Positions 1 to 32,000 of a DNA stretch of 32,000 bases are shown here, in pieces. Positions within the stretch are counted from its first letter, which is position 1. Each line of letters starts with the position of its first letter. The translations under genes were made by a program, and so were the position numbers. The notes beneath the pieces are model-generated. The model searched no databases, was not told the origin of the DNA, and saw only the letters and a program-made list of their open reading frames with translations. Source of the DNA: Candidatus Electronema halotolerans (GTDB lineage Bacteria > Desulfobacterota > Desulfobulbia > Desulfobulbales > Desulfobulbaceae). The DNA lies in assembly GCA_942493095.1 (NCBI GenBank), contig OW818675.1, positions 1,110,001-1,142,000 on the forward strand. The letters are read 5' to 3'.

Positions 1-881
1 GTTAGCGGCAGTTGGCTGAGACCGGCCTTGCAGCGGATGATCGCCGCTCTGGTGCTGTACTCCGGGGCCTTGATGTCTGTGACCAAGCCGGAACTCATGC
101 GCGAACGGAAATCCTCATCCACGCCGGTAAGCGAGCGCGGGGCCACGGCTGAGGTGAGAATGACCCGCTTCCCGGACTTGATCAGGAAATCCAAGATATT
201 GTTCAGCTCCTCCTGGGTCTTGGTCTTGCCGCTCAGGGTGTGGACATCCTCGACCAAGAGCAGATCGCAGCCCTGAATGAAGCGGCTGGAAAACTGCTCC
301 ATCGTGTTCTCGCGGATGTTCTTGACCATCTCTGCCGAGAACTGCTGGGCAGTCAGGTAATGGAGGCGGGTCTGCGGCGCGCTGTGCATGACCTGATGCA
401 CCACAGCCTGGGTGAGGTGACTCTTGCCCAAGCCTGTGCCGGAGGTGAGAAACAGGCTGCTGCCAAAGGCGGGATCCGCATCAGCAATGGCCCGGCAGAC
501 CGTGCGGGCGAGCAGATTGGACTGCCCGACCATGAACTGCTCAAAGGTGTAGCCGGGATGAAGGGAGCGCACTGCGGCCTTGAACTTGTTCATGCCGGGC
601 AGACGGAGCTGACCAGAGCCGTTCGCTTCCGGCTGCGGCGCAGGCATGGCCTCAGAGACGGTCAGCGAGACCTTTGGCGGCGAACTGCTCAGGCTGCTCA
701 GACTGGCCTCAATCAGCTTCAGGTAGCGGTCCCGCACCCAAGTGCAAAAGAAGCGGTCTGGGCAGGCTATCTCCAGCACCTGCCTGCTCTCCCGGACGCA
801 GGCGATGGGTTTGATCCAGAGGCTGTACTCGCTGGCGGAAAGCGTGGCGGACAGGGATTGCTTGACAGTTTCCCAAAGCAT
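1..881 (-). CDS. dnaA: Chromosomal replication initiator DnaA, 5' part only (293 codons; 3' end lies beyond the left edge)
   Basis: Hand translation of the minus strand from the ATG at 881-879 gives MLWETVKQSLSATLSASEYSLWIKPIACVRESRQVLEIACPDRFF..HPGYTFEQFMVGQSNLLA..LFLTSGTGLGKSHLTQAV (Walker A)..CDLLLVEDVHTLSGKTKTQEELNNILDFLIKSGKRVILTSAVAP..FRSRMSSGLVTDIKAPEYSTRAAII. There is no stop down to position 1. It is absent from the ORF track because no stop lies inside the window. Confidence 0.9.
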   Translation of the reverse strand, partial: MLWETVKQSLSATLSASEYSLWIKPIACVRESRQVLEIACPDRFFCTWVRDRYLKLIEASLSSLSSSPPKVSLTVSEAMPAPQPEANGSGQLRLPGMNKFKAAVRSLHPGYTFEQFMVGQSNLLARTVCRAIADADPAFGSSLFLTSGTGLGKSHLTQAVVHQVMHSAPQTRLHYLTAQQFSAEMVKNIRENTMEQFSSRFIQGCDLLLVEDVHTLSGKTKTQEELNNILDFLIKSGKRVILTSAVAPRSLTGVDEDFRSRMSSGLVTDIKAPEYSTRAAIIRCKAGLSQLPL

Positions 882-1170
882 AAAACAAGGTCTTGGCAGT
901 CGGAGGTGAAAACAGAAAACAACGGGATGCGGCTTTCTTTTACCTGAAAACCAGCCGGGCCGTCAAAAACGATACAGCCCGATTTGCTCCGCCTTTGCGC
1001 TTGGCGGCGGCAAGGCCGGATCAGGCGGACTTTCAAGCCCTTGCGCTCCGCCTGCGGGCGAAGCTCTTCGGAACGCAGGACTTTTTGCCCCTGCGGCGCA
1101 ATGCTGCCGCATATCAGGAGATTGCCACCTGTCAGCTTTGCCTTGCTGATCTTGGCGGCAAAGGCCGAAG

Positions 1171-1236
1171 TCAGCCATCCTCAGCCAAGCTGCACCGTCC
1201 TCTGAAATGCGGCATTTTTCGTTGAAAGGCTCAGGA
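1171..1236. repeat. Direct repeat, copy 1 (66 nt)
   Basis: The sequence tcagccatcctcagccaagctgcaccgtcctctgaaatgcggcatttttcgttgaaaggctcagga is identical to 4754-4818 except for one extra a. It overlaps the stop codon of the phosphatase remnant. A weaker match (ggcggc..aag) extends about 15 nt further left. Confidence 0.9.
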
Positions 1237-1587
1237 GAAGTTGCCGGGAAGATTTAACGCCCGCAGCACCGCCCCTTGAGAAAAAATATCCAGCACGGTT
1301 AAAGAAGCGGGCCGCACATCAAAGAGCAGATAACTGCGCGGTGGCAGGTTGAGCGCGGCGCAGAGCATGGCCCGGATCATTCCGCCGTGGGCGACTGCGG
1401 CGACATGGCCGCCCGATGCGGCGAGGACTGCCAGCATTTCCTTTATCCGGCAGAGAAAATCAGCAACGGCCTCGCCTTCCGGGAAGACAAAGCCTTCATA
1501 GTCCTCCTGCCAAGCAGTGATTTTTTCTGGAGCAGCAGCGGCAATCTCGGCAAAAGTTTTCAGCTCCCACGCGCCGAAATCAATTTT
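1231..1587 (-). pseudogene. Histidine phosphatase (PGM/CobC-like) family, 5'-truncated remnant
   Basis: Extending track ORF 1231..1437 in frame up to the TGA at 1588-1590 gives 118 codons: KIDFGAWELKTFAEIAAAAPEKITAWQEDYEGFVFPEGEAVADFLCRIKEMLAVLAASGGHVAAVAHGGMIRAMLCAALNLP... This matches the C-terminal two thirds of the fold (E.DFG.WE..TF, V.HGG.IR). The N-terminal RHG catalytic segment is missing, and the sequence 5' of it switches abruptly to about 30% GC. Confidence 0.6.
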
Positions 1588-2010
1588 TCAAGAGCCTGTT
1601 CGTAAAAAAGCGAATATCTCATCTATTGATATATAGATAAAGTAAAAAACAGGGGTTTTACTCAAGAGTATCTCGTCGTAATAAATACTTGTCTTGCTGC
1701 ATTGTTTAGTGCAATTTGTCTTATCAAGTGTGATACAATATTTAACAGAAAGTTCAATTTCTCCATTTTTACCTTTAGAAATATCGTAAAAAATATTTTC
1801 GTAAAAATAATCTATACCTTGCTTCTCAAAATCTAAATCTGAAATATCCTTGTTTGCGCGTATTTCTTTGCAATCTTCATAATTGATATTTCTTTGACGA
1901 AAAAATTCCTGAACCTTTGGTACTATCAATTCGTTTTTAATTTTCTCGCTGTCTTTGAGTTGTAAATATGCAACGTAACAGCTTGCAGATTCTTTATTTT
2001 CGCTAATCAT
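1588..2010 (-). CDS. Hypothetical protein (140 aa), third gene of the low-GC cassette
   Basis: Track ORF. Its ATG overlaps the stop of the upstream gene by 8 nt (ATGATTAG). It is AT-rich like its two partners, and I recognise no motif and no TM segment. The last ~7 codons (..FAFLRTGS*) run into host-GC DNA and end on the same in-frame TGA that caps the phosphatase remnant. Confidence 0.55.
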   Translation of the reverse strand: MISENKESASCYVAYLQLKDSEKIKNELIVPKVQEFFRQRNINYEDCKEIRANKDISDLDFEKQGIDYFYENIFYDISKGKNGEIELSVKYCITLDKTNCTKQCSKTSIYYDEILLSKTPVFYFIYISIDEIFAFLRTGS

Positions 2011-3586
2011 AATTCAGATAGGCCTTTTGCATGGTGTAAAAATTTGCTTTAAAAAGATCAATTTTAGACTTAGGCAATCTATTGTAAAGTTTCTCTGAAT
2101 TTTCTCTGAAGCCGATTTTATCTTCTTCACTTCTGTATGATATATTATTACTATAGAAAAAAGGGATAACAAGTTGATTGTATAACTTATTAATATCACC
2201 ATCTTTCTTTAAACAAAATTCATAACATAATTGTTTTGTTATATCCGTGTCAAGTTTTTTACTTCTTTTAAAGAAAAATGATAAATCAAAATATTTCCAA
2301 TCTGTCAGGAATATAGACTCAGTAAAGTTTCCAAGATACGCATTAAAGCTTGTATATGTATCTTTTGGGTATAATTTAAATATCATTTTATTTTCATTAA
2401 CTCTCTCTGGCCTAAAACCACTAGATTTTTCTCTAAGTTTAGAACACCAATTTTTGTATTTTTTTCTATTTTTTTTTGACGAACTGTCGATCAATTCAAT
2501 GCTAAAATCAACTCTTACCTTCCAGTCATTAATTAATTCTATTTTAATAAATTCAGGAAAAGATAGTTCTACAAAAGAATAAATTATATCTGGTTTTATA
2601 TATCTTGATTTATCTCTGAAGTCTACAGAAAAACGATTGTTAATATCACTTCTTTCATTTTTACCGTTCATTTCTTTGTCAATATATAACACATTGTAAT
2701 CATTAGCAATAATATACGTATTGCACATATCCTCCCAAATCTGGTAAAAATTACTGATCCCCCAGAACACACCATCTACGTGAGGATTATTCATATCCAA
2801 CTCACCGTAAAGAAAAGACTCGATAGCTTCATAAAGTCGCCAGTAATCATTATCTTTATAGGCAGTTGACTTGTCAATATTGTGCAGCAAGTCCTTCAAG
2901 GTGATTATTGTTTCTTCAAATGTGTCTTCATGAAAAATGGATTGATCGCAGCTAAGGCATTCTTCTTTAAATTTTACAGACAATTCGCGAACCCTGCTGT
3001 CTGTTCCCTGATCAAGCTCCTTATTCACCTCGTGCAAGATGAAACAGAACATATCAATGAGCGTTGCTGATTTATATTGAATAACATTTTTTGGCAACTC
3101 CATGCTGTCAATATAAATAACATATTCATCAATATTCTCTTCTTGATAAATAGCTTTATCAAGATATTTATCAATCTTTGAATAATCTATTTTTTCATCT
3201 ATCCCTATTTGCCTTTCAATCACATCTAAAGATAAATCATTGTATGCTTCAAGTAAGTTTTCAATTACAGATATTTTACTATAAAGAACAACCTCGCTGC
3301 CTTCACTGTCTTGAAAACTGTATCCATCATGCAACTTTTCAATATTATCTCTTCTTCCTTGTGTTTTGTCAATATATCTTCCAGAATGATCCCGTTCAAA
3401 TTTTTTGAACGTTCTATACATTCTGAAGAATAACTTTTTAGTTTCATTGAAATCATTTTCAGGAAAGTCGGCAAATCCCCTCGGCAAACGAAACTCCATT
3501 TCGCCAGACGTGCTGCGTCTGATGCCGACAAAAGGATCAGTTTCATTAGCCTTTTTGTTTAACTTCAATTCCTTAAAATTAAACAT
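2003..3586 (-). CDS. McrC-like / LlaJI-R2-like putative nuclease subunit (527 aa)
   Basis: It starts 1 nt after the stop of the McrB-like gene (TGA-T-ATG). Motifs resemble the McrC C-terminal nuclease region: FYQIWEDMC, YIKPDIIY (PD), then two candidate (D/E)xK triplets, INDWKV (21 aa later) and FLTDWKYF (96 aa later). The assignment rests on gene context and these short motifs only. Confidence 0.6.
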   Translation of the reverse strand: MFNFKELKLNKKANETDPFVGIRRSTSGEMEFRLPRGFADFPENDFNETKKLFFRMYRTFKKFERDHSGRYIDKTQGRRDNIEKLHDGYSFQDSEGSEVVLYSKISVIENLLEAYNDLSLDVIERQIGIDEKIDYSKIDKYLDKAIYQEENIDEYVIYIDSMELPKNVIQYKSATLIDMFCFILHEVNKELDQGTDSRVRELSVKFKEECLSCDQSIFHEDTFEETIITLKDLLHNIDKSTAYKDNDYWRLYEAIESFLYGELDMNNPHVDGVFWGISNFYQIWEDMCNTYIIANDYNVLYIDKEMNGKNERSDINNRFSVDFRDKSRYIKPDIIYSFVELSFPEFIKIELINDWKVRVDFSIELIDSSSKKNRKKYKNWCSKLREKSSGFRPERVNENKMIFKLYPKDTYTSFNAYLGNFTESIFLTDWKYFDLSFFFKRSKKLDTDITKQLCYEFCLKKDGDINKLYNQLVIPFFYSNNISYRSEEDKIGFRENSEKLYNRLPKSKIDLFKANFYTMQKAYLNYD

Positions 3587-3587
3587 A

Positions 3588-4631
3588 TCACAAACTTTTG
3601 ATTTTCTCTATAAAGTCATTAACTTTCTTGGCGAAATCTCCGAATGTTACTAACGGTTCCTGATCTTTCTGTTCCTTTCCATAAAAAAGTTCAATCAAAG
3701 GCTTCTTGTCCCTACTAAAGACATTATCCCAGATAAAAAACATCAGTTTATTTTGTATTGTTGCCTTTTTTACCTCTACCTTAGCATCCTCATTCATAGC
3801 ATCCTTAATAAACCAATGACCTATCTGCTTATCCTCTATTCCACGAATATACTTGTGATTTGATTTTATAAAATTATTTAATTTTTCAATAAACTTTACC
3901 CAATCTTCCTTATTAGAAAAAGCAATGCCATCTTCTTTGATAGGATTTGAGTCAACATCGATAAATTCCCATTCCCATCTCCTTTTAAACGCGCTGTCCA
4001 TATAATATATGGAACTTTCTGAAGTATTCATAGTTGCGATGATGGATAAATTGTAAGGAATTTTTATAGACTTAGTGAATATATCAAATCCTATAAGTTT
4101 ATAGTATTCATCTTTAACTTCTTTAGTTTGAAAATTATAACCAATAACTTTACTTCCAGTCTTACGTGGTTCAAATCCAAGAAGACCAATGAGTTTTTCA
4201 AAAACAACTTCGGTTATATTTATATAATAATCTGACATTCCTTGACTATCTCTATCCAACAACTGGAATATTGGACCAAATATGGCAGATGAATTACCTC
4301 TGTTAATTTCATCAATTACCAATGCAACATTACTTACTTCTGAACATTTATCTATTTCTTTTTCAAGAATATTTTTATATGCTTGTGATAGTGCTTTTAA
4401 GAAGTGACCTTCATGAAAGTTATACTGCACCTTCCCTTCCTTGGTGATCGGAAGCAGCTTGCCCATAAAATCGCCATGTGTATATTCTGGATGAAAGACG
4501 GCTTTTATAATATTTTCTGGTGTTTCCTCTTTGTCTATGAAAAGTTCATAAGGAATAATTTCGTTGTCTATCCTGTAGCTTTTTCCTGTTCCGGGGCTGC
4601 CGAACAATATTTTTTGAATAGGTGTGGTCAT
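3588..4631 (-). CDS. McrB-family AAA+ (GTPase-type) restriction subunit, no N-terminal DNA-binding domain (347 aa)
   Basis: Walker A GSPGTGKSY sits at residues 11-19. Other motifs are VFHPEYTHGDFMG, Walker B/McrB signature LVIDEINRGNSSAIFGPIFQLLDRD, IIATMNTSESS and MDSAFKRRWEWEF. A GGAG lies 7 nt upstream of the ATG (4639-4642). Confidence 0.85.
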   Translation of the reverse strand: MTTPIQKILFGSPGTGKSYRIDNEIIPYELFIDKEETPENIIKAVFHPEYTHGDFMGKLLPITKEGKVQYNFHEGHFLKALSQAYKNILEKEIDKCSEVSNVALVIDEINRGNSSAIFGPIFQLLDRDSQGMSDYYINITEVVFEKLIGLLGFEPRKTGSKVIGYNFQTKEVKDEYYKLIGFDIFTKSIKIPYNLSIIATMNTSESSIYYMDSAFKRRWEWEFIDVDSNPIKEDGIAFSNKEDWVKFIEKLNNFIKSNHKYIRGIEDKQIGHWFIKDAMNEDAKVEVKKATIQNKLMFFIWDNVFSRDKKPLIELFYGKEQKDQEPLVTFGDFAKKVNDFIEKIKSL

Positions 4632-4753
4632 GTTATATCTCCAATATCAGTCAGTTAAACGAGTTTCTTCGCTTAGACAATTTCGCCGCGCATACTGTAC
4701 CAAAAAACGCAAAGGAGGCAAGCGCATTTCTGCACTCAAAATGGCGGCCAAGA

Positions 4754-4818
4754 TCAGCCATCCTCAGCCAAGCTGCACCGTCCTCTGAAATGCGGCATTT
4801 TTCGTTGAAGGCTCAGGA
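4754..4818. repeat. Direct repeat, copy 2 (65 nt)
   Basis: Same sequence as 1171-1236 minus one a. It lies 15 nt 3' of the TauE/SafE stop codon. Confidence 0.9.
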
Positions 4819-4832
4819 CTGCCTGCTGGAAC

Positions 4833-5735
4833 TTATCTGAGCGCAGCGAGCAGATAACTGCCTGCTGAGAAGAGCACAAACAGGGAAAGCACCAGTTTGA
4901 TCGCCTTGGCAGGCACATATTTCTGACAGCGCGCCCCAAGATAGATGCCGCAGAAACCGCCAATGCCGAAGAGAAAGCCGAGCTGCCAGTCCGGGGCTAC
5001 AGACAGTCCGGGATAAAAGGCGGCCAGCACCTGATAGACCAGAACCCCTGCTATTGAAGTGACCAGCGTTCCCATCAGGGAGGCTCCGGCCACTGCATAG
5101 ACCGGCAACTGGAAAAAGGCGACCATGAACGGGGCGATGATCGCTCCGCCGCCAATGCCATAGATGCCACCGACTATGCCAACAAAAAAGCAAAGCAGCA
5201 CTAACCACGGCACGGAGAAGGAGTAGCTCTGACCGGCAAAGCTGAATCCGGCCCGTTGCAGCGAGAACACCGCATCTGCGACAAAGGCGGTGCGGGCAGC
5301 CTTGTCCTGCTGTCCTGCCACCTGCTTGCGGAAGACATCAGCCAGCAATTTGCTGCCCACATACAGCAGCACCAGTCCGGCGAAGAGTTTGAAGTCCTTG
5401 GGGTCAGGCAGATATTCCAGCCGCAGCCACGCCCCGATCAGCACGCCCGGCAAGGTGCCGATGATCACGGCTCCGGCCAGCGGCCAGACCATGCGCCGTT
5501 CTTGCGTATATCGCCACACGCCGCTGGGAATGGCGACAATGTTGAAAAGCTGATTGGTGGCGCTGACAGACGGGGCAGTGTAATGGAGGATGCTCATCTG
5601 AAAGGGCAGGAGCAGAAATGCGCCGGACAGGCCGCCCATTGAGGCGAAGAACGAGACAATAAAGGCGGTCAGCGGCGGCACAAATATCCATGTTGTCACG
5701 CCGGAGATCGGAAAGGTGCAGAGGAAATAATCCAT
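4833..5735 (-). CDS. TauE/SafE (TSUP, DUF81) family anion/sulfite exporter-like permease (300 aa)
   Basis: Polytopic membrane protein with the family's duplicated Gly-rich segments (FFASMGGLSGAFLLLP and GIVGGIYGIGGGAIIAP). Confidence 0.85.
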   Translation of the reverse strand: MDYFLCTFPISGVTTWIFVPPLTAFIVSFFASMGGLSGAFLLLPFQMSILHYTAPSVSATNQLFNIVAIPSGVWRYTQERRMVWPLAGAVIIGTLPGVLIGAWLRLEYLPDPKDFKLFAGLVLLYVGSKLLADVFRKQVAGQQDKAARTAFVADAVFSLQRAGFSFAGQSYSFSVPWLVLLCFFVGIVGGIYGIGGGAIIAPFMVAFFQLPVYAVAGASLMGTLVTSIAGVLVYQVLAAFYPGLSVAPDWQLGFLFGIGGFCGIYLGARCQKYVPAKAIKLVLSLFVLFSAGSYLLAALR

Positions 5736-5927
5736 TTGTTAATCCAGCAGCAAGCGCAAAACGTGGGGAATGTCTCTGCCAAGGGATGTAGCAGCACAAT
5801 AAACTGACTACAGGTCAGGCTGCTGAAAGCAGCTTCATCGACCGAGCAGCCGAATCCGCTGAACTCTTCATCTTGATAAATTTTACAGATATTTATGCGG
5901 ACGCAGGCAATGCCATGCTGCCGCGAT

Positions 5928-6101
5928 TCAAGCATTCCTCTCTGGTTTCTTTGGATCAGAAGCGAGAACAACAAGAGCGCCGATCACCGGGGTCAGGAGA
6001 ACGGAGCAGAAGAAATAGCCCCAGAAGCCAAACTTCCGATGTCGGCCCACAAAACCGATTATCACGCAAAGAACAATTAAAATCAAACCTTGCGGGGTCA
6101 T
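5928..6101 (-). CDS. Small membrane protein (57 aa), not in the ORF track
   Basis: The ATG at 6101-6099 overlaps the SPFH stop (ATGA). The translation is MTPQGLILIVLCVIIGFVGRHRKFGFWGYFFCSVLLTPVIGALVVLASDPKKPERNA*, which contains two hydrophobic helices. It falls below the 60-aa track cutoff. Confidence 0.5.
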   Translation of the reverse strand: MTPQGLILIVLCVIIGFVGRHRKFGFWGYFFCSVLLTPVIGALVVLASDPKKPERNA

Positions 6102-7087
6102 TCACTGCCTCCCTGCCTGACTGGCGAAGAAAGATTGCGTTGAGCTGACGATGGTTCAGCTTCAGGTTTCAAAGGAACTGCAACCGCATCACTGGAAGAA
6201 ATCGGCCAGTCTCCGGCATTGAGCATCAGAGGCAGGCCATCTTTTCCCCCGCCAATGATCACCACCTTGGCATTCGGCGAAGAGGCCAGTTCAAGCGTGG
6301 CCTGAACACCATGCCAATGCAGAACTTTGTCGTCCATTGTTTTGGAAATATTCTCCGCATATTTTTGGATGCCAAGGGATTCAATCTCTTTTTTCTCCGC
6401 CTCCCTTCTGGCTGTTTCGAGACGAAAGACGTAGGATTGCAAGACCTGCTCATGCACTAACTTTTCTTCAATCGCATCTTTGATCTGCTTGGGAAGAACA
6501 ATTTCCCGGATGATGATGTCATCAACAATGACGTACTTCTGGCCGACTTCATCAATGGCGTTCTTGACTAAGGTTGTCAGCAGGTGCCCCTTGTTGGTGT
6601 AAATGTCTTCAGCAACATGAACGCCAAGCCCTTTGCGCAGCACGGATTCAATCTGAGGCAGAATAATTTTATTGGGATAATCCGGGCCGATCCGCTGGTG
6701 AAGCACGCCGAGCAGCTCAAAAATAGGCCGGTAGCGAACCGCCAGTTTCAGGGTGACTGGCAGACCGCTGCTGGTCAGCACGTCAAACTCATGGCGGATG
6801 ATCTGGACACGGGCATCATAGATGGCCATGGTGTTGAAGGGATTGATCACCAGGAAGCCTTCAGGATAGACCCGGACAGTTTCTGTGCCGCCCCAGAAAG
6901 GCCGGTACATGACCCCTGCCTCGCCAGCTTCAATCCAGATGAACATCCGGTTCCAAAGGATGATGACAGCTATGGTGCAGGACAGGCCGAGCATAACCCA
7001 ATGCAGCCAGTTGTCCCGGACAGAATAGCGCAGCCGCTCCAGCAGAGGCGGTTTCGGGCGCGGGGCGGCGGATTTCAGACTGCTCAT
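6098..7087 (-). CDS. SPFH/Band 7 (prohibitin-like) domain protein with N-terminal TM anchor (329 aa)
   Basis: A TM segment WVMLGLSCTIAVIILW is followed by a PHB-like core (VMYRPFWGG..VYPEGF..INPFNTMAIYDARVQ..LTSSGLPVTLKLAVRYR) and a coiled-coil-like stretch (ETARREAEKKEIESLG). It starts 16 nt after the ABC stop. Confidence 0.85.
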   Translation of the reverse strand: MSSLKSAAPRPKPPLLERLRYSVRDNWLHWVMLGLSCTIAVIILWNRMFIWIEAGEAGVMYRPFWGGTETVRVYPEGFLVINPFNTMAIYDARVQIIRHEFDVLTSSGLPVTLKLAVRYRPIFELLGVLHQRIGPDYPNKIILPQIESVLRKGLGVHVAEDIYTNKGHLLTTLVKNAIDEVGQKYVIVDDIIIREIVLPKQIKDAIEEKLVHEQVLQSYVFRLETARREAEKKEIESLGIQKYAENISKTMDDKVLHWHGVQATLELASSPNAKVVIIGGGKDGLPLMLNAGDWPISSSDAVAVPLKPEAEPSSAQRNLSSPVRQGGSE

Positions 7088-7103
7088 AACTTTCTGTTTT
7101 GTA

Positions 7104-9260
7104 TCAGGGATGGGCGATCAGCAGCAGAGCGTTGCTCCGGCGCAGAACGCAGTCCAAGGCAATATGCAGGGTTTCCGGGTCAAGAGCGGCAAAACTTTCA
7201 TCCAAAATAATCAAATCCGCCTTCTGGAGCAAGGTGCGAGCGACAAATAAACGGCTGCGCTCGCCATGCGAGAGCCGCCAGCCGCCTTCGCCGACCATCT
7301 GCTGGATGCCCGCAGGCATGGTCTCCAGCAGCTCGCCCAGCTTCAGCTCCTGACAGATTGCCTCAGCCTCAGCCAAGTCCTCCTCTGAGGGCGGCCACGC
7401 CCTGCCCATGAGCAGGTTGAAGGCGAATGTCTCTGTGAGCACATAGTTCTGATGAAACTGGGGGGCAATGACAACCCGCCTGCGCCAAGTCTCTTCGCCC
7501 AGCACGTTCCGGCTCAGGCCAAACAAGCGCAATGTGCCGGAATCAGGAAGTTCCAGTCCGCTCAACAGGGCGGCCAAGGTCGATTTGCCGCTGCCGGAGG
7601 CCCCTTCCAAGAGCAGATGCTGGCCTGCCTGCACAGTCAGGCTGCACTGTTCCAAGATCAATTGGCGGGCCGCCTGCGGGCCAGGATAGGCAAAGCTGAC
7701 GTTATCGGCTGCAATGATTGGACTGCCTGCCTCCTGCCGCTGTTTGAAGCGGGCCGGAGAAATATATTTGGCTGCCTTCTGCGCCCGTTCCCGCTCTGCC
7801 GCCTGATAGAGCGGATGGACCTGCTGCCAGCTGATCATGGCTTCAATAAGCTGGCGGATGCTCTGGGTGCATTGATCCAAGGCCGAGGCTGCCAGCAGGG
7901 TGCCGCCCAAGCTGACTGCCAGCAAAGTGAGGTTGGAACCAGCAGTGAAAGCGGTGAAAAGCAGGCTGACCGGCAGCCAGCCCCGGCGGCCAGCGGCACT
8001 TTCCACTGCCGCCTGCATGGTGTCCGCCCTTTTGGCCAGCATTGCGTACTTGGCAAGGAGCTGATCTTCCAGCTTATGCCGTTCCAACGGCCTTTCCTGA
8101 GCAAGGCGGGTGCGATGGCCTGCCATGCGCTCGACAAGGTCGCAGGTCATCCGCCGATGATGATTCTGCCAGGCGAGCATCCGCTGATGCCAAATGCGGC
8201 TCAAGAGGCCGATGCCAGCCAGCCAGGCCAGCAGGAGCAGGCCGTGGGCAAGGCCACCGGAGCCGAGTATCAGCACCATTGCCGCGATCAGGGCCTCCAT
8301 GCAGGCGGTGAAGGCGGCAAAGGCCATGCTCATGCCCAAGGCCTCCAGCTTTTCTATTTCCTGGACATTGCCAAGAAAGTGGCCGCTGCCCTGATGCCGT
8401 ATCTCTGCCGCCTTTAATTGCAGGATGCCGCTCAAAAGACGGCTGCGCAGGAGCACGCCGAACCGGAGCGAGAGGCGGTTTTTGATCTGGACAGTGATTA
8501 GCTGCAAGGGAATCATGCTCAGGAGGAGCAGACCCCATATCTGCATGGCGGTCAGCTCTGGCCGCCCTTGCAGCAGGGTTCTGCCGATCAGCACAGACGC
8601 GGCCAGCATGAACAGGCGGTTCAGCAGAATTGCGCTGACAAGCCAGCCGCCCTGCTGAGGGAAATCAGCCCGGCGGAGCTGCTGGAGGAAATTTGCGCTG
8701 GGCGGCAGGCGCAGCAGCCAACAGCCGTCAATCTTGGCCGCTGCCAGACACTCGCGCAGCAAAGACTGCCGCGCTTCAGCCCGCTGTCCGCCATGCGCGT
8801 CAACGGTGTCCAGCATCTCTTCGACAGCAGGCAGCAGCGGGGCCTCCAGCTCTTGGGTCAGCAGCTTGCGCACTGCTTGAATATCCACGGCATGGATTCT
8901 GCCGTCTCGGCCCAGCAGCTGGACTTTGCGGCGGCGGCTGCCGACTGCGGCAATGAAGCGCGGCGCGACGCAGGATTCCGCTTCCGGGAGCAAAAAGAGC
9001 GCAGGCCCGCCGCTGGCCAGCAGCCGTTCCACATCCGCGTAGGCGGTTTCTGCGGCCAAGGATTCCAAGCCAAGCTGCTTGGCTCCGTTCTCCAGCCAAG
9101 CACTGATCAATTCCTGATTTGGCTCCGGCTCTGCGAATGGCTGCAGGTCTGCTGTCGGCGCAACAGCGTTTGGCAGCAGAGCCGCTTTGCGGGCCAGCAA
9201 AGGAACTGCTTCATGAAATGAACTGACAGGCCATGCGGCCTCGATGGGCAGTGGATTCAA
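7104..9260 (-). CDS. ABC exporter, fused permease/ATPase with ~200-aa N-terminal extension (718 aa)
   Basis: Walker A GASGSGKST, atypical signature LSHGERSRL, Walker B LIILDESFAALD and a hydrophobic TMD in the middle. The only possible start is TTG at 9260, because an in-frame TAA lies 2 codons upstream. No clear SD is present. Confidence 0.85.
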   Translation of the reverse strand: MNPLPIEAAWPVSSFHEAVPLLARKAALLPNAVAPTADLQPFAEPEPNQELISAWLENGAKQLGLESLAAETAYADVERLLASGGPALFLLPEAESCVAPRFIAAVGSRRRKVQLLGRDGRIHAVDIQAVRKLLTQELEAPLLPAVEEMLDTVDAHGGQRAEARQSLLRECLAAAKIDGCWLLRLPPSANFLQQLRRADFPQQGGWLVSAILLNRLFMLAASVLIGRTLLQGRPELTAMQIWGLLLLSMIPLQLITVQIKNRLSLRFGVLLRSRLLSGILQLKAAEIRHQGSGHFLGNVQEIEKLEALGMSMAFAAFTACMEALIAAMVLILGSGGLAHGLLLLAWLAGIGLLSRIWHQRMLAWQNHHRRMTCDLVERMAGHRTRLAQERPLERHKLEDQLLAKYAMLAKRADTMQAAVESAAGRRGWLPVSLLFTAFTAGSNLTLLAVSLGGTLLAASALDQCTQSIRQLIEAMISWQQVHPLYQAAERERAQKAAKYISPARFKQRQEAGSPIIAADNVSFAYPGPQAARQLILEQCSLTVQAGQHLLLEGASGSGKSTLAALLSGLELPDSGTLRLFGLSRNVLGEETWRRRVVIAPQFHQNYVLTETFAFNLLMGRAWPPSEEDLAEAEAICQELKLGELLETMPAGIQQMVGEGGWRLSHGERSRLFVARTLLQKADLIILDESFAALDPETLHIALDCVLRRSNALLLIAHP

Positions 9261-9322
9261 GTTTTAAGTGCAACTTAGAGGGACTGCCGAAAAATGATGA
9301 ATGGCAAGGGTGATAATATCTA

Positions 9323-10192
9323 TCAGCGCAATGACTTGACAAGACGAAACCCTAAAAAGCTGTATCGGTCATTCGGATCGTACTTGATGCGGCAGGCGGC
9401 CCGGCAATGCTTGGCATCTGCGCTCCAAGCACCGCCACGGGCAATATGCAGCCGCCCCTGACTGCAAAGCGGATCAACAATGCCTTCACGATAGGTGTCC
9501 GAGACAATCATATCTTTTTTCTCATCCCAGTCGCATTGGTCCAAGCATCGCTCCAGCACATTGCCATGCACATCATGCAGACCCCACCTGTTTGGCCGCG
9601 ACCAGCTGACAGGAAGCGTCTGGTTTCTGTTCACGCCGCTGTTCTGACAGCCCGGCAGCGGATTCACTGCATCATTGAAATTGACCTCTTCTGCTGAAAG
9701 GCAGTCTCCAAAAGCAAAACGGGCATTGCCGCCTGCCCGGCAGGCATATTCCCATTCCGCTTCAGTAGGCAGGCGGCACAGTTCTCCCTCCTCTGCCAGC
9801 CAATTGATAAACGCCTCAATGTCGTGCATGGAAACACAGGTCACAGGATGCTCATCTGTTTGCGCAAACCCCGGAGTCTGCCACGTGCAGGAGGAATTTT
9901 TGCTCCATTCTTCCTCAAACTGGCCACCCGCACCATCACCAAATAAACCAATGGCACCGTCTTCCTTTTCCGCTTGGGTGAGGAAACCGGTCGCATCAAC
10001 GAAACGCCGCCACTGCCCAACTGTCACCGGCGTTGTCTGGAGATAAAAACCTTTGCTCAGTGTAACCTTGTGCAGCAGTTCATCAGCATATCTGCCCACC
10101 TCATCTTCAGGACTGCCCATCATGAAGGTGCCAGGCTGGATATGAACAAATGTCATGTCGAGCCGGTTTTGCAGACTCTTTTCATTGGTCAT
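9323..10192 (-). CDS. FGE-sulfatase (SUMF1/EgtB/PvdO) family protein, paralog 2 (289 aa)
   Basis: Motifs: FVHIQPGTFMMGSP, HKVTLSKGFYLQTTPVTVGQW, HPVTCVSMHD, RLPTEAEWEYACRAG, WGLHDVHGNVLE, RGGAW....CRAA..., LGFRL. I prefer the ATG at 10192, which has AAGGAG at 10199-10204 (6-nt spacer), over the track start at 10252. It overlaps the NRPS B stop by 11 nt. Confidence 0.85.
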   Translation of the reverse strand: MTNEKSLQNRLDMTFVHIQPGTFMMGSPEDEVGRYADELLHKVTLSKGFYLQTTPVTVGQWRRFVDATGFLTQAEKEDGAIGLFGDGAGGQFEEEWSKNSSCTWQTPGFAQTDEHPVTCVSMHDIEAFINWLAEEGELCRLPTEAEWEYACRAGGNARFAFGDCLSAEEVNFNDAVNPLPGCQNSGVNRNQTLPVSWSRPNRWGLHDVHGNVLERCLDQCDWDEKKDMIVSDTYREGIVDPLCSQGRLHIARGGAWSADAKHCRAACRIKYDPNDRYSFLGFRLVKSLR

Positions 10193-13100
10193 TGTTCTCT
10201 CCTTGGTCTGGTGCAAAATATTCAGACAGAATTGCCGTCCAGTTCTCCACATGCGGCGAGAACATCATGCTCATGTGATTTCCTCCGACCCAATGTTCTC
10301 TGACTTCAGCCGTAGTGCATTCAGGCCAGCCTTGGGTCACGAATTCTCTATTGGCCAAGCCGCCGAAGCCGTCAGTTGATTCACTGGCGCAAAACAGATG
10401 AATTGGACAATGAAGATTGCCCGGCATGACATAGACTTGATCTGCCTGGCAGGTGCGCTTATAGACATTGACCATTGCTTTCAGCTCGTCAAGCGAGGTG
10501 TTGGGAGCAAAGATATTGTGCTGCCGGAACAGTTCCATGACATGCTCATACGCAGCCTCCAGATTTCCAAAGGCTTCCAAGTCTTGGACAGAGACGTTCA
10601 AATCTGTCTGCTGTGTTGTCTCAAAGGCATAGACAATATCATGCAGCCAATTATACTCATTGTAAAAGTCCATTTCATCATGTTCGGGCGGCGAGTTCGG
10701 CGCATAGGTGTCCAAGATGGCAAGACCCTGCACCTGCTCTCCTTCCTGCTCCAGCAGCCAAGCCAACTCATAGGCGACTCGTCCGCCAGCAGAATGGCCG
10801 ACTAAGAAGTGCGGACCAGTAATGTGCTGCTGCCGCAGATTCTGCCGATGAAAGAGTGCCAGCTCCTTTAAATCTTGAATTGCAGCAAAGGAGCCGTCCA
10901 AGCCCGGCGATTGCAGCGCATAAACAGGATACATTCCGCCCAAGCTGGAGGCAAGAGAATAAAAATACATGACCGAACCAGTCGCTTCCGGCAGCAGGAG
11001 CATGACACCCTTGCCCGCCTTCCCGCTCCGCAGCGGAATCAGGCAAGAGGAATCATCTGTTCTCCTTTCACGCAGCTGCTCGGCCAGCTCGGCGACGGTC
11101 GGGCTTTTAAACAGGCTGCTGACAGGCAGTTTCAGGTCAAACTGCTGGTGTATCTTGGCCATGAGCTGCAAGGCCAGCAGGGAATGGCCGCCGAGTTCAA
11201 AGAAGTTGTCATGGATGCTGATCCTGCTTTGGTTGAGCACGGCTTCCCAGATGGAAATCAGTTGCAGCTCAGTTGCGTCACGGGCAAATTTTTTCTCCTC
11301 CTGAAGATAGCTGCTCACCTCAAGTAATGCCAGCATGTTGCGGTCAATCTTGCCGCTGGGCGCAATCGGCATGGTCTCAACAACGCAGAAGGCTGCCGGA
11401 ATCATGTAGTCCGGCAAATGCTGCTGCAGCCATGAGCGCATGGCCTGCGTCTCCACCGGACATCGGACGGTGAGATACGCAACAAGCTGGCTGTCCGCTT
11501 CATCCTCTCTCCGCAGCAGGACCACCGCCTCGCTCACCGCCTCATGCTGGCGCAGCACAGCTTCAATCTCACCCAGTTCGATGCGGAAGCCGCGCAGCTT
11601 GATCTGATTGTCAACTCGGCCAATATATTCTATATTGCCATCAGGAAGCCATCTCGCCAAATCGCCGGTCTTGTACACCCGCTGCCGCTCGCCAAGCAGC
11701 TCAAGCGTGACAAACTGTTGTTCCGTAAGTTCAGGCCGGTTCAAATAGCCCCGCGCAAGACTCGCTCCGGCAATGCAGAGTTCTCCAGCAATGCCAAACG
11801 GCTGAATTTGATAATCCGCATTCAGAATATAGAGTTTGGTGTCAGCGGTGGATCTGCCAATCGGCACGGTTGAACAAGTTTCCGGCAGCGGATTGGGCAG
11901 CGTGTAGAGGGATGAGGCAATAACTGCCTCGGTCGGCCCATATTCATTGATGCAGGTCACATTTGGAAAGAGCTGCTGGGTTTTCCGCGCCAAGGCAACG
12001 GGAAAAACATCGCCGGCAAAAATCAGCAGACGCATCCTGTCGAGCTGCCGGGTCACATTTTCAACTTCACACATCTGCTGCCAGTAAGGTGCAGGAATAT
12101 CAACGACTGTGGCTTTTGTTTCATGCAGATATTCAATCAAGTCAAGAGGATTGATCAGTTCTTCCCGCAGCATTATCAAAGCTGCTCCGCCGAGCCATGT
12201 GCAGAAAATCTGTTCAATGGAAGGATCAAAACTTAGCGGCAGAAATTGCAGCACCCTGTCATCGCTGTCTATCCTGTAATAGTCACGCATATAGAGGCAA
12301 TGCAAGGCGATGGGGCCATGCTCCACGCATACGCCTTTTGGCAGTCCGGTTGAGCCGGAAGTATAGATGACATAGGCCAAATCCTCCGGCTTGCTGCGCC
12401 GCTGCGGATTGCCCAGAGCAGCCGCCTGCGCTGCTGTCTTGTCAACATCAATAATAACAAGCTGTTCAAGAGCTAAAAATTTCTCTTTTAACTGTTCTTG
12501 AGTCAGGACAATTTTAGTGCTGCTGTCTTCCAGCATGAAACAAAGACGCTCTGCCGGATAATCTGTGTGCAGCGGCAAATAGGCAGCACCTGTTTTAAGC
12601 ACCGCCAGCAGGGCAATCAGCATGGCCGGTGAACGCTCGACGCAGAGGCCGACTAAGGTGTTTGCCTGCAACCCATGATCTTGAATAAGAGAATGCGCCA
12701 GCGCATTGGCCCTGTCATTGAGCTGCTGATAGGTCAGCTGCTGTTCTTCAGTGATGACGGCAACAGCATGAGGTGTTTCTGCAACTTTGGCTTCAAAAAA
12801 ATCAGCCAATGCCTGCTTGCGTGAATAGGTGCTGGCGGTGTCATTCCATTGCTGAATGCAGCGCGCCTCCTCTGCTGTCAGCAGCGGCAGGGTGCGGATA
12901 TCAGCCTGCGGATTGTCAACTATGCCTTGCAGCAGCACGTCAAAATGTTCTGCCAAACTGATGATTGTCGCCTTGTCAAAAATATCTGTGGCATATTCCC
13001 ACCAGCAGGACAGTTGCTTGTCCTTTGTCACTGCGGTCAGGGTCAGGTCAAATTTGGCCACAGGATATTCAACATCCATGACGCTGACTTCCAAATCCGG

Positions 13101-16100
13101 CAGCGAGAGCGTGGAAACCTCATTATTTTCCAAGGCGAACATTACCTGAAACAAGGGGCTGTGGCGCATGCTGCGCACAGGATGCAGCTCTTCGACCAAA
13201 ATGTCAAAAGGAATGTCCTGATGTGTGTACGCATCCAAACAGGTCTGGCGGGTTGCCCGCAGGAGATCAAGAAAGCTCAGTTTCGATTCCCGCTTTTCAA
13301 GAGTGGCAAAGTTGGTCCGCAGAACCAAGGTGTTGACAAAAAAACCAATCAGATTTTCTGTCTGCTTCTGTGTCCGGTTGGCAATCGGCGTGCCGACACA
13401 GATGTCATCCTGTCCGCTGCACCGGGCAAGCAAAATATTGAAGGCTGCCAATAAGGTCATGAAAAGTGTGGCATTATTCTCCTGACCAAATGCGGCCAGC
13501 TTTTCACTTAATTTCTCAGAAAGCTGAAACTGGCAAACATCACCATGATATTTCCGCTCCTCTGTGCGCGGTCTGTCAAAAGGCAGCTCAATTGCATCAG
13601 GAATGCCTGCCAGCTGTCGTTTCCAATAGTCAACCTGTTCTTGTAGGATTTCACCTTGCAGCCAATCTTTCTGCCATGCCGCATAGTCACTGTAGGCGAT
13701 TTCAAGTCGGGGCAGGACTGGGCGTTCTTCCTGAGCAAAAGCAGCATAGGCCGCCTGCCATTCCTTGACAAAAAGCACCATGGACCAGCCGTCGCTGACA
13801 ATATGGTGCATGTTGAGCAGCAGAACAAACTCTTTTTCATTGAAAAATAAACATTCGGCCCGAAACAGGGCATCCTGCGTCAGGTCAAAAGGTGCAATGG
13901 CGTGCGCATTGACACGTCTTGCCACTTCCTCTTCTTTTTGATCATCAGGAAGACCAGTCAAATCATGAAATTGCAAAAAATCCATCTGCGCAGTTGGCGC
14001 AATGCTGATTTTCGCCTGTCCATTTTGAACATTGAAATAGGTGCGCAGGGTGCTGTGACGCTCCAAGATCAGCATCAGACTTTGCTTGAGAGCACTGGTG
14101 TGCAAATGGCCTGAGAGCTGCAAGGCCAAGGGAATATTATATTGCTCGCTGATGCCGCCCTCAAGCTGACTTAGAAACCATAAGCGCCGCTGGGCAAAGG
14201 AGAGCATCAGCTCCGCATTGTCCGGCTGCATGGCAATTGGCGGCAGGGTGATGGTGTCACGGCAGTCGGCAATCGCGTCAACCAGACCGGAGAGGGTCGG
14301 ATATTCAAAGACCTTGCGGACCGGCAGCTCAACCTGAAACAATTCTCGAACCCGGGCGACCAACTGCATGGCAAGCAGGGAGTTGCCGCCCCGCTCAAAA
14401 AAGCTGTCCTCCCTGCTGACCTGTTCCGCGTTCAGGAGCTTGCCCCACATCGCAGCAAGCAGCTCTTCTTCTTGGGTCAAAGGCTTTGCGCCTTCTGCGC
14501 CGCTTGCTTCCGGCACTGGCAGCGCCTTGCGGTCAATCTTGCCATTCGCTGTCAGCGGGAAGAATTCAATGGCAATAATGTGCTTCGGCAGCATGTAGTT
14601 GGGCAGACGTTCCTGAAGCCAGTCATGCAGTTCTTCAATATTGCAAGAAGCGGCTTGGCTTGTGCAATAGGCGGCTAAAAATTTGCCATTACCATGTCCC
14701 TGCAAAGTGACCAGCGCATCTTCCACTCTTGGATGCTGCCGCAAGGCCGCTTCAATATCGCCCAATTCAATACGGAAGCCATTGATCTTGACTTGGAAGT
14801 CATCGCGGCCTAAAAATTCAACATTGCCGTCGGCAAGATACCGCCCCAAGTCTCCTGTCCTGTACAGACGCTCGCCAGTGCGGGGATGCCTGATGAAACT
14901 GGCCGAAGTTTTTTCCTCATCACCCCAGTAGCACTGGGCCAAGCCAAGGCCGCCAATATACAGACTTCCCGGAACGTGGACTGGGCAAGGTTCCAAAAAT
15001 TTATTGAGCACATGAATCTGCTGATTGCGCAGCGGTCGGCCATAAGGGATGCTTGTCCAAGTTGGATCAACATGAGTAATGGGATAATGAATTGACCAGA
15101 TTGCAGCTTCTGTTGCGCCGCCAAGACTGATCACATCAGCCTGCGGAAACAGTTTCTTGATTTTGTCTGGCAGGCTTGTCGGAATCCAATCGCCGCTCAT
15201 CATGACCAGCCGCAATGAATCAGGAATAAGATCAGACTGTCCGGTAATATAGTCAACATAAATCTGCATCAGGGCAGGAACGGTGTTCCACAGGCTGACA
15301 TGATGCCGAGCCATCATTTTGGCCCAATACGCAGGTTCCTGCGCAAATTCAGGCTGCGGAACAATGACTGTTCCGCCGACGCTGAGAAGACCGAAAATAT
15401 CATAGACAGAAAGATCAAAACTCAGCGACGACAGAGCCAAAATACTGTCATGTTCAGTGACTGAAAAACGCTCATTGATATCGTCAATCGTATTTATTGC
15501 GGAACGATGACTGACCACCACCCCTTTTGGCTGTCCTGTTGAGCCAGAGGTGAAGATGACATAGGCAGTTTCATCAGGATGGATGCTGCTGTTCAGATTC
15601 TCTCCTGAATATGCTGCCAGAAGCAACTCCTCATAATAAACAGTCATGCAGCCTTGCGGCAGTTGCAGCTGTTCTCCAGTGCTTCGAGATGTTATGAGAT
15701 ATTTTGCTCCACTCTGGGCCAAAATTTGTTGAATCCGCTCTGCCGGATAGGTCGGATCAATCGGCAGATAGGCCATGCCAGCCTTGAGAACCGCCAGCAC
15801 ACTGACAATCATTTCGGGCGAACGGGGAAGGCTGACGGCAATAAACGGATTCTTTTCCCGATCAGGCTTGCAGGTGAGAAGATGATGGGCCAGCTGATTG
15901 GACTGCTGATTTAATTGTCTGTAGGTGACAATCTGATCAGCAAAGATAATCGCGGTATTGTCTGGATTTGCCCCAGCCTGCTCTTCAAAGTGATTGAACA
16001 GGGTGCAGTCTGGGACAGCTCCGGCTGTCTGATTCCATATTTGCTGCTGCTGATATTCCTGTTTGGTCAGCATATTCAGCTTGGCAACAGCTTTATCTGG

Positions 16101-17888
16101 CTGCTCAACAATGTCCGTCAGCAAGGTCATGAAATGATCATTCATGCGGACAATGGTCTCTTCGACAAATAAGTCTGTCGCATATTCCCAGTTGCAATGA
16201 ATCTGCCCCTCCTTTTCTTCGGCAAACAGGGTTAAATCAAATTTTGCAATTGGATAATCGAGATCATAAAGTTCTGTTTGCAAGCCGGACAGCTCAAGAT
16301 CAGGCAGAGGTGTTTGAAAGGCGAACATGACCTGAAAAAGAGGACTGTGACTCATGTTGCGCTGCGGTTGCAACTGCTCAACCAGCATCTCAAAAGGAAT
16401 GTCCTGATGAGCATAGGCATCCAAGCAGGTCTGGCGTGTTTTTCGCAGTAATTCCGTAAAGCTTTCCTCCGGCTCAATCTGGCTGCGCAGCACTAAGGTG
16501 TTGACAAAAAAACCAATTAAACTTTCTGTGAGGCTGTGTGTGCGGTTGGCTATTGGGCTGCCAATGCAGATGTCACGCTGACGGCTGTACCGAGACAGCA
16601 AGATGCTGAACGCAGCCAGCATGATCATGAATGTTGTCACGCCTTCCTGTCTGCTGAGTGCAATCACGGCTTGGCTTAATGCCGAAGGCAGACTGCTGGC
16701 ATAACGCCCTCCCTGATAACTGGTTCGGGCCGGACGTGTTTTATCTGTCGGCAATTCTAATAATTCAGGAATATCTGCAAGCTGCCGCCGCCAGTATTCC
16801 ATCTGCCGTTGCAGAACTTCACCTTGCAGCCACTGCCGCTGCCATGCGGCAAAATCACTGTATTGGATTGCAAGCTCAGGAATGTCAGGTTGATGATTTT
16901 CCGCAAATGCATTATAGGCCAGTTGCAGTTCACGCAGCAGGACATCAACAGACCAGCCGTCACTGGCAATATGGTGCGTGTTGAGCATGAATGCAGCCTG
17001 ATCGAGATGAAGATGCAGCAGTTTGAATTGGATAGGAAAGCTGCGCTGTAAATCAAAAGAGATCATGCTGAACTGATCAATCTCTGTTTTGATGGCAGAC
17101 TGCAAAGCATCTCCTTGAAAATGTCTGAGATCATGCTCTTGCAGCAGAATGTCATTTTTTATCTCATGCACTTCTGCTGATCCTTCTCCGTTGACGGAAG
17201 GAAACGAGCTGCGCAGGACGTGATGCCGCTCCAAGAGCCAGTGCAGACTTTGCTCCAAGGCGGAAATATTCAGCTTTCCGGTGAGCAGCCATGCGCCGGG
17301 CATGTTGTAATGCACTGCATCTTCCTCAAACTGATCAAGAAACCAGAGGCGCTGCTGGGCAAAGGAGAGCTGTTTCCGCGCCTTTTCTGGCTGCGCTGTG
17401 ATTGGCGGCAGACTCGCTGCCGTCTGATTTTCTCCGTCAAGAACTGAAGCAAGGCTGGATAATTCAGGATGGGTAAAAACACTGCGCACAGGCAGTTCGA
17501 TGTTAAATATGTCGCGAATCCTGGCAACAAGCTGAATTGCTGAAAGCGAATGTCCGCCTATGGCAAAAAAATTGTCATCTCTGCTAACAGATTTCACGTG
17601 CAGTAAAGCACTCCACAGGCCAGCCAGCAGCTCTTCTGTTGGCGTTACCGGCTGCCGACCTGAAGTCAATTCTTCAATTTTGGGAACAGGCAATGCCTTG
17701 CGGTCAATTTTGCCATTTGCTGTCAACGGCATTGATTCCAAAGGAATGAACAGCGACGGCACCATGTAATGCGGCAGACTCTCCTGAACAAGACTTCGCA
17801 GCTCCGCAATCAATTCATTGTGCTGCAAGCCTTTATTCTGACAGGGGGTGTTGGCGTAACGGGACCAAACGCTTGTGCAGGTGTTCAT
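10182..17888 (-). CDS. Non-ribosomal peptide synthetase B (2568 aa): [A9-A10 tail]-T-C-A-T-C-A-T-TE
   Basis: Domain motifs were read directly (see domain features). An in-frame TAA 8 codons upstream of the ATG fixes the start. The SD is weak. GC is about 45% in the 15001-15100 sample. Confidence 0.95.
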   Translation of the reverse strand: MNTCTSVWSRYANTPCQNKGLQHNELIAELRSLVQESLPHYMVPSLFIPLESMPLTANGKIDRKALPVPKIEELTSGRQPVTPTEELLAGLWSALLHVKSVSRDDNFFAIGGHSLSAIQLVARIRDIFNIELPVRSVFTHPELSSLASVLDGENQTAASLPPITAQPEKARKQLSFAQQRLWFLDQFEEDAVHYNMPGAWLLTGKLNISALEQSLHWLLERHHVLRSSFPSVNGEGSAEVHEIKNDILLQEHDLRHFQGDALQSAIKTEIDQFSMISFDLQRSFPIQFKLLHLHLDQAAFMLNTHHIASDGWSVDVLLRELQLAYNAFAENHQPDIPELAIQYSDFAAWQRQWLQGEVLQRQMEYWRRQLADIPELLELPTDKTRPARTSYQGGRYASSLPSALSQAVIALSRQEGVTTFMIMLAAFSILLSRYSRQRDICIGSPIANRTHSLTESLIGFFVNTLVLRSQIEPEESFTELLRKTRQTCLDAYAHQDIPFEMLVEQLQPQRNMSHSPLFQVMFAFQTPLPDLELSGLQTELYDLDYPIAKFDLTLFAEEKEGQIHCNWEYATDLFVEETIVRMNDHFMTLLTDIVEQPDKAVAKLNMLTKQEYQQQQIWNQTAGAVPDCTLFNHFEEQAGANPDNTAIIFADQIVTYRQLNQQSNQLAHHLLTCKPDREKNPFIAVSLPRSPEMIVSVLAVLKAGMAYLPIDPTYPAERIQQILAQSGAKYLITSRSTGEQLQLPQGCMTVYYEELLLAAYSGENLNSSIHPDETAYVIFTSGSTGQPKGVVVSHRSAINTIDDINERFSVTEHDSILALSSLSFDLSVYDIFGLLSVGGTVIVPQPEFAQEPAYWAKMMARHHVSLWNTVPALMQIYVDYITGQSDLIPDSLRLVMMSGDWIPTSLPDKIKKLFPQADVISLGGATEAAIWSIHYPITHVDPTWTSIPYGRPLRNQQIHVLNKFLEPCPVHVPGSLYIGGLGLAQCYWGDEEKTSASFIRHPRTGERLYRTGDLGRYLADGNVEFLGRDDFQVKINGFRIELGDIEAALRQHPRVEDALVTLQGHGNGKFLAAYCTSQAASCNIEELHDWLQERLPNYMLPKHIIAIEFFPLTANGKIDRKALPVPEASGAEGAKPLTQEEELLAAMWGKLLNAEQVSREDSFFERGGNSLLAMQLVARVRELFQVELPVRKVFEYPTLSGLVDAIADCRDTITLPPIAMQPDNAELMLSFAQRRLWFLSQLEGGISEQYNIPLALQLSGHLHTSALKQSLMLILERHSTLRTYFNVQNGQAKISIAPTAQMDFLQFHDLTGLPDDQKEEEVARRVNAHAIAPFDLTQDALFRAECLFFNEKEFVLLLNMHHIVSDGWSMVLFVKEWQAAYAAFAQEERPVLPRLEIAYSDYAAWQKDWLQGEILQEQVDYWKRQLAGIPDAIELPFDRPRTEERKYHGDVCQFQLSEKLSEKLAAFGQENNATLFMTLLAAFNILLARCSGQDDICVGTPIANRTQKQTENLIGFFVNTLVLRTNFATLEKRESKLSFLDLLRATRQTCLDAYTHQDIPFDILVEELHPVRSMRHSPLFQVMFALENNEVSTLSLPDLEVSVMDVEYPVAKFDLTLTAVTKDKQLSCWWEYATDIFDKATIISLAEHFDVLLQGIVDNPQADIRTLPLLTAEEARCIQQWNDTASTYSRKQALADFFEAKVAETPHAVAVITEEQQLTYQQLNDRANALAHSLIQDHGLQANTLVGLCVERSPAMLIALLAVLKTGAAYLPLHTDYPAERLCFMLEDSSTKIVLTQEQLKEKFLALEQLVIIDVDKTAAQAAALGNPQRRSKPEDLAYVIYTSGSTGLPKGVCVEHGPIALHCLYMRDYYRIDSDDRVLQFLPLSFDPSIEQIFCTWLGGAALIMLREELINPLDLIEYLHETKATVVDIPAPYWQQMCEVENVTRQLDRMRLLIFAGDVFPVALARKTQQLFPNVTCINEYGPTEAVIASSLYTLPNPLPETCSTVPIGRSTADTKLYILNADYQIQPFGIAGELCIAGASLARGYLNRPELTEQQFVTLELLGERQRVYKTGDLARWLPDGNIEYIGRVDNQIKLRGFRIELGEIEAVLRQHEAVSEAVVLLRREDEADSQLVAYLTVRCPVETQAMRSWLQQHLPDYMIPAAFCVVETMPIAPSGKIDRNMLALLEVSSYLQEEKKFARDATELQLISIWEAVLNQSRISIHDNFFELGGHSLLALQLMAKIHQQFDLKLPVSSLFKSPTVAELAEQLRERRTDDSSCLIPLRSGKAGKGVMLLLPEATGSVMYFYSLASSLGGMYPVYALQSPGLDGSFAAIQDLKELALFHRQNLRQQHITGPHFLVGHSAGGRVAYELAWLLEQEGEQVQGLAILDTYAPNSPPEHDEMDFYNEYNWLHDIVYAFETTQQTDLNVSVQDLEAFGNLEAAYEHVMELFRQHNIFAPNTSLDELKAMVNVYKRTCQADQVYVMPGNLHCPIHLFCASESTDGFGGLANREFVTQGWPECTTAEVREHWVGGNHMSMMFSPHVENWTAILSEYFAPDQGENNDQ
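10185..11045 (-). other. NRPS B domain: thioesterase (TE)
   Basis: The GxSxG motif FLVGHSAGG has its Ser codon at 10791-10793. ILDTYAP and GGNHMSMM are candidate Asp/His positions. The domain is terminal in the ORF. Confidence 0.8.
11073..11276 (-). other. NRPS B domain: T6 (PCP)
   Basis: DNFFELGGHSLLALQL. Confidence 0.8.
11334..12815 (-). other. NRPS B domain: A5, specificity unlike the other four
   Basis: Motifs: LTYQQLNDRAN, YVIYTSGSTGLPKG, FDPSIEQIF, NEYGPTE, YKTGDLARW, GRVDNQIKLRGFRIELGEIE, LPDYMIP, PSGKIDR. The code read by eye against GrsA numbering is D-P-E-D-I-A-E-I-A-K. Confidence 0.8.
12909..14207 (-). other. NRPS B domain: C5 (LCL-type)
   Basis: LSFAQRRLWFL, MHHIVSDGWS. Confidence 0.8.
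14265..14480 (-). other. NRPS B domain: T5 (PCP)
   Basis: DSFFERGGNSLLAMQL. Confidence 0.8.
14514..16016 (-). other. NRPS B domain: A4, Cys-type code
   Basis: Motifs: LSSLSFDLSVYDIFG, LWNTVPALM, MMSGDWIP, ISLGGATEAAIWS, GRDDFQVKINGFRIELGDIE, LPNYMLP, NGKIDR. The code read by eye is DLYNMSLIWK. Confidence 0.8.
16089..17372 (-). other. NRPS B domain: C4 (LCL-type)
   Basis: LSFAQQRLWFLDQ; THHIASDGWS with the HH codons at 16971-16976. Confidence 0.8.
17439..17645 (-). other. NRPS B domain: T4 (PCP)
   Basis: DNFFAIGGHSLSAIQL. Confidence 0.8.
17685..17888 (-). other. NRPS B N-terminus: orphan A-domain C-terminal tail (A9-A10), the missing end of module 3
   Basis: MNTCTSVWSRYANTPCQNKGLQHNELIAELRSLVQESLPHYMVPSLFIPLESMPLTANGKIDRKALP. 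It is collinear with RLWPSYANTPYQEDADRLQLPAELRAFIKKTLPDYMVPAAFILMEAMPLTPNGKIDRKALP at 31808-32000. Confidence 0.8.
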
Positions 17889-17950
17889 CTGGAAGTTTTC
17901 TTTATCGCATTAGGAGCGGGTTGAATTTTCTCAGCAACTTCTCTTTCCAA

Positions 17951-19084
17951 TCAAAAGGTTGTAAAAGAAGTCAATTTACGGAAAATAGATTCTATATGGG
18001 GAAGCAGTTCCGCAGGCTCCTGATCATCCTGAATGCGCTGTAGCCACCCTGCCTTGCATTCACAGTCAAGTCCAGCAAAGGCAGAGGAATTTTGACAGCG
18101 ATTGAATAAATGTATGGCTTCTTTCGTTTCCTGATTGCAGGCAGGACAATTTTCACTGCAAGCAAGGGCTTCCACAGTGTACGTCGGTGGACTGACATAA
18201 ATTTCAGTTTTCAATCCCAATGCTTCGCGTCGATGTAAAATTTCATCGAGACTCCATAAACGGGGAAGAGTGTACAGACCATGCTGCCAGAGATCATGCA
18301 TTAACGTGTGCTGCTCAATCGTCGCCAGTTCAAAATCAATTCTGGCAACATGGCATGATTCAAGATAACGCAAACTGTCAACTATATCCTCTATAGCCAT
18401 TTTTTCTGTCAAAAAAGGCGGCTTGAGCATGATCAGCGGCACCAGACGCACGCCATGCCGTTGCAAGATTTCCACTTTTTCTTCAAAAAGTTCAAGAGAG
18501 AAATTTTTATTGACACAGAGATTGCGTACTGTCTCGTTTGCTGATTCAAAACCGACCGCAATCTCCAGTTCAATCGTACCAAGAACTTTTTTCAAGGCGG
18601 CTATCTTTTCTTCTTCTATATCAATAACTTTCGTTTCGATAACAATTCTCCGAGCAGACGGCACTTCAGCAATCATGCTGCATATTTGCAAAACAACATC
18701 AAAATCTATCTCCCGTTCTTCAAACAGGCTGCCATCATTATATAAGCTGAAGATAGGATAATTTTGTGCTATGACATCACTGTTTGACAAGACAAGCGAT
18801 ACTTGATGAAGATAATCCTCATTTGGTATCTTATTCCCAAAATTCGTTGCATTCCAAAATCCGCAGAAGGTGCATCCTCCATTGTCATTAGCCCAAGTGC
18901 ATCCGGTTCCACGAAGGAACAGCACTAAACGGTCAACATACTCCCCATGTAAATAACTTTTTCGCAAATCTGTAAAAATTACTTCTTCAAGCTCATTATG
19001 AGAACGATGTATATGCGCAGCCTGTTTTCGTAACTTAGTCATATATTGCCTGATCTGTGATCTCAGTTCACTTTGTTTGACCAT
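17951..19084 (-). CDS. Radical SAM-like protein, Elp3-related (TIGR01210/TIGR01212-like) cluster spacing (378 aa)
   Basis: LRGTGCTWANDNGGCTFCGF (C-x8-C-x2-C), then SLYNDGSLF. The C-terminal Cys-rich region is ACSENCPACNQ (C-x3-C-x2-C) ..NRCQ..LDCECK. I prefer the ATG at 19084, which has AAGGAG at 19091-19096 (6-nt spacer), over the track start at 19180. GC is about 40% in the 18481-18580 sample. Confidence 0.75.
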   Translation of the reverse strand: MVKQSELRSQIRQYMTKLRKQAAHIHRSHNELEEVIFTDLRKSYLHGEYVDRLVLFLRGTGCTWANDNGGCTFCGFWNATNFGNKIPNEDYLHQVSLVLSNSDVIAQNYPIFSLYNDGSLFEEREIDFDVVLQICSMIAEVPSARRIVIETKVIDIEEEKIAALKKVLGTIELEIAVGFESANETVRNLCVNKNFSLELFEEKVEILQRHGVRLVPLIMLKPPFLTEKMAIEDIVDSLRYLESCHVARIDFELATIEQHTLMHDLWQHGLYTLPRLWSLDEILHRREALGLKTEIYVSPPTYTVEALACSENCPACNQETKEAIHLFNRCQNSSAFAGLDCECKAGWLQRIQDDQEPAELLPHIESIFRKLTSFTTF

Positions 19085-19195
19085 TTTTTTCTCCTTTTTG
19101 AAAAAAGTTGGCGACTTTGAAAAAGATGAAGGGTGGATGAAAGAGGACAGTTTCAGCTCTCTTTGCTTGTCATGGAGCAAACGCCTCAGCGCATA

Positions 19196-20068
19196 TTATG
19201 CTTCCCGCAGTAAACGAAAACCAAGATGATTGTATCTTTTATTGTCATCATAGGCGATGCAATGGGCGGAACGACAGAACGTTGGATAATAGTTCCACGA
19301 TCCGCCGCGAGCCATTCGTAATGGGCCAGTCACGGATAACGGATCCTTGATGCCGTCAAGGCAGGTGTCCACCCAAAAATAACACTTTTCATGATAGACT
19401 ATGCATTTATCTTGACACCATTCCCATAGATTGCCATGCATGTCATATAATCCCCAAGCATTTGGAGCGAAGCTCGCCACAGAACAAGGCCTCAAGTCAA
19501 GCTCATCATCAGGATTCAAAGGCGCAAGACGGTAGTTTTCCTCGTAATCAGCAAGACTTCTGTCTAAATGATTGGCAAGTTTGGTGGTGATCTCGTCGCC
19601 AAAATTATAGGCAGTTGTTGTGCCTGCCCGACAGCTGTACTCCCATTCTGCTTCCGTTGGAAGACGATACACTCCATCTTCCTGCTGATTCAGCCATCTG
19701 ATAAATATCTGCACGTCAATCCATGACACACAACTCACCGGATAATCATCTTCCTGCTCATATCCTGGGTTGTCCCAGTATATATCCTGATATCTACGGC
19801 CATCTTTGTTCAAACGTGTGGCATACGCTCCATCCTCAATTTCAGCTTGCGTCTTATAACCAGTTTTTTCGACAAAATGCCGCCACTGCCCCACTGTCAC
19901 ATGGGTATCTTGCATGTAAAATCCTTTTGTCAGGATAACTTTATGCAGTATTTCGCTGTCATATCTCCCAACTTCAGTTTCTGGTGACCCCATCATAAAG
20001 CTACCAGCGGGAATATAACAGAACTGCATTTTCAGAGCATTTGTCAGTTTCTTTAGCGAATTGCTCAT
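19196..20068 (-). CDS. FGE-sulfatase (SUMF1/EgtB/PvdO) family protein, paralog 1 (290 aa)
   Basis: Motifs: FCYIPAGSFMMGSP, HKVILTKGFYMQDTHVTVGQW, YPVSCVSWID, RLPTEAEWEYSCRAG, WGLYDMHGNLWEW, RGGSW....CRSA, LGFRL. AAGGTG lies at 20073-20078. It starts 24 nt after the NRPS A stop and has no signal peptide. Confidence 0.85.
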   Translation of the reverse strand: MSNSLKKLTNALKMQFCYIPAGSFMMGSPETEVGRYDSEILHKVILTKGFYMQDTHVTVGQWRHFVEKTGYKTQAEIEDGAYATRLNKDGRRYQDIYWDNPGYEQEDDYPVSCVSWIDVQIFIRWLNQQEDGVYRLPTEAEWEYSCRAGTTTAYNFGDEITTKLANHLDRSLADYEENYRLAPLNPDDELDLRPCSVASFAPNAWGLYDMHGNLWEWCQDKCIVYHEKCYFWVDTCLDGIKDPLSVTGPLRMARGGSWNYYPTFCRSAHCIAYDDNKRYNHLGFRLLREA

Positions 20069-20092
20069 TTTTCACCTTTCAAGGTCACAGCA

Positions 20093-23000
20093 TCACGCAA
20101 AATGATGCCAAGTTTTTTTAAAGAGAAAGCTCTCTTCAGTCGTTGCTGTTTCACTCATATCTTTTCGACAAAATGCAACAGCATAGTGGTAAGGGCTATC
20201 GTAACTGATGATGCAGGCGAAATTTGCCTGATCAGCTAACCGGCACAATTCATCGGGATCAATTCCCTGCTCTCTTTGCCGCAGAGAATTTCGCAATTCT
20301 TTCACGGTGCCCTCAGCGTTGTGTAATTGCGCCAAAAGATGCTTCTCAGCGGACAATCGGGCGTTGGGTATATTCTTTATGGCAAAAGATCGGTTCTCAG
20401 CTAAAAGTTGTGCAATATTTGATAGATTCACGTCCTGCTCCTGCCAGTCGAGCCAGATTGTCTCCGGCTGCTCCGGTTCCTGATCAAGTCGCAAGATGAC
20501 GTCGTAACGAAAACGATTCATTTCGTTTTGCCCTGCACCAGCTTTCAGTTGAATTTGGACATTCTTGATACGCGGGAATTCCTGATGTATTGCCTTGAAC
20601 AAATCAGGATCAATGAACAGTTCTTCCTCTTCCTGCACAGCTTTCTGGATGTGTTGCCGCAATACAGATAAAGGCAAGGAATCTTCTGCCTGATGGAGTT
20701 GAACAGAAGCGTGAAACGCTTCCAGCAGCTTGAAATTGCGTATGTCGCCTATAAAAATGCTGCCGCCCGGCGAAACAGCCTCCATTGCTTTTTCCAAGAC
20801 CGAAATACAATAATCAACTGAAGGAAAATATTGAATAACAGCATTCATGGCAATAACATCCACAGAACCGTTTTCAATTCCTTGAAAGGCATCAGCGGCG
20901 TTTCTTTGCTCCTGTAGCAGTTGAGAAAAGTCAACGCCAATGTATTGTTGGCAGGAAGGAGCTATGCAGGAGGAAAACGCCCCAATTCCGCAGCTAATTT
21001 CCAGCAAACGCTCTGGCTTGAGGGAGAGAATCTTTTCAACCGTGTCATTCAACCACGACATCTCCCCCTTGGCACTGCCTGTTTTTTTCTTCTTTGACTC
21101 AGATTCAGGGACAAAATAGGCCAGCAGCCGCTTGCCATCTATTTCATCATGGGCAATGACTGTCGCTTCTTTCACCAAAGGATGTCGACAAATGGCTGTT
21201 TCAATCTCGCCCAGCTCAATGCGGAAGCCGCGAATCTTGACCTGAAAGTCGTCGCGGCCAAGGAACTCAATGCTGCCGTCTGGCAGCCAGCGGCCTAAAT
21301 CGCCGGTGCGGTAGAGGTGCTCGCCGGTGCGCGGATGGATGATGAAGCTGGCGGCAGTCTTCTCCTCATCGCCCCAGTAACACTGCGCCAAACCGATGCC
21401 GCCGATATAAAGCTGTCCCGGAACCAGCAGCGGACAAGGTGATAATTTTTCATCCAAAATATGAAAGGATTGATTGCGCAATGCTTTGCCGTAAGGAATG
21501 CTCTTCCACGCCGGATCAACGTGGTCAATCGGATGCCAGATTGACCAGATTGAGGCTTCGGTGGCCCCGCCGAGACTGATGGTTTGCGCCTGCGGCCAGA
21601 CAGTGCTGATGCGCTCCGGCAGATTGAGCGGAATCCAGTCGCCGCTCATCATGACCAGCCGCAGGGCGGCATTGCCCTCAATTTGCTCGGCATAAATCTG
21701 CATCAGGGCCGGGACGCTGTTCCAGACCGTCACCTGATGACGGCTCGCCAGCTCGGCCCAATGCGTCGGCTCCTTGGCTTTTTCCTGCTCAGGCATGACC
21801 ACTGCGCCGCCAGCGGCGAGCAGGCCGAAGATGTCATAAACCGACAGGTCAAAACTCAATGAAGACAGGGCCAGCACCCGGTCATTCTGGCCAACGGCAA
21901 AGCGTTCGTTGATATCGAGAATGGTGTTGGTCGCGCCACGATGGCTGATGGCCACTCCCTTGGGCAGACCGGTCGAACCGGAAGTAAAGATGATGTAGGC
22001 CAAGTCATCCGGCTGCGTTGCGACTGCCGGTTTTTCCGGCGGAAATGCAGTCAGATCAAGCTGCTCCGCTGTCAGGGTCCGCACGTTTTCCGGCAGCTCC
22101 AGACTGTCCGCAACCCGCTGATGGGTGATCAGGCTGCCTGCGCCGCTGCCCTCCAGAATGCGCTGAATGCGCTCCGCCGGATAATCAGGATCAACCGGCA
22201 CATAGGCTGCCCCGGCCTTGAGCGCGGCCAGCACGCTGATGATCATCAGCGGAGAACGTTCCAGAGCGACCGCGACCAAGGGCTGCCTGCTCGTTTCTGT
22301 TTTTATTGCCAGAAGACAATGCGCGAGCCGACAGGCCTGCTGATCAAGCTGCTGATAGGTGAGCTGCTCATTTTTATGAATGAGAGCAGCACTGTCCGGC
22401 GATGCCGCAGCCTGCCGCTCGAACAGGTCAAGCAGGGTGCAGTCAGGAACCGGCCCGGTCTCCGGCGCGTTCCACTGCTGAATCTGCGCCAGCTCCGGCT
22501 GTGTCAGCATATCCAGCTGGCCGACAGGCTGCTCCGGCGCGCTGATCAAAGCAGCCAGCAAGGTGCGCAGATGGCCCCAGAAACGGTCAATGCTCTCAGC
22601 ATTGATCCGGCAGCTGTCGTGCAGCAGATAAAAATCTGCTGTCTCGCCCGGATCAACCATGATTGTCAAGGGAAAGCTGGTCGCGTTCTGACTCCACATC
22701 TGCTCAATGCGGTAACTCTCATCCGCTGTTGCCTCGTTGTCGCCTCGTGGAAAATTTTCCACAGCCAGCAAGGTTTCAAAGAGAGCCTCATCTTGAGCAA
22801 GTTCGCTTTGCTCTTGAATATCAACTAATGAGCTGAAACCATGCCGACTGTCAGCCTGATGCAGTTCCTGCACGTGCTGGAGCAGCTCGCTGCCGGACAG
22901 GGAATTGTCAATTTGCAGGCGAAATGGCAGTGCGTTGATCAGCATGCCTACCATATCCTCAATACCGGCAAGAGACGCATTGCGTCCGGAGATCATCACG

Positions 23001-26000
23001 CCGAAGCATATATCTGTTTTGCTGCTGTACCGGGCAAGTGCCAAGCCCAGCGCAGTTTGCAGCACTGTGTTCAACGTGACTCTCTGCTGCTGGCAGAACT
23101 GCTGGAGCTGCGCAGCAGACTCTGCACCTAACGAGTAACGTATTTTACGGTACTCGGGTTGTAACTTATTGAGTTGTTGTATGGGCAAGAGGGTAGGTTC
23201 TGTAAAACCAGCCAACCGTTCCTGCCAATAGCAGTTTGCGTTTTCAGCATCCTGCTTCTGAAGCCAAGCAATGTATTCCCGGAAAGGCGGCAAGGTCGGC
23301 AGCTGTGGTGTTCTGCCCTGCTTCATGGCCAGATAGCTGCTGCGCACCTCCTCAAAAATTCGTGAAACTGACCAGCCGTCCAGCAGCACATGATGGAAGT
23401 GCATGACAAAAGTGAACTGCTCATCATCTCTGCGGATCAGATCAAAACGAATCAGGGGAGCTTTACTGACAACAAATCCTTTTTTTCGCTCCTGATCTGT
23501 CAGCAGCCGCAGCCGCTCCTTCTGCTGCCCGACAGGCAATTCCCGCCAGTCATGCTCCTGCCAGAAAAGTTTTGCCTTTTTCTCGACAAGCTGTAGCATG
23601 GGCGTATGATCTGTCAGAAACGCGCTGCGCAGAATTGGATGCCGCTCAAGCTGTAGCTGCCATGCCGCTTTGAAGAACAGAGCATCTATATTGCTTAACG
23701 TGCAAAGAAGCTGCTCAAAATACTCCTCGTTTTCAGGCTGATACAGCGTGTGGAACAACAGGCCCTGCTGCATCGGCGTAAGCGGATAGATATCTTGGAT
23801 ATCAGCATATTGTTTGAACAGGCTGTCCAAAGTCGCCTGCGTCACCGAAGCGGCGGGAAAGTCAGACGGCGTGACTCCTTGACGGCCTTGAGCGCAGTGA
23901 TGAACAAGCTCCTGCAAACAGGCAATATAAGCTTGAGCGATTCCCTTGACAGTCTCCGAACGATAGCAGTCGCTGCTCCAGCTCCACGTCAAAGAAAGTT
24001 GGCCCTGCGTCACTGCGCCGTTGATTTCAAGCAGATGACTGCGCGGGCCGGTCATGCTTATTTGGCTGCCGGTCTTCTCTGCGGTCATCGAAAAAGAACC
24101 TGCATCAATCCCTTGATCAAACTGACCAAGATAGTTGAATACAATATCCGCCTTGGGCAGTTTGTGTCCAGCCAGCTCCTTCAGCAGACCATAGCTGATG
24201 CCGTCCTTGGGGATGCGGCGCAGTTGTTCTTTGACTGCCTTGATGACTGCTCCCAGCTCGTTTGCTTGGGGCAGATCAAGCAGCACTGGATACATGGCAG
24301 TAAACCAGCCTGTAGTCCGTGACAGATCAAGTTCCGGGAACAGCCCGACTCGGCCATGTCCTTCCAGCTCAATCAAAGATTGTGAGCTGCCATGCCAATC
24401 CCGCAAGGTCATGGCTAAAGCCGCTAAGAGCAAATCATTGATTCGGGTGTTATAGGCAAGCTGCGCTTCCCGCAGCAGGGTCGAAGTTTTTTTCTCTTCC
24501 AAGCGGACGGTGATTTCCTGCTGATATTCACGCCTGTTTTTTCCGTCTTGGAAATCCATCGGCAGAGGCAGCTCAGGCAGTGCCTGCCAGAAGTGCAGTT
24601 CATCGGCCAGCTCCTGACTGCTGAGATAGCTCTGTAGCCGCATTGACCACGCCTTGAAACTGCTGCTTTTCAGCGGCAGCGAAAGCGGCTGGCCTTGAAC
24701 AAGCTGACTGTAAGCTTTATGCAGGTCTTCCAGCAAAGGCCGCCATGACACGCCGTCAACTGCAAGATGGTGAATGCACCAAAACAGGCGGGTTCGGTCA
24801 GCAGTTTGCAGGAGCGTCAAACGGGTCAGCGGCCCGTGAACAAAATTGAGATTCTGCTGCTGGTCCAAAGTTTTGCTGATCAGCCATTGTTCAGCCTCCT
24901 CTTCTTGGGCAGCGGATCTTTCGATTGTGAAAGGGATTTTTTCTGCTGCTGGCGCATAATATTGCTGCCATGAGCCGTCATGCTGCGAGAAACGCAGCCG
25001 AAGTGCGTCATGATGCTGCAAGACAGCGGCAAAGGCTTGGCGCAGGACATCTGGGTTGAAATCATCAGGAACTGAGAGCAGCACAGACTGGTTGAAATGA
25101 TGCGGTTCTGGCTGCTCCTGAGCAAAAAACCAATGTTGCGCTGGCGTGAGCGGCAGCTCGCCGCTGACTAAACCTTGCTCGGCATCAATATCAATAAGCA
25201 CCCCTGCTTGCGCAACTTTAGCCAGCTCGGCAATGCTTTGATGCTCAAATAGATGATGCACGGCAAGCTGAATTCCGGCCTTGCGGGCGCGGGTGACAAC
25301 TTGGATGCTGAGGATGGAATCGCCGCCCAGCTCAAAAAAGTTGTCGTGAATGCCGATGCTGCGCTGTTTAAGCAGTGCGCCCCAGATTTCCGCCAGCGTC
25401 TGCTCAATCTCGTTGCGCGGCAGGGAAAAATCTCCCGCGTCAAAGGTCAACTTTGGTTTTGGCAGGGCTTTTCTGTCAATCTTGCCGTTGGCGGTCAGCG
25501 GAAAGGTTTTCAGAGGCATCAGATAGTTTGGCACCATGTAGTCTGGCAAACGCTCTTTCAGCCAAGTGCGGAGCTGGCCACTCTCCAAACACGGATCGCT
25601 GGCAGTAAAATACGCAGCAAGATGCCTGCTGTCGCCCTCATCATGCACAGCAGTCAGAGCCTCTCTGACCGCCGGATGCTGGCGGAGGCAGGCTTCAATC
25701 TCGCCCAGCTCAATGCGGAAGCCTCTGATTTTGACTTGGAAGTCGTCGCGGCCAAGGAACTCGATGCTGCCGTCCGGCAGCCAGCGGCCAAGGTCGCCGG
25801 TGCGGTAGAGGCGTTCGCCCGCGCGCGGATGGATGATGAAGCTGGTTGCGGTTTTTTCCTCGTCATTCCAATAGCATCGCGCCAGGCCGCTGCCGCCGAT
25901 ATAAAGCTGTCCCGGCACATTGACCGGGCACGGCTCCAGCGCGCTGTTGAGCACCTGCCAGCTCTGGTTGCGCAGGGCCTTGCCATACGGAATGCTTTTC

Positions 26001-29000
26001 CAAGCCGGATCAACGTGGTCAATCGGGTGCCAGATTGACCAGATGGAGGCTTCGGTGGCCCCGCCGAGACTGATGACCCGCGCCTGCGGCCAGACAGTGC
26101 TAATGCGCTCCGGCAGATTGAGCGGAATCCAGTCGCCGCTCATCATGACCAGCCGCAGCGATTCAGGGCGCAGGGCCGCCTGCCCCTCGACGTGATCGGC
26201 GTGAATCTGCATCAGGGCCGGGACGCTGTTCCAGACCGTCACCTTATGGCGATTTGACAGCTCGGCCCAATGCGTCGGCTCCTTGGCTTTTTCCTGCTCA
26301 GGCATGACCACTGCGCCGCCAGCGGCGAGCAGGCCGAAGATGTCATAAACCGACAGGTCAAAACTCAATGAAGACAGGGCCAGCACCCGGTCATTTTGGC
26401 CAACGGCAAAGCGTTCGTTGATATCTAAGATGGTGTTGGCCGCGCCACGATGGCTGATGGCCACGCCCTTGGGCAGGCCGGTCGAGCCGGAGGTGAAGAT
26501 GATGTAGGCCAGATCATCCGGCTGCGTTGCGGCAGCCGGTTTTTCCGGCGGAAATGCGGCTAAGTCGAGTTGCTCTACGGTCAGCGCATGAACGTTTTCC
26601 GGCAGTTCCAGACTGTCCGCAACCCGCTGATGGGTGATCATGCTGCCTGCGCCGCTGCCCTCCAGAATGCGCTGGATGCGCTCCGCCGGATAGTCAGGAT
26701 CAACCGGCACATAAGCGGCCCCGGCCTTGAGCGCGGCCAGCACGCTGATGATCATCAGCGGTGACCGCTCCAGAGCGACCGCAACCAAGGGCTGCCTGCT
26801 TGTTTCTGTTTTTATTGCCAGAAGACAGTGCGCGAGCCGACAGGCCTGCTCATCAAGCTGCTGATAGGTGAGCTGCTCGTCTTTGTGAATGAGGGCCACA
26901 TTGTCCGGCGATGCCGCAGCCTGCCGCTCGAACAGGTCAAGCAGGGTGCAGTCAGGCGCAGGCCCAGTCTCCGGCGCGCTCCACTGCTCCAGCTGCTCCA
27001 GCTCGGCCGCAGTGAGCATGGGCAGCCGACTGACCGACTGACGCGGATCTGCGGCTATGCCTTGCAGCAGGATCATGAAATGCCCGCTCATGCGGATAAT
27101 GCTGGCTTCGCTGAAGATATCCGTGGCGTATTCCCACGTGCAGCGGAGTCGGCCCTCCGAATCATCAACAAAGAGGGTCAGGTCAAATTTGGCAATCGGA
27201 TATTCGCTGTCATGAATTTTGGCTTCAAGACCTTGCAGCTCCAATGAAATTTCATCCTGAACAGCGAGCATGACCTGAAAGAGCGGGGCATGGCTCATGT
27301 TCCGGCTTGGCTGCAGCTGCTCGACCAGCATCTCAAAGGGAATGTCCTGATACGCATAGGCCGCCAGACAAGTTTGCCGGACAGCGTGGAGCAGCCCGCT
27401 GAAGGACTGCTCCGGCTCAAGATGGGTGCGCAGCACAAGCGTGTTGACAAAAAAACCAACCAAATCTTCAGTTTGCCTGTGCGTCCGACTGGCAATCGGA
27501 CTGCCGACGCAGATGTCGTCCTGACGGCTGTAGCGAGACAGCAGGATGCTGAAGGCGGCGAGCAGGGTCATGAACACAGTTGCGCCTTCCTGCCTGCTCA
27601 AGTCAGCAACTGCCTGACTGATCTCCGACGGCAGCAGATGGGTGTAATGCGCGCCGCGATATGACTGACGCGCAGGCCGCGCTTTATCGGTCGGCAGCTC
27701 CAGCAGGTCCGGGATGCCGTCAAGCTGTCGCTTCCAGTAATCGACCTGCCGCTGGAGGACTTCGCCTTGCAGCCAGCCGCGCTGCCAGACCGCAAAATCA
27801 CCGTATTCAAGGGCCAGCGGCGGCAGGCCCGGCTCTTCCTCATTCAGGAAGGCGGCATAAGCGTGCTGCAGATCGCGCAGGAGAATGCCGATTGACCAGC
27901 CGTCGCTGACAATATGGTGCATGTTTAGCAGCAGAACGGCCCGCTCCGCCTCGGTCCGCAGCAGGACTGCCCGGAACAGCGGACCGCTCGCCAGATCAAA
28001 AGGGGCGACAGTATGCTCATAAAGCTGGGCGACGATTTCCTGCTCCAGCACGTCGCCGTCAAGATGACGCAAATCTGCAATCTGAAGACAGGGCGCATCC
28101 TCTGCCGGGCGCAGTTCCGCACGGGGTCGGCCATCCTCGGCGGCAAAAATCGTGCGCAGCGAGGCATGACGCTGCCGCAGCCAATGCAGGCTTTTTTCCA
28201 ATGCAACTGCGTTCAAGCCGCCAGTCAGCGCAAAGGCCAGCGGCATGTTGTAGGCGGCGGTCTTGTTTTCCTCAAGCTGATCAAGGAACCAAAGCCGCTG
28301 CTGGGCGAACGAGAGCTGTTTCCGCGCGGCATCCGGCTGCGCGGTGATCGGGGGCAGGCTGACTGAACCGGCGGCTGCGCGGACCACCGCCGCCATCTCA
28401 CGGAGCGTCGGATGCTCAAAAATCGCGCGCACCGGCAGCTCAGTCTGAAAAGTCTCCCTGATGCGGGAGACAAGCTGCATGGCGAGCAGGGAATTGCCGC
28501 CCCGCTCAAAGAAGCTGTCCTCCCTACTGATCTGCTCCGCATTCAGAAGTCCTGCCCAGACAGCGGCCAGCAGCTCCTCGTCCGGGCTGACCGGCTTCAG
28601 CCCCTCCTGTTCAGCGGTCAATTCCGGCTCCGGCAATGCGTTCCGGTCGAGCTTGCCATTGGCAGTCAGCGGCAGCGCGTCAAGAAGACAGTAATAGGCG
28701 GGCACCATGTAGTCCGGCAGGGCCTGCTGCGCCGCCGCCTTCAGCTCGGCTGTCAGTGACGGAGCCGCCGCATCCGCAGTGACATAAGCGGCCAAATATT
28801 GCTGTCCGCCGCCGCCCCAGACTTTTGCCACCACATCTCTGACCGCCGGATGCTGGCGGAGGCAGGCTTCAATCTCGCCCAGCTCAATGCGGAAGCCTCT
28901 GATTTTGACTTGGAAGTCGTCGCGGCCAAGGAACTCGATGCTGCCGTCCGGCAGCCAGCGGCCAAGGTCGCCGGTGCGGTAGAGGCGTTCGCCCGCGCGC

Positions 29001-32000
29001 GGATGGACGATGAAGCTGGCTGCGGTTTTTTCCTCGTCATTCCAATAGCATCGCGCCAGGCCGCTGCCGCCGATATAAAGCTGTCCCGGCACATTGACCG
29101 GGCACGGCTCCAGCGCGCTGTTGAGCACCTGCCAGCTCTGGTTGCGCAGGGCCTTGCCATACGGAATGCTTTTCCAAGCCGGATCAACGTGGTCAATCGG
29201 GTGCCAGATTGACCAGATGGAGGCTTCGGTGGCCCCGCCGAGACTGATGACCCGCGCCTGCGGCCAGACAGTGCTGATGCGCTCCGGCAGATTGAGCGGA
29301 ATCCAGTCGCCGCTCATCATGACCAGCCGCAGCGATTCAGGGCGCAGGGCCGCCTGCCCCTCGACGTGATCGGCGTGAATCTGCATCAGGGCCGGGACGC
29401 TGTTCCAGACCGTCACCTTATGGCGATTTGACAGCTCGGCCCAATGCGTCGGCTCCTTGGCTTTTTCCTGCTCAGGCATGACCACTGCGCCGCCAGCGGC
29501 GAGCAGGCCGAAGATGTCATAAACCGACAGGTCAAAACTCAATGAAGACAGGGCCAGCACCCGGTCATTTTGGCCAACGGCAAAGCGTTCGTTGATATCT
29601 AAGATGGTGTTGGCCGCGCCACGATGGCTGATGGCCACGCCCTTGGGCAGGCCGGTCGAGCCGGAGGTGAAGATGATGTAGGCCAGATCATCCGGCTGCG
29701 TTGCGGCAGCCGGTTTTTCCGGCGGAAATGCGGCTAAGTCGAGTTGCTCTACGGTCAGCGCATGAACGTTTTCCGGCAGTTCCAGACTGTCCGCAACCCG
29801 CTGATGGGTGATCAGGCGGTTTGCGCCGCTGCCCTCCAGAATGCGCTGGATGCGCTCCGCCGGATAGTCAGGATCAACCGGCACATAAGCGGCCCCGGCC
29901 TTGAGCGCGGCCAGCACGCTGATGATCATCAGCGGTGACCGCTCCAGAGCGACCGCAACCAAGGGCTGCCTGCTTGTTTCTGTTTTTATTGCCAGAAGAC
30001 AGTGCGCGAGCCGACAGGCCTGCTCATCAAGCTGCTGATAGGTGAGCTGCTCGTCTTTGTGAATGAGGGCCACATTGTCCGGCGATGCCGCAGCCTGCCG
30101 CTCGAACAGGTCAAGCAGGGTGCAGTCAGGCGCAGGCCCAGTCTCCGGCGCGCTCCACTGCTCCAGCTGCTCCAGCTCGGCCGCAGTGAGCATGGGCAGC
30201 CGACTGACCGACTGACGCGGATCTGCGGCTATGCCTTGCAGCAAAATTTCAAAGCGTTCAGCAATGCGGGCCACTGTCTCTTTTTCAAACAGGTCAGCAG
30301 CATACTCCCAGCGGCAGAGGAGCTGATCACCTTTGCCCTCCACGCTTAAAGTCAGATCAAATTTCGCCGCCGAGTTGCCAGTTTCCAAAAAATTGACCTT
30401 CAGCTCCGGCAGGGCCAAGTCTGGAACTTCGTTGTTTTGCAGGACAAACATGACCTGAAAGAGCGGGCTGTGACTCATGCTCCTGACAGGCTGCAGCTCC
30501 TCCACCAGTATTTCAAAGGGAATGTCCTGATGGGCATAGGCGGAGAGACAGGAGCGGCGGACCGCCCTGAGCAGCTCATTGAAGGACTGCTCAGGTGCTG
30601 TTTGGGCGCGCAGCACCAAGGTGTTGACAAAGAAGCCGATCAAATCCTCGGTCTGACTGTGCCGCCGTCCGGCAATCGGGCTGCCCACGCAGATGTCGTT
30701 CTGACCGCTGTGCCGGGCCAGCAGGACATTGAAGGCGGCGAGCAGCACCATGAACAGTGTTGAACTTTGCTCCCTGCTTAGGTCGGCAAGGCTTTGGCTC
30801 AGTGCCGGCGGCAGCGGACGGATGTGCTGGCCGCCCTGAGAGCTGCGTCTGGAAGGGCGGGGCTTGTCGGTCGGCAGTTCGAGCAGCTCCGGCACTCCGG
30901 CCAGCTCCCTGCGCCAGTAATCGACCTGCTGCTCCAGAATCGGACCATGCAGCCAGCTCCGCTGCCAAGCCGCATAGTCAGGGTATTCAATGGTGAGTTC
31001 CGGCAGAGCGGACTCTTTATTTTGGCTGAGGGCGGTGTAGGTCTCCTGCCAGTCCCGGAGAAAAATGGCCATGGACCAGCCGTCGCTGACAACATGGTGC
31101 ATGTTGAGGAGCAATACCGACCGCTGCTCATCCAGCAGCAGACAGGCGGTTCTGAAGACCGGCCCCTGCGCCAGATCAAACTGCGCGGCAGCATGAGCGT
31201 CTGTCTGTCTGATGACTTCCGCCGCCTGCATGTCCTGATTCAGGCTCCGCAGGTCATGCAGCTCCAAGGCAAACATCTCTTCAACCTGTTTGATCGTGGT
31301 GTATGGCCTGCCATCCTGCATGACAAAGCAGGTGCGGAGGCTGGCATGACGCTCCACCATCAAGCGCAGGCTCTGCTCCAGCAGACGCAGGTCGAGCCTG
31401 CCCTGCATTTCCAAGGCAATAGGGATGTTGTAGGCAGGGTTGCTCTGCTCGTCAAACTGATCCAAGAACCAGAGCCGCTGCTGGGCAAAAGAGAGCTGCT
31501 CAAGGTCTTGCGCCGATTTTTTGCTGATCGGCGGCAGGCAGGGCGTTCCTGCGGCCTGCTCAATGGCGGCGGCCAAGTCTTTGAGCTGCGGATTGCTGAA
31601 CACGGCCCGGAGCGGCAGCTCGACCTGAAAGCTTTCCCGGATGCGGGAAACTAACCGCATGGCGAGCAGCGAATTGCCGCCCAGATCAAAAAAATTGTCA
31701 CTGCGGCCCACAGCACCGCATCGCAATAAATCAGCCCACAACTCAGCCAAAAGCTCTTCTTCCGGGCCGAGAGGATGTTCCTCGCTGCTCTTGCTGCTGA
31801 GTTCCGGCTCAGGCAGGGCCTTGCGGTCAATTTTGCCGTTCGGAGTCAGCGGCATGGCCTCCATGAGAATGAATGCCGCCGGAACCATGTAGTCCGGCAG
31901 GGTCTTCTTGATGAAAGCGCGCAGCTCCGCAGGCAGCTGCAGCCTGTCCGCGTCCTCCTGATACGGGGTGTTGGCATAGCTGGGCCAAAGTCTTGGCGCG
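20093..32000 (-). CDS. Non-ribosomal peptide synthetase A, 3' 11.9 kb (5' end beyond the right edge): ..A-tail-T-C-A-T-C-A-T-E-C-A(core)-MT
   Basis: The track ORF 20093..31888 begins at an internal Met inside an A9 motif. The frame stays open to position 32000 (..APRLWPSYANTPYQED..LPDYMVP). Domain motifs were read directly. GC is 62% in the 29101-29200 sample. Confidence 0.95.
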   Translation of the reverse strand, partial: APRLWPSYANTPYQEDADRLQLPAELRAFIKKTLPDYMVPAAFILMEAMPLTPNGKIDRKALPEPELSSKSSEEHPLGPEEELLAELWADLLRCGAVGRSDNFFDLGGNSLLAMRLVSRIRESFQVELPLRAVFSNPQLKDLAAAIEQAAGTPCLPPISKKSAQDLEQLSFAQQRLWFLDQFDEQSNPAYNIPIALEMQGRLDLRLLEQSLRLMVERHASLRTCFVMQDGRPYTTIKQVEEMFALELHDLRSLNQDMQAAEVIRQTDAHAAAQFDLAQGPVFRTACLLLDEQRSVLLLNMHHVVSDGWSMAIFLRDWQETYTALSQNKESALPELTIEYPDYAAWQRSWLHGPILEQQVDYWRRELAGVPELLELPTDKPRPSRRSSQGGQHIRPLPPALSQSLADLSREQSSTLFMVLLAAFNVLLARHSGQNDICVGSPIAGRRHSQTEDLIGFFVNTLVLRAQTAPEQSFNELLRAVRRSCLSAYAHQDIPFEILVEELQPVRSMSHSPLFQVMFVLQNNEVPDLALPELKVNFLETGNSAAKFDLTLSVEGKGDQLLCRWEYAADLFEKETVARIAERFEILLQGIAADPRQSVSRLPMLTAAELEQLEQWSAPETGPAPDCTLLDLFERQAAASPDNVALIHKDEQLTYQQLDEQACRLAHCLLAIKTETSRQPLVAVALERSPLMIISVLAALKAGAAYVPVDPDYPAERIQRILEGSGANRLITHQRVADSLELPENVHALTVEQLDLAAFPPEKPAAATQPDDLAYIIFTSGSTGLPKGVAISHRGAANTILDINERFAVGQNDRVLALSSLSFDLSVYDIFGLLAAGGAVVMPEQEKAKEPTHWAELSNRHKVTVWNSVPALMQIHADHVEGQAALRPESLRLVMMSGDWIPLNLPERISTVWPQARVISLGGATEASIWSIWHPIDHVDPAWKSIPYGKALRNQSWQVLNSALEPCPVNVPGQLYIGGSGLARCYWNDEEKTAASFIVHPRAGERLYRTGDLGRWLPDGSIEFLGRDDFQVKIRGFRIELGEIEACLRQHPAVRDVVAKVWGGGGQQYLAAYVTADAAAPSLTAELKAAAQQALPDYMVPAYYCLLDALPLTANGKLDRNALPEPELTAEQEGLKPVSPDEELLAAVWAGLLNAEQISREDSFFERGGNSLLAMQLVSRIRETFQTELPVRAIFEHPTLREMAAVVRAAAGSVSLPPITAQPDAARKQLSFAQQRLWFLDQLEENKTAAYNMPLAFALTGGLNAVALEKSLHWLRQRHASLRTIFAAEDGRPRAELRPAEDAPCLQIADLRHLDGDVLEQEIVAQLYEHTVAPFDLASGPLFRAVLLRTEAERAVLLLNMHHIVSDGWSIGILLRDLQHAYAAFLNEEEPGLPPLALEYGDFAVWQRGWLQGEVLQRQVDYWKRQLDGIPDLLELPTDKARPARQSYRGAHYTHLLPSEISQAVADLSRQEGATVFMTLLAAFSILLSRYSRQDDICVGSPIASRTHRQTEDLVGFFVNTLVLRTHLEPEQSFSGLLHAVRQTCLAAYAYQDIPFEMLVEQLQPSRNMSHAPLFQVMLAVQDEISLELQGLEAKIHDSEYPIAKFDLTLFVDDSEGRLRCTWEYATDIFSEASIIRMSGHFMILLQGIAADPRQSVSRLPMLTAAELEQLEQWSAPETGPAPDCTLLDLFERQAAASPDNVALIHKDEQLTYQQLDEQACRLAHCLLAIKTETSRQPLVAVALERSPLMIISVLAALKAGAAYVPVDPDYPAERIQRILEGSGAGSMITHQRVADSLELPENVHALTVEQLDLAAFPPEKPAAATQPDDLAYIIFTSGSTGLPKGVAISHRGAANTILDINERFAVGQNDRVLALSSLSFDLSVYDIFGLLAAGGAVVMPEQEKAKEPTHWAELSNRHKVTVWNSVPALMQIHADHVEGQAALRPESLRLVMMSGDWIPLNLPERISTVWPQARVISLGGATEASIWSIWHPIDHVDPAWKSIPYGKALRNQSWQVLNSALEPCPVNVPGQLYIGGSGLARCYWNDEEKTATSFIIHPRAGERLYRTGDLGRWLPDGSIEFLGRDDFQVKIRGFRIELGEIEACLRQHPAVREALTAVHDEGDSRHLAAYFTASDPCLESGQLRTWLKERLPDYMVPNYLMPLKTFPLTANGKIDRKALPKPKLTFDAGDFSLPRNEIEQTLAEIWGALLKQRSIGIHDNFFELGGDSILSIQVVTRARKAGIQLAVHHLFEHQSIAELAKVAQAGVLIDIDAEQGLVSGELPLTPAQHWFFAQEQPEPHHFNQSVLLSVPDDFNPDVLRQAFAAVLQHHDALRLRFSQHDGSWQQYYAPAAEKIPFTIERSAAQEEEAEQWLISKTLDQQQNLNFVHGPLTRLTLLQTADRTRLFWCIHHLAVDGVSWRPLLEDLHKAYSQLVQGQPLSLPLKSSSFKAWSMRLQSYLSSQELADELHFWQALPELPLPMDFQDGKNRREYQQEITVRLEEKKTSTLLREAQLAYNTRINDLLLAALAMTLRDWHGSSQSLIELEGHGRVGLFPELDLSRTTGWFTAMYPVLLDLPQANELGAVIKAVKEQLRRIPKDGISYGLLKELAGHKLPKADIVFNYLGQFDQGIDAGSFSMTAEKTGSQISMTGPRSHLLEINGAVTQGQLSLTWSWSSDCYRSETVKGIAQAYIACLQELVHHCAQGRQGVTPSDFPAASVTQATLDSLFKQYADIQDIYPLTPMQQGLLFHTLYQPENEEYFEQLLCTLSNIDALFFKAAWQLQLERHPILRSAFLTDHTPMLQLVEKKAKLFWQEHDWRELPVGQQKERLRLLTDQERKKGFVVSKAPLIRFDLIRRDDEQFTFVMHFHHVLLDGWSVSRIFEEVRSSYLAMKQGRTPQLPTLPPFREYIAWLQKQDAENANCYWQERLAGFTEPTLLPIQQLNKLQPEYRKIRYSLGAESAAQLQQFCQQQRVTLNTVLQTALGLALARYSSKTDICFGVMISGRNASLAGIEDMVGMLINALPFRLQIDNSLSGSELLQHVQELHQADSRHGFSSLVDIQEQSELAQDEALFETLLAVENFPRGDNEATADESYRIEQMWSQNATSFPLTIMVDPGETADFYLLHDSCRINAESIDRFWGHLRTLLAALISAPEQPVGQLDMLTQPELAQIQQWNAPETGPVPDCTLLDLFERQAAASPDSAALIHKNEQLTYQQLDQQACRLAHCLLAIKTETSRQPLVAVALERSPLMIISVLAALKAGAAYVPVDPDYPAERIQRILEGSGAGSLITHQRVADSLELPENVRTLTAEQLDLTAFPPEKPAVATQPDDLAYIIFTSGSTGLPKGVAISHRGATNTILDINERFAVGQNDRVLALSSLSFDLSVYDIFGLLAAGGAVVMPEQEKAKEPTHWAELASRHQVTVWNSVPALMQIYAEQIEGNAALRLVMMSGDWIPLNLPERISTVWPQAQTISLGGATEASIWSIWHPIDHVDPAWKSIPYGKALRNQSFHILDEKLSPCPLLVPGQLYIGGIGLAQCYWGDEEKTAASFIIHPRTGEHLYRTGDLGRWLPDGSIEFLGRDDFQVKIRGFRIELGEIETAICRHPLVKEATVIAHDEIDGKRLLAYFVPESESKKKKTGSAKGEMSWLNDTVEKILSLKPERLLEISCGIGAFSSCIAPSCQQYIGVDFSQLLQEQRNAADAFQGIENGSVDVIAMNAVIQYFPSVDYCISVLEKAMEAVSPGGSIFIGDIRNFKLLEAFHASVQLHQAEDSLPLSVLRQHIQKAVQEEEELFIDPDLFKAIHQEFPRIKNVQIQLKAGAGQNEMNRFRYDVILRLDQEPEQPETIWLDWQEQDVNLSNIAQLLAENRSFAIKNIPNARLSAEKHLLAQLHNAEGTVKELRNSLRQREQGIDPDELCRLADQANFACIISYDSPYHYAVAFCRKDMSETATTEESFLFKKTWHHFA
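20096..21103 (-). other. NRPS A domain: SAM-dependent methyltransferase inserted after A8; the ORF ends inside or at the end of this insert
   Basis: Motifs: EMSWLNDTVEKIL, LLEISCGIGAF (motif I), YIGVDFS, VDVIAMNAVIQYFPS, PGGSIFIGDIRN, LLEAFHASVQLHQA, NEMNRFRYDVIL, ending ..KKTWHHFA*. About 336 aa lie after ..AYFVPE. GC is 38% in the 20101-20200 sample. Confidence 0.75.
21104..22447 (-). other. NRPS A domain: A3 core (A1-A8), Cys-type code; lacks A9/A10
   Basis: Motifs: LSSLSFDLSVYDIFG, VWNSVPALM, MMSGDWIP, ISLGGATEASIWS, and GRDDFQVKIRGFRIELGEIE at 21200-21259. Confidence 0.8.
21200..22480. repeat. Third, more diverged copy of the same A-core repeat (A3)
   Basis: Long identical runs with copies a and b (for example ccgacaggtcaaaactcaatgaagacagggccagcacccggtcatt). 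There is a 5-codon deletion (..EGNAALRLVMM.. versus ..EGQAALRPESLRLVMM..). Similarity ends at the A8 motif. The boundaries are approximate. Confidence 0.7.
22514..23797 (-). other. NRPS A domain: C3 (DCL-type, follows E)
   Basis: YPLTPMQQGLLFH, HFHHVLLDGWS. Confidence 0.8.
23873..25171 (-). other. NRPS A domain: epimerization (E)
   Basis: PLTPAQHWFF; CIHHLAVDGVSWR with the HH codons at 24767-24772; EGHGR; FNYLGQF. Confidence 0.8.
25205..25420 (-). other. NRPS A domain: T3 (PCP, E-partner type)
   Basis: DNFFELGGDSILSIQV. Confidence 0.8.
25457..26953 (-). other. NRPS A domain: A2, Cys-type code
   Basis: The protein is identical to A1 from A1 through A8 except at about 5 residues. A9 is LPDYMVP and A10 is NGKIDR. 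Confidence 0.8.
25663..27069. repeat. Intragenic 1407-bp repeat, copy b (A2 core plus C-A linker)
   Basis: A base-by-base comparison with 28837-30243 at an offset of exactly 3174 bp finds 7 mismatches (25834, 25846, 26102, 26641, 26644, 26646, 26647). Confidence 0.9.
27020..28318 (-). other. NRPS A domain: C2 (LCL-type)
   Basis: LSFAQQRLWFLDQ, MHHIVSDGWS. Confidence 0.8.
28373..28588 (-). other. NRPS A domain: T2 (PCP)
   Basis: DSFFERGGNSLLAMQL. Confidence 0.8.
28631..30127 (-). other. NRPS A domain: A1, Cys-type code
   Basis: Motifs: LSSLSFDLSVYDIFG, VWNSVPALM, MMSGDWIP, ISLGGATEASIWS, LPDYMVP, NGKLDR. The code read by eye is DLYNMSLIWK. Confidence 0.8.
28837..30243. repeat. Intragenic 1407-bp repeat, copy a (A1 core plus C-A linker)
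   Basis: See copy b. Identical spurious plus-strand track ORFs (25920/29094, 26570/29744, 26828/30002) show the same 3174-bp offset. Confidence 0.9.
30194..31498 (-). other. NRPS A domain: C1 (LCL-type)
   Basis: LSFAQQRLWFLDQ, MHHVVSDGWS. Confidence 0.8.
31553..31777 (-). other. NRPS A domain: T1 (PCP)
   Basis: DNFFDLGGNSLLAMRL. Confidence 0.8.
31808..32000 (-). other. NRPS A: A9-A10 tail of an upstream module whose body lies outside the window
   Basis: ..RLWPSYANTPYQEDADRLQLPAELRAFIKKTLPDYMVPAAFILMEAMPLTPNGKIDRKALP. Confidence 0.75.

Follow-up and report, generated by a model that had tools for sequence, protein, structure and literature searches.

The AT-rich block at positions 1588-4680 adjoins dnaA in the cable bacterium Candidatus Electronema halotolerans. 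It lies in a 32-kb stretch of DNA (32,000 nucleotides), referred to here as the window. The 3.1-kb cassette consists of three minus-strand open reading frames, g1, g2 and g3, in this order, with a 1-nt gap between g1 and g2 and an 8-nt overlap between g2 and g3. The tight coupling described in an earlier note on this DNA agrees with the coordinates of the three frames (4631..3588, 3586..2003 and 2010..1588). The features of the locus are the following.

1..881, minus strand: dnaA, first 293 codons, extending beyond the window start (translation)
1163..1241: direct repeat copy 1, dnaA-proximal, about 79 nt with one indel (alignment)
1231..1587, minus strand: 5'-truncated histidine-phosphatase pseudogene, C-terminal 118 aa, about 57% GC (His_Phos_1, E 2e-22)
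1588..2010, minus strand: g3, conserved acidic alpha/beta protein, 140 aa (homologues, position after g2)
2003..3586, minus strand: g2, divergent R2.LlaJI/McrC-family protein, 527 aa (homologues, Foldseek, hhalign)
2294..2302, minus strand: codons of D429-W430-K431 in g2, conserved (D/E)xK (104-sequence alignment)
2330..2560, minus strand: 77-aa basic insertion, g2 residues 343-419, between the PD and DxK strands (model, alignment)
2588..2593, minus strand: codons of invariant P332-D333 in g2, nuclease motif (104-sequence alignment)
3588..4631, minus strand: g1, McrB-type AAA+ NTPase core without N-terminal domain, 347 aa (AAA_5)
4632..4745, minus strand: leader upstream of g1, about 90% identical to positions 1-90 of the sister locus L047
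4746..4823: direct repeat copy 2, TauE-proximal, exact core 4754-4809 (alignment)
4833..5735, minus strand: TauE/SafE-family membrane protein, host gene on the other flank (PF01925, E 1e-38)

The cassette is foreign, horizontally acquired DNA. The low-GC block reported earlier is clearly seen in the GC profile of the window, with values of 0.24-0.37 over about 1650-4650 and 0.52-0.66 on both sides, in surrounding DNA of about 60% GC. The direct repeats bracket the cassette, which also speaks for the proposed foreign insert. They match over 64 nt at 95% identity, extended by alignment to about 79 nt, and occur in exactly two copies within the window; copy 1 begins at the stop codon of the histidine-phosphatase fragment. 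No integrase is present. The window DnaA is 98% identical to that of L047, which has the Pfam domains DnaA_N, Bac_DnaA and Bac_DnaA_C. At the other end, conservation of the leader with L047 runs to window position 4721, where the L047 contig ends. In the leader, the ribosome-binding site GGAG precedes the ATG of g1 by 8 nt, and TTGCCT-16-TACAGT may be a weak promoter-like element, with hexamers below the consensus-scan threshold.

The 118-aa histidine-phosphatase fragment adjoins the g3 stop codon and covers only positions 80-192 of the 194 in the His_Phos_1 profile, so that the N-terminal catalytic part is missing. The insertion had been thought to destroy this gene about 700 bp from the dnaA start. 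The distance is right (706 bp from the dnaA start at 881 to the junction at 1587), and so is the truncation at the junction. Destruction of the gene in place by the insertion itself is supported only in part, as the 79-nt repeats enclose the fragment as well and L047 lacks it.

Homology shows g1 to be a McrB-type AAA+ core that keeps every catalytic element but lacks a DNA-reading domain. The motifs GSPGTGKS (residues 11-18), DEINRGN (107-113), MNTSESS (201-207) and FKRRW (215-219) are all found where they had been placed. The P-loop is followed by an aromatic residue (GSPGTGKS-Y, residues 11-19), and this pair, the Walker B DExx and the adjacent sensor II/arginine-finger arginines are all present and align with those of EcMcrB, TgMcrB, R1.LlaJI and a LlaI.R2-like ATPase. 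The PADLOC REase_II profile matches g1 at 2e-33 over positions 267-533 of 585, and the PDB matches are TgMcrB (1e-14) and EcMcrB (2e-9). R1.LlaJI is 32% identical (E 7e-41) and matches only in its NTPase half, residues 268-528. Together with it, the closest protein is the domain-less 337-aa ATPase of a LlaI-like operon, with 30% identity over the full length (E 4e-46). As in the LlaI.R2 and BsuMI.R2 motors (bioRxiv 10.64898/2026.08.31.748284), g1 is a stand-alone AAA+ core of about 340 aa, and it belongs to the 'R2' type of non-canonical McrBC systems. The Walker A motif starts at residue 11, and g1 has neither the modification-reading N-terminal domain nor the N-linker. A longer N-terminus is impossible because an in-frame stop precedes the frame and no start codon lies between the two; some half of the relatives share this start. 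In some relatives, g1 carries an added N-terminal domain, LRR or Mrr_N.

The signature loop of g1 (MNTSESS) keeps the Asn of MNxxD(R/K)S and replaces Asp with Glu. The loop reads MNTSD(S/N)S in all 42 other loci, and the Glu is common to the window g1 and L047. The alanine mutant at the signature Asp of NxxD abolishes the GTPase of TgMcrB (PMC7680126). This substitution, with the adjoining pseudogene and the missing integrase, would fit a decaying, non-functional remnant of an acquired island. We consider such decay very unlikely, however, as the Glu shared with L047 has been maintained, all other catalytic residues and all three frames are intact, and dN/dS across the triad genes is 0.08-0.22 against two relatives, in line with purifying selection.

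In the g2 protein, a beta/helical region of about residues 1-270 is followed by a PD-(D/E)xK nuclease at the C-terminus. The protein has at least 386 homologues. Residues E285, D303, P332, D333, D429, K431, K451, Q452 and Y455 are invariant in 104 of 104 family sequences, giving the motif order E...D...PD...DxK...KQxxY, and W430 is present in 98 of the 104. The two DWK triplets reported earlier are at residues 354 and 429, 21 and 96 aa after the PD (332-333). Only the second (429-431) is the predicted catalytic one; it aligns with LDAK of R2.LlaJI, while the first (354-356) is non-conserved and lies in a variable insertion. The window g2 is below threshold in every library searched and does not match Pfam RE_LlaJI (PF09563). 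Unlike it, at least five family members (L036, L039, P0023, P0063, P0087 and P0113 are named) pass the RE_LlaJI gathering score of 23.6, with 25-35 bits in the C-terminal part only; these are 44-58% identical to g2, whose membership is thus transitive, as a divergent subfamily. A homologue on a Nostoc plasmid bears the name 'LlaJI family restriction endonuclease'. In hhalign, g2 and the R2.LlaJI family align with modest E-values, 1e-3 with the insertion kept and 9.6e-5 over 341 colinear columns with the insertion removed after the fact, and the two families are colinear through all motifs. The best Foldseek match of the g2 model is the YdjA-YdiS model 9a5m_A (E 1.9e-8), itself an integrative rather than experimental model of two B. 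subtilis proteins that are subunits of BsuMI. Similarity of g2 to solved canonical McrC is not detectable: hhalign against E. coli McrC alone gives nothing, and solved McrC chains are absent from the top 50 Foldseek matches. The McrC-like nuclease motifs noted before are substantiated, and homology shows g2 to be a LlaJI/McrC-family protein with an intact PD-(D/E)xK site. In the model, beta-hairpins 82-103 and 145-159 (low pLDDT) lie between helical bundles, compatible with a McrC-like finger domain that would insert into the ring.

The insertion of g2 is predicted, at high pLDDT, to fold into two beta-hairpins and additional helices. It is basic (pI 9.7, charge +6.8), in contrast to the acidic neighbouring segments, and is missing in about 15% of family members. 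It is missing more often where g1 has an N-terminal domain (5 of 12 versus 1 of 21, p = 0.016, with kinship ignored).

The g3 protein is acidic (pI 5.0), and the 8-nt overlap suggests translational coupling with g2. As stated earlier, it has no recognisable motif: no Pfam, NCBIfam, PADLOC or PDB match is found, and its AF2 model (pLDDT 71) has no fold match in BFVD or in a PDB copy that lacks the R1 structure. It is not an orphan gene, as it had been called. It has 113 homologues, falls into 164 clusters (50% identity) in a collection of 1.84 billion representatives, directly follows g2 in 39 of the 40 related loci with sequence there, and is under purifying selection (dN/dS 0.14-0.22). A junction artefact is ruled out by this linkage and selection. 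Homology shows g3 to be an obligate, co-inherited third gene. In relatives it is found fused to S1CSD-TOTE-2 (S1/CSD) and Lcl_C domains. We infer its role only from linkage, coupling, charge and these fusions.

The survey of other genomes called for earlier finds the triad in many bacteria. The three genes and their order are kept in Desulfobulbales, Methylococcales, Thiotrichales, Moraxellaceae, Cyanobacteria and Bacteroidota; the family is widespread in environmental bacteria and common in filamentous, multicellular ones. In 36 of 36 loci, the AT content of the triad exceeds that of its flanks, and no conserved neighbour gene lies beside it among related loci. In some relatives, toxin-antitoxin (TA)-like pairs are inserted within the operon. 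In PADLOC-DB v2, g1 alone has matches, to generic REase_II models only, and g2 and g3 have none.

A small, acidic protein translationally coupled and universally linked to a nuclease gene could also be an inhibitor. Here, g3 would be an antitoxin or gate that restrains a promiscuous g1-g2 nuclease until infection sets this nuclease free, and the cell would be killed, as in abortive infection or a TA-like module, rather than phage DNA being cut selectively. The window proteins have no modification reader, the LRR, S1/CSD and lectin-like domains of relatives are typical of sensors for protein, RNA or glycan rather than DNA sequence, and both the multicellular hosts and the TA-like pairs in relatives fit such a module. 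We regard it as unlikely nevertheless, since g3 follows the putative toxin gene, an order opposite to that of most type II antitoxins, and has no similarity to any known antitoxin, and since Mrr_N, present in some relatives, is a wHTH with which Type IV enzymes bind DNA.

The earlier note found no methyltransferase, and this holds across the 32-kb window: there is no DNA methyltransferase, and the remainder of the window is an NRPS cluster whose sole methyltransferase domain is embedded in an NRPS. Among the Pfam families matched by at least two of 147 ORFs flanking 45 related loci there is likewise none. The closest characterised relatives of g1 and g2 are in LlaJI, LlaI and BsuMI, which are site-specific and methylase-dependent, and the BsuMI methylases are in a separate operon; the trio could therefore be a classical sequence-specific restriction-modification system of the LlaJI/BsuMI kind protected by a methyltransferase elsewhere in the chromosome. 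This is quite unlikely. In addition to the missing methyltransferase and conserved neighbour, neither the R1 DNA-binding subunit nor the R1.LlaJI B3 domain has a homologue in the cassette, and the bare trio moves into many hosts, where an unprotected sequence-specific enzyme would be lethal.

LlaI and BsuMI already offer a precedent for a domain-less McrB that is accompanied by a separate third subunit (bioRxiv 10.64898/2026.08.31.748284). LlaI (L. lactis pTR2030) and BsuMI (B. subtilis) likewise have three restriction genes and a LlaJI-family nuclease. Their R1, however, is a basic two-domain ERCC4-like DNA binder of 313-329 aa encoded first, whereas g3 is an acidic 140-aa protein encoded last; the cassette has no gene upstream of g1, where R1 would stand, and between the g3 profile and the ORF that takes the place of R1 in the LlaI-like operon no similarity is detected. 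LlaI and BsuMI also have a methyltransferase or controller gene, and the cassette has neither. Compared with their nucleases, g2 has the 77-aa PD-DxK insertion and an N-terminal region about 100 aa longer. LlaJI (L. lactis pNP40; M1, M2, R1, R2) resembles the cassette in the NTPase half of R1, with an NTSD-type signature also seen in g1 relatives, but the 267 N-terminal residues of R1.LlaJI, which bind DNA site-specifically, have no counterpart in g1, and the LlaJI operon has two cytosine methyltransferases and no g3. The trio is best read as a probable relative of the non-canonical three-gene McrBC systems LlaI and BsuMI that has another protein as its third subunit and lacks a cognate methylase. 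Of the earlier interpretation, the non-canonical McrBC/LlaJI derivation, the domain-less McrB and the absence of a methyltransferase stand; the orphan status of g3 does not.

Canonical Type IV McrBC (E. coli K-12, T. gammatolerans) shares with the cassette the motor-plus-nuclease logic and the absence of a methyltransferase. Canonical McrB and g1 both have the two Walker motifs (A and B), the RR sensor II/arginine finger and the post-P-loop aromatic residue, and a signature loop in which g1 has Glu for Asp, but McrB also has a modification-reading N-terminal domain and an N-linker for GTP specificity, and the cassette has a conserved third gene. CoCoNuTs are similarly McrB/McrC derivatives with extra components, with CSD-type modules in some members, and those with CSDs are predicted to target RNA (PMC11090510). 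Some relatives' g3 are fused to a TOTE S1/CSD-like domain, an OB fold usually binding RNA or ssDNA, so the cassette might be an analogous RNA-targeting derivative. We find this highly improbable: the g1 family has NxxD (NxxE in the window) and not the NxD of the CoCoNuT GTPase clade, the cassette has no coiled-coil, HEPN or helicase partner, the window g3 has no S1/CSD, and the intact PD-(D/E)xK site of g2 and the LlaJI kinship point to DNA.

We therefore favour, as probable, a self-contained, mobile, three-component nuclease-motor defence system derived from McrBC, in its non-canonical LlaI/BsuMI/LlaJI branch. The mechanistic precedent is that of McrBC-type complexes (PMC7680126; bioRxiv 10.64898/2026.08.31.748284). 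By analogy with the solved McrBC complexes and LlaI/BsuMI, g1 would assemble into a hexamer that depends on nucleotide. Having no N-linker, the element behind GTP specificity, g1 is probably not specific for GTP; the promiscuity of LlaI.R2/BsuMI.R2-type motors, which hydrolyse GTP, ATP, XTP and ITP, is predicted for it from this absence. By the analogy with McrBC and LlaI/BsuMI, the N-terminal finger region of g2 would plug into the g1 ring and stimulate hydrolysis, and g2 would dimerise via its nuclease domain and cut DNA. Made together with g2 through the 8-nt overlap, g3 may enter the complex as adaptor, sensor or gate. As it is acidic, it is unlikely to bind DNA itself, and the basic insertion of g2 is the best candidate for DNA contact in the domain-less version. 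With no methyltransferase accompanying the trio, self/non-self discrimination is most likely achieved through a feature of the invader rather than host methylation; this could be modified DNA or another infection cue.

A bolder possibility, which we put forward tentatively and think less likely to be right than wrong, is a new McrBC-derived immune family aimed by exchangeable sensors instead of a modification reader or methylation. Either the motor (LRR, Mrr_N) or the g3 adaptor (S1/CSD, lectin-like Lcl_C) would bear these sensors, and the minimal form in the window would use g3 and the basic nuclease insertion. In that case g3 would be a new fold that couples sensing to activation of a McrC-type nuclease.

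Among motor-driven restriction enzymes, McrBC is the textbook case. Studies of LlaI and BsuMI have only recently started to address target finding in relatives that have no DNA reader fused to them, and the triad family would be a third solution, with a different small partner and no methylase. The natural domain swaps (LRR, Mrr_N, S1/CSD and lectin-like) may mark where specificity is installed. The family is compact, widespread and absent from PADLOC-DB v2, the sole defence catalogue checked, and is thus both an annotation gap and a tractable system, in which the gating of an AAA+ ring and a PD-(D/E)xK nuclease becomes a tractable question.

The GC content of the window falls from 0.52–0.66 to 0.24–0.37 over about 1650–4650, and this low-GC block is filled by three minus-strand ORFs, g1, g2 and g3. 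The ORF coordinates leave one 1-nt gap and one 8-nt overlap and confirm the three coupled genes of an earlier note; every motif quoted there is present in its place. g2 and g3 are GCAAIG_05115 and GCAAIG_05110 (100% identity) on a 3.2-Mb contig of Candidatus Electronema halotolerans, which is a cable bacterium. The cassette and its surroundings contain the following features.

Start at 881, running off the window edge, minus strand: dnaA, flanking gene
1231–1587: histidine-phosphatase fragment with host-like GC, matching only positions 80–192 of 194 in the His_Phos_1 profile
2010–1588, minus strand: g3, small third protein, ORF of 140 aa
3586–2003, minus strand: g2, LlaJI/McrC-type nuclease, ORF of 527 aa
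4631–3588, minus strand: g1, McrB-type AAA+ motor, ORF of 347 aa
5735–4833: TauE-family membrane gene, flanking gene
6098–7087: SPFH/Band 7 gene
7104–31888, minus strand: NRPS cluster with two synthetases of 2568 and 3931 aa

The NRPS cluster lies beyond the TauE-family gene and also includes two FGE-sulfatase-like proteins, a radical SAM protein and an ABC exporter. A methyltransferase domain is embedded in its 3931-aa synthetase. No DNA methyltransferase is encoded across the 32-kb window, in agreement with the earlier note. There is no DnaA-box cluster near the cassette, an Rfam search of 1–6500 gives chance-level matches only, and a terminator scan found no terminator.

The survey suggested in the earlier note finds g1-g2-g3 in the same order in 44 genome loci, and also in plasmid and metagenome loci. 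No conserved neighbour gene stands beside the triad, and DNA methyltransferase families are absent among the Pfam families matched by at least two of 147 neighbouring ORFs. The triad is AT-richer than its flanks in all 36 measurable loci, and phage genomes yielded no copy of it. The three genes together make up the unit, which is mobile.

g1 matches AAA_5 and the solved McrB proteins TgMcrB and EcMcrB. The PADLOC model REase_II (PDLC03547) matches g1 at 2e-33, only from profile position 267 onward. The top pairwise match is a 337-aa stand-alone ATPase that a Lactococcus plasmid encodes in a LlaI-like operon (30% identical from end to end, E 4e-46), followed by residues 268–528 of R1.LlaJI from pNP40 (32% identity, E 7e-41); E. 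coli McrB matches more weakly (1e-12). g1 retains Walker A with the aromatic residue behind it, Walker B and the RR sensor II/arginine finger. The ORF cannot be extended upstream, and its start is common to L047, a metagenomic sister contig with the same cassette, and to about half of the relatives. The lack of an N-terminal domain, seen in the earlier note, is therefore native and not a truncation, and a gene cut short by the insertion boundary was rejected since L047 and the relatives begin at the same place. Judged by its sequence, g1 is an McrB-type motor without an N-terminal domain and belongs to the LlaI/LlaJI branch. Its signature loop carries one change: codon 205 encodes Glu (GAA, 4017–4019) where the McrB NxxD signature has Asp, so that the loop reads MNTSE in the window and in L047, and MNTSD in 42 of 42 other loci. 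The alanine mutant of this Asp inactivates TgMcrB (PMC7680126). Despite the Glu, a dN/dS of 0.14–0.16 indicates purifying selection on g1.

Related g1 proteins are frequently fused at the N-terminus to LRR arrays of 150–420 aa (loci L005, L016, L017, L019, L027, L029, L035 and L042), to an Mrr_N wHTH domain (L014, L015, L023, L031, L034 and L044) or to both (L022). The start methionine of the short form (MKTYQQKILFG) persists inside the fusions, which might therefore yield a long and a short isoform, by analogy with McrB-L and McrB-S of E. coli. For this branch, no LRR-McrB fusion was found described in the literature.

Neither g2 nor g3 has a significant match in Pfam, NCBIfam, PADLOC, PHROGs or the PDB by sequence or profile, and neither matches a phage genome collection. 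The PADLOC run proposed earlier thus recognizes the motor and neither of its partners. g2 has at least 386 homologues, and E285, D303, P332-D333, D429-x-K431, K451-Q452 and Y455 are invariant across 104 of them. Of the two DWK triplets that the earlier note saw in gene 2 beside its McrC-like nuclease motifs, the first (354–356) is not conserved; the family membership and the PD and DxK motifs hold. The first triplet sits in a 77-residue insertion (343–419) that separates the PD and DxK strands, is confident in the predicted model and is basic (pI 9.7). About 15% of family members are without it. Its loss is commoner where g1 has an N-terminal domain (5 of 12) than elsewhere (1 of 21; Fisher p = 0.016, uncorrected for kinship). 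Six g2 relatives pass the Pfam RE_LlaJI gathering score, and a Nostoc plasmid homologue, 36% identical to g2, is annotated 'LlaJI family restriction endonuclease'. The AF2 model of g2 (pLDDT 79) has one significant PDB match, an integrative model (no experimental structure) of B. subtilis YdjA-YdiS, at E 1.9e-8; YdjA and YdiS are BsuMI restriction subunits. Against an R2.LlaJI family profile of 52 sequences, the g2 profile scores E 1e-3. Once the insertion is taken out, a post hoc step, the two are colinear over 341 columns at E 9.6e-5, and FVGI/PxG/PE, WE, PD, DxK, KQxxY and FxxP are in register. Both E-values are modest. The g2 model retrieves no solved McrC chain among its 50 best Foldseek matches, and hhalign of the g2 profile with single E. 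coli McrC, R2.LlaJI and LlaI.R3 sequences gives short motif matches only (E 0.014–0.33). We conclude from sequence and model that g2 belongs to a divergent subfamily of LlaJI/McrC-type nucleases and is not a canonical McrC.

The earlier note regarded gene 3 as an extra orphan, and this view does not survive. An HMM of g3 finds a g3 ORF directly 3′ of g2 in 39 of the 40 related loci with DNA available there, including distant Bacteroidota and a Nostoc plasmid, and most loci keep the g2/g3 overlap. Its dN/dS is 0.14–0.22. The same HMM finds no g3 in LlaJI, LlaI-like or E. coli mcrBC loci. There are 113 homologues in a 90%-clustered database, and the family is small, with just 164 clusters at 50% identity among 1.84 billion representatives. 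The AF2 model (pLDDT 71) is a small alpha/beta protein, for which a fold search of the PDB and BFVD gives nothing under E 0.27; the gene is indeed without a recognizable motif, as first described. g3 is acidic (pI 5.0; family median 5.1), and three of its cysteines are nearly invariant. About 30 clusters add further modules to the g3 domain: S1/CSD-like domains (as in TOTE conflict systems), Lcl_C, C-terminal domains of other, unassigned kinds, or an IF2_N-like segment at the N-terminus. By conservation across these loci, g3 is a core component without known relatives.

A direct repeat (1163–1241 and 4746–4823) brackets the cassette together with the phosphatase fragment. The copies share 64 nt at 95% identity, or about 79 nt including one indel. 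They are the only two in the 32-kb window, and a common intergenic element was rejected on this ground. In L047 the cassette also lies directly upstream of dnaA, with one repeat copy between g3 and dnaA; this contig ends 90 bp upstream of g1, just short of the expected TauE-proximal copy. The phosphatase gene, said in the earlier note to be destroyed by the insertion, is indeed truncated, but the fragment lies inside the repeats and is missing from L047. The cassette may have interrupted the gene in place, or the fragment may have arrived with the cassette, for instance if a circular intermediate integrated by a single crossover. Neither an empty site nor an intact histidine-phosphatase locus was found by metagenome scan, among TauE relatives or by TauE look-up. 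The exact-pattern metagenome scan with the repeat core has no match, and in TauE relatives of 92% and 78% identity dnaA does not adjoin. The exact look-up returns only short contigs (L050 and L051, independent short-read Logan contigs with an identical TauE gene); they break off about 50 bp beyond the stop codon of TauE, within the 79-nt repeat. Since contigs end there, the repeat appears to break assemblies, and it is evidently duplicated in the genomes of L050, L051 and L047 as well.

Window and L047 are 80% identical in the cassette (1588–4721 against L047:1–3119) and 92.7% identical in the dnaA region (1–1219 against L047:3179–4397). The dS is three to four times higher in the cassette (0.83–1.21) than in dnaA (0.29). 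Identities to L047 are mosaic (g2 86%, g1 74%, g3 69%); for g1 and g3, L047 is no nearer than the unlinked Electronema sp. KV locus L001. The excess dS and the mosaic suggest either that alleles were exchanged at a fixed site or that g1 and g3 evolve faster. Taken together, the evidence at this site marks the cassette as clearly foreign DNA that was inserted through recombination in which the repeat took part. Separately, a 14-nt string, GAGCAGATAACTGC, is identical at 1324–1337 in the phosphatase fragment and 4848–4861 in the 3′ end of TauE. These copies are not colinear with the long repeat and may reflect chance, or micro-homology from rearrangement.

In raw database matches, triad hosts are skewed to filamentous or multicellular bacteria (cable bacteria, Crenothrix, Thioploca, Marithrix, Thiotrichaceae, Nostoc, Oscillatoriales); other hosts are Methylococcales, Moraxellaceae and Bacteroidota. 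In several relatives, small two-gene modules sit between triad genes without disrupting them (L013:7540–8000 and 9666–10296; L014:9654–10278; L016:1981–2442; L023:9345–9975; L027:9357–9991; L029:7243–8000; L035:9123–9756; L044:5577–6037). From reading the sequences, a 461-bp module between g1 and g2 encodes DUF4160-like and DUF2442-like products, and one of about 630 bp, usually between g2 and g3, a RelE-type toxin-like and an HTH antitoxin-like protein. A g1-g2 insert of about 680 bp (L015:7319–8000; L023:7322–8000; L031:4930–5635; L035:7055–7730) codes for a conserved protein, about 225 aa long, that has a hydrophobic segment at its N-terminus and no assigned family; the insert occurs only in loci with N-terminally fused g1. 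On the conjugative Nostoc sp. NIES-3756 plasmid pNOS3756_2 (L045, 50608–57837), the triad is followed by a HerA-like (DUF87) ATPase and a 704-aa protein of no assigned family, with overlapping starts, an arrangement that may be a five-gene extension of the system. This locus also has an ArdA anti-restriction gene 2.5 kb upstream.

Among known systems, the non-canonical three-gene McrBC group (LlaI, BsuMI) stands closest, and LlaJI comes next. The cassette shares the domain-less R2-type motor with LlaI and BsuMI, and the LlaJI-family nuclease with all three. LlaI and BsuMI bind DNA through R1, a separate basic protein, and rely on methylases to protect the host (bioRxiv 10.64898/2026.08.31.748284). 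In contrast, an R1 homologue, its upstream position and a cognate methyltransferase were each looked for here and not found, and g3 resembles neither the ORF that takes the R1 place in the LlaI-like operon nor the ORF downstream of the nuclease of that operon. A non-canonical McrBC-derived module, as first proposed, fits the R2-type motor and LlaJI-family nuclease, with no methyltransferase in the window or among the neighbours of the relatives. PADLOC-DB v2 does not cover the family, and we found no paper describing it; in the census of CoCoNuT systems, RE_LlaJI appears solely as a search alias (PMC11090510).

In the McrBC template, a nucleotide-dependent AAA+ hexamer is plugged at its pore by the finger domain of the nuclease partner, which stimulates hydrolysis at one site, and the PD-(D/E)xK domains dimerise to cut both strands (PMC7680126; bioRxiv 10.64898/2026.08.31.748284). 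Stand-alone R2 motors, which lack the N-linker, hydrolyse GTP, ATP, XTP and ITP alike (bioRxiv 10.64898/2026.08.31.748284). g1 has the same architecture, so the same hydrolysis of all four is predicted for it. Beyond homology, we infer every step. g3 would be produced in stoichiometric amounts with g2 and serve as an adaptor, sensor or gate, and the basic insertion of g2 would contact DNA. Discrimination of self from non-self would rest on a property of the invader. Specificity would be installed at the N-terminus of g1 and the C-terminus of g3, the places marked in relatives by variable LRR, Mrr_N, S1/CSD and Lcl_C domains.

Follow-up and report, generated by a model that had tools for sequence, protein, structure and literature searches.

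A two-protein nonribosomal peptide synthetase of a cable bacterium with four predicted cysteine modules and a trans-split adenylation domain

The window (the whole 32,000-nucleotide stretch of DNA that was analysed) comes from the cable bacterium Candidatus Electronema halotolerans and carries a nonribosomal peptide synthetase (NRPS) cluster. With moderate confidence, we read this cluster as a six-module NRPS divided over two proteins, nrpsA and nrpsB, which would assemble the colinear hexapeptide X0-L-Cys-D-Cys-L-Cys-L-Cys ending in a probably cationic residue. In this reading the third cysteine module works in trans, and the run of cysteine modules has its origin in gene conversion. We know of no characterised nonribosomal peptide with four consecutive open-chain cysteines, and our literature searches returned none. 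If made, such a peptide would be a powerful reagent for thiol, redox or soft-metal chemistry.

All genes of the cluster lie on the minus strand in the order nrpsA, FGE1, rSAM, nrpsB, FGE2, ABC exporter and SPFH (Table 1). The gaps from nrpsA to SPFH range from -11 to 111 bp, as in a co-oriented, tightly packed operon, and the start of FGE2 and the stop of nrpsB share 11 nt. The conserved operon reaches downstream to about 6098, beyond the stretch first annotated, and includes FGE2, the ABC exporter and the SPFH gene; this FGE2-ABC-Band7 block was also kept in the related locus L055. The product probably leaves the cytoplasm via the ABC exporter.

The visible domain order of nrpsA is (A0 A9-A10)-T-C1-A1(Cys)-T-C2-A2(Cys)-T-E-C3-A3(Cys, motifs A1-A8 only)-MT remnant-stop. 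Its frame is open past 32000, the window edge, and the ATG at 31888 is not its true start. The nrpsB protein begins with MNTCTSVWSRYANTP and is CAK8715745.1 of Ca. Electronema halotolerans. The locus there carries the tags GCAAIG_05145-05165 and continues upstream; its E. aestuarii counterpart lies in CP159373.1 at about 1.037-1.065 Mb. Pfam assigned four Condensation, three AMP-binding and three PP-binding domains plus a methyltransferase to nrpsA, and two Condensation, two AMP-binding and three PP-binding domains plus a thioesterase to nrpsB; elsewhere in the cluster it recognised FGE-sulfatase in two further genes and Radical_SAM in a third. Pfam and the motif map together revealed the repeated C-A-T units, HHxxxDG, A1-A10 and GGxS motifs and terminal thioesterase of a modular type I NRPS. 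The first-pass annotation had given the order X-Cys-Cys(E)-Cys(MT)-Cys-A5-TE, which the motif map showed to be correct, and had counted two FGE-family genes and one radical-SAM gene, in agreement with Pfam. Motif scans found no MbtH-like protein and no PPTase encoded in the window.

The window shows no more of the A0 module than its final ~70 residues, so the module count was taken from the lengths of the nrpsA orthologues (4934 aa in L052, 4751 aa in L005), both of which open with A-MT-T. The A domain for X0 would be interrupted by an MT and lie just beyond the window edge, and the peptide would be released by the terminal thioesterase.

Table 1. Features of the cluster, in window coordinates
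Feature	Coordinates	Strand	Remarks
nrpsA	20093..32000	-	5' end outside window; motif map and Pfam
C1	30170..31522	-	LCL-type (MHHVVSDGWS); Txo2 345, TycC6 287 bits
A1	28610..30142	-	predicted Cys; code DLYNMSLIWK
A2	25439..26968	-	predicted Cys; code DLYNMSLIWK
E domain	23900..25222	-	IHHLAVDGVSW; preceded by T domain with GGDSI
C3	22520..23902	-	DCL-type (FHHVLLDGWS); McyB 319, PvdL 317 bits
A3 core (motifs A1-A8)	21197..22459	-	code DLYNMSLIWK
Decayed N-methyltransferase insert	20096..21142	-	C-terminus of nrpsA; weak Methyltransf_23/12/11 matches (Pfam)
FGE1	19196..20068	-	290 aa; FGE-fold
Radical-SAM enzyme (rSAM)	17951..19084	-	377 aa; start 19084 as called in NCBI and Logan
nrpsB	10182..17888	-	(A3 A9-A10)-T-C4-A4(Cys)-T-C5-A5-T-TE
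C-terminal piece of split A3	17679..17888	-	on nrpsB; LPHYMVP = A9, NGKIDR = A10
A4	14514..16025	-	predicted Cys; code DLYNMSLIWK
A5	11285..12830	-	code DPEDIAEIAK; MAFFT alignment to GrsA-PheA pocket segment
Thioesterase domain	10260..11000	-	GHSAGG; Pfam and motif
FGE2	9323..10192	-	289 aa; FGE-fold; start 10192; conserved in L052, L055
ABC exporter	7104..9260	-	permease and ATPase fused; N-terminal extension ~200 aa; after FGE2 in L055 too
SPFH/Band-7 protein	6098..7087	-	last cluster-conserved gene

Condensation chemistry and tailoring proteins

Six HHxxxDG motifs were found (MHHVVSDGWS, MHHIVSDGWS, IHHLAVDGVS of the E domain, FHHVLLDGWS, THHIASDGWS and MHHIVSDGWS), and each of A1-A4 is preceded by an HHxxxDG condensation domain. 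The Cy-type motif DxxxxDxxS was absent from the NRPS translations in the motif scan, and Pfam gave no nitroreductase/Ox match in the NRPS proteins. Among solved structures, C1 scored 345 bits against an LCL domain, only ~125-130 bits against the DCL domains of TycB1 and SrfA-C, and 54 bits against the Cy domain of BmdB. C3 behaved in the opposite manner, with 209 bits to SrfA-C and 208 to TycB1 against less than 90 bits to LCL domains. This PDB ranking, which puts C1 with LCL and C3 with DCL domains, led us to reject dual E/C, modAA and Cy types. Heterocyclising modules forming thiazoline or thiazole were likewise rejected on the missing DxxxxDxxS motif, the missing Ox domain and the low BmdB Cy score. 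The earlier reading of these domains as HHxxxDG and not Cy was therefore borne out, and we infer that the cysteines enter as open-chain residues, not thiazolines.

The E domain scored at least 300 bits against each of the E domains of PvdL, TycB, TycA, BacC and GrsA. In the second cysteine module, T(GGDSI)-E is followed by the DCL-type C3, and this pairing of a genuine E domain with a DCL domain supports the D configuration that had been proposed for the second, predicted cysteine.

On what is generally known of thiocoraline chemistry, the thiocoraline/quinomycin NRPSs (TioR/TioS) resemble the window in placing Cys-type A domains behind non-Cy C domains, in epimerising one cysteine to D and in retaining open-chain cysteines. 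In TioS (5wmm), too, a Cys-type A domain has an N-methyltransferase inserted between its motifs A8 and A9, and A3-MT of the window is colinear with it. In contrast to these systems, the window has four consecutive predicted cysteine modules, a decayed MT and one A domain on two proteins; it encodes no MbtH partner, includes FGE-fold proteins and a RaSEA-like rSAM, and comes from a Desulfobulbaceae host.

Both FGE genes matched PF03781, the FGE-sulfatase fold (E-values 1e-52 and 9e-50). The position of C336 of human FGE is Tyr in FGE1 by alignment and Ala in FGE2 by a by-eye extension of the alignment, and the position of C341 is Ser in three FGE2 orthologues. Since both genes lack the catalytic Cys pair, which shows no conservation here, they are no evidence for formylglycine chemistry, and the canonical conversion of Cys to formylglycine was rejected. 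The first-pass label "FGE-family" thus stands for the fold and fails for the catalytic pair. PvdO was the best PDB match (94 bits) and the best NCBIfam match (136 bits, cut-off 500) of the FGE proteins; its NCBIfam name, dihydropyoverdine dehydrogenase, marks it as an enzyme that matures an NRPS product by oxidation. PvdO, CalU17 and ToxD share with FGE1 and FGE2 the FGE-sulfatase fold, the lack of the Cys pair and a position beside secondary-metabolite genes. PvdO is periplasmic; the window proteins differ from it in scoring far below the family cut-off and in showing no evident N-terminal signal peptide on inspection by eye. Literature searches for FGE proteins with NRPSs returned nothing relevant.

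The rSAM protein has invariant cysteines at 62, 71 and 74, a C-terminal Cys cluster and a PF04055 match, and its AF2 model (pLDDT 93) matched radical-SAM folds; triad, Pfam match and modelled fold place it in the radical-SAM superfamily. Its best family match was TIGR01210 (RaSEA, the archaeosine radical-SAM enzyme) at 196.3 bits, under the curated cut-off of 212.15, so it was not accepted as a bona fide RaSEA, and an anSME-like enzyme was rejected because there was no SPASM-type or anSME match. Foldseek with the model gave a best TM-score of ~0.5, to Elp3, TsrM and HydE, with no close neighbour, and the only PDB sequence match was queuine lyase 6p78. RaSEA, queuine lyase and the Elp3/YhcC group are nearest by family, PDB sequence match and fold (Elp3), respectively; unlike RaSEA, the window enzyme sits in an NRPS/PKS context, not one of tRNA modification, and has an extra C-terminal Cys-rich region. 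Literature searches on TIGR01210 returned nothing relevant. Relatives of rSAM turn up repeatedly in the NRPS/PKS clusters of Sorangium, Paenibacillus, Bacillus and metagenomes, making a RaSEA-like clade found in such clusters of at least four phyla, for which this locus supplies a defined context.

The rSAM and the two FGE-fold proteins would act as tailoring or accessory factors. With two tailoring gene families in the operon, some of the four thiols may be lost from the peptide that is released. It is possible, though we consider it doubtful, that the cysteines are altered after incorporation, either by these proteins or through oxidation, spontaneous or enzymatic; the outcome may then be disulfides, thioethers, dehydroalanine or desulfurised residues, and the mature product would not be a free tetrathiol. 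The named role of PvdO and the recurrence of rSAM relatives in NRPS/PKS clusters speak for such modification, as does conservation: each of the four related loci has rSAM within the operon, two of them have FGE1, and FGE2 occurs in L052, L055 and probably L004, though not in the part of L005 that the comparison covered. Moreover, disulfides or thioacetals are the final form of the Cys-containing nonribosomal peptides thiocoraline, triostin, romidepsin and malformin. Against it, FGE1 and FGE2 lack the catalytic pair, the rSAM model reached no better TM-score than that given above, and FGE1 is missing in E. aestuarii. In the preferred reading the assembly line delivers a run of open-chain cysteines; that the final product would keep free thiols, or bind metals, is pure inference.

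Specificity of the adenylation domains

A regular-expression search of the translations found LSSLSFDLSVYD, WN[ST]VPALM, MMSGDWIP and SLGGATEA[SA]IWS exactly four times each, three in nrpsA and one in nrpsB. Alignment by MAFFT to the GrsA-PheA pocket segment gave DLYNMSLIW(K) for all of A1-A4. The shared motifs and the ten-residue code reported earlier were thus both recovered. The code differs from the classical DLYNLSLIWK by one conservative residue, and A3 of E. aestuarii has DLYNLSLIWK exactly. DLYNMSLIWK itself is catalogued among Cys-activating codes (PMC12283262). The best solved relatives of A1-A4, by single-stretch score, were BmdB (408 bits) and FmoA3 (6lta, 391 bits), then TioS and PchE (311 bits). 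BmdB, PchE/PchF, HMWP2 and EpoB share the A-domain clade and the specificity code with the window, which in contrast to them has no Cy and Ox domains. A1-A4 are accordingly predicted to activate cysteine, a substrate call that rests on the ten-residue code and on relatedness; the listed code and BmdB as the best solved relative support the assignment made at first pass.

It is quite improbable that A1-A4 activate another substrate, such as serine, alpha-methylserine, S-methylcysteine, selenocysteine or 2,3-diaminopropionate, in which case the prediction of a poly-thiol would be wrong. FmoA3, whose substrate we take to be alpha-methyl-L-serine, ranks directly behind the Cys-activating BmdB, and the A4 positional orthologues of L004 and L052 have N278D (DLYDMSLIWK), so the A-domain pocket drifts. 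Yet all four window domains match the catalogued Cys-activating code at ten of ten positions, and this code lies only the one conservative change from the classical one found in E. aestuarii.

With cysteine as the predicted substrate of A1-A4, the codes and the LCL, E and DCL types give by domain logic four consecutive uncyclised cysteines, the second of them D, which supports the order proposed at first pass. For the last position, A5 scored 399 bits against ApnA-A1 (Arg/Tyr-activating), and its acidic pocket suggests a cationic substrate. Literature searches found no characterised product family for the cluster, in line with the first-pass annotation, which had matched the combination to none.

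The split third module and the origin of the cysteine run

The A3 domain is split over two proteins. nrpsA ends past the MT insert, with the A core and the nMT on one ORF; nrpsB, the other ORF, opens with A9/A10-T, and FGE1 and the radical-SAM gene occupy the gap between the two halves. When the halves were fused in silico, A3-MT was colinear with A4a-M4-A4b of TioS (5wmm), with the MT insert between A8 and A9. The same A-MT / A9A10-T split is common to the window, L004, L005/L006 and L052 of E. aestuarii (four related loci), with a conserved MNTC..WSRYANTP start at the split; the related loci with the split have unbroken ORFs of about 2560 aa and 4750-4930 aa.

A precedent exists in corallorazine biosynthesis, where the split A-nMT / Asub-T of Crz1/Crz2 is active in vitro only with both halves (PMC11342130). 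As in the window, the Crz1/Crz2 A domain is split after the nMT, between A8 and A9, with Asub and T on the next ORF. In the window, by contrast, FGE1 and rSAM separate the halves, the predicted substrate is Cys instead of Gly, the MT is degenerate, and assembly line and host differ. The third cysteine module would accordingly work in trans, nrpsA contributing the A core (A1-A8) and the decayed MT, while nrpsB completes the Asub subdomain with A9 and with A10, which holds the catalytic Lys, and adds the carrier domain. The conserved split and the corallorazine precedent suggest that the MT remnant probably serves as a docking scaffold between the two proteins. The locus would add to that of corallorazine a second trans-split A-MT domain, natural and conserved, with two tailoring genes wedged into the split, and it is relevant to the engineering of NRPSs at the A8/A9 junction.

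The window MT is not complete. Its SAM-binding motif I reads EISCGIG, with a G-to-S change relative to EIGCGKG and EIGCGTG in L004 and L052, and it is short of its orthologues by 42 and 17 residues (59 together), whereas two orthologues retain a full MT. The third cysteine had been annotated as methylated; with the MT decayed in this way, methylation there is doubtful, and N-methylation was probably lost in this lineage.

We compared the cysteine-type A domains with one another. At the nucleotide level the A2 core is 99.5% identical to A1 over 1408 bp (25662-27069 versus 28836-30243), and A3 matches A1 and A2 at 87.5% over 1318 bp. A4 shares 63-64% identity with A1-A3 and 74-80% with its own positional orthologues. 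The near-identity of A1 and A2 is confined to the A core, and the C domains flanking them are ~73% identical, so a tandem duplication of the whole module was rejected. These comparisons mark A1, A2 and A3 as sequences predicted to have been homogenised by gene conversion. Relatives have two or at least three cysteine modules, giving a family range of two to four in a comparison that did not cover the A1 region of L004 and L052. From these counts, the four-cysteine run is a lineage-specific state of a variable family; it would have arisen by A-domain-sized gene conversion in a family with a Cys-Cys core, and the locus would offer a clean example of such conversion reshaping product composition.

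The cluster might instead be a decaying relic, in which two foreign genes broke the A-MT domain, the MT is eroding and the repeats are homogenising, but we hold this to be very improbable. The GC content of FGE1 (0.45) and rSAM (0.42) does fall below that of the flanking NRPS genes (0.51-0.57), the MT has deletions, and in L004 the nrpsA tail is truncated, with a gene fragment after it. MT decay and A-domain homogenisation could also be read as relaxed selection. However, the window frames of ~11.9 kb and ~7.7 kb are uninterrupted, the C, A, T, E and TE domains retain all their catalytic motifs, the same split and start peptide occur in at least four lineages at 60-80% amino-acid identity, and Crz1/Crz2 is a working precedent for exactly this split.

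Distribution and the possible link to nickel

Orthologues of rSAM and FGE2 formed ~8 clusters at 90% identity among 5.8 billion proteins, and the only named cable-bacterium species among these marker clusters were E. halotolerans and E. aestuarii, the latter available as a single-strain enrichment. Electrothrix MAGs gave fragmentary NRPS matches only. The cluster is therefore sporadic among cable bacteria and no defining feature of them, and a core cable-bacterium trait, as part of a NiBiD-related gene set, was rejected on this sparse distribution. Cable bacteria are noted for unusual nickel-sulfur chemistry, and our literature searches found no description of an NRPS from them or from Thiomargarita.

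That the thiol-rich peptide is a chelator or chaperone of a soft metal (nickel, copper, zinc or arsenic), possibly tied to the periplasmic Ni-bis(dithiolene) fibres by supplying them with nickel or capping them, appears highly unlikely. The cable-bacterium host lends itself to the idea: the fibres hold a Ni/S complex for which PMC13534509 gives no biosynthetic route, and terminal S-S links to cysteine thiols were modelled by its authors. The ABC exporter within the conserved operon and a P-type ATPase after FGE2 in E. aestuarii point the same way. On the other side stand the sporadic distribution, the cysteine module number, which varies from two to four, and the fact that cysteine thiolates are not dithiolenes; in addition, the P-type ATPases near rSAM paralogues show no obvious CPx metal motif, judged by eye on the L053 ATPase only. 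The narrower proposal, that an exported poly-Cys peptide is a dedicated nickel-thiolate ligand acting as carrier or as capping or cross-linking thiol donor for the fibres, is extremely unlikely. The literature searched yielded no biosynthetic genes for Ni-bis(dithiolene) fibres, and any link of the cluster to the nickel-sulfur wires is speculation.

A homologue labelled Ca. Thiomargarita nelsonii shares its 90% identity cluster with "Desulfobulbus sp. TB". Given this clustering, and with the window itself from Electronema, an origin in giant sulfur bacteria was rejected.

An uncharacterised NRPS cluster and its surroundings

In the closed 3.2-Mb genome of the cable bacterium Ca. Electronema halotolerans, the genes of this locus carry hypothetical or generic annotation, and every relevant gene in the window lies on the minus strand. 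They form an NRPS cluster that is so far uncharacterised. Its distinguishing features are a predicted poly-cysteine product, an A-MT domain whose split in trans is conserved and encloses tailoring genes, and a recurrent radical-SAM partner; the literature searched described no NRPS from this host lineage.

Gene features of the NRPS locus in window coordinates
Feature	Position	Strand	Remarks
nrpsA	20093 to window end	-	frame open up to base 31999, which rules out the ATG at 31888 as start
FGE1 (FGE-sulfatase fold)	19196-20068	-	between nrpsA and nrpsB
Radical-SAM gene	17951-19084	-	between nrpsA and nrpsB
nrpsB	10182-17888	-	2568 aa
FGE2 (second FGE-fold gene)	9323-10192	-	11-nt overlap with the nrpsB stop, downstream side
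ABC exporter	7104-9260	-	downstream of FGE2
SPFH/Band-7 gene	6098-7087	-	downstream of ABC exporter
TauE	4833-5735		362 bp past SPFH/Band-7 gene
Restriction-like island	1588-4631	-	three genes, 30-32% GC, beyond TauE, adjoins cluster

Intergenic gaps downstream of nrpsB, across FGE2, the ABC exporter and the SPFH/Band-7 gene, were 16-111 bp. These three genes were kept together in a further locus (L055), and TauE showed no conservation with the cluster. The exporter has an N-terminal extension of ~200 residues without a Pfam match; its top NCBIfam matches, all below cut-off, were the thiol-reductant exporter CydC/CydD and NHLP-type bacteriocin exporters. GC content was 0.449 in FGE1 and 0.415 in the radical-SAM gene, compared with 0.51-0.57 in the flanking NRPS genes and 0.615 in the exporter; related loci in Electrothrix-like genomes had 40-43% GC overall. 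The FGE1 and radical-SAM cassette (17951-20068) may have a history different from that of its flanks. One island gene encodes a McrB-like AAA protein matching PADLOC REase_II models, and the remaining ORFs, of 527 and 140 aa, matched no family; the island is probably a restriction or defence module gained by horizontal transfer.

Predicted assembly line and the cysteine run

The first-pass annotation had described four Cys-type A domains behind ordinary C domains, and its four motif sets were each found exactly four times. The motif map gave the order (A0 tail)-T-C1-A1-T-C2-A2-T-E-C3-A3-MT for nrpsA and (A9/A10)-T-C4-A4-T-C5-A5-T-TE for nrpsB. Aligned to the GrsA pocket, A1-A4 read DLYNMSLIW(K) and A5 reads DPEDIAEIA(K). 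The nearest solved A domains by single-stretch score were the Cys-activating BmdB (408 bits), FmoA3 (391), 8xjz (385; an unnamed 'Peptide synthetase'), TioS (340) and PchE (311), which also activates Cys. Catalogued Cys-activating codes include DLYNMSLIWK (PMC12283262). Each of the five C domains carries HHxxxDG, as does the E domain, and no Cy-type DxxxxDxxS was found in the NRPS translations. Codes, motif map and HHxxxDG confirmed the description, the first-pass interpretation is supported in part, and by sequence A1-A4 belong to the Cys-type clade. Three residues of the A5 pocket are acidic, and the Arg/Tyr-activating ApnA-A1 ranks second among the solved relatives of A5; a cationic substrate would be expected.

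C1 ranked with LCL domains (Txo2 345, TycC6 287 bits) versus ~125-130 bits for the DCL domains TycB1 and SrfA-C. C3, which follows the E domain, ranked with DCL domains (McyB 319, PvdL 317, SrfA-C 209, TycB1 208 bits), and LCL domains scored less than 90. Against solved E domains the E domain scored at least 300 bits, and the T domain before it is the GGDSI variant. From the codes, C-domain types and E domain, domain logic predicts L-Cys, D-Cys, L-Cys and L-Cys without heterocyclisation; the product and its biological role we can only infer.

The A1 and A2 cores were 99.5% identical over 1408 nt, and A3 matched each of them at 87.5% over 1318 nt, while the flanking C domains reached only ~73%, a contrast that led us to reject module duplication. 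At the protein level, A1, A2 and A3 shared 90-99% identity with one another and 62-68% with any relative; A4 shared 74-80% with its positional orthologues. The pattern is that of A-domain-sized gene conversion. The related split-NRPS loci L004 and L052 (Ca. Electrothrix aestuarii) had only two visible Cys modules, and L005 had at least three. At the D position, L004 and E. aestuarii carried a non-Cys A domain with an acidic pocket (DAEDMGRVTK and DVEDIGAITK). Cys-Cys is the core of the family, with four in a row as a lineage-specific state.

In cable bacteria the fibres hold an oligomeric Ni-bis(dithiolene) complex, for which PMC13534509 describes no biosynthetic route. That such an organism would export a thiol-rich peptide tempts one to link the predicted product to these nickel fibres, but we consider this very improbable speculation: the marker genes formed only ~8 orthologue clusters in a 5.8-billion-protein collection, with E. 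halotolerans and E. aestuarii the two named cable bacteria and, beyond them, fragmentary Electrothrix MAG matches to the NRPS; Cys-module number varies from two to four; and a thiolate is not a dithiolene.

The split A3 domain and its methyltransferase

nrpsA ends in WHHFA past the MT insert, and nrpsB starts with MNTCTSVWSRYANTP..LPHYMVP..NGKIDR, which represents A9 and A10 and precedes a carrier domain. Fused in silico, these ends were colinear with TioS (5wmm), whose interrupted A domain runs A8, MT, A9-A10. The identical break and start peptide occurred in four related loci (L004, L005/L006 and L052); each has long uninterrupted ORFs, and every gap held a radical-SAM gene. FGE1 also lay in the gap of L004 and L005/L006 and was absent there in E. 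aestuarii. Given the published precedent of a split A-MT domain in corallorazine Crz1/Crz2, which showed activity in vitro only with both parts together (PMC11342130), the split is most likely functional.

L004 and E. aestuarii have full MTs; relative to these, the MT of the window lacked 42 N-terminal residues, including the GWNSSYTG block, and 17 residues past motif I, which reads EISCGIG versus EIGCG(K/T)G. Pfam MT matches in the window were only marginal. With these defects, the methylated position proposed earlier is doubtful. The L005 MT had lost ~110 residues, motif I included. The MT remnant probably serves as an interface between the split halves.

The W.SYANTP.Q..LPDYMVP element located after the MT of the split module also occurs in the A0 tail (31790-32000, minus strand), and orthologous NRPSs begin A-MT-T, suggesting that the first module is probably MT-interrupted as well. 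At the truncated end of the L004 nrpsA orthologue, a 64-aa ORF (8655-8849) ending ..GGFHCATLDVRRRGELQSYA resembles an amidinotransferase C-terminus and is probably a gene fragment. In L052, two small ORFs (8408-9514; 187 and 153 aa) with hydrophobic N-termini and no Pfam match fill the FGE1 position, and a P-type ATPase follows FGE2.

FGE-fold and radical-SAM proteins

Both FGE-fold proteins scored well on PF03781 and fell far below the cut-off of every curated NCBIfam family (best PvdO, 136 bits versus 500). The position of human FGE C336 is Tyr in FGE1 by alignment and Ala in FGE2 by eye, and no conserved Cys pair occurred in this loop across 12 orthologues, three of which had Ser at the C341 equivalent. 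Neither protein is therefore a canonical formylglycine-generating enzyme. No N-terminal signal peptide was evident by eye in FGE1 or FGE2.

The radical-SAM protein scored 196 bits on TIGR01210 (RaSEA; cut-off 212), and queuine lyase was its sole PDB sequence match. The nearest folds to its confident AF2 model (pLDDT 93) were Elp3, TsrM and HydE, at a TM-score of only ~0.5. Identity to the window protein was 73% in L004 and 70% in L005/L006; for the L052 protein, the figure is 70% for the representative of its 90% cluster. NRPS/PKS clusters of Sorangium, Bacillus thuringiensis, Paenibacillus and many metagenomic contigs contain homologues with 40-55% identity, often alongside a class I/II aminotransferase, and only the closest clade has FGE partners. 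This recurrence marks the clade, as judged from gene context, as a recurrent, uncharacterised natural-product tailoring enzyme.

A TIGR01210-like radical-SAM and class I/II aminotransferase cassette recurred in L001, L007, L014, L053 and L054, adjoining NRPS/PKS genes in L007, L014 and L053; in L001, L053 and L054 it follows a P-type ATPase. The L053 ATPase, the sole one examined, showed no CPx motif by eye. In L001 (2471-7236), labelled Ca. Thiomargarita nelsonii, the ATPase, radical-SAM and aminotransferase genes precede a group II intron RT. The L001 radical-SAM protein and a 'Desulfobulbus sp. TB' protein fall into one 90%-identity cluster, so this contig may be Desulfobulbaceae DNA inside a Thiomargarita assembly.

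Follow-up and report, generated by a model that had tools for sequence, protein, structure and literature searches.

FGE1 and FGE2, the two FGE/SUMF1-family proteins encoded in a 32,000-nt stretch of DNA from the cable bacterium Candidatus Electronema halotolerans (hereafter the window), may be FGE-fold accessory proteins, each specific for its own ligand and both devoted to one conserved assembly line, a reading to which we assign a probability of roughly 0.4. The assembly line is predicted to comprise an NRPS of about six modules that would make an N-methylated, cysteine-rich peptide, together with a RaSEA-like radical SAM enzyme and an ABC exporter.

Organization of the gene cluster

The genes of the cluster all lie on the minus strand. 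They were delineated as follows:

20093-32000, minus: NRPS A, 5' end beyond the window (Pfam domains, motif map, specificity codes)
19196-20068, minus: FGE1, 290-aa cytoplasmic FGE-fold protein (PF03781)
17951-19084, minus: radical SAM gene, 377 aa, motif C-x8-C-x2-C, TIGR01210-related (PF04055 match)
10182-17888, minus: NRPS B (Pfam domains, motif map, specificity codes)
9323-10192, minus: FGE2, 289-aa cytoplasmic FGE-fold protein starting with MTNEK (PF03781)
7104-9260, minus: ABC exporter, permease and ATPase fused (ABC_tran match)
6098-7087, minus: SPFH/Band 7 protein (PF01145 match), syntenic with the ABC exporter

The reading frame of NRPS A is open up to the window edge. As the preliminary description had reported, two FGE/SUMF1-family genes coding for proteins of approximately 290 aa each follow an NRPS ORF. 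FGE1 is separated from the NRPS A stop codon (20093-20095) by a 24-nt gap with an AAGGTG Shine-Dalgarno-like site, and the NRPS B stop codon (10182-10184) overlaps the FGE2 start by 11 nt (ATGACCAATGA), with an AAGGAG site 8 nt upstream of that start. The mechanical ORF of FGE2 is longer, reaching 10252; the best start, at 10192, agrees with the NCBI call (P0121) and with the orthologues.

The radical SAM gene, absent from the preliminary description, sits between FGE1 and NRPS B, and its ATG at 19084 is preceded by an AGGAG site. Its product scores 196.6 bits against the RaSEA model TIGR01210 (archaeosine), below the equivalog cut-off of 212.15, and we class it as a close relative of RaSEA, not as a member. 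Its orthologues are 68-74% identical to it. The GC3 values of FGE1 and the radical SAM gene are 0.44 and 0.37, respectively, and that of NRPS A is 0.66. Among the NCBIfam models, the ABC protein best matches CydC/CydD thiol-reductant exporters and NHLP bacteriocin exporters, although every score stays under its cut-off. The gene occupies the same position after FGE2 in contig L012 (93% identity), as does the SPFH/Band 7 gene (85% identity), and the ABC protein is probably the exporter of the cluster.

A split, methyltransferase-interrupted adenylation domain

Within the window, the domain order of NRPS A is [..MT]-A9/A10-PCP-C-A(Cys)-PCP-C-A(Cys)-PCP-E-C-A(Cys, motifs A3-A8)-MT-stop, with a last module devoid of A9, A10 and PCP. 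That of NRPS B is A9/A10 fragment-PCP-C-A(Cys)-PCP-C-A(code DPEDIAEIAK)-PCP-TE. Two segments define the junction between them:

20096-21142, minus: end of NRPS A, A domain after A8 with inserted methyltransferase (Methyltransf_23, Methyltransf_12)
17679-17888, minus: first 70 residues of NRPS B, with motifs A9 (LPHYMVP) and A10 (NGKIDRK)

Once joined, the end of NRPS A and the start of NRPS B are colinear with one LgrA A domain, query residues 12-483 corresponding to chain residues 178-637, and 846-915 to 642-714. Judging from these sequences, NRPS A and NRPS B are the two halves of one split, methyltransferase-interrupted Cys adenylation domain. The code DLY[S/N/A]MSLIWK is shared by four of the adenylation domains within the window and corresponds to DLYNLSLIWK, the Cys specificity code. 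The earlier view of the synthetases as cysteine-rich is thereby borne out.

As in an interrupted A domain, the methyltransferase lies between A8 and A9 (order A3..A8, MT, A9, A10), but the domain is not a single polypeptide: A9, A10 and the PCP are encoded 2.2 kb further downstream, as part of NRPS B. The methyltransferase shares homology with the N-methyltransferase insert of TioS, and among solved structures it is closest to the interrupted A domain TioS A4aM4A4b (5wmm, E 1.3e-34); there, too, a Cys-type A domain has its insert between A8 and A9. In contrast with TioS, the A domain here is divided over two polypeptides, the division falling between the methyltransferase and A9, with two unrelated genes in the break. 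This break is kept in contigs L005 and L006. PKS modules that break beside their MT-ACP part are known, namely BarE/BarF and LynB1/LynB2 (PMC10127204).

FGE1 and FGE2 are cytoplasmic FGE-fold proteins

Both proteins match PF03781 over its full length (positions 4-255 of 255), with 179.2 bits for FGE1 (E 1.5e-52) and 170.5 bits for FGE2 (E 6.9e-50), the gathering score being 23.3 bits. They have 45% identity (BLASTP E 2e-83) and have in common the motifs quoted earlier, i.e. G[ST]FMMGSP, RLPTEAEWEY.CRAG, HGN..E, RGG.W and LGFRL. As to their description as paralogues, the grouping of the two clades as specific sisters has a bootstrap support of 26% only. The orthologues of FGE1 (P0002-P0007) are 61-81% identical to it and those of FGE2 53-77%; the WEW motif of the family is lost in the FGE2 clade.

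The proposed cytoplasmic location is upheld. No signal peptide was found in either protein: the FGE domain starts from residue 14-17, there is no hydrophobic N-terminal segment, and the highest 12-residue Kyte-Doolittle means of the N-termini are 1.1 for FGE1 and 0.7 for FGE2. The AlphaFold2 models have pLDDT values of 94.6 and 94.0, respectively. The top Foldseek match of both is PvdO (5hha; E 1.3e-20 for FGE1 and 7.4e-21 for FGE2), followed by FGEs, CalU17, TvpA, PorK, ToxD and EgtB/OvsA.

The active-site loop and the metal ligands

At the canonical active-site position, each protein has a loop of its own:

19262-19297, minus: FGE1 loop WNYYPTFCRSAH, residues 258-269, at the position of the FGE catalytic loop
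9392-9427, minus: FGE2 loop WSADAKHCRAAC, residues 256-267

HMMER alignments to human FGE (wild-type structure 2aii for FGE2) place Tyr261 of FGE1 and Ala258 of FGE2 at the position of Cys336, and Cys265 of FGE1 and Cys263 of FGE2 at that of Cys341. At the Cys336 position, 15 of 15 sequences have Tyr or Ala. At the Cys341 position, all FGE1 orthologues have Cys, and three FGE2 orthologues have Ser. In the FGE1 clade, the conservation of the loop reaches 0.98, which makes it the joint-highest 12-residue window together with that of GLYDMHGNLWEW, against a mean of 0.75; in the FGE2 clade, the loop is at 0.92 against a mean of 0.70, which likewise places it with the best-conserved 12-residue windows. 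Twelve positions are invariant within each clade and different between clades, five of them in the FGE2 loop. The ionisable conserved residues are Tyr-Tyr..Cys..His in the FGE1 loop and Asp..Lys-His in the FGE2 loop. No catalytic residue set can be named for either protein.

Known enzyme types of this fold were compared with the two proteins. The copper-dependent FGE type (SUMF1) shares the fold, and its two-Cys Cu(I) site (Cys336 and Cys341) is incomplete in both. Regarding the EgtB/OvoA/SenA type, the 290-aa proteins consist of PF03781 only, with no DinB domain and hence no such iron site. The corresponding NCBIfam models are matched by their C-terminal, FGE-like halves only (positions ~167-413 overall; 167-412 of 413 for EgtB), at 36-67 bits against cut-offs of 360-420. 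With the PvdO equivalog model (NF051459, dihydropyoverdine dehydrogenase), whose cut-off is 500 bits, the two proteins reach 135.7 and 113.4 bits. Copper FGEs act on a sulfatase bearing the motif C/S-x-P-x-R; within the window, no gene for a sulfatase was seen.

The preliminary description had proposed aldehyde formation, sulfoxide/C-S chemistry or the like, and had suggested looking for copper or iron ligands in structural models. The FGE fold is modelled with confidence and the known metal sites are missing. Because the copper cysteine pair and the DinB domain are absent, formylglycine formation by the known mechanism and sulfoxide C-S chemistry of the EgtB/OvoA kind are unlikely. On sequence grounds, FGE1 and FGE2 are neither copper FGEs nor iron sulfoxide synthases.

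Comparison with other FGE-fold proteins

PvdO, which takes part in pyoverdine maturation in Pseudomonas, is the best sequence and structure match of both proteins (phmmer E 7.5e-26 and 1.2e-22; Foldseek E ~1e-20; TM 0.74-0.82). Like them, it has the FGE fold without the FGE cysteine pair and is encoded with an NRPS pathway. Unlike them, it has a Sec signal peptide, is periplasmic and works with PvdP, and FGE1 and FGE2 are tied to a cysteine-rich NRPS and a radical SAM partner. Genetically, one oxidation step of a siderophore depends on PvdO, yet the protein was purified free of cofactor and was inactive (PMC6206403).

The copper FGEs of human (SUMF1), Thermomonospora curvata and Streptomyces coelicolor have the same fold (TM ~0.75, 25-31% identity; Foldseek E ~1e-18 to human and bacterial structures). 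They have the Cys341 counterpart in common with FGE1 and FGE2, whereas their Cys336 ligand is replaced here. CalU17 from the calicheamicin cluster and ToxD from the toxoflavin cluster, names that we took from PDB titles, also are FGE-fold proteins of natural-product clusters (Foldseek E 1e-16 to 1e-12), but with 23-27% identity only and in other types of pathways.

Two further groups are sensor or binding proteins. The FGE-like Tsi3 proteins, T6SS immunity proteins that lack the catalytic residues of FGE, EgtB and PvdO as FGE1 and FGE2 do, protect via binding and not catalysis (bioRxiv 10.1101/2021.05.21.445229). A sensor role has also been proposed for FGE domains within the conflict systems that multicellular bacteria carry (PMC10907252), and the present host is multicellular and filamentous as well. 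In contrast with the FGE/C-type-lectin domains of these STAND/TIR systems, FGE1 and FGE2 consist of a single domain, fused to neither an effector nor an NTPase, and lie inside a biosynthetic operon. A search with the PADLOC defence models gave no match.

Recurrence of the arrangement

The order NRPS A-FGE1-radical SAM is found in the window, in four independent Logan assemblies, and in L005 and L006-L008. The order NRPS B(TE)-FGE2 is found in the window, L012, L027, L009/L010 and L005, and the 11-nt overlap is retained in L009 and L012. The claim that the junctions exceed chance is thus supported by their recurrence in independent assemblies of related organisms. The co-occurrence of FGE genes with NRPS stops, which the preliminary description had suggested checking, extends to several related contigs but is not universal. 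In L023, an FGE1 orthologue of 78% identity is located 3.3 kb upstream of the radical SAM gene and is not preceded by an NRPS, and one FGE2 orthologue (63%) is located away from any NRPS. Only two named cable-bacterium genomes are represented among the FGE1/FGE2 orthologues, and the system is therefore sporadic.

The closest non-orthologous relatives, at ~50% identity (47-56%), are generic Desulfobacterota FGE-domain proteins, some of them TIR-fused, and their genes are not beside NRPS genes. Of 208,441 family representatives, the best 150 included no FGE domain fused to an NRPS. Thiomargarita shows a strong over-representation of FGE domains. Genes for heavy-metal P1B-type ATPases adjoin the cluster of Ca. 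Electrothrix aestuarii and, in Ca. Thiomargarita nelsonii, the radical SAM gene.

Proposed role and alternative explanations

The earlier proposal of one FGE-like enzyme per synthetase is too simple, because NRPS A and NRPS B make up one split module, FGE1 is tied to the radical SAM gene by composition and by the L023 arrangement, and the 63% FGE2 orthologue is free of an NRPS. Most likely, each FGE protein recognises a different pathway intermediate via its own loop, since each loop is strictly conserved where FGE, EgtB and FGE/C-type-lectin domains hold their ligand. We infer that both would be maturation factors, comparable to PvdO in the pyoverdine pathway, and would act in trans on thiol-rich intermediates. 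FGE1 may cooperate with the radical SAM enzyme where the fourth module is split, and FGE2 may act at or after release by the thioesterase. Both the action on the peptide and a catalytic role are conjectural.

Several observations count against an accessory role: the ~50% relatives without NRPS link and their TIR-fused context, where the domain is read as a sensor; Ser for Cys341 in three FGE2 orthologues, the loss of WEW and the NRPS-detached FGE2 orthologue; and the want of a nameable catalytic set or of NRPS-fused FGE domains among those best 150, together with the sporadic occurrence among cable bacteria.

FGE1 and FGE2 might instead be non-catalytic binders, whose fold sequesters, chaperones or neutralises a reactive thiol-rich peptide or metal complex in the cytoplasm, or docks on the synthetases. 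The missing metal sites, the Tsi3 precedent, the proposed sensor domains, the abundance in Thiomargarita and the TIR fusions among the nearest relatives are in line with this, as are the overlapping or close starts, which fit production in a fixed ratio with the synthetases; a conserved loop suits binding no less than catalysis. Nevertheless, the FGE-fold proteins PvdO, CalU17 and ToxD are treated as biosynthetic, and the ionisable loop residues would suit catalysis too. We regard binding alone as somewhat less likely than the accessory reading given first. That the adjacency is meaningless, two copies of a hugely expanded family (208,441 representative clusters) having landed beside NRPS genes by chance, is unlikely: relatives at 50% identity do occur in unrelated contexts and one FGE2 orthologue is detached, but the junctions, including a conserved 11-nt overlap, are kept by at least four or five lineages, even where the identity of the orthologues falls to 53-61%.

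Oxidation of peptide Cys to formylglycine or thioaldehyde by a copper FGE-type mechanism could be envisaged if the substrate thiol replaced the missing ligand, given the fold, the Cys341 counterpart in FGE1 and most FGE2 sequences, and a substrate rich in adjacent cysteines. Such a role is improbable in view of the invariable Tyr or Ala at position 336 and the Ser of three FGE2 orthologues at 341. A cytoplasmic O2-dependent step would also be awkward in the host, a member of a sulfate-reducer lineage. Iron-dependent C-S bond formation as in EgtB, OvoA or SenA is the least plausible, the weak matches to the C-terminal halves of these models and the fold matches (E ~1e-10) being offset by the low scores and the absence of an N-terminal DinB-type domain.

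We hold as very improbable a more far-reaching proposal, in which the cluster would make an exported N-methylated poly-cysteine peptide, with whose many thiols cable bacteria and their relatives would bind nickel, copper or some other heavy metal, and FGE1 and FGE2 would be new cytoplasmic thiol-modifying enzymes with neither the two-Cys copper site nor the iron site, one of them partnered with the radical SAM enzyme. The adjoining P1B-type ATPases favour such a peptide. In PMC13534509, we found no discussion of how cable bacteria make their sulfur-coordinated nickel material. The sporadic distribution of the cluster speaks against a link with the conductive fibres, as does the proposed fibre ligand, a small C2S4-type dithiolene and not a peptide.

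Returning to FGE1 and FGE2 as accessory proteins of the assembly line, the absence of the metal sites of the known enzymes suggests that both are probably specialised helpers, be their role in chemistry or in binding.

Organization of the locus

The proteins FGE1 and FGE2 (290 and 289 aa) are each encoded directly after a non-ribosomal peptide synthetase (NRPS) gene, with a gene for a RaSEA-like radical SAM protein (377 aa) between FGE1 and the second synthetase. FGE1 and FGE2 are 100% identical to NCBI proteins of the cable bacterium Candidatus Electronema halotolerans, the source of the window.

Features of the locus (window positions)
20093 to beyond 32000, minus strand: NRPS A, reading frame open to the window edge
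19196-20068, minus strand: FGE1
17951-19084, minus strand: radical SAM gene
10182-17888, minus strand: NRPS B
9323-10192, minus strand: FGE2
7104-9260, minus strand: ABC exporter
6098-7087, minus strand: SPFH protein
4833-5735, minus strand: TauE-family permease
2003-4631: low-GC McrB-like/restriction island

The preliminary description of these genes was borne out. Both proteins belong to the FGE family, with a PF03781 match across the whole length of each, and share 45% identity. They have no signal peptide, as a hydrophobic N-terminal segment is absent from both. FGE1 does start 24 nt past the NRPS A stop, with an AAGGTG site ahead of it, and FGE2, whose start is at 10192 and is preceded at 8 nt by AAGGAG, overlaps the stop of NRPS B by 11 nt (ATGACCAATGA). 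Four independent Logan assemblies carry an identical stretch from the NRPS A end through FGE1 to the radical SAM gene, and thus the arrangement is not an assembly artefact. At the far end of the window, the 2003-4631 island (GC 0.29-0.33) encodes two proteins: a McrB-like AAA protein, with a hit to a PADLOC type II restriction-enzyme model (E 2e-33), and a partner of 527 aa for which no family match was obtained. The island is probably a restriction system gained by horizontal transfer.

FGE1 and FGE2 depart from the characterized enzymes of their fold

AlphaFold2 models of both proteins were confident (pLDDT 94.6 for FGE1 and 94.0 for FGE2). The top Foldseek match for both was PvdO (E about 1e-20), followed by human and bacterial FGEs, and then by CalU17, TvpA, PorK, ToxD and EgtB/OvsA. 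Nevertheless, orthology with PvdO was rejected: the scores (135.7 and 113.4 bits) fall short of the cut-off of 500, the signal peptide is missing and the proteins are not exported.

In the alignment with human FGE, one of the two copper-binding residues, Cys336, corresponds to Tyr261 in FGE1 and Ala258 in FGE2, and the other, Cys341, to Cys265 and Cys263, respectively. The Cys336 position is occupied by Tyr or Ala, never Cys, in 15/15 NRPS-linked sequences, and canonical copper FGE chemistry was rejected on this ground. In addition, three FGE2 orthologues have Ser at the Cys341 position, and the WEW motif of the family has been lost from the FGE2 clade. Chemistry of the EgtB/OvoA/SenA type was also rejected: the DinB domain is absent, and the models of these enzymes match over their C-terminal halves alone, with 36-67 bits against cut-offs of 360-420. 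The aldehyde formation and sulfoxide or C-S crosslinking proposed initially are thus unlikely by known mechanisms.

Searches for relatives yielded FGE1 orthologues at 61-81% identity (P0002-P0007) and FGE2 orthologues at 53-77% identity (P0122, P0027, P0123-P0125, P0009 and P0008). Below them, at 45-56% identity, come generic FGE-domain proteins, the majority of which belong to Desulfobacterota; fusions to TIR, PEGA or CHAT domains occur among them. Three relatives (P0126, P0127 and P0131, 48-51% identity) are found in unrelated gene contexts. The family is very large (208,441 representative clusters with E of 0.001 or lower), and no NRPS motifs were found in the best 150 of these representatives, a weak test of fusion, since most of the 150 are proteins with many tandem FGE domains. 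PvdO excepted, we found no paper linking FGE-like proteins with NRPS, nor any linking cable bacteria with NRPS.

In a neighbour-joining tree of 114 sequences, the FGE1 clade had a bootstrap of 100% and the FGE2 clade one of 83%. The two came out as sisters, but with a bootstrap of only 26%, so that a recent duplication within the cluster is not established as their origin. Where the catalytic loop of FGE would lie, FGE1 has the 12 residues WNYYPTFCRSAH and FGE2 has WSADAKHCRAAC. This loop is among the most conserved windows of each clade (0.98 for FGE1 and 0.92 for FGE2, against means of 0.75 and 0.70), yet only 17% of its columns are common to both. Of the 12 positions at which each clade is invariant but the two clades differ, five fall in it. 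This pattern points to strong constraint, specific to each clade, at the canonical ligand site.

An adenylation domain split between the two synthetases

Motif mapping and Pfam searches gave the architecture [..MT]-A9/A10-PCP-C-A-PCP-C-A-PCP-E-C-A(A3 to A8)-MT-stop for NRPS A and A9-A10-PCP-C-A-PCP-C-A-PCP-TE for NRPS B. The specificity code DLY[S/N/A]MSLIWK is present in four adenylation (A) domains; we take it to be the Stachelhaus Cys code, DLYNLSLIWK, and the premise of a poly-Cys peptide is thus supported. The last A domain of NRPS B (11290-12940) has the code DPEDIAEIAK, which matches no specificity code known to us, and whose three acidic positions suggest a cationic substrate. Domains of this type (53-66% identical) occur twice in the related contig L005 and once each in L009 and L027. 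The methyltransferase (MT) insert is homologous to that of the interrupted A domain of TioS (5wmm, E 1.3e-34), which makes N-methyl-cysteine in the product a reasonable prediction. The Cys A domains of NRPS A (21168-21959, 25662-26468 and 28836-29642) repeat at 93-99% nucleotide identity, which indicates recent module duplication or gene conversion.

NRPS A stops after its MT insert, and motifs A9 and A10 and the PCP open NRPS B; one MT-interrupted Cys A domain is thus shared by two proteins (20096-21142 in NRPS A and 17679-17888 in NRPS B). We fused the NRPS A end with the NRPS B start in silico and compared the result with solved structures. The joined sequence is colinear with a single A domain of LgrA: query residues 12-483 align with chain residues 178-637, and query residues 846-915, which are residues 28-97 of NRPS B, with chain residues 642-714. 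The break, past the MT and ahead of motif A9, is in the identical place in L005 and L006. The NRPS B start, M..WS[RQ]YANTP.Q, is common to these two contigs and the window, and the same sequence continues without a break in the first module at the window edge, which is not split. The genes for FGE1 and the radical SAM protein thus lie within one split module, not between two independent synthetases, and the proposed layout of one FGE-like enzyme per synthetase is an oversimplification.

A homology search for unsplit relatives of the MT end of NRPS A yielded proteins of at most 556 aa, some of them with MT and PCP domains, and so does not bear on large synthetases. In L006, the next NRPS gene is separated from the radical SAM gene by a 1288-aa STAND-type NTPase and an HTH/HipA toxin-antitoxin pair (12536-18384); the split module thus tolerates 6.5 kb of foreign genes. 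In L005, NRPS A ends early within the MT domain and is followed by a separate 64-aa ORF (9400-10000), which may reflect a frameshift or sequencing error. An A domain naturally split past its MT insert, and presumed to work across two proteins, is of interest for NRPS engineering.

Conservation of the gene order and the radical SAM partner

The presence of FGE genes beside NRPS genes is real and recurs in related contigs, in two arrangements.

Conserved arrangements
NRPS A (MT end)-FGE1-radical SAM gene: window, L005, L006-L008 (8-nt overlap in L006)
NRPS B (TE)-FGE2: window, L012, L027, L009/L010 (Ca. Electrothrix aestuarii), L005

L009 and L012 retain the 11-nt overlap between NRPS B and FGE2. 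Two exceptions were found. In L023, an FGE1 orthologue (78%) has no NRPS upstream, and the RaSEA-like radical SAM gene lies 3.3 kb downstream; in between are three small ORFs and one gene of the radical SAM/SPASM type. In L025/L026, from the same metagenomes as L006/L007, an FGE2 orthologue (63%) stands alone. GC3 is 0.44 for FGE1 and 0.37 for the radical SAM gene, against 0.66 for NRPS A, 0.55 for NRPS B and 0.56 for FGE2. Based on the conserved gene order, its exceptions and the shared low GC3, FGE1 appears to be linked with the radical SAM gene, and FGE2 with the NRPS B end responsible for termination.

The low-GC block at 17951-21100 (GC 0.42-0.45, GC3 0.37-0.44) extends from the MT domain over FGE1 and the radical SAM gene, NRPS A outside it having a GC of 0.52-0.63; this suggests a separate evolutionary origin of the block. 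In L023 (43-4730), a small cysteine-rich ORF with a hydrophobic, signal-peptide-like N-terminal segment precedes the FGE1 orthologue; together with the small ORFs and the radical SAM/SPASM gene that come after the orthologue, this gives a layout that resembles that of a RiPP rather than an NRPS locus.

The radical SAM protein scores 196.6 bits against the RaSEA family (cut-off 212.15), and its orthologues are 68-74% identical, more conserved than most FGE orthologues. Homologues at 47-68% identity were found in Ca. Thiomargarita nelsonii and on several metagenome contigs, most beside other NRPS genes and none with an FGE gene nearby. The radical SAM enzyme is thus a wider NRPS partner, and the FGE genes are specific to the cable-bacterium type of cluster. 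A GntC/VioD-like PLP cyclodehydratase gene (345-411 bits against a cut-off of 415) directly follows the radical SAM gene in 7/7 contigs examined (L011, L016-L019, L021 and L022).

Radical SAM and GntC/VioD-like gene pairs (contig positions)
L011: 4960-7236
L016: 932-3057
L017: 10001-12335
L019: 3788-6084
L021: 2583-4849
L022: 4029-6260

The pair looks like an uncharacterised two-gene cassette, in which the radical SAM enzyme probably makes a modified basic amino acid. Its recurrence suggests an oxygen-independent route to such a residue, perhaps an amino acid with a cyclic guanidine.

Protein searches, on which the distribution across cable bacteria rests, found orthologues in only two named cable-bacterium genomes. 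A radical SAM profile scan of the genome collection returned a single locus, in Thiomargarita nelsonii, and did not recover other cable-bacterium genomes. By these searches, the cluster is sporadic among cable bacteria.

Possible roles of FGE1 and FGE2

The feature is real and conserved, and places members of a known protein family in an unusual operon. Three chemistries and ligand binding are the known functions of the FGE fold. The evidence best supports reading FGE1 and FGE2 as accessory proteins with this fold that are dedicated to the pathway, a cysteine-rich NRPS/radical SAM assembly line, and are ligand-specific. By analogy with PvdO, we favour a part in the maturation of thiol-rich intermediates, with a confidence of about 0.4. 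The last oxidation of pyoverdine maturation genetically needs PvdO, and the purified protein is cofactor-free and inactive (PMC6206403). A purely binding role, as chaperone, self-protection protein or docking partner, is nearly as likely as maturation; many bacterial FGE domains have been read as binding or sensor modules in published work. The loop constraint would fit an enzyme and a specific binder equally well.

In Ca. Electrothrix aestuarii, heavy-metal P1B-type ATPases are encoded directly downstream of FGE2 (L009 11272-15286), and in Ca. Thiomargarita nelsonii they are encoded directly upstream of the radical SAM gene (L011 1292-4480), which hints at a metal-related role. A role in nickel-dithiolene fibres is a long shot of low probability, because the cluster is sporadic, with orthologues in only two named cable-bacterium genomes.

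FGE1 and FGE2 would represent a further role of the FGE fold, as conserved cytoplasmic members with no known metal site in a cysteine-rich NRPS operon with a radical SAM partner. They also offer an experimental way into a natural product that cable bacteria make and that has yet to be characterised.

Follow-up and report, generated by a model that had tools for sequence, protein, structure and literature searches.

A Methyltransferase-Interrupted Adenylation Domain Split between Two Nonribosomal Peptide Synthetases of a Cable Bacterium

Results and Discussion

Organization of the Split Module

The DNA studied here originates from Candidatus Electronema halotolerans, a cable bacterium, and carries a peptide-synthetase cluster. 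The whole stretch of 32,000 nt is referred to as the window; all coordinates are given in this window, and all features of the break described below are located on its minus strand. Two nonribosomal peptide synthetase genes, NRPS A and NRPS B, share a single module between them, and two further genes are located in the gap.

NRPS A (20093..32000, delimited by translation and motif map) continues with its 5' end beyond the window. Inside the window, its domain order is [A9-A10]-T, C-A-T, C-A-T-E, and C-A(A1-A8) followed by a methyltransferase (MT) remnant and a stop codon at 20093-20095. The adenylation (A) core of the last of these modules, module 3, occupies 21260..22552 and is of the Cys type with intact motifs A3, A4, A5, and A7; among single solved A domains, BmdB comes closest (408 bits). 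The core is followed by motif A8, GRDDFQVKIRGFRIELGEIE, at 21200-21259 (also given as 21236-21259), as part of the N-terminal half of the small A subdomain (21104..21259; A8, GRDDFQVK..LLAYFVPE), which matches positions 1-39 of Pfam AMP-binding_C. The remaining stretch, 20096..21103, encodes a remnant of a methyltransferase of the backbone N-MT type (Methyltransf_23, E=4.9e-10) plus a 23-aa tail ending in ..KKTWHHFA. In the motif map of NRPS A, neither A9 nor A10 nor a T domain was found 3' of A8.

Two genes lie in the gap of 2.2 kb. The first (19196..20068) has the FGE-sulfatase fold (PvdO/EgtB/SUMF1-like; PF03781, E=1.5e-52, 179 bits), the second (17951..19084) is a radical-SAM gene (PF04055) of the TIGR01210 (RaSEA-like) family. 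The first codon of NRPS B is at 17888, 62 nt past the radical-SAM stop, and the ORF opens with MNTCTSVWSRYANTP; this start is the same as in the annotated protein CAK8715745.1. An in-frame TAA precedes it by eight codons, and no clear Shine-Dalgarno sequence was seen at this start in the window. Residues 1-66 (17691..17888) comprise the end of the MT-to-A9 linker (WSRYANTP) and the C-terminal half of a small A subdomain, with A9 (LPHYMVP) from residue 38 and A10 (NGKIDR, including Lys60) from residue 58; they match AMP-binding_C positions 38-76. The remainder of NRPS B (10182..17690; translation, Pfam, and motif map) consists of a T domain with a PP-binding match (GGHSL from residue 111, Ser114), C-A(Cys type)-T, and C-A-T-TE.

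The two ORF ends are complementary: of the 76 positions of AMP-binding_C, 1-39 fall on the tail of NRPS A and 38-76 on the head of NRPS B. A sequence joined in silico from tail and head was compared with the uninterrupted, solved A domain of LgrA and aligned to adjacent stretches, LgrA 564-635 and 640-764. The intact form of the junction is present in the preceding module of NRPS A at the right edge of the window (31808..31999; ..RLWPSYANTP..LPDYMVP..NGKIDRKAL, beginning with APRLWPSYANTP, then a T domain; AMP-binding_C positions 41-76 and PP-binding), where NRPS A runs past the window. It served as our internal reference. The initial annotation had described this arrangement from the letters alone, namely an NRPS A that terminates after A8 and the MT, an FGE-like and a radical-SAM gene in between, an upstream TAA, an NRPS B that opens with the missing A9-A10-T, and an unbroken version at the window edge. 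Coordinates, Pfam matches, the LgrA alignment, and the motif map (with A3, A4, A5, A7, and A8 assigned to NRPS A, but A9, A10, and T to NRPS B) bear this out in every one of these points; the cut falls precisely at the transition from the MT insert to A9.

Reality of the Break

Several features of the locus are of a kind that could produce an artificial break by misassembly across the A-domain repeats or by a Nanopore frameshift. The source genome is a Nanopore R9.4.1 metagenome assembly, albeit polished with Illumina reads (PMC10030654); NRPS A contains internal repeats of 81-87% identity; the GC content drops from ~0.57-0.63 to ~0.44 at ~21100; and an A7 homopolymer is located 20 nt upstream of the NRPS A stop. 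Recent pseudogenisation through insertion of a fresh two-gene cassette would leave a similar picture.

Four Logan assemblies of public runs (L001-L004) were compared with the window and matched the junctions at 99.9-100% identity. L001 (ERR9670067) is identical to the window across 17035-21230 (100%) and is the one assembly that covers both junctions. L002 and L003 (SRR21856587/8, from a different project accession series) reveal 99.9% identity across the NRPS A stop, and L004 differs from the window by a single indel; these three cover the NRPS A stop and the FGE-like gene and end at 18383 or 19096, before the NRPS B start. Moreover, the repeats do not reach the break: the one shared by the A cores of modules 1, 2, and 3 (21200-22531, 86.6% identity) ends exactly at the A8 motif. 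The ORFs are uninterrupted over 11.9 kb and 7.7 kb on the two flanks, and direct repeats flanking the break do not exceed chance. Assembly error, against which the initial annotation had advised a check, is thus ruled out as the cause of the break. Since the same break is also carried by relatives that are only about 66-77% identical at the DNA level and saturated at synonymous sites, the whole explanation by artefact or recent gene decay is largely refuted, and we consider it hardly credible.

Conservation in Relatives and Selection

The search for the same split in related genomes, likewise proposed by the initial annotation, was successful. Both sides of the break were found in L005 and L006-L008, the NRPS A side in L012, L119, and L121. 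The gene order in L005 is NRPS, FGE, radical SAM, and an NRPS beginning with MNTCKSTWSRYANTP. In L006, L007, and L008, four more genes follow the radical-SAM gene before an NRPS beginning with MKNRKTDWSQYANTP, such that six genes lie between the halves in L006. In L012, L119, and L121, the NRPS ORF stops after the MT remnant and an FGE-like orthologue follows. Orthologues of the FGE-like protein behind the NRPS A stop are 61-81% identical in L005, L006, L012, L119, and L121, while radical-SAM orthologues in the same position reach 73% in L005 and 70% in L006. Signs of decay were seen in L012, where the radical-SAM gene is frameshifted and a transposase is located nearby.

The start context of NRPS B is matched in L005 and L006, and in all three lineages the start codon precedes a conserved Trp by seven residues. 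For the NRPS B head, dN amounts to 0.143 against L005 and 0.286 against L006, with dS above 1.6 and hence saturated. The corresponding values (L005, L006) are 0.17 and 0.20 for the radical-SAM protein, 0.12 and 0.31 for the FGE-like protein, and 0.26 and 0.23 for the A core; the N-terminal half of the small subdomain shows 0.13-0.21 against the relatives. The evolutionary rate of the A9-A10 head is as low as that of its neighbouring domains, and both halves are under purifying selection. Anatomy, conservation of the break, and this selection are established for the locus.

The Methyltransferase Remnant

The MT is homologous to NRPS backbone N-methyltransferases inserted between a8 and a9 (TioS, PDB 5wmm, E=1.8e-33, within chain residues 546-802 only). 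It had been described as about 336 aa of SAM-methyltransferase, but it is not a complete domain: intact relatives and TioS possess some 50-55 residues at the N-terminus and some 18-20 residues behind motif I that have no counterpart here. The sequence of motif I is EISCGIG, as opposed to EIGVGSG in TioS. According to the alignment with relatives, the deletions differ from lineage to lineage; motif I is entirely deleted in L006 and L119, and the C-terminus is truncated in L005. With dN of 0.24-0.58 against relatives, the MT tail exceeds the A parts about 2-fold. Different deletions per lineage and the elevated dN therefore indicate relaxed constraint on the MT part of the module. In this clade, the MT has probably lost part or all of its catalytic activity, and its main remaining role would be that of a scaffold.

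A W-x-x-[FY]-A motif on both sides of the break had been read as a trace of duplication. Its occurrence on the NRPS A tail is confirmed, and the motif is rare (4 occurrences in 6536 residues; about 0.003-0.015 expected per 25-aa tail, a figure counted post hoc), but it is absent from the NRPS A tails of L005, L006, and L119, and by eye only 8 of 15 DNA positions match between the two copies. A short duplication, deduced from one tail motif that the relatives do not share, is for these reasons possible but unproven.

Comparison with Known Systems

The initial annotation knew of no description of such an architecture, yet a precedent exists in the corallorazine NRPS of Corallococcus coralloides B035 (Dreckmann et al., RSC Chem Biol 2024; PMC11342130). 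Crz1 is composed of C-A-T-C-A2-nMT and a stop; Crz2 carries A9-A10 in aa 1-65, followed by T-TD. With Gly as substrate, no turnover was seen for Crz1.2 by itself, whereas a 1:1 mixture with Crz2 gave almost quantitative turnover, i.e., the A domain is active only with both proteins. By the published description, the correspondence to our locus is close: the upstream ORF terminates immediately behind an N-MT that follows A8 as an insert, the break falls within the MT-to-A9 linker, and the next NRPS ORF opens with A9-A10 in about its first 65 residues, then a T domain. The two systems also differ. crz1 and crz2 are adjacent, while the halves are 2.2 kb and two genes apart here. The crz module is terminal (T-TD, Gly), whereas ours is internal and of the Cys type, with two more modules and a TE behind it. 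The Crz nMT is described as conventional and embedded, consistent with N-methyl-Gly in the product; ours is partly deleted. Finally, the need for both proteins in adenylation was demonstrated by assay for Crz, while the present split is known from sequence. A split MT-interrupted A domain as such is already known; what sets the present locus apart are the separated halves, the internal module, and the eroding MT.

TioS A4aM4A4b, McyA, and PchF share the a8/a9 insertion site and the homologous MT family, and their form recurs intact in the preceding module of NRPS A. Unlike in module 3, A core, MT, and a9-a10 reside on one chain there; the chain of NRPS A ends after the MT, which moreover lacks the first ~55 residues and the segment after motif I that TioS possesses. 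In SyrE/SyrB1, albicidin, and ramoplanin (PMC8949500), the functions of one module are likewise spread over more than one protein. The activity is supplied by a complete stand-alone A or A-T protein in these cases, in contrast to the single A domain that is cut inside its small subdomain here.

Genes inside the Break

The FGE-like protein in the break falls below all NCBIfam equivalog cut-offs (best PvdO, 135.7 bits against a cut-off of 500). Near its C-terminus it contains CRSAHC, a C-x4-C at the position of the Cys pair in FGE. The radical-SAM protein, with invariant residues C62, C71, and C74, scores below the cut-off of the archaeosine radical-SAM enzyme RaSEA (TIGR01210, 196.6 against 212.15 bits) and belongs to a bacterial paralogue family occurring in NRPS/PKS clusters.

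From their position in the break, the initial annotation had suggested that the two genes act at this module, a role for which they are candidates. The split might even owe its existence to these genes. An FGE-like oxidase and the RaSEA-like enzyme would modify Cys attached to NRPS B's first T domain; separation of A core and T would provide access or a timing checkpoint. The FGE-like orthologue behind the NRPS A stop in five lineages, the radical-SAM gene in three, the C-x4-C, and the Cys-type substrate of the module are in line with this view. On the other hand, unrelated genes are located in the break as well: L006 has a STAND NTPase and a HipA with HTH partner there, L119 has unknown ORFs, and L121 has a 2OG oxygenase. 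The C-x4-C spacing, present in the window and L005, is not kept in L006 and L012. A second FGE-like gene (9323..10252, minus strand; PF03781, E=8.6e-50), whose true start is probably an internal Met near 10192 and whose product is 48% identical to the first, belongs to the cluster and is located outside the break, downstream of NRPS B. Close homologues of the radical-SAM protein are also found beside an aminotransferase in unsplit NRPS/PKS clusters (L009, L011, L013), and the Crz1/Crz2 split contains no gene at all (PMC11342130). An origin of the split in these genes is quite unlikely.

A bolder version holds that the break serves a function and is not just an accident that the system tolerates: Cys loading of T3 would need assembly of NRPS A and NRPS B, and the FGE-like (possibly copper/thiol-oxidising) and RaSEA-like enzymes would remodel the T3-bound Cys of a poly-cysteine peptide. 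We regard this as speculative and somewhat more doubtful still. If true, it would imply a new class of sulfur- or aldehyde-modified nonribosomal peptide in a cable bacterium.

Probable Reconstitution of the Adenylation Domain in trans

The A domain of module 3 could alternatively be a dead relic, in which case the first T domain of NRPS B would be loaded by another Cys-type A domain, or the module skipped, and the A9-A10 head would have only a docking or structural role. Four A domains of the window, of which NRPS A contributes three and NRPS B its first, have core motifs of the Cys type (FDLS, GGATE) in common, such that loading by a neighbour is chemically possible. Trans-loading of modules with inactive A domains is known, e.g., from albicidin and ramoplanin (PMC8949500), and the MT of the same module is eroding. 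However, module 3 retains intact motifs A3, A4, A5, A7, and A8, and A9 and the A10 Lys are kept in three lineages with a dN no higher than that of bona fide domains. In no lineage has the start codon drifted downstream to the T domain, and the sole tested split of this kind, Crz, is active (PMC11342130). A dead A domain is therefore an unlikely account.

Conservation of the break in diverged lineages, the low dN of both halves, and the experimental precedent make reconstitution in trans the best reading: module 3 is probably a naturally split, MT-interrupted A domain that is rebuilt from two proteins. The initial annotation had likewise considered reconstitution, next to loading of the module in some other way, and the first option is supported; its impression that the architecture was undescribed is not. 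NRPS A would supply the C domain, the A core in full, the A8-bearing first half of the small subdomain, and the eroded MT. NRPS B would contribute the second half with A9, A10, and the presumed catalytic Lys60, fused directly to the T domain of the module. By analogy to Crz, we infer that both halves associate non-covalently to one subdomain and that Cys is adenylated and loaded only once the two synthetases have come together. The reconstituted subdomain may double as docking interface between them, with the MT, probably inactive or weakened, kept mainly as a scaffold.

Some observations count against reconstitution. Unlike in crz, other genes lie between those for the two halves, and NRPS B starts without a clear Shine-Dalgarno sequence; constraint on the MT between the halves is relaxed; and relatives show decay (the radical-SAM frameshift and transposase in L012, the MT truncation in L005). 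Likewise, the neighbouring A domains are all of the Cys type, and the alignment with relatives reveals no conserved docking peptide at the C-terminal end of NRPS A.

Implications

The occurrence of the same split in this locus demonstrates that Crz1/Crz2 is not a one-off and that NRPS adenylation domains are naturally and recurrently divided at the A8/MT-to-A9 linker. The genes for the halves can lie apart, with up to six genes between them, which speaks for a robust reassembly after translation. In NRPS engineering, the split small subdomain could serve as a natural docking device. As for annotation, domain predictors would label module 3 as A-less or truncated.

In the source genome, NRPS B, the radical-SAM protein, and the FGE-like protein are annotated as 'hypothetical protein'. 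The cluster as a whole comprises at least four Cys-type modules, the two FGE-like genes, the RaSEA-like radical-SAM gene, and ABC and TauE exporters.

Anatomy of the split A domain

According to the ORF map of the window, all relevant genes are located on the minus strand. NRPS A runs from the right window edge to its stop at 20093, and NRPS B extends from 17888 to 10182. The DNA between them, here called the break, contains an FGE-like ORF (20068-19196) directly after NRPS A and a radical-SAM ORF (19084-17951) behind it, both on the minus strand. Downstream of NRPS B, family searches identified another FGE-like gene and genes for a Band 7 protein and two exporters, one an ABC exporter and the other of the TauE family. 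The motif map reveals the domain order [A9-A10]-T, C-A-T, C-A-T-E, C-A(A3-A8)-MT for NRPS A and [A9-A10]-T, C-A-T, C-A-T-TE for NRPS B. The public annotation lists NRPS B as CAK8715745.1 and labels it, like the radical-SAM protein, 'hypothetical protein'.

All coordinates of the initial annotation were borne out. The A8 peptide maps to 21200-21259, the translation of NRPS A ends with ..KKTWHHFA and a stop codon, and NRPS B opens with MNTCTSVWSRYANTP, preceded by a TAA eight codons upstream of its start. That NRPS B opens with the A9-A10 region and T domain missing from NRPS A is confirmed by Pfam, which divides AMP-binding_C cleanly: profile positions 1-39 are found on the C-terminal end of NRPS A (the tail) and positions 38-76 on the N-terminus of NRPS B (the head), followed by PP-binding. 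An in-silico fusion of tail and head was searched against solved structures; its A8 side matched LgrA 564-635, and the alignment of the head covered LgrA 640-764. Since these segments adjoin, tail and head are neighbours in an uninterrupted A domain, and at the domain level nothing between them is missing or duplicated. The unbroken junction is indeed present at the right window edge and, in the alignment, also in module 1 of the relative P0122.

The motif W-x-x-[FY]-A occurs four times in 6536 residues; two occurrences are true MT-to-A9 linkers and one constitutes the last six residues of NRPS A. In the alignment it was not found in the tails of the diverged relatives L005, L006 and L119, and the DNA across the putative duplication matches at 8 of 15 positions, counted by eye. 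Its presence at the end of NRPS A may be taken as suggestive of a short duplication.

Assembly and sequence composition

The window stems from the cable bacterium Candidatus Electronema halotolerans, with six of its proteins matching the 3.2-Mb contig of that genome exactly. The source genome is an Illumina-polished Nanopore assembly (PMC10030654), and hence, sequence errors were a fair concern. A Logan assembly of a public run (L001) shows 100% identity over window 17035-21230 and covers both junctions. Three further Logan assemblies extend across the NRPS A stop and through the FGE-like gene, ending short of the NRPS B start; three positions differ in L002 and L003, which stem from other runs, and L004 carries one indel. 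The break lies clear of the internal A-core repeats (86.6% identity), whose boundary is at 21200. Together, the four assemblies settle the question of assembly error.

Modules 1, 2 and 3 have A cores with 86.6% identity to one another (28868-30214, 25694-27040 and 21200-22531), and a 3.1-kb C-A-T unit is repeated with 81% identity (25662-28728 versus 28836-31908). The GC content is 0.57-0.63 up to the A8 boundary and about 0.44 from precisely this point on. The repeat boundary and the sharp GC drop, both at motif A8, suggest that gene conversion or recombination acted on the A cores alone. The fall also fits the A8-A9 interval being a known recombination hot spot, as cited by the crz authors (PMC11342130). 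A mobile cassette might be recognised by direct repeats on either side of the inserted genes, but only short matches at chance level were found, the best being 13/15 nt between 17897-17911 and 20048-20062. Promoter and terminator signals in the break were indistinguishable from those of shuffled sequence.

Comparison with corallorazine biosynthesis

The corallorazine NRPS of Corallococcus coralloides B035 provides a precedent. Crz1 (C-A-T-C-A2-nMT) stops directly after the nMT behind A8, while residues 1-65 of Crz2 hold A9 and A10, with T-TD next (PMC11342130). With glycine, Crz1.2 alone gave no turnover, but turnover was almost quantitative in a 1:1 mix with Crz2 (PMC11342130). Because the break points of the two systems are identical to within a few residues, the novelty initially claimed for the split architecture does not hold. 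Module 3, with its A core on NRPS A and its T domain on NRPS B, is a real, conserved split A domain of the Crz1/Crz2 kind. The proposed reconstitution of this A domain in trans gains direct support from Crz1/Crz2, and the split domain is most likely functional. Unlike in Crz1/Crz2, however, the halves are encoded by non-adjacent genes, the split affects an internal, Cys-type module, and the MT is decaying. The gene arrangement around the split A domain is new.

Conservation of the break in diverged relatives

Diverged copies of the locus were reached via homologues of the radical-SAM protein. The same split recurs among them, with both sides present in L005 and in L006, L007 and L008. L005 (radical-SAM protein 73% identical) encodes an NRPS, FGE and radical SAM, then an NRPS opening with MNTCKSTWSRYANTP. 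L006-L008 (70%) show the same order, the downstream NRPS opening with MKNRKTDWSQYANTP and being preceded by extra genes for a STAND NTPase, an HTH protein, HipA and a small ORF. In L006, these genes (11561-17409) separate the radical-SAM gene from the NRPS with the A9-A10 head; the STAND-type NTPase is 1288 aa long, the HTH protein and HipA form a toxin-antitoxin pair, and the small ORF has 105 aa. In L012, L119 and L121, the NRPS ORF ends just past the MT remnant and the FGE-like orthologue comes next, sometimes after one or two extra ORFs.

Synonymous sites are saturated between the lineages. The 72-residue head shows a dN of 0.143 (L005) and 0.286 (L006), which is not above that of the radical-SAM protein, the FGE-like protein or the A core; the A8-side half ranges from 0.13 to 0.21. 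It is unlikely that the head is a functionless relic, since start codon, A9 and the A10 lysine are kept at saturated synonymous distance.

A protein-collection search with a query spanning the head and T domain of NRPS B returned short fragments only. Two of these were examined in context and were uninformative, L036 being a contig full of frameshifts and L037 lying at a contig edge. P0182, considered as an NRPS ending after an intact MT, was discarded, as the gene fills contig L118 (1-3321) and its end is the contig end. L120 carries an FGE-like orthologue (78% identity), beside which no recognisable NRPS tail or radical-SAM gene was found. Signs of decay were observed in L012 (9621-12187), where the radical-SAM gene is divided into two ORFs (127 aa and 238 aa) beside a DDE transposase, and in L005 (8655-8849), where an unrelated 64-aa ORF follows the cut-off MT C-terminus.

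Decay of the methyltransferase

The MT is a member of the backbone N-MT family known from interrupted A domains (TioS structure 5wmm, E=1.8e-33). In the window copy, some 55 residues at the N-terminus and a stretch behind motif I are missing; motif I itself reads EISCGIG. Motif I is entirely gone from the MTs of L006 and L119; that of L005 has kept motif I and lost its C-terminal part. With 0.24-0.58, the dN of the MT tail is about twice that of the A parts. We infer that this clade can dispense with methylation or has lost it, the MT being kept mainly as a scaffold.

Genes in the break

The position of the FGE-like and radical-SAM genes is conserved, and unrelated genes also lie within the break in relatives. 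The second FGE-like gene is located outside the break, and close radical-SAM homologues occur in unsplit clusters, adjoining an aminotransferase, e.g., in Ca. Thiomargarita nelsonii. An action of both gene products on module 3, as suggested by the initial annotation, is not demonstrated by position alone. In other NRPS/PKS clusters, the radical-SAM homologues (53-68%) are always followed by an aminotransferase gene (L009 10001-12290, L011 10001-12282, L013 4960-7236), which is absent from the window cluster. The bacterial TIGR01210-like radical-SAM family appears to be uncharacterised, and literature searches for NRPS pathways involving this family or the FGE family yielded nothing relevant.

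The two FGE-sulfatase-fold paralogues of the cluster (19196-20068 and 9323-10252) are 48% identical. Their cysteine motifs are CRSAHC (C-x4-C) in the break and CRAAC in the second gene; the L006 and L012 orthologues have C-x6-C. In the public annotation, the gene in the break is called with only 239 aa, as 'hypothetical protein' (GCAAIG_05160); the 290-aa start at 20068 is supported by the orthologues. Among the matches listed in a metagenome scan with the FGE alignment (generic patterns), only FGE proteins of 30-41% identity were found.

Cysteine modules and flanking genes

Four A domains of the window (10182-32000), the three of NRPS A and the first of NRPS B, are of the Cys type. They have in common the motifs FDLSVYD, MMSGDW and GGATE..IW, and among single A domains of solved structure, the Cys-activating BmdB is the nearest. 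This motif set is typical of Cys-activating domains from heterocyclisation modules, yet the domains are partnered with ordinary HHxxxDG condensation domains. The predicted product is a peptide containing at least four consecutive residues derived from cysteine.

The many Cys modules raised the possibility that the cluster is connected with the nickel bis(dithiolene) cofactor of cable bacteria, which was rejected. In a scan for the radical-SAM family with one genome per species, no cable-bacterium genome matched, the nearest match being Ca. Thiomargarita nelsonii (68%), and in the FGE-like orthologue set identity is down to 49% at the first Electrothrix match. Thus, the cluster is not a shared trait of cable bacteria.

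Immediately 3' of the NRPS genes (4833-9260), the TauE/SafE-family exporter, the Band 7/SPFH protein and the 718-aa ABC exporter possibly represent the export functions of the cluster. Further on, a low-GC island (1588-4631; GC 0.29-0.39 versus 0.5-0.6 around) comprises three ORFs, two of which gave no family match, while the third encodes an AAA_5 ATPase matching PADLOC 'Type II restriction enzyme' models (E=2e-33). The island is probably an acquired restriction or defence module.
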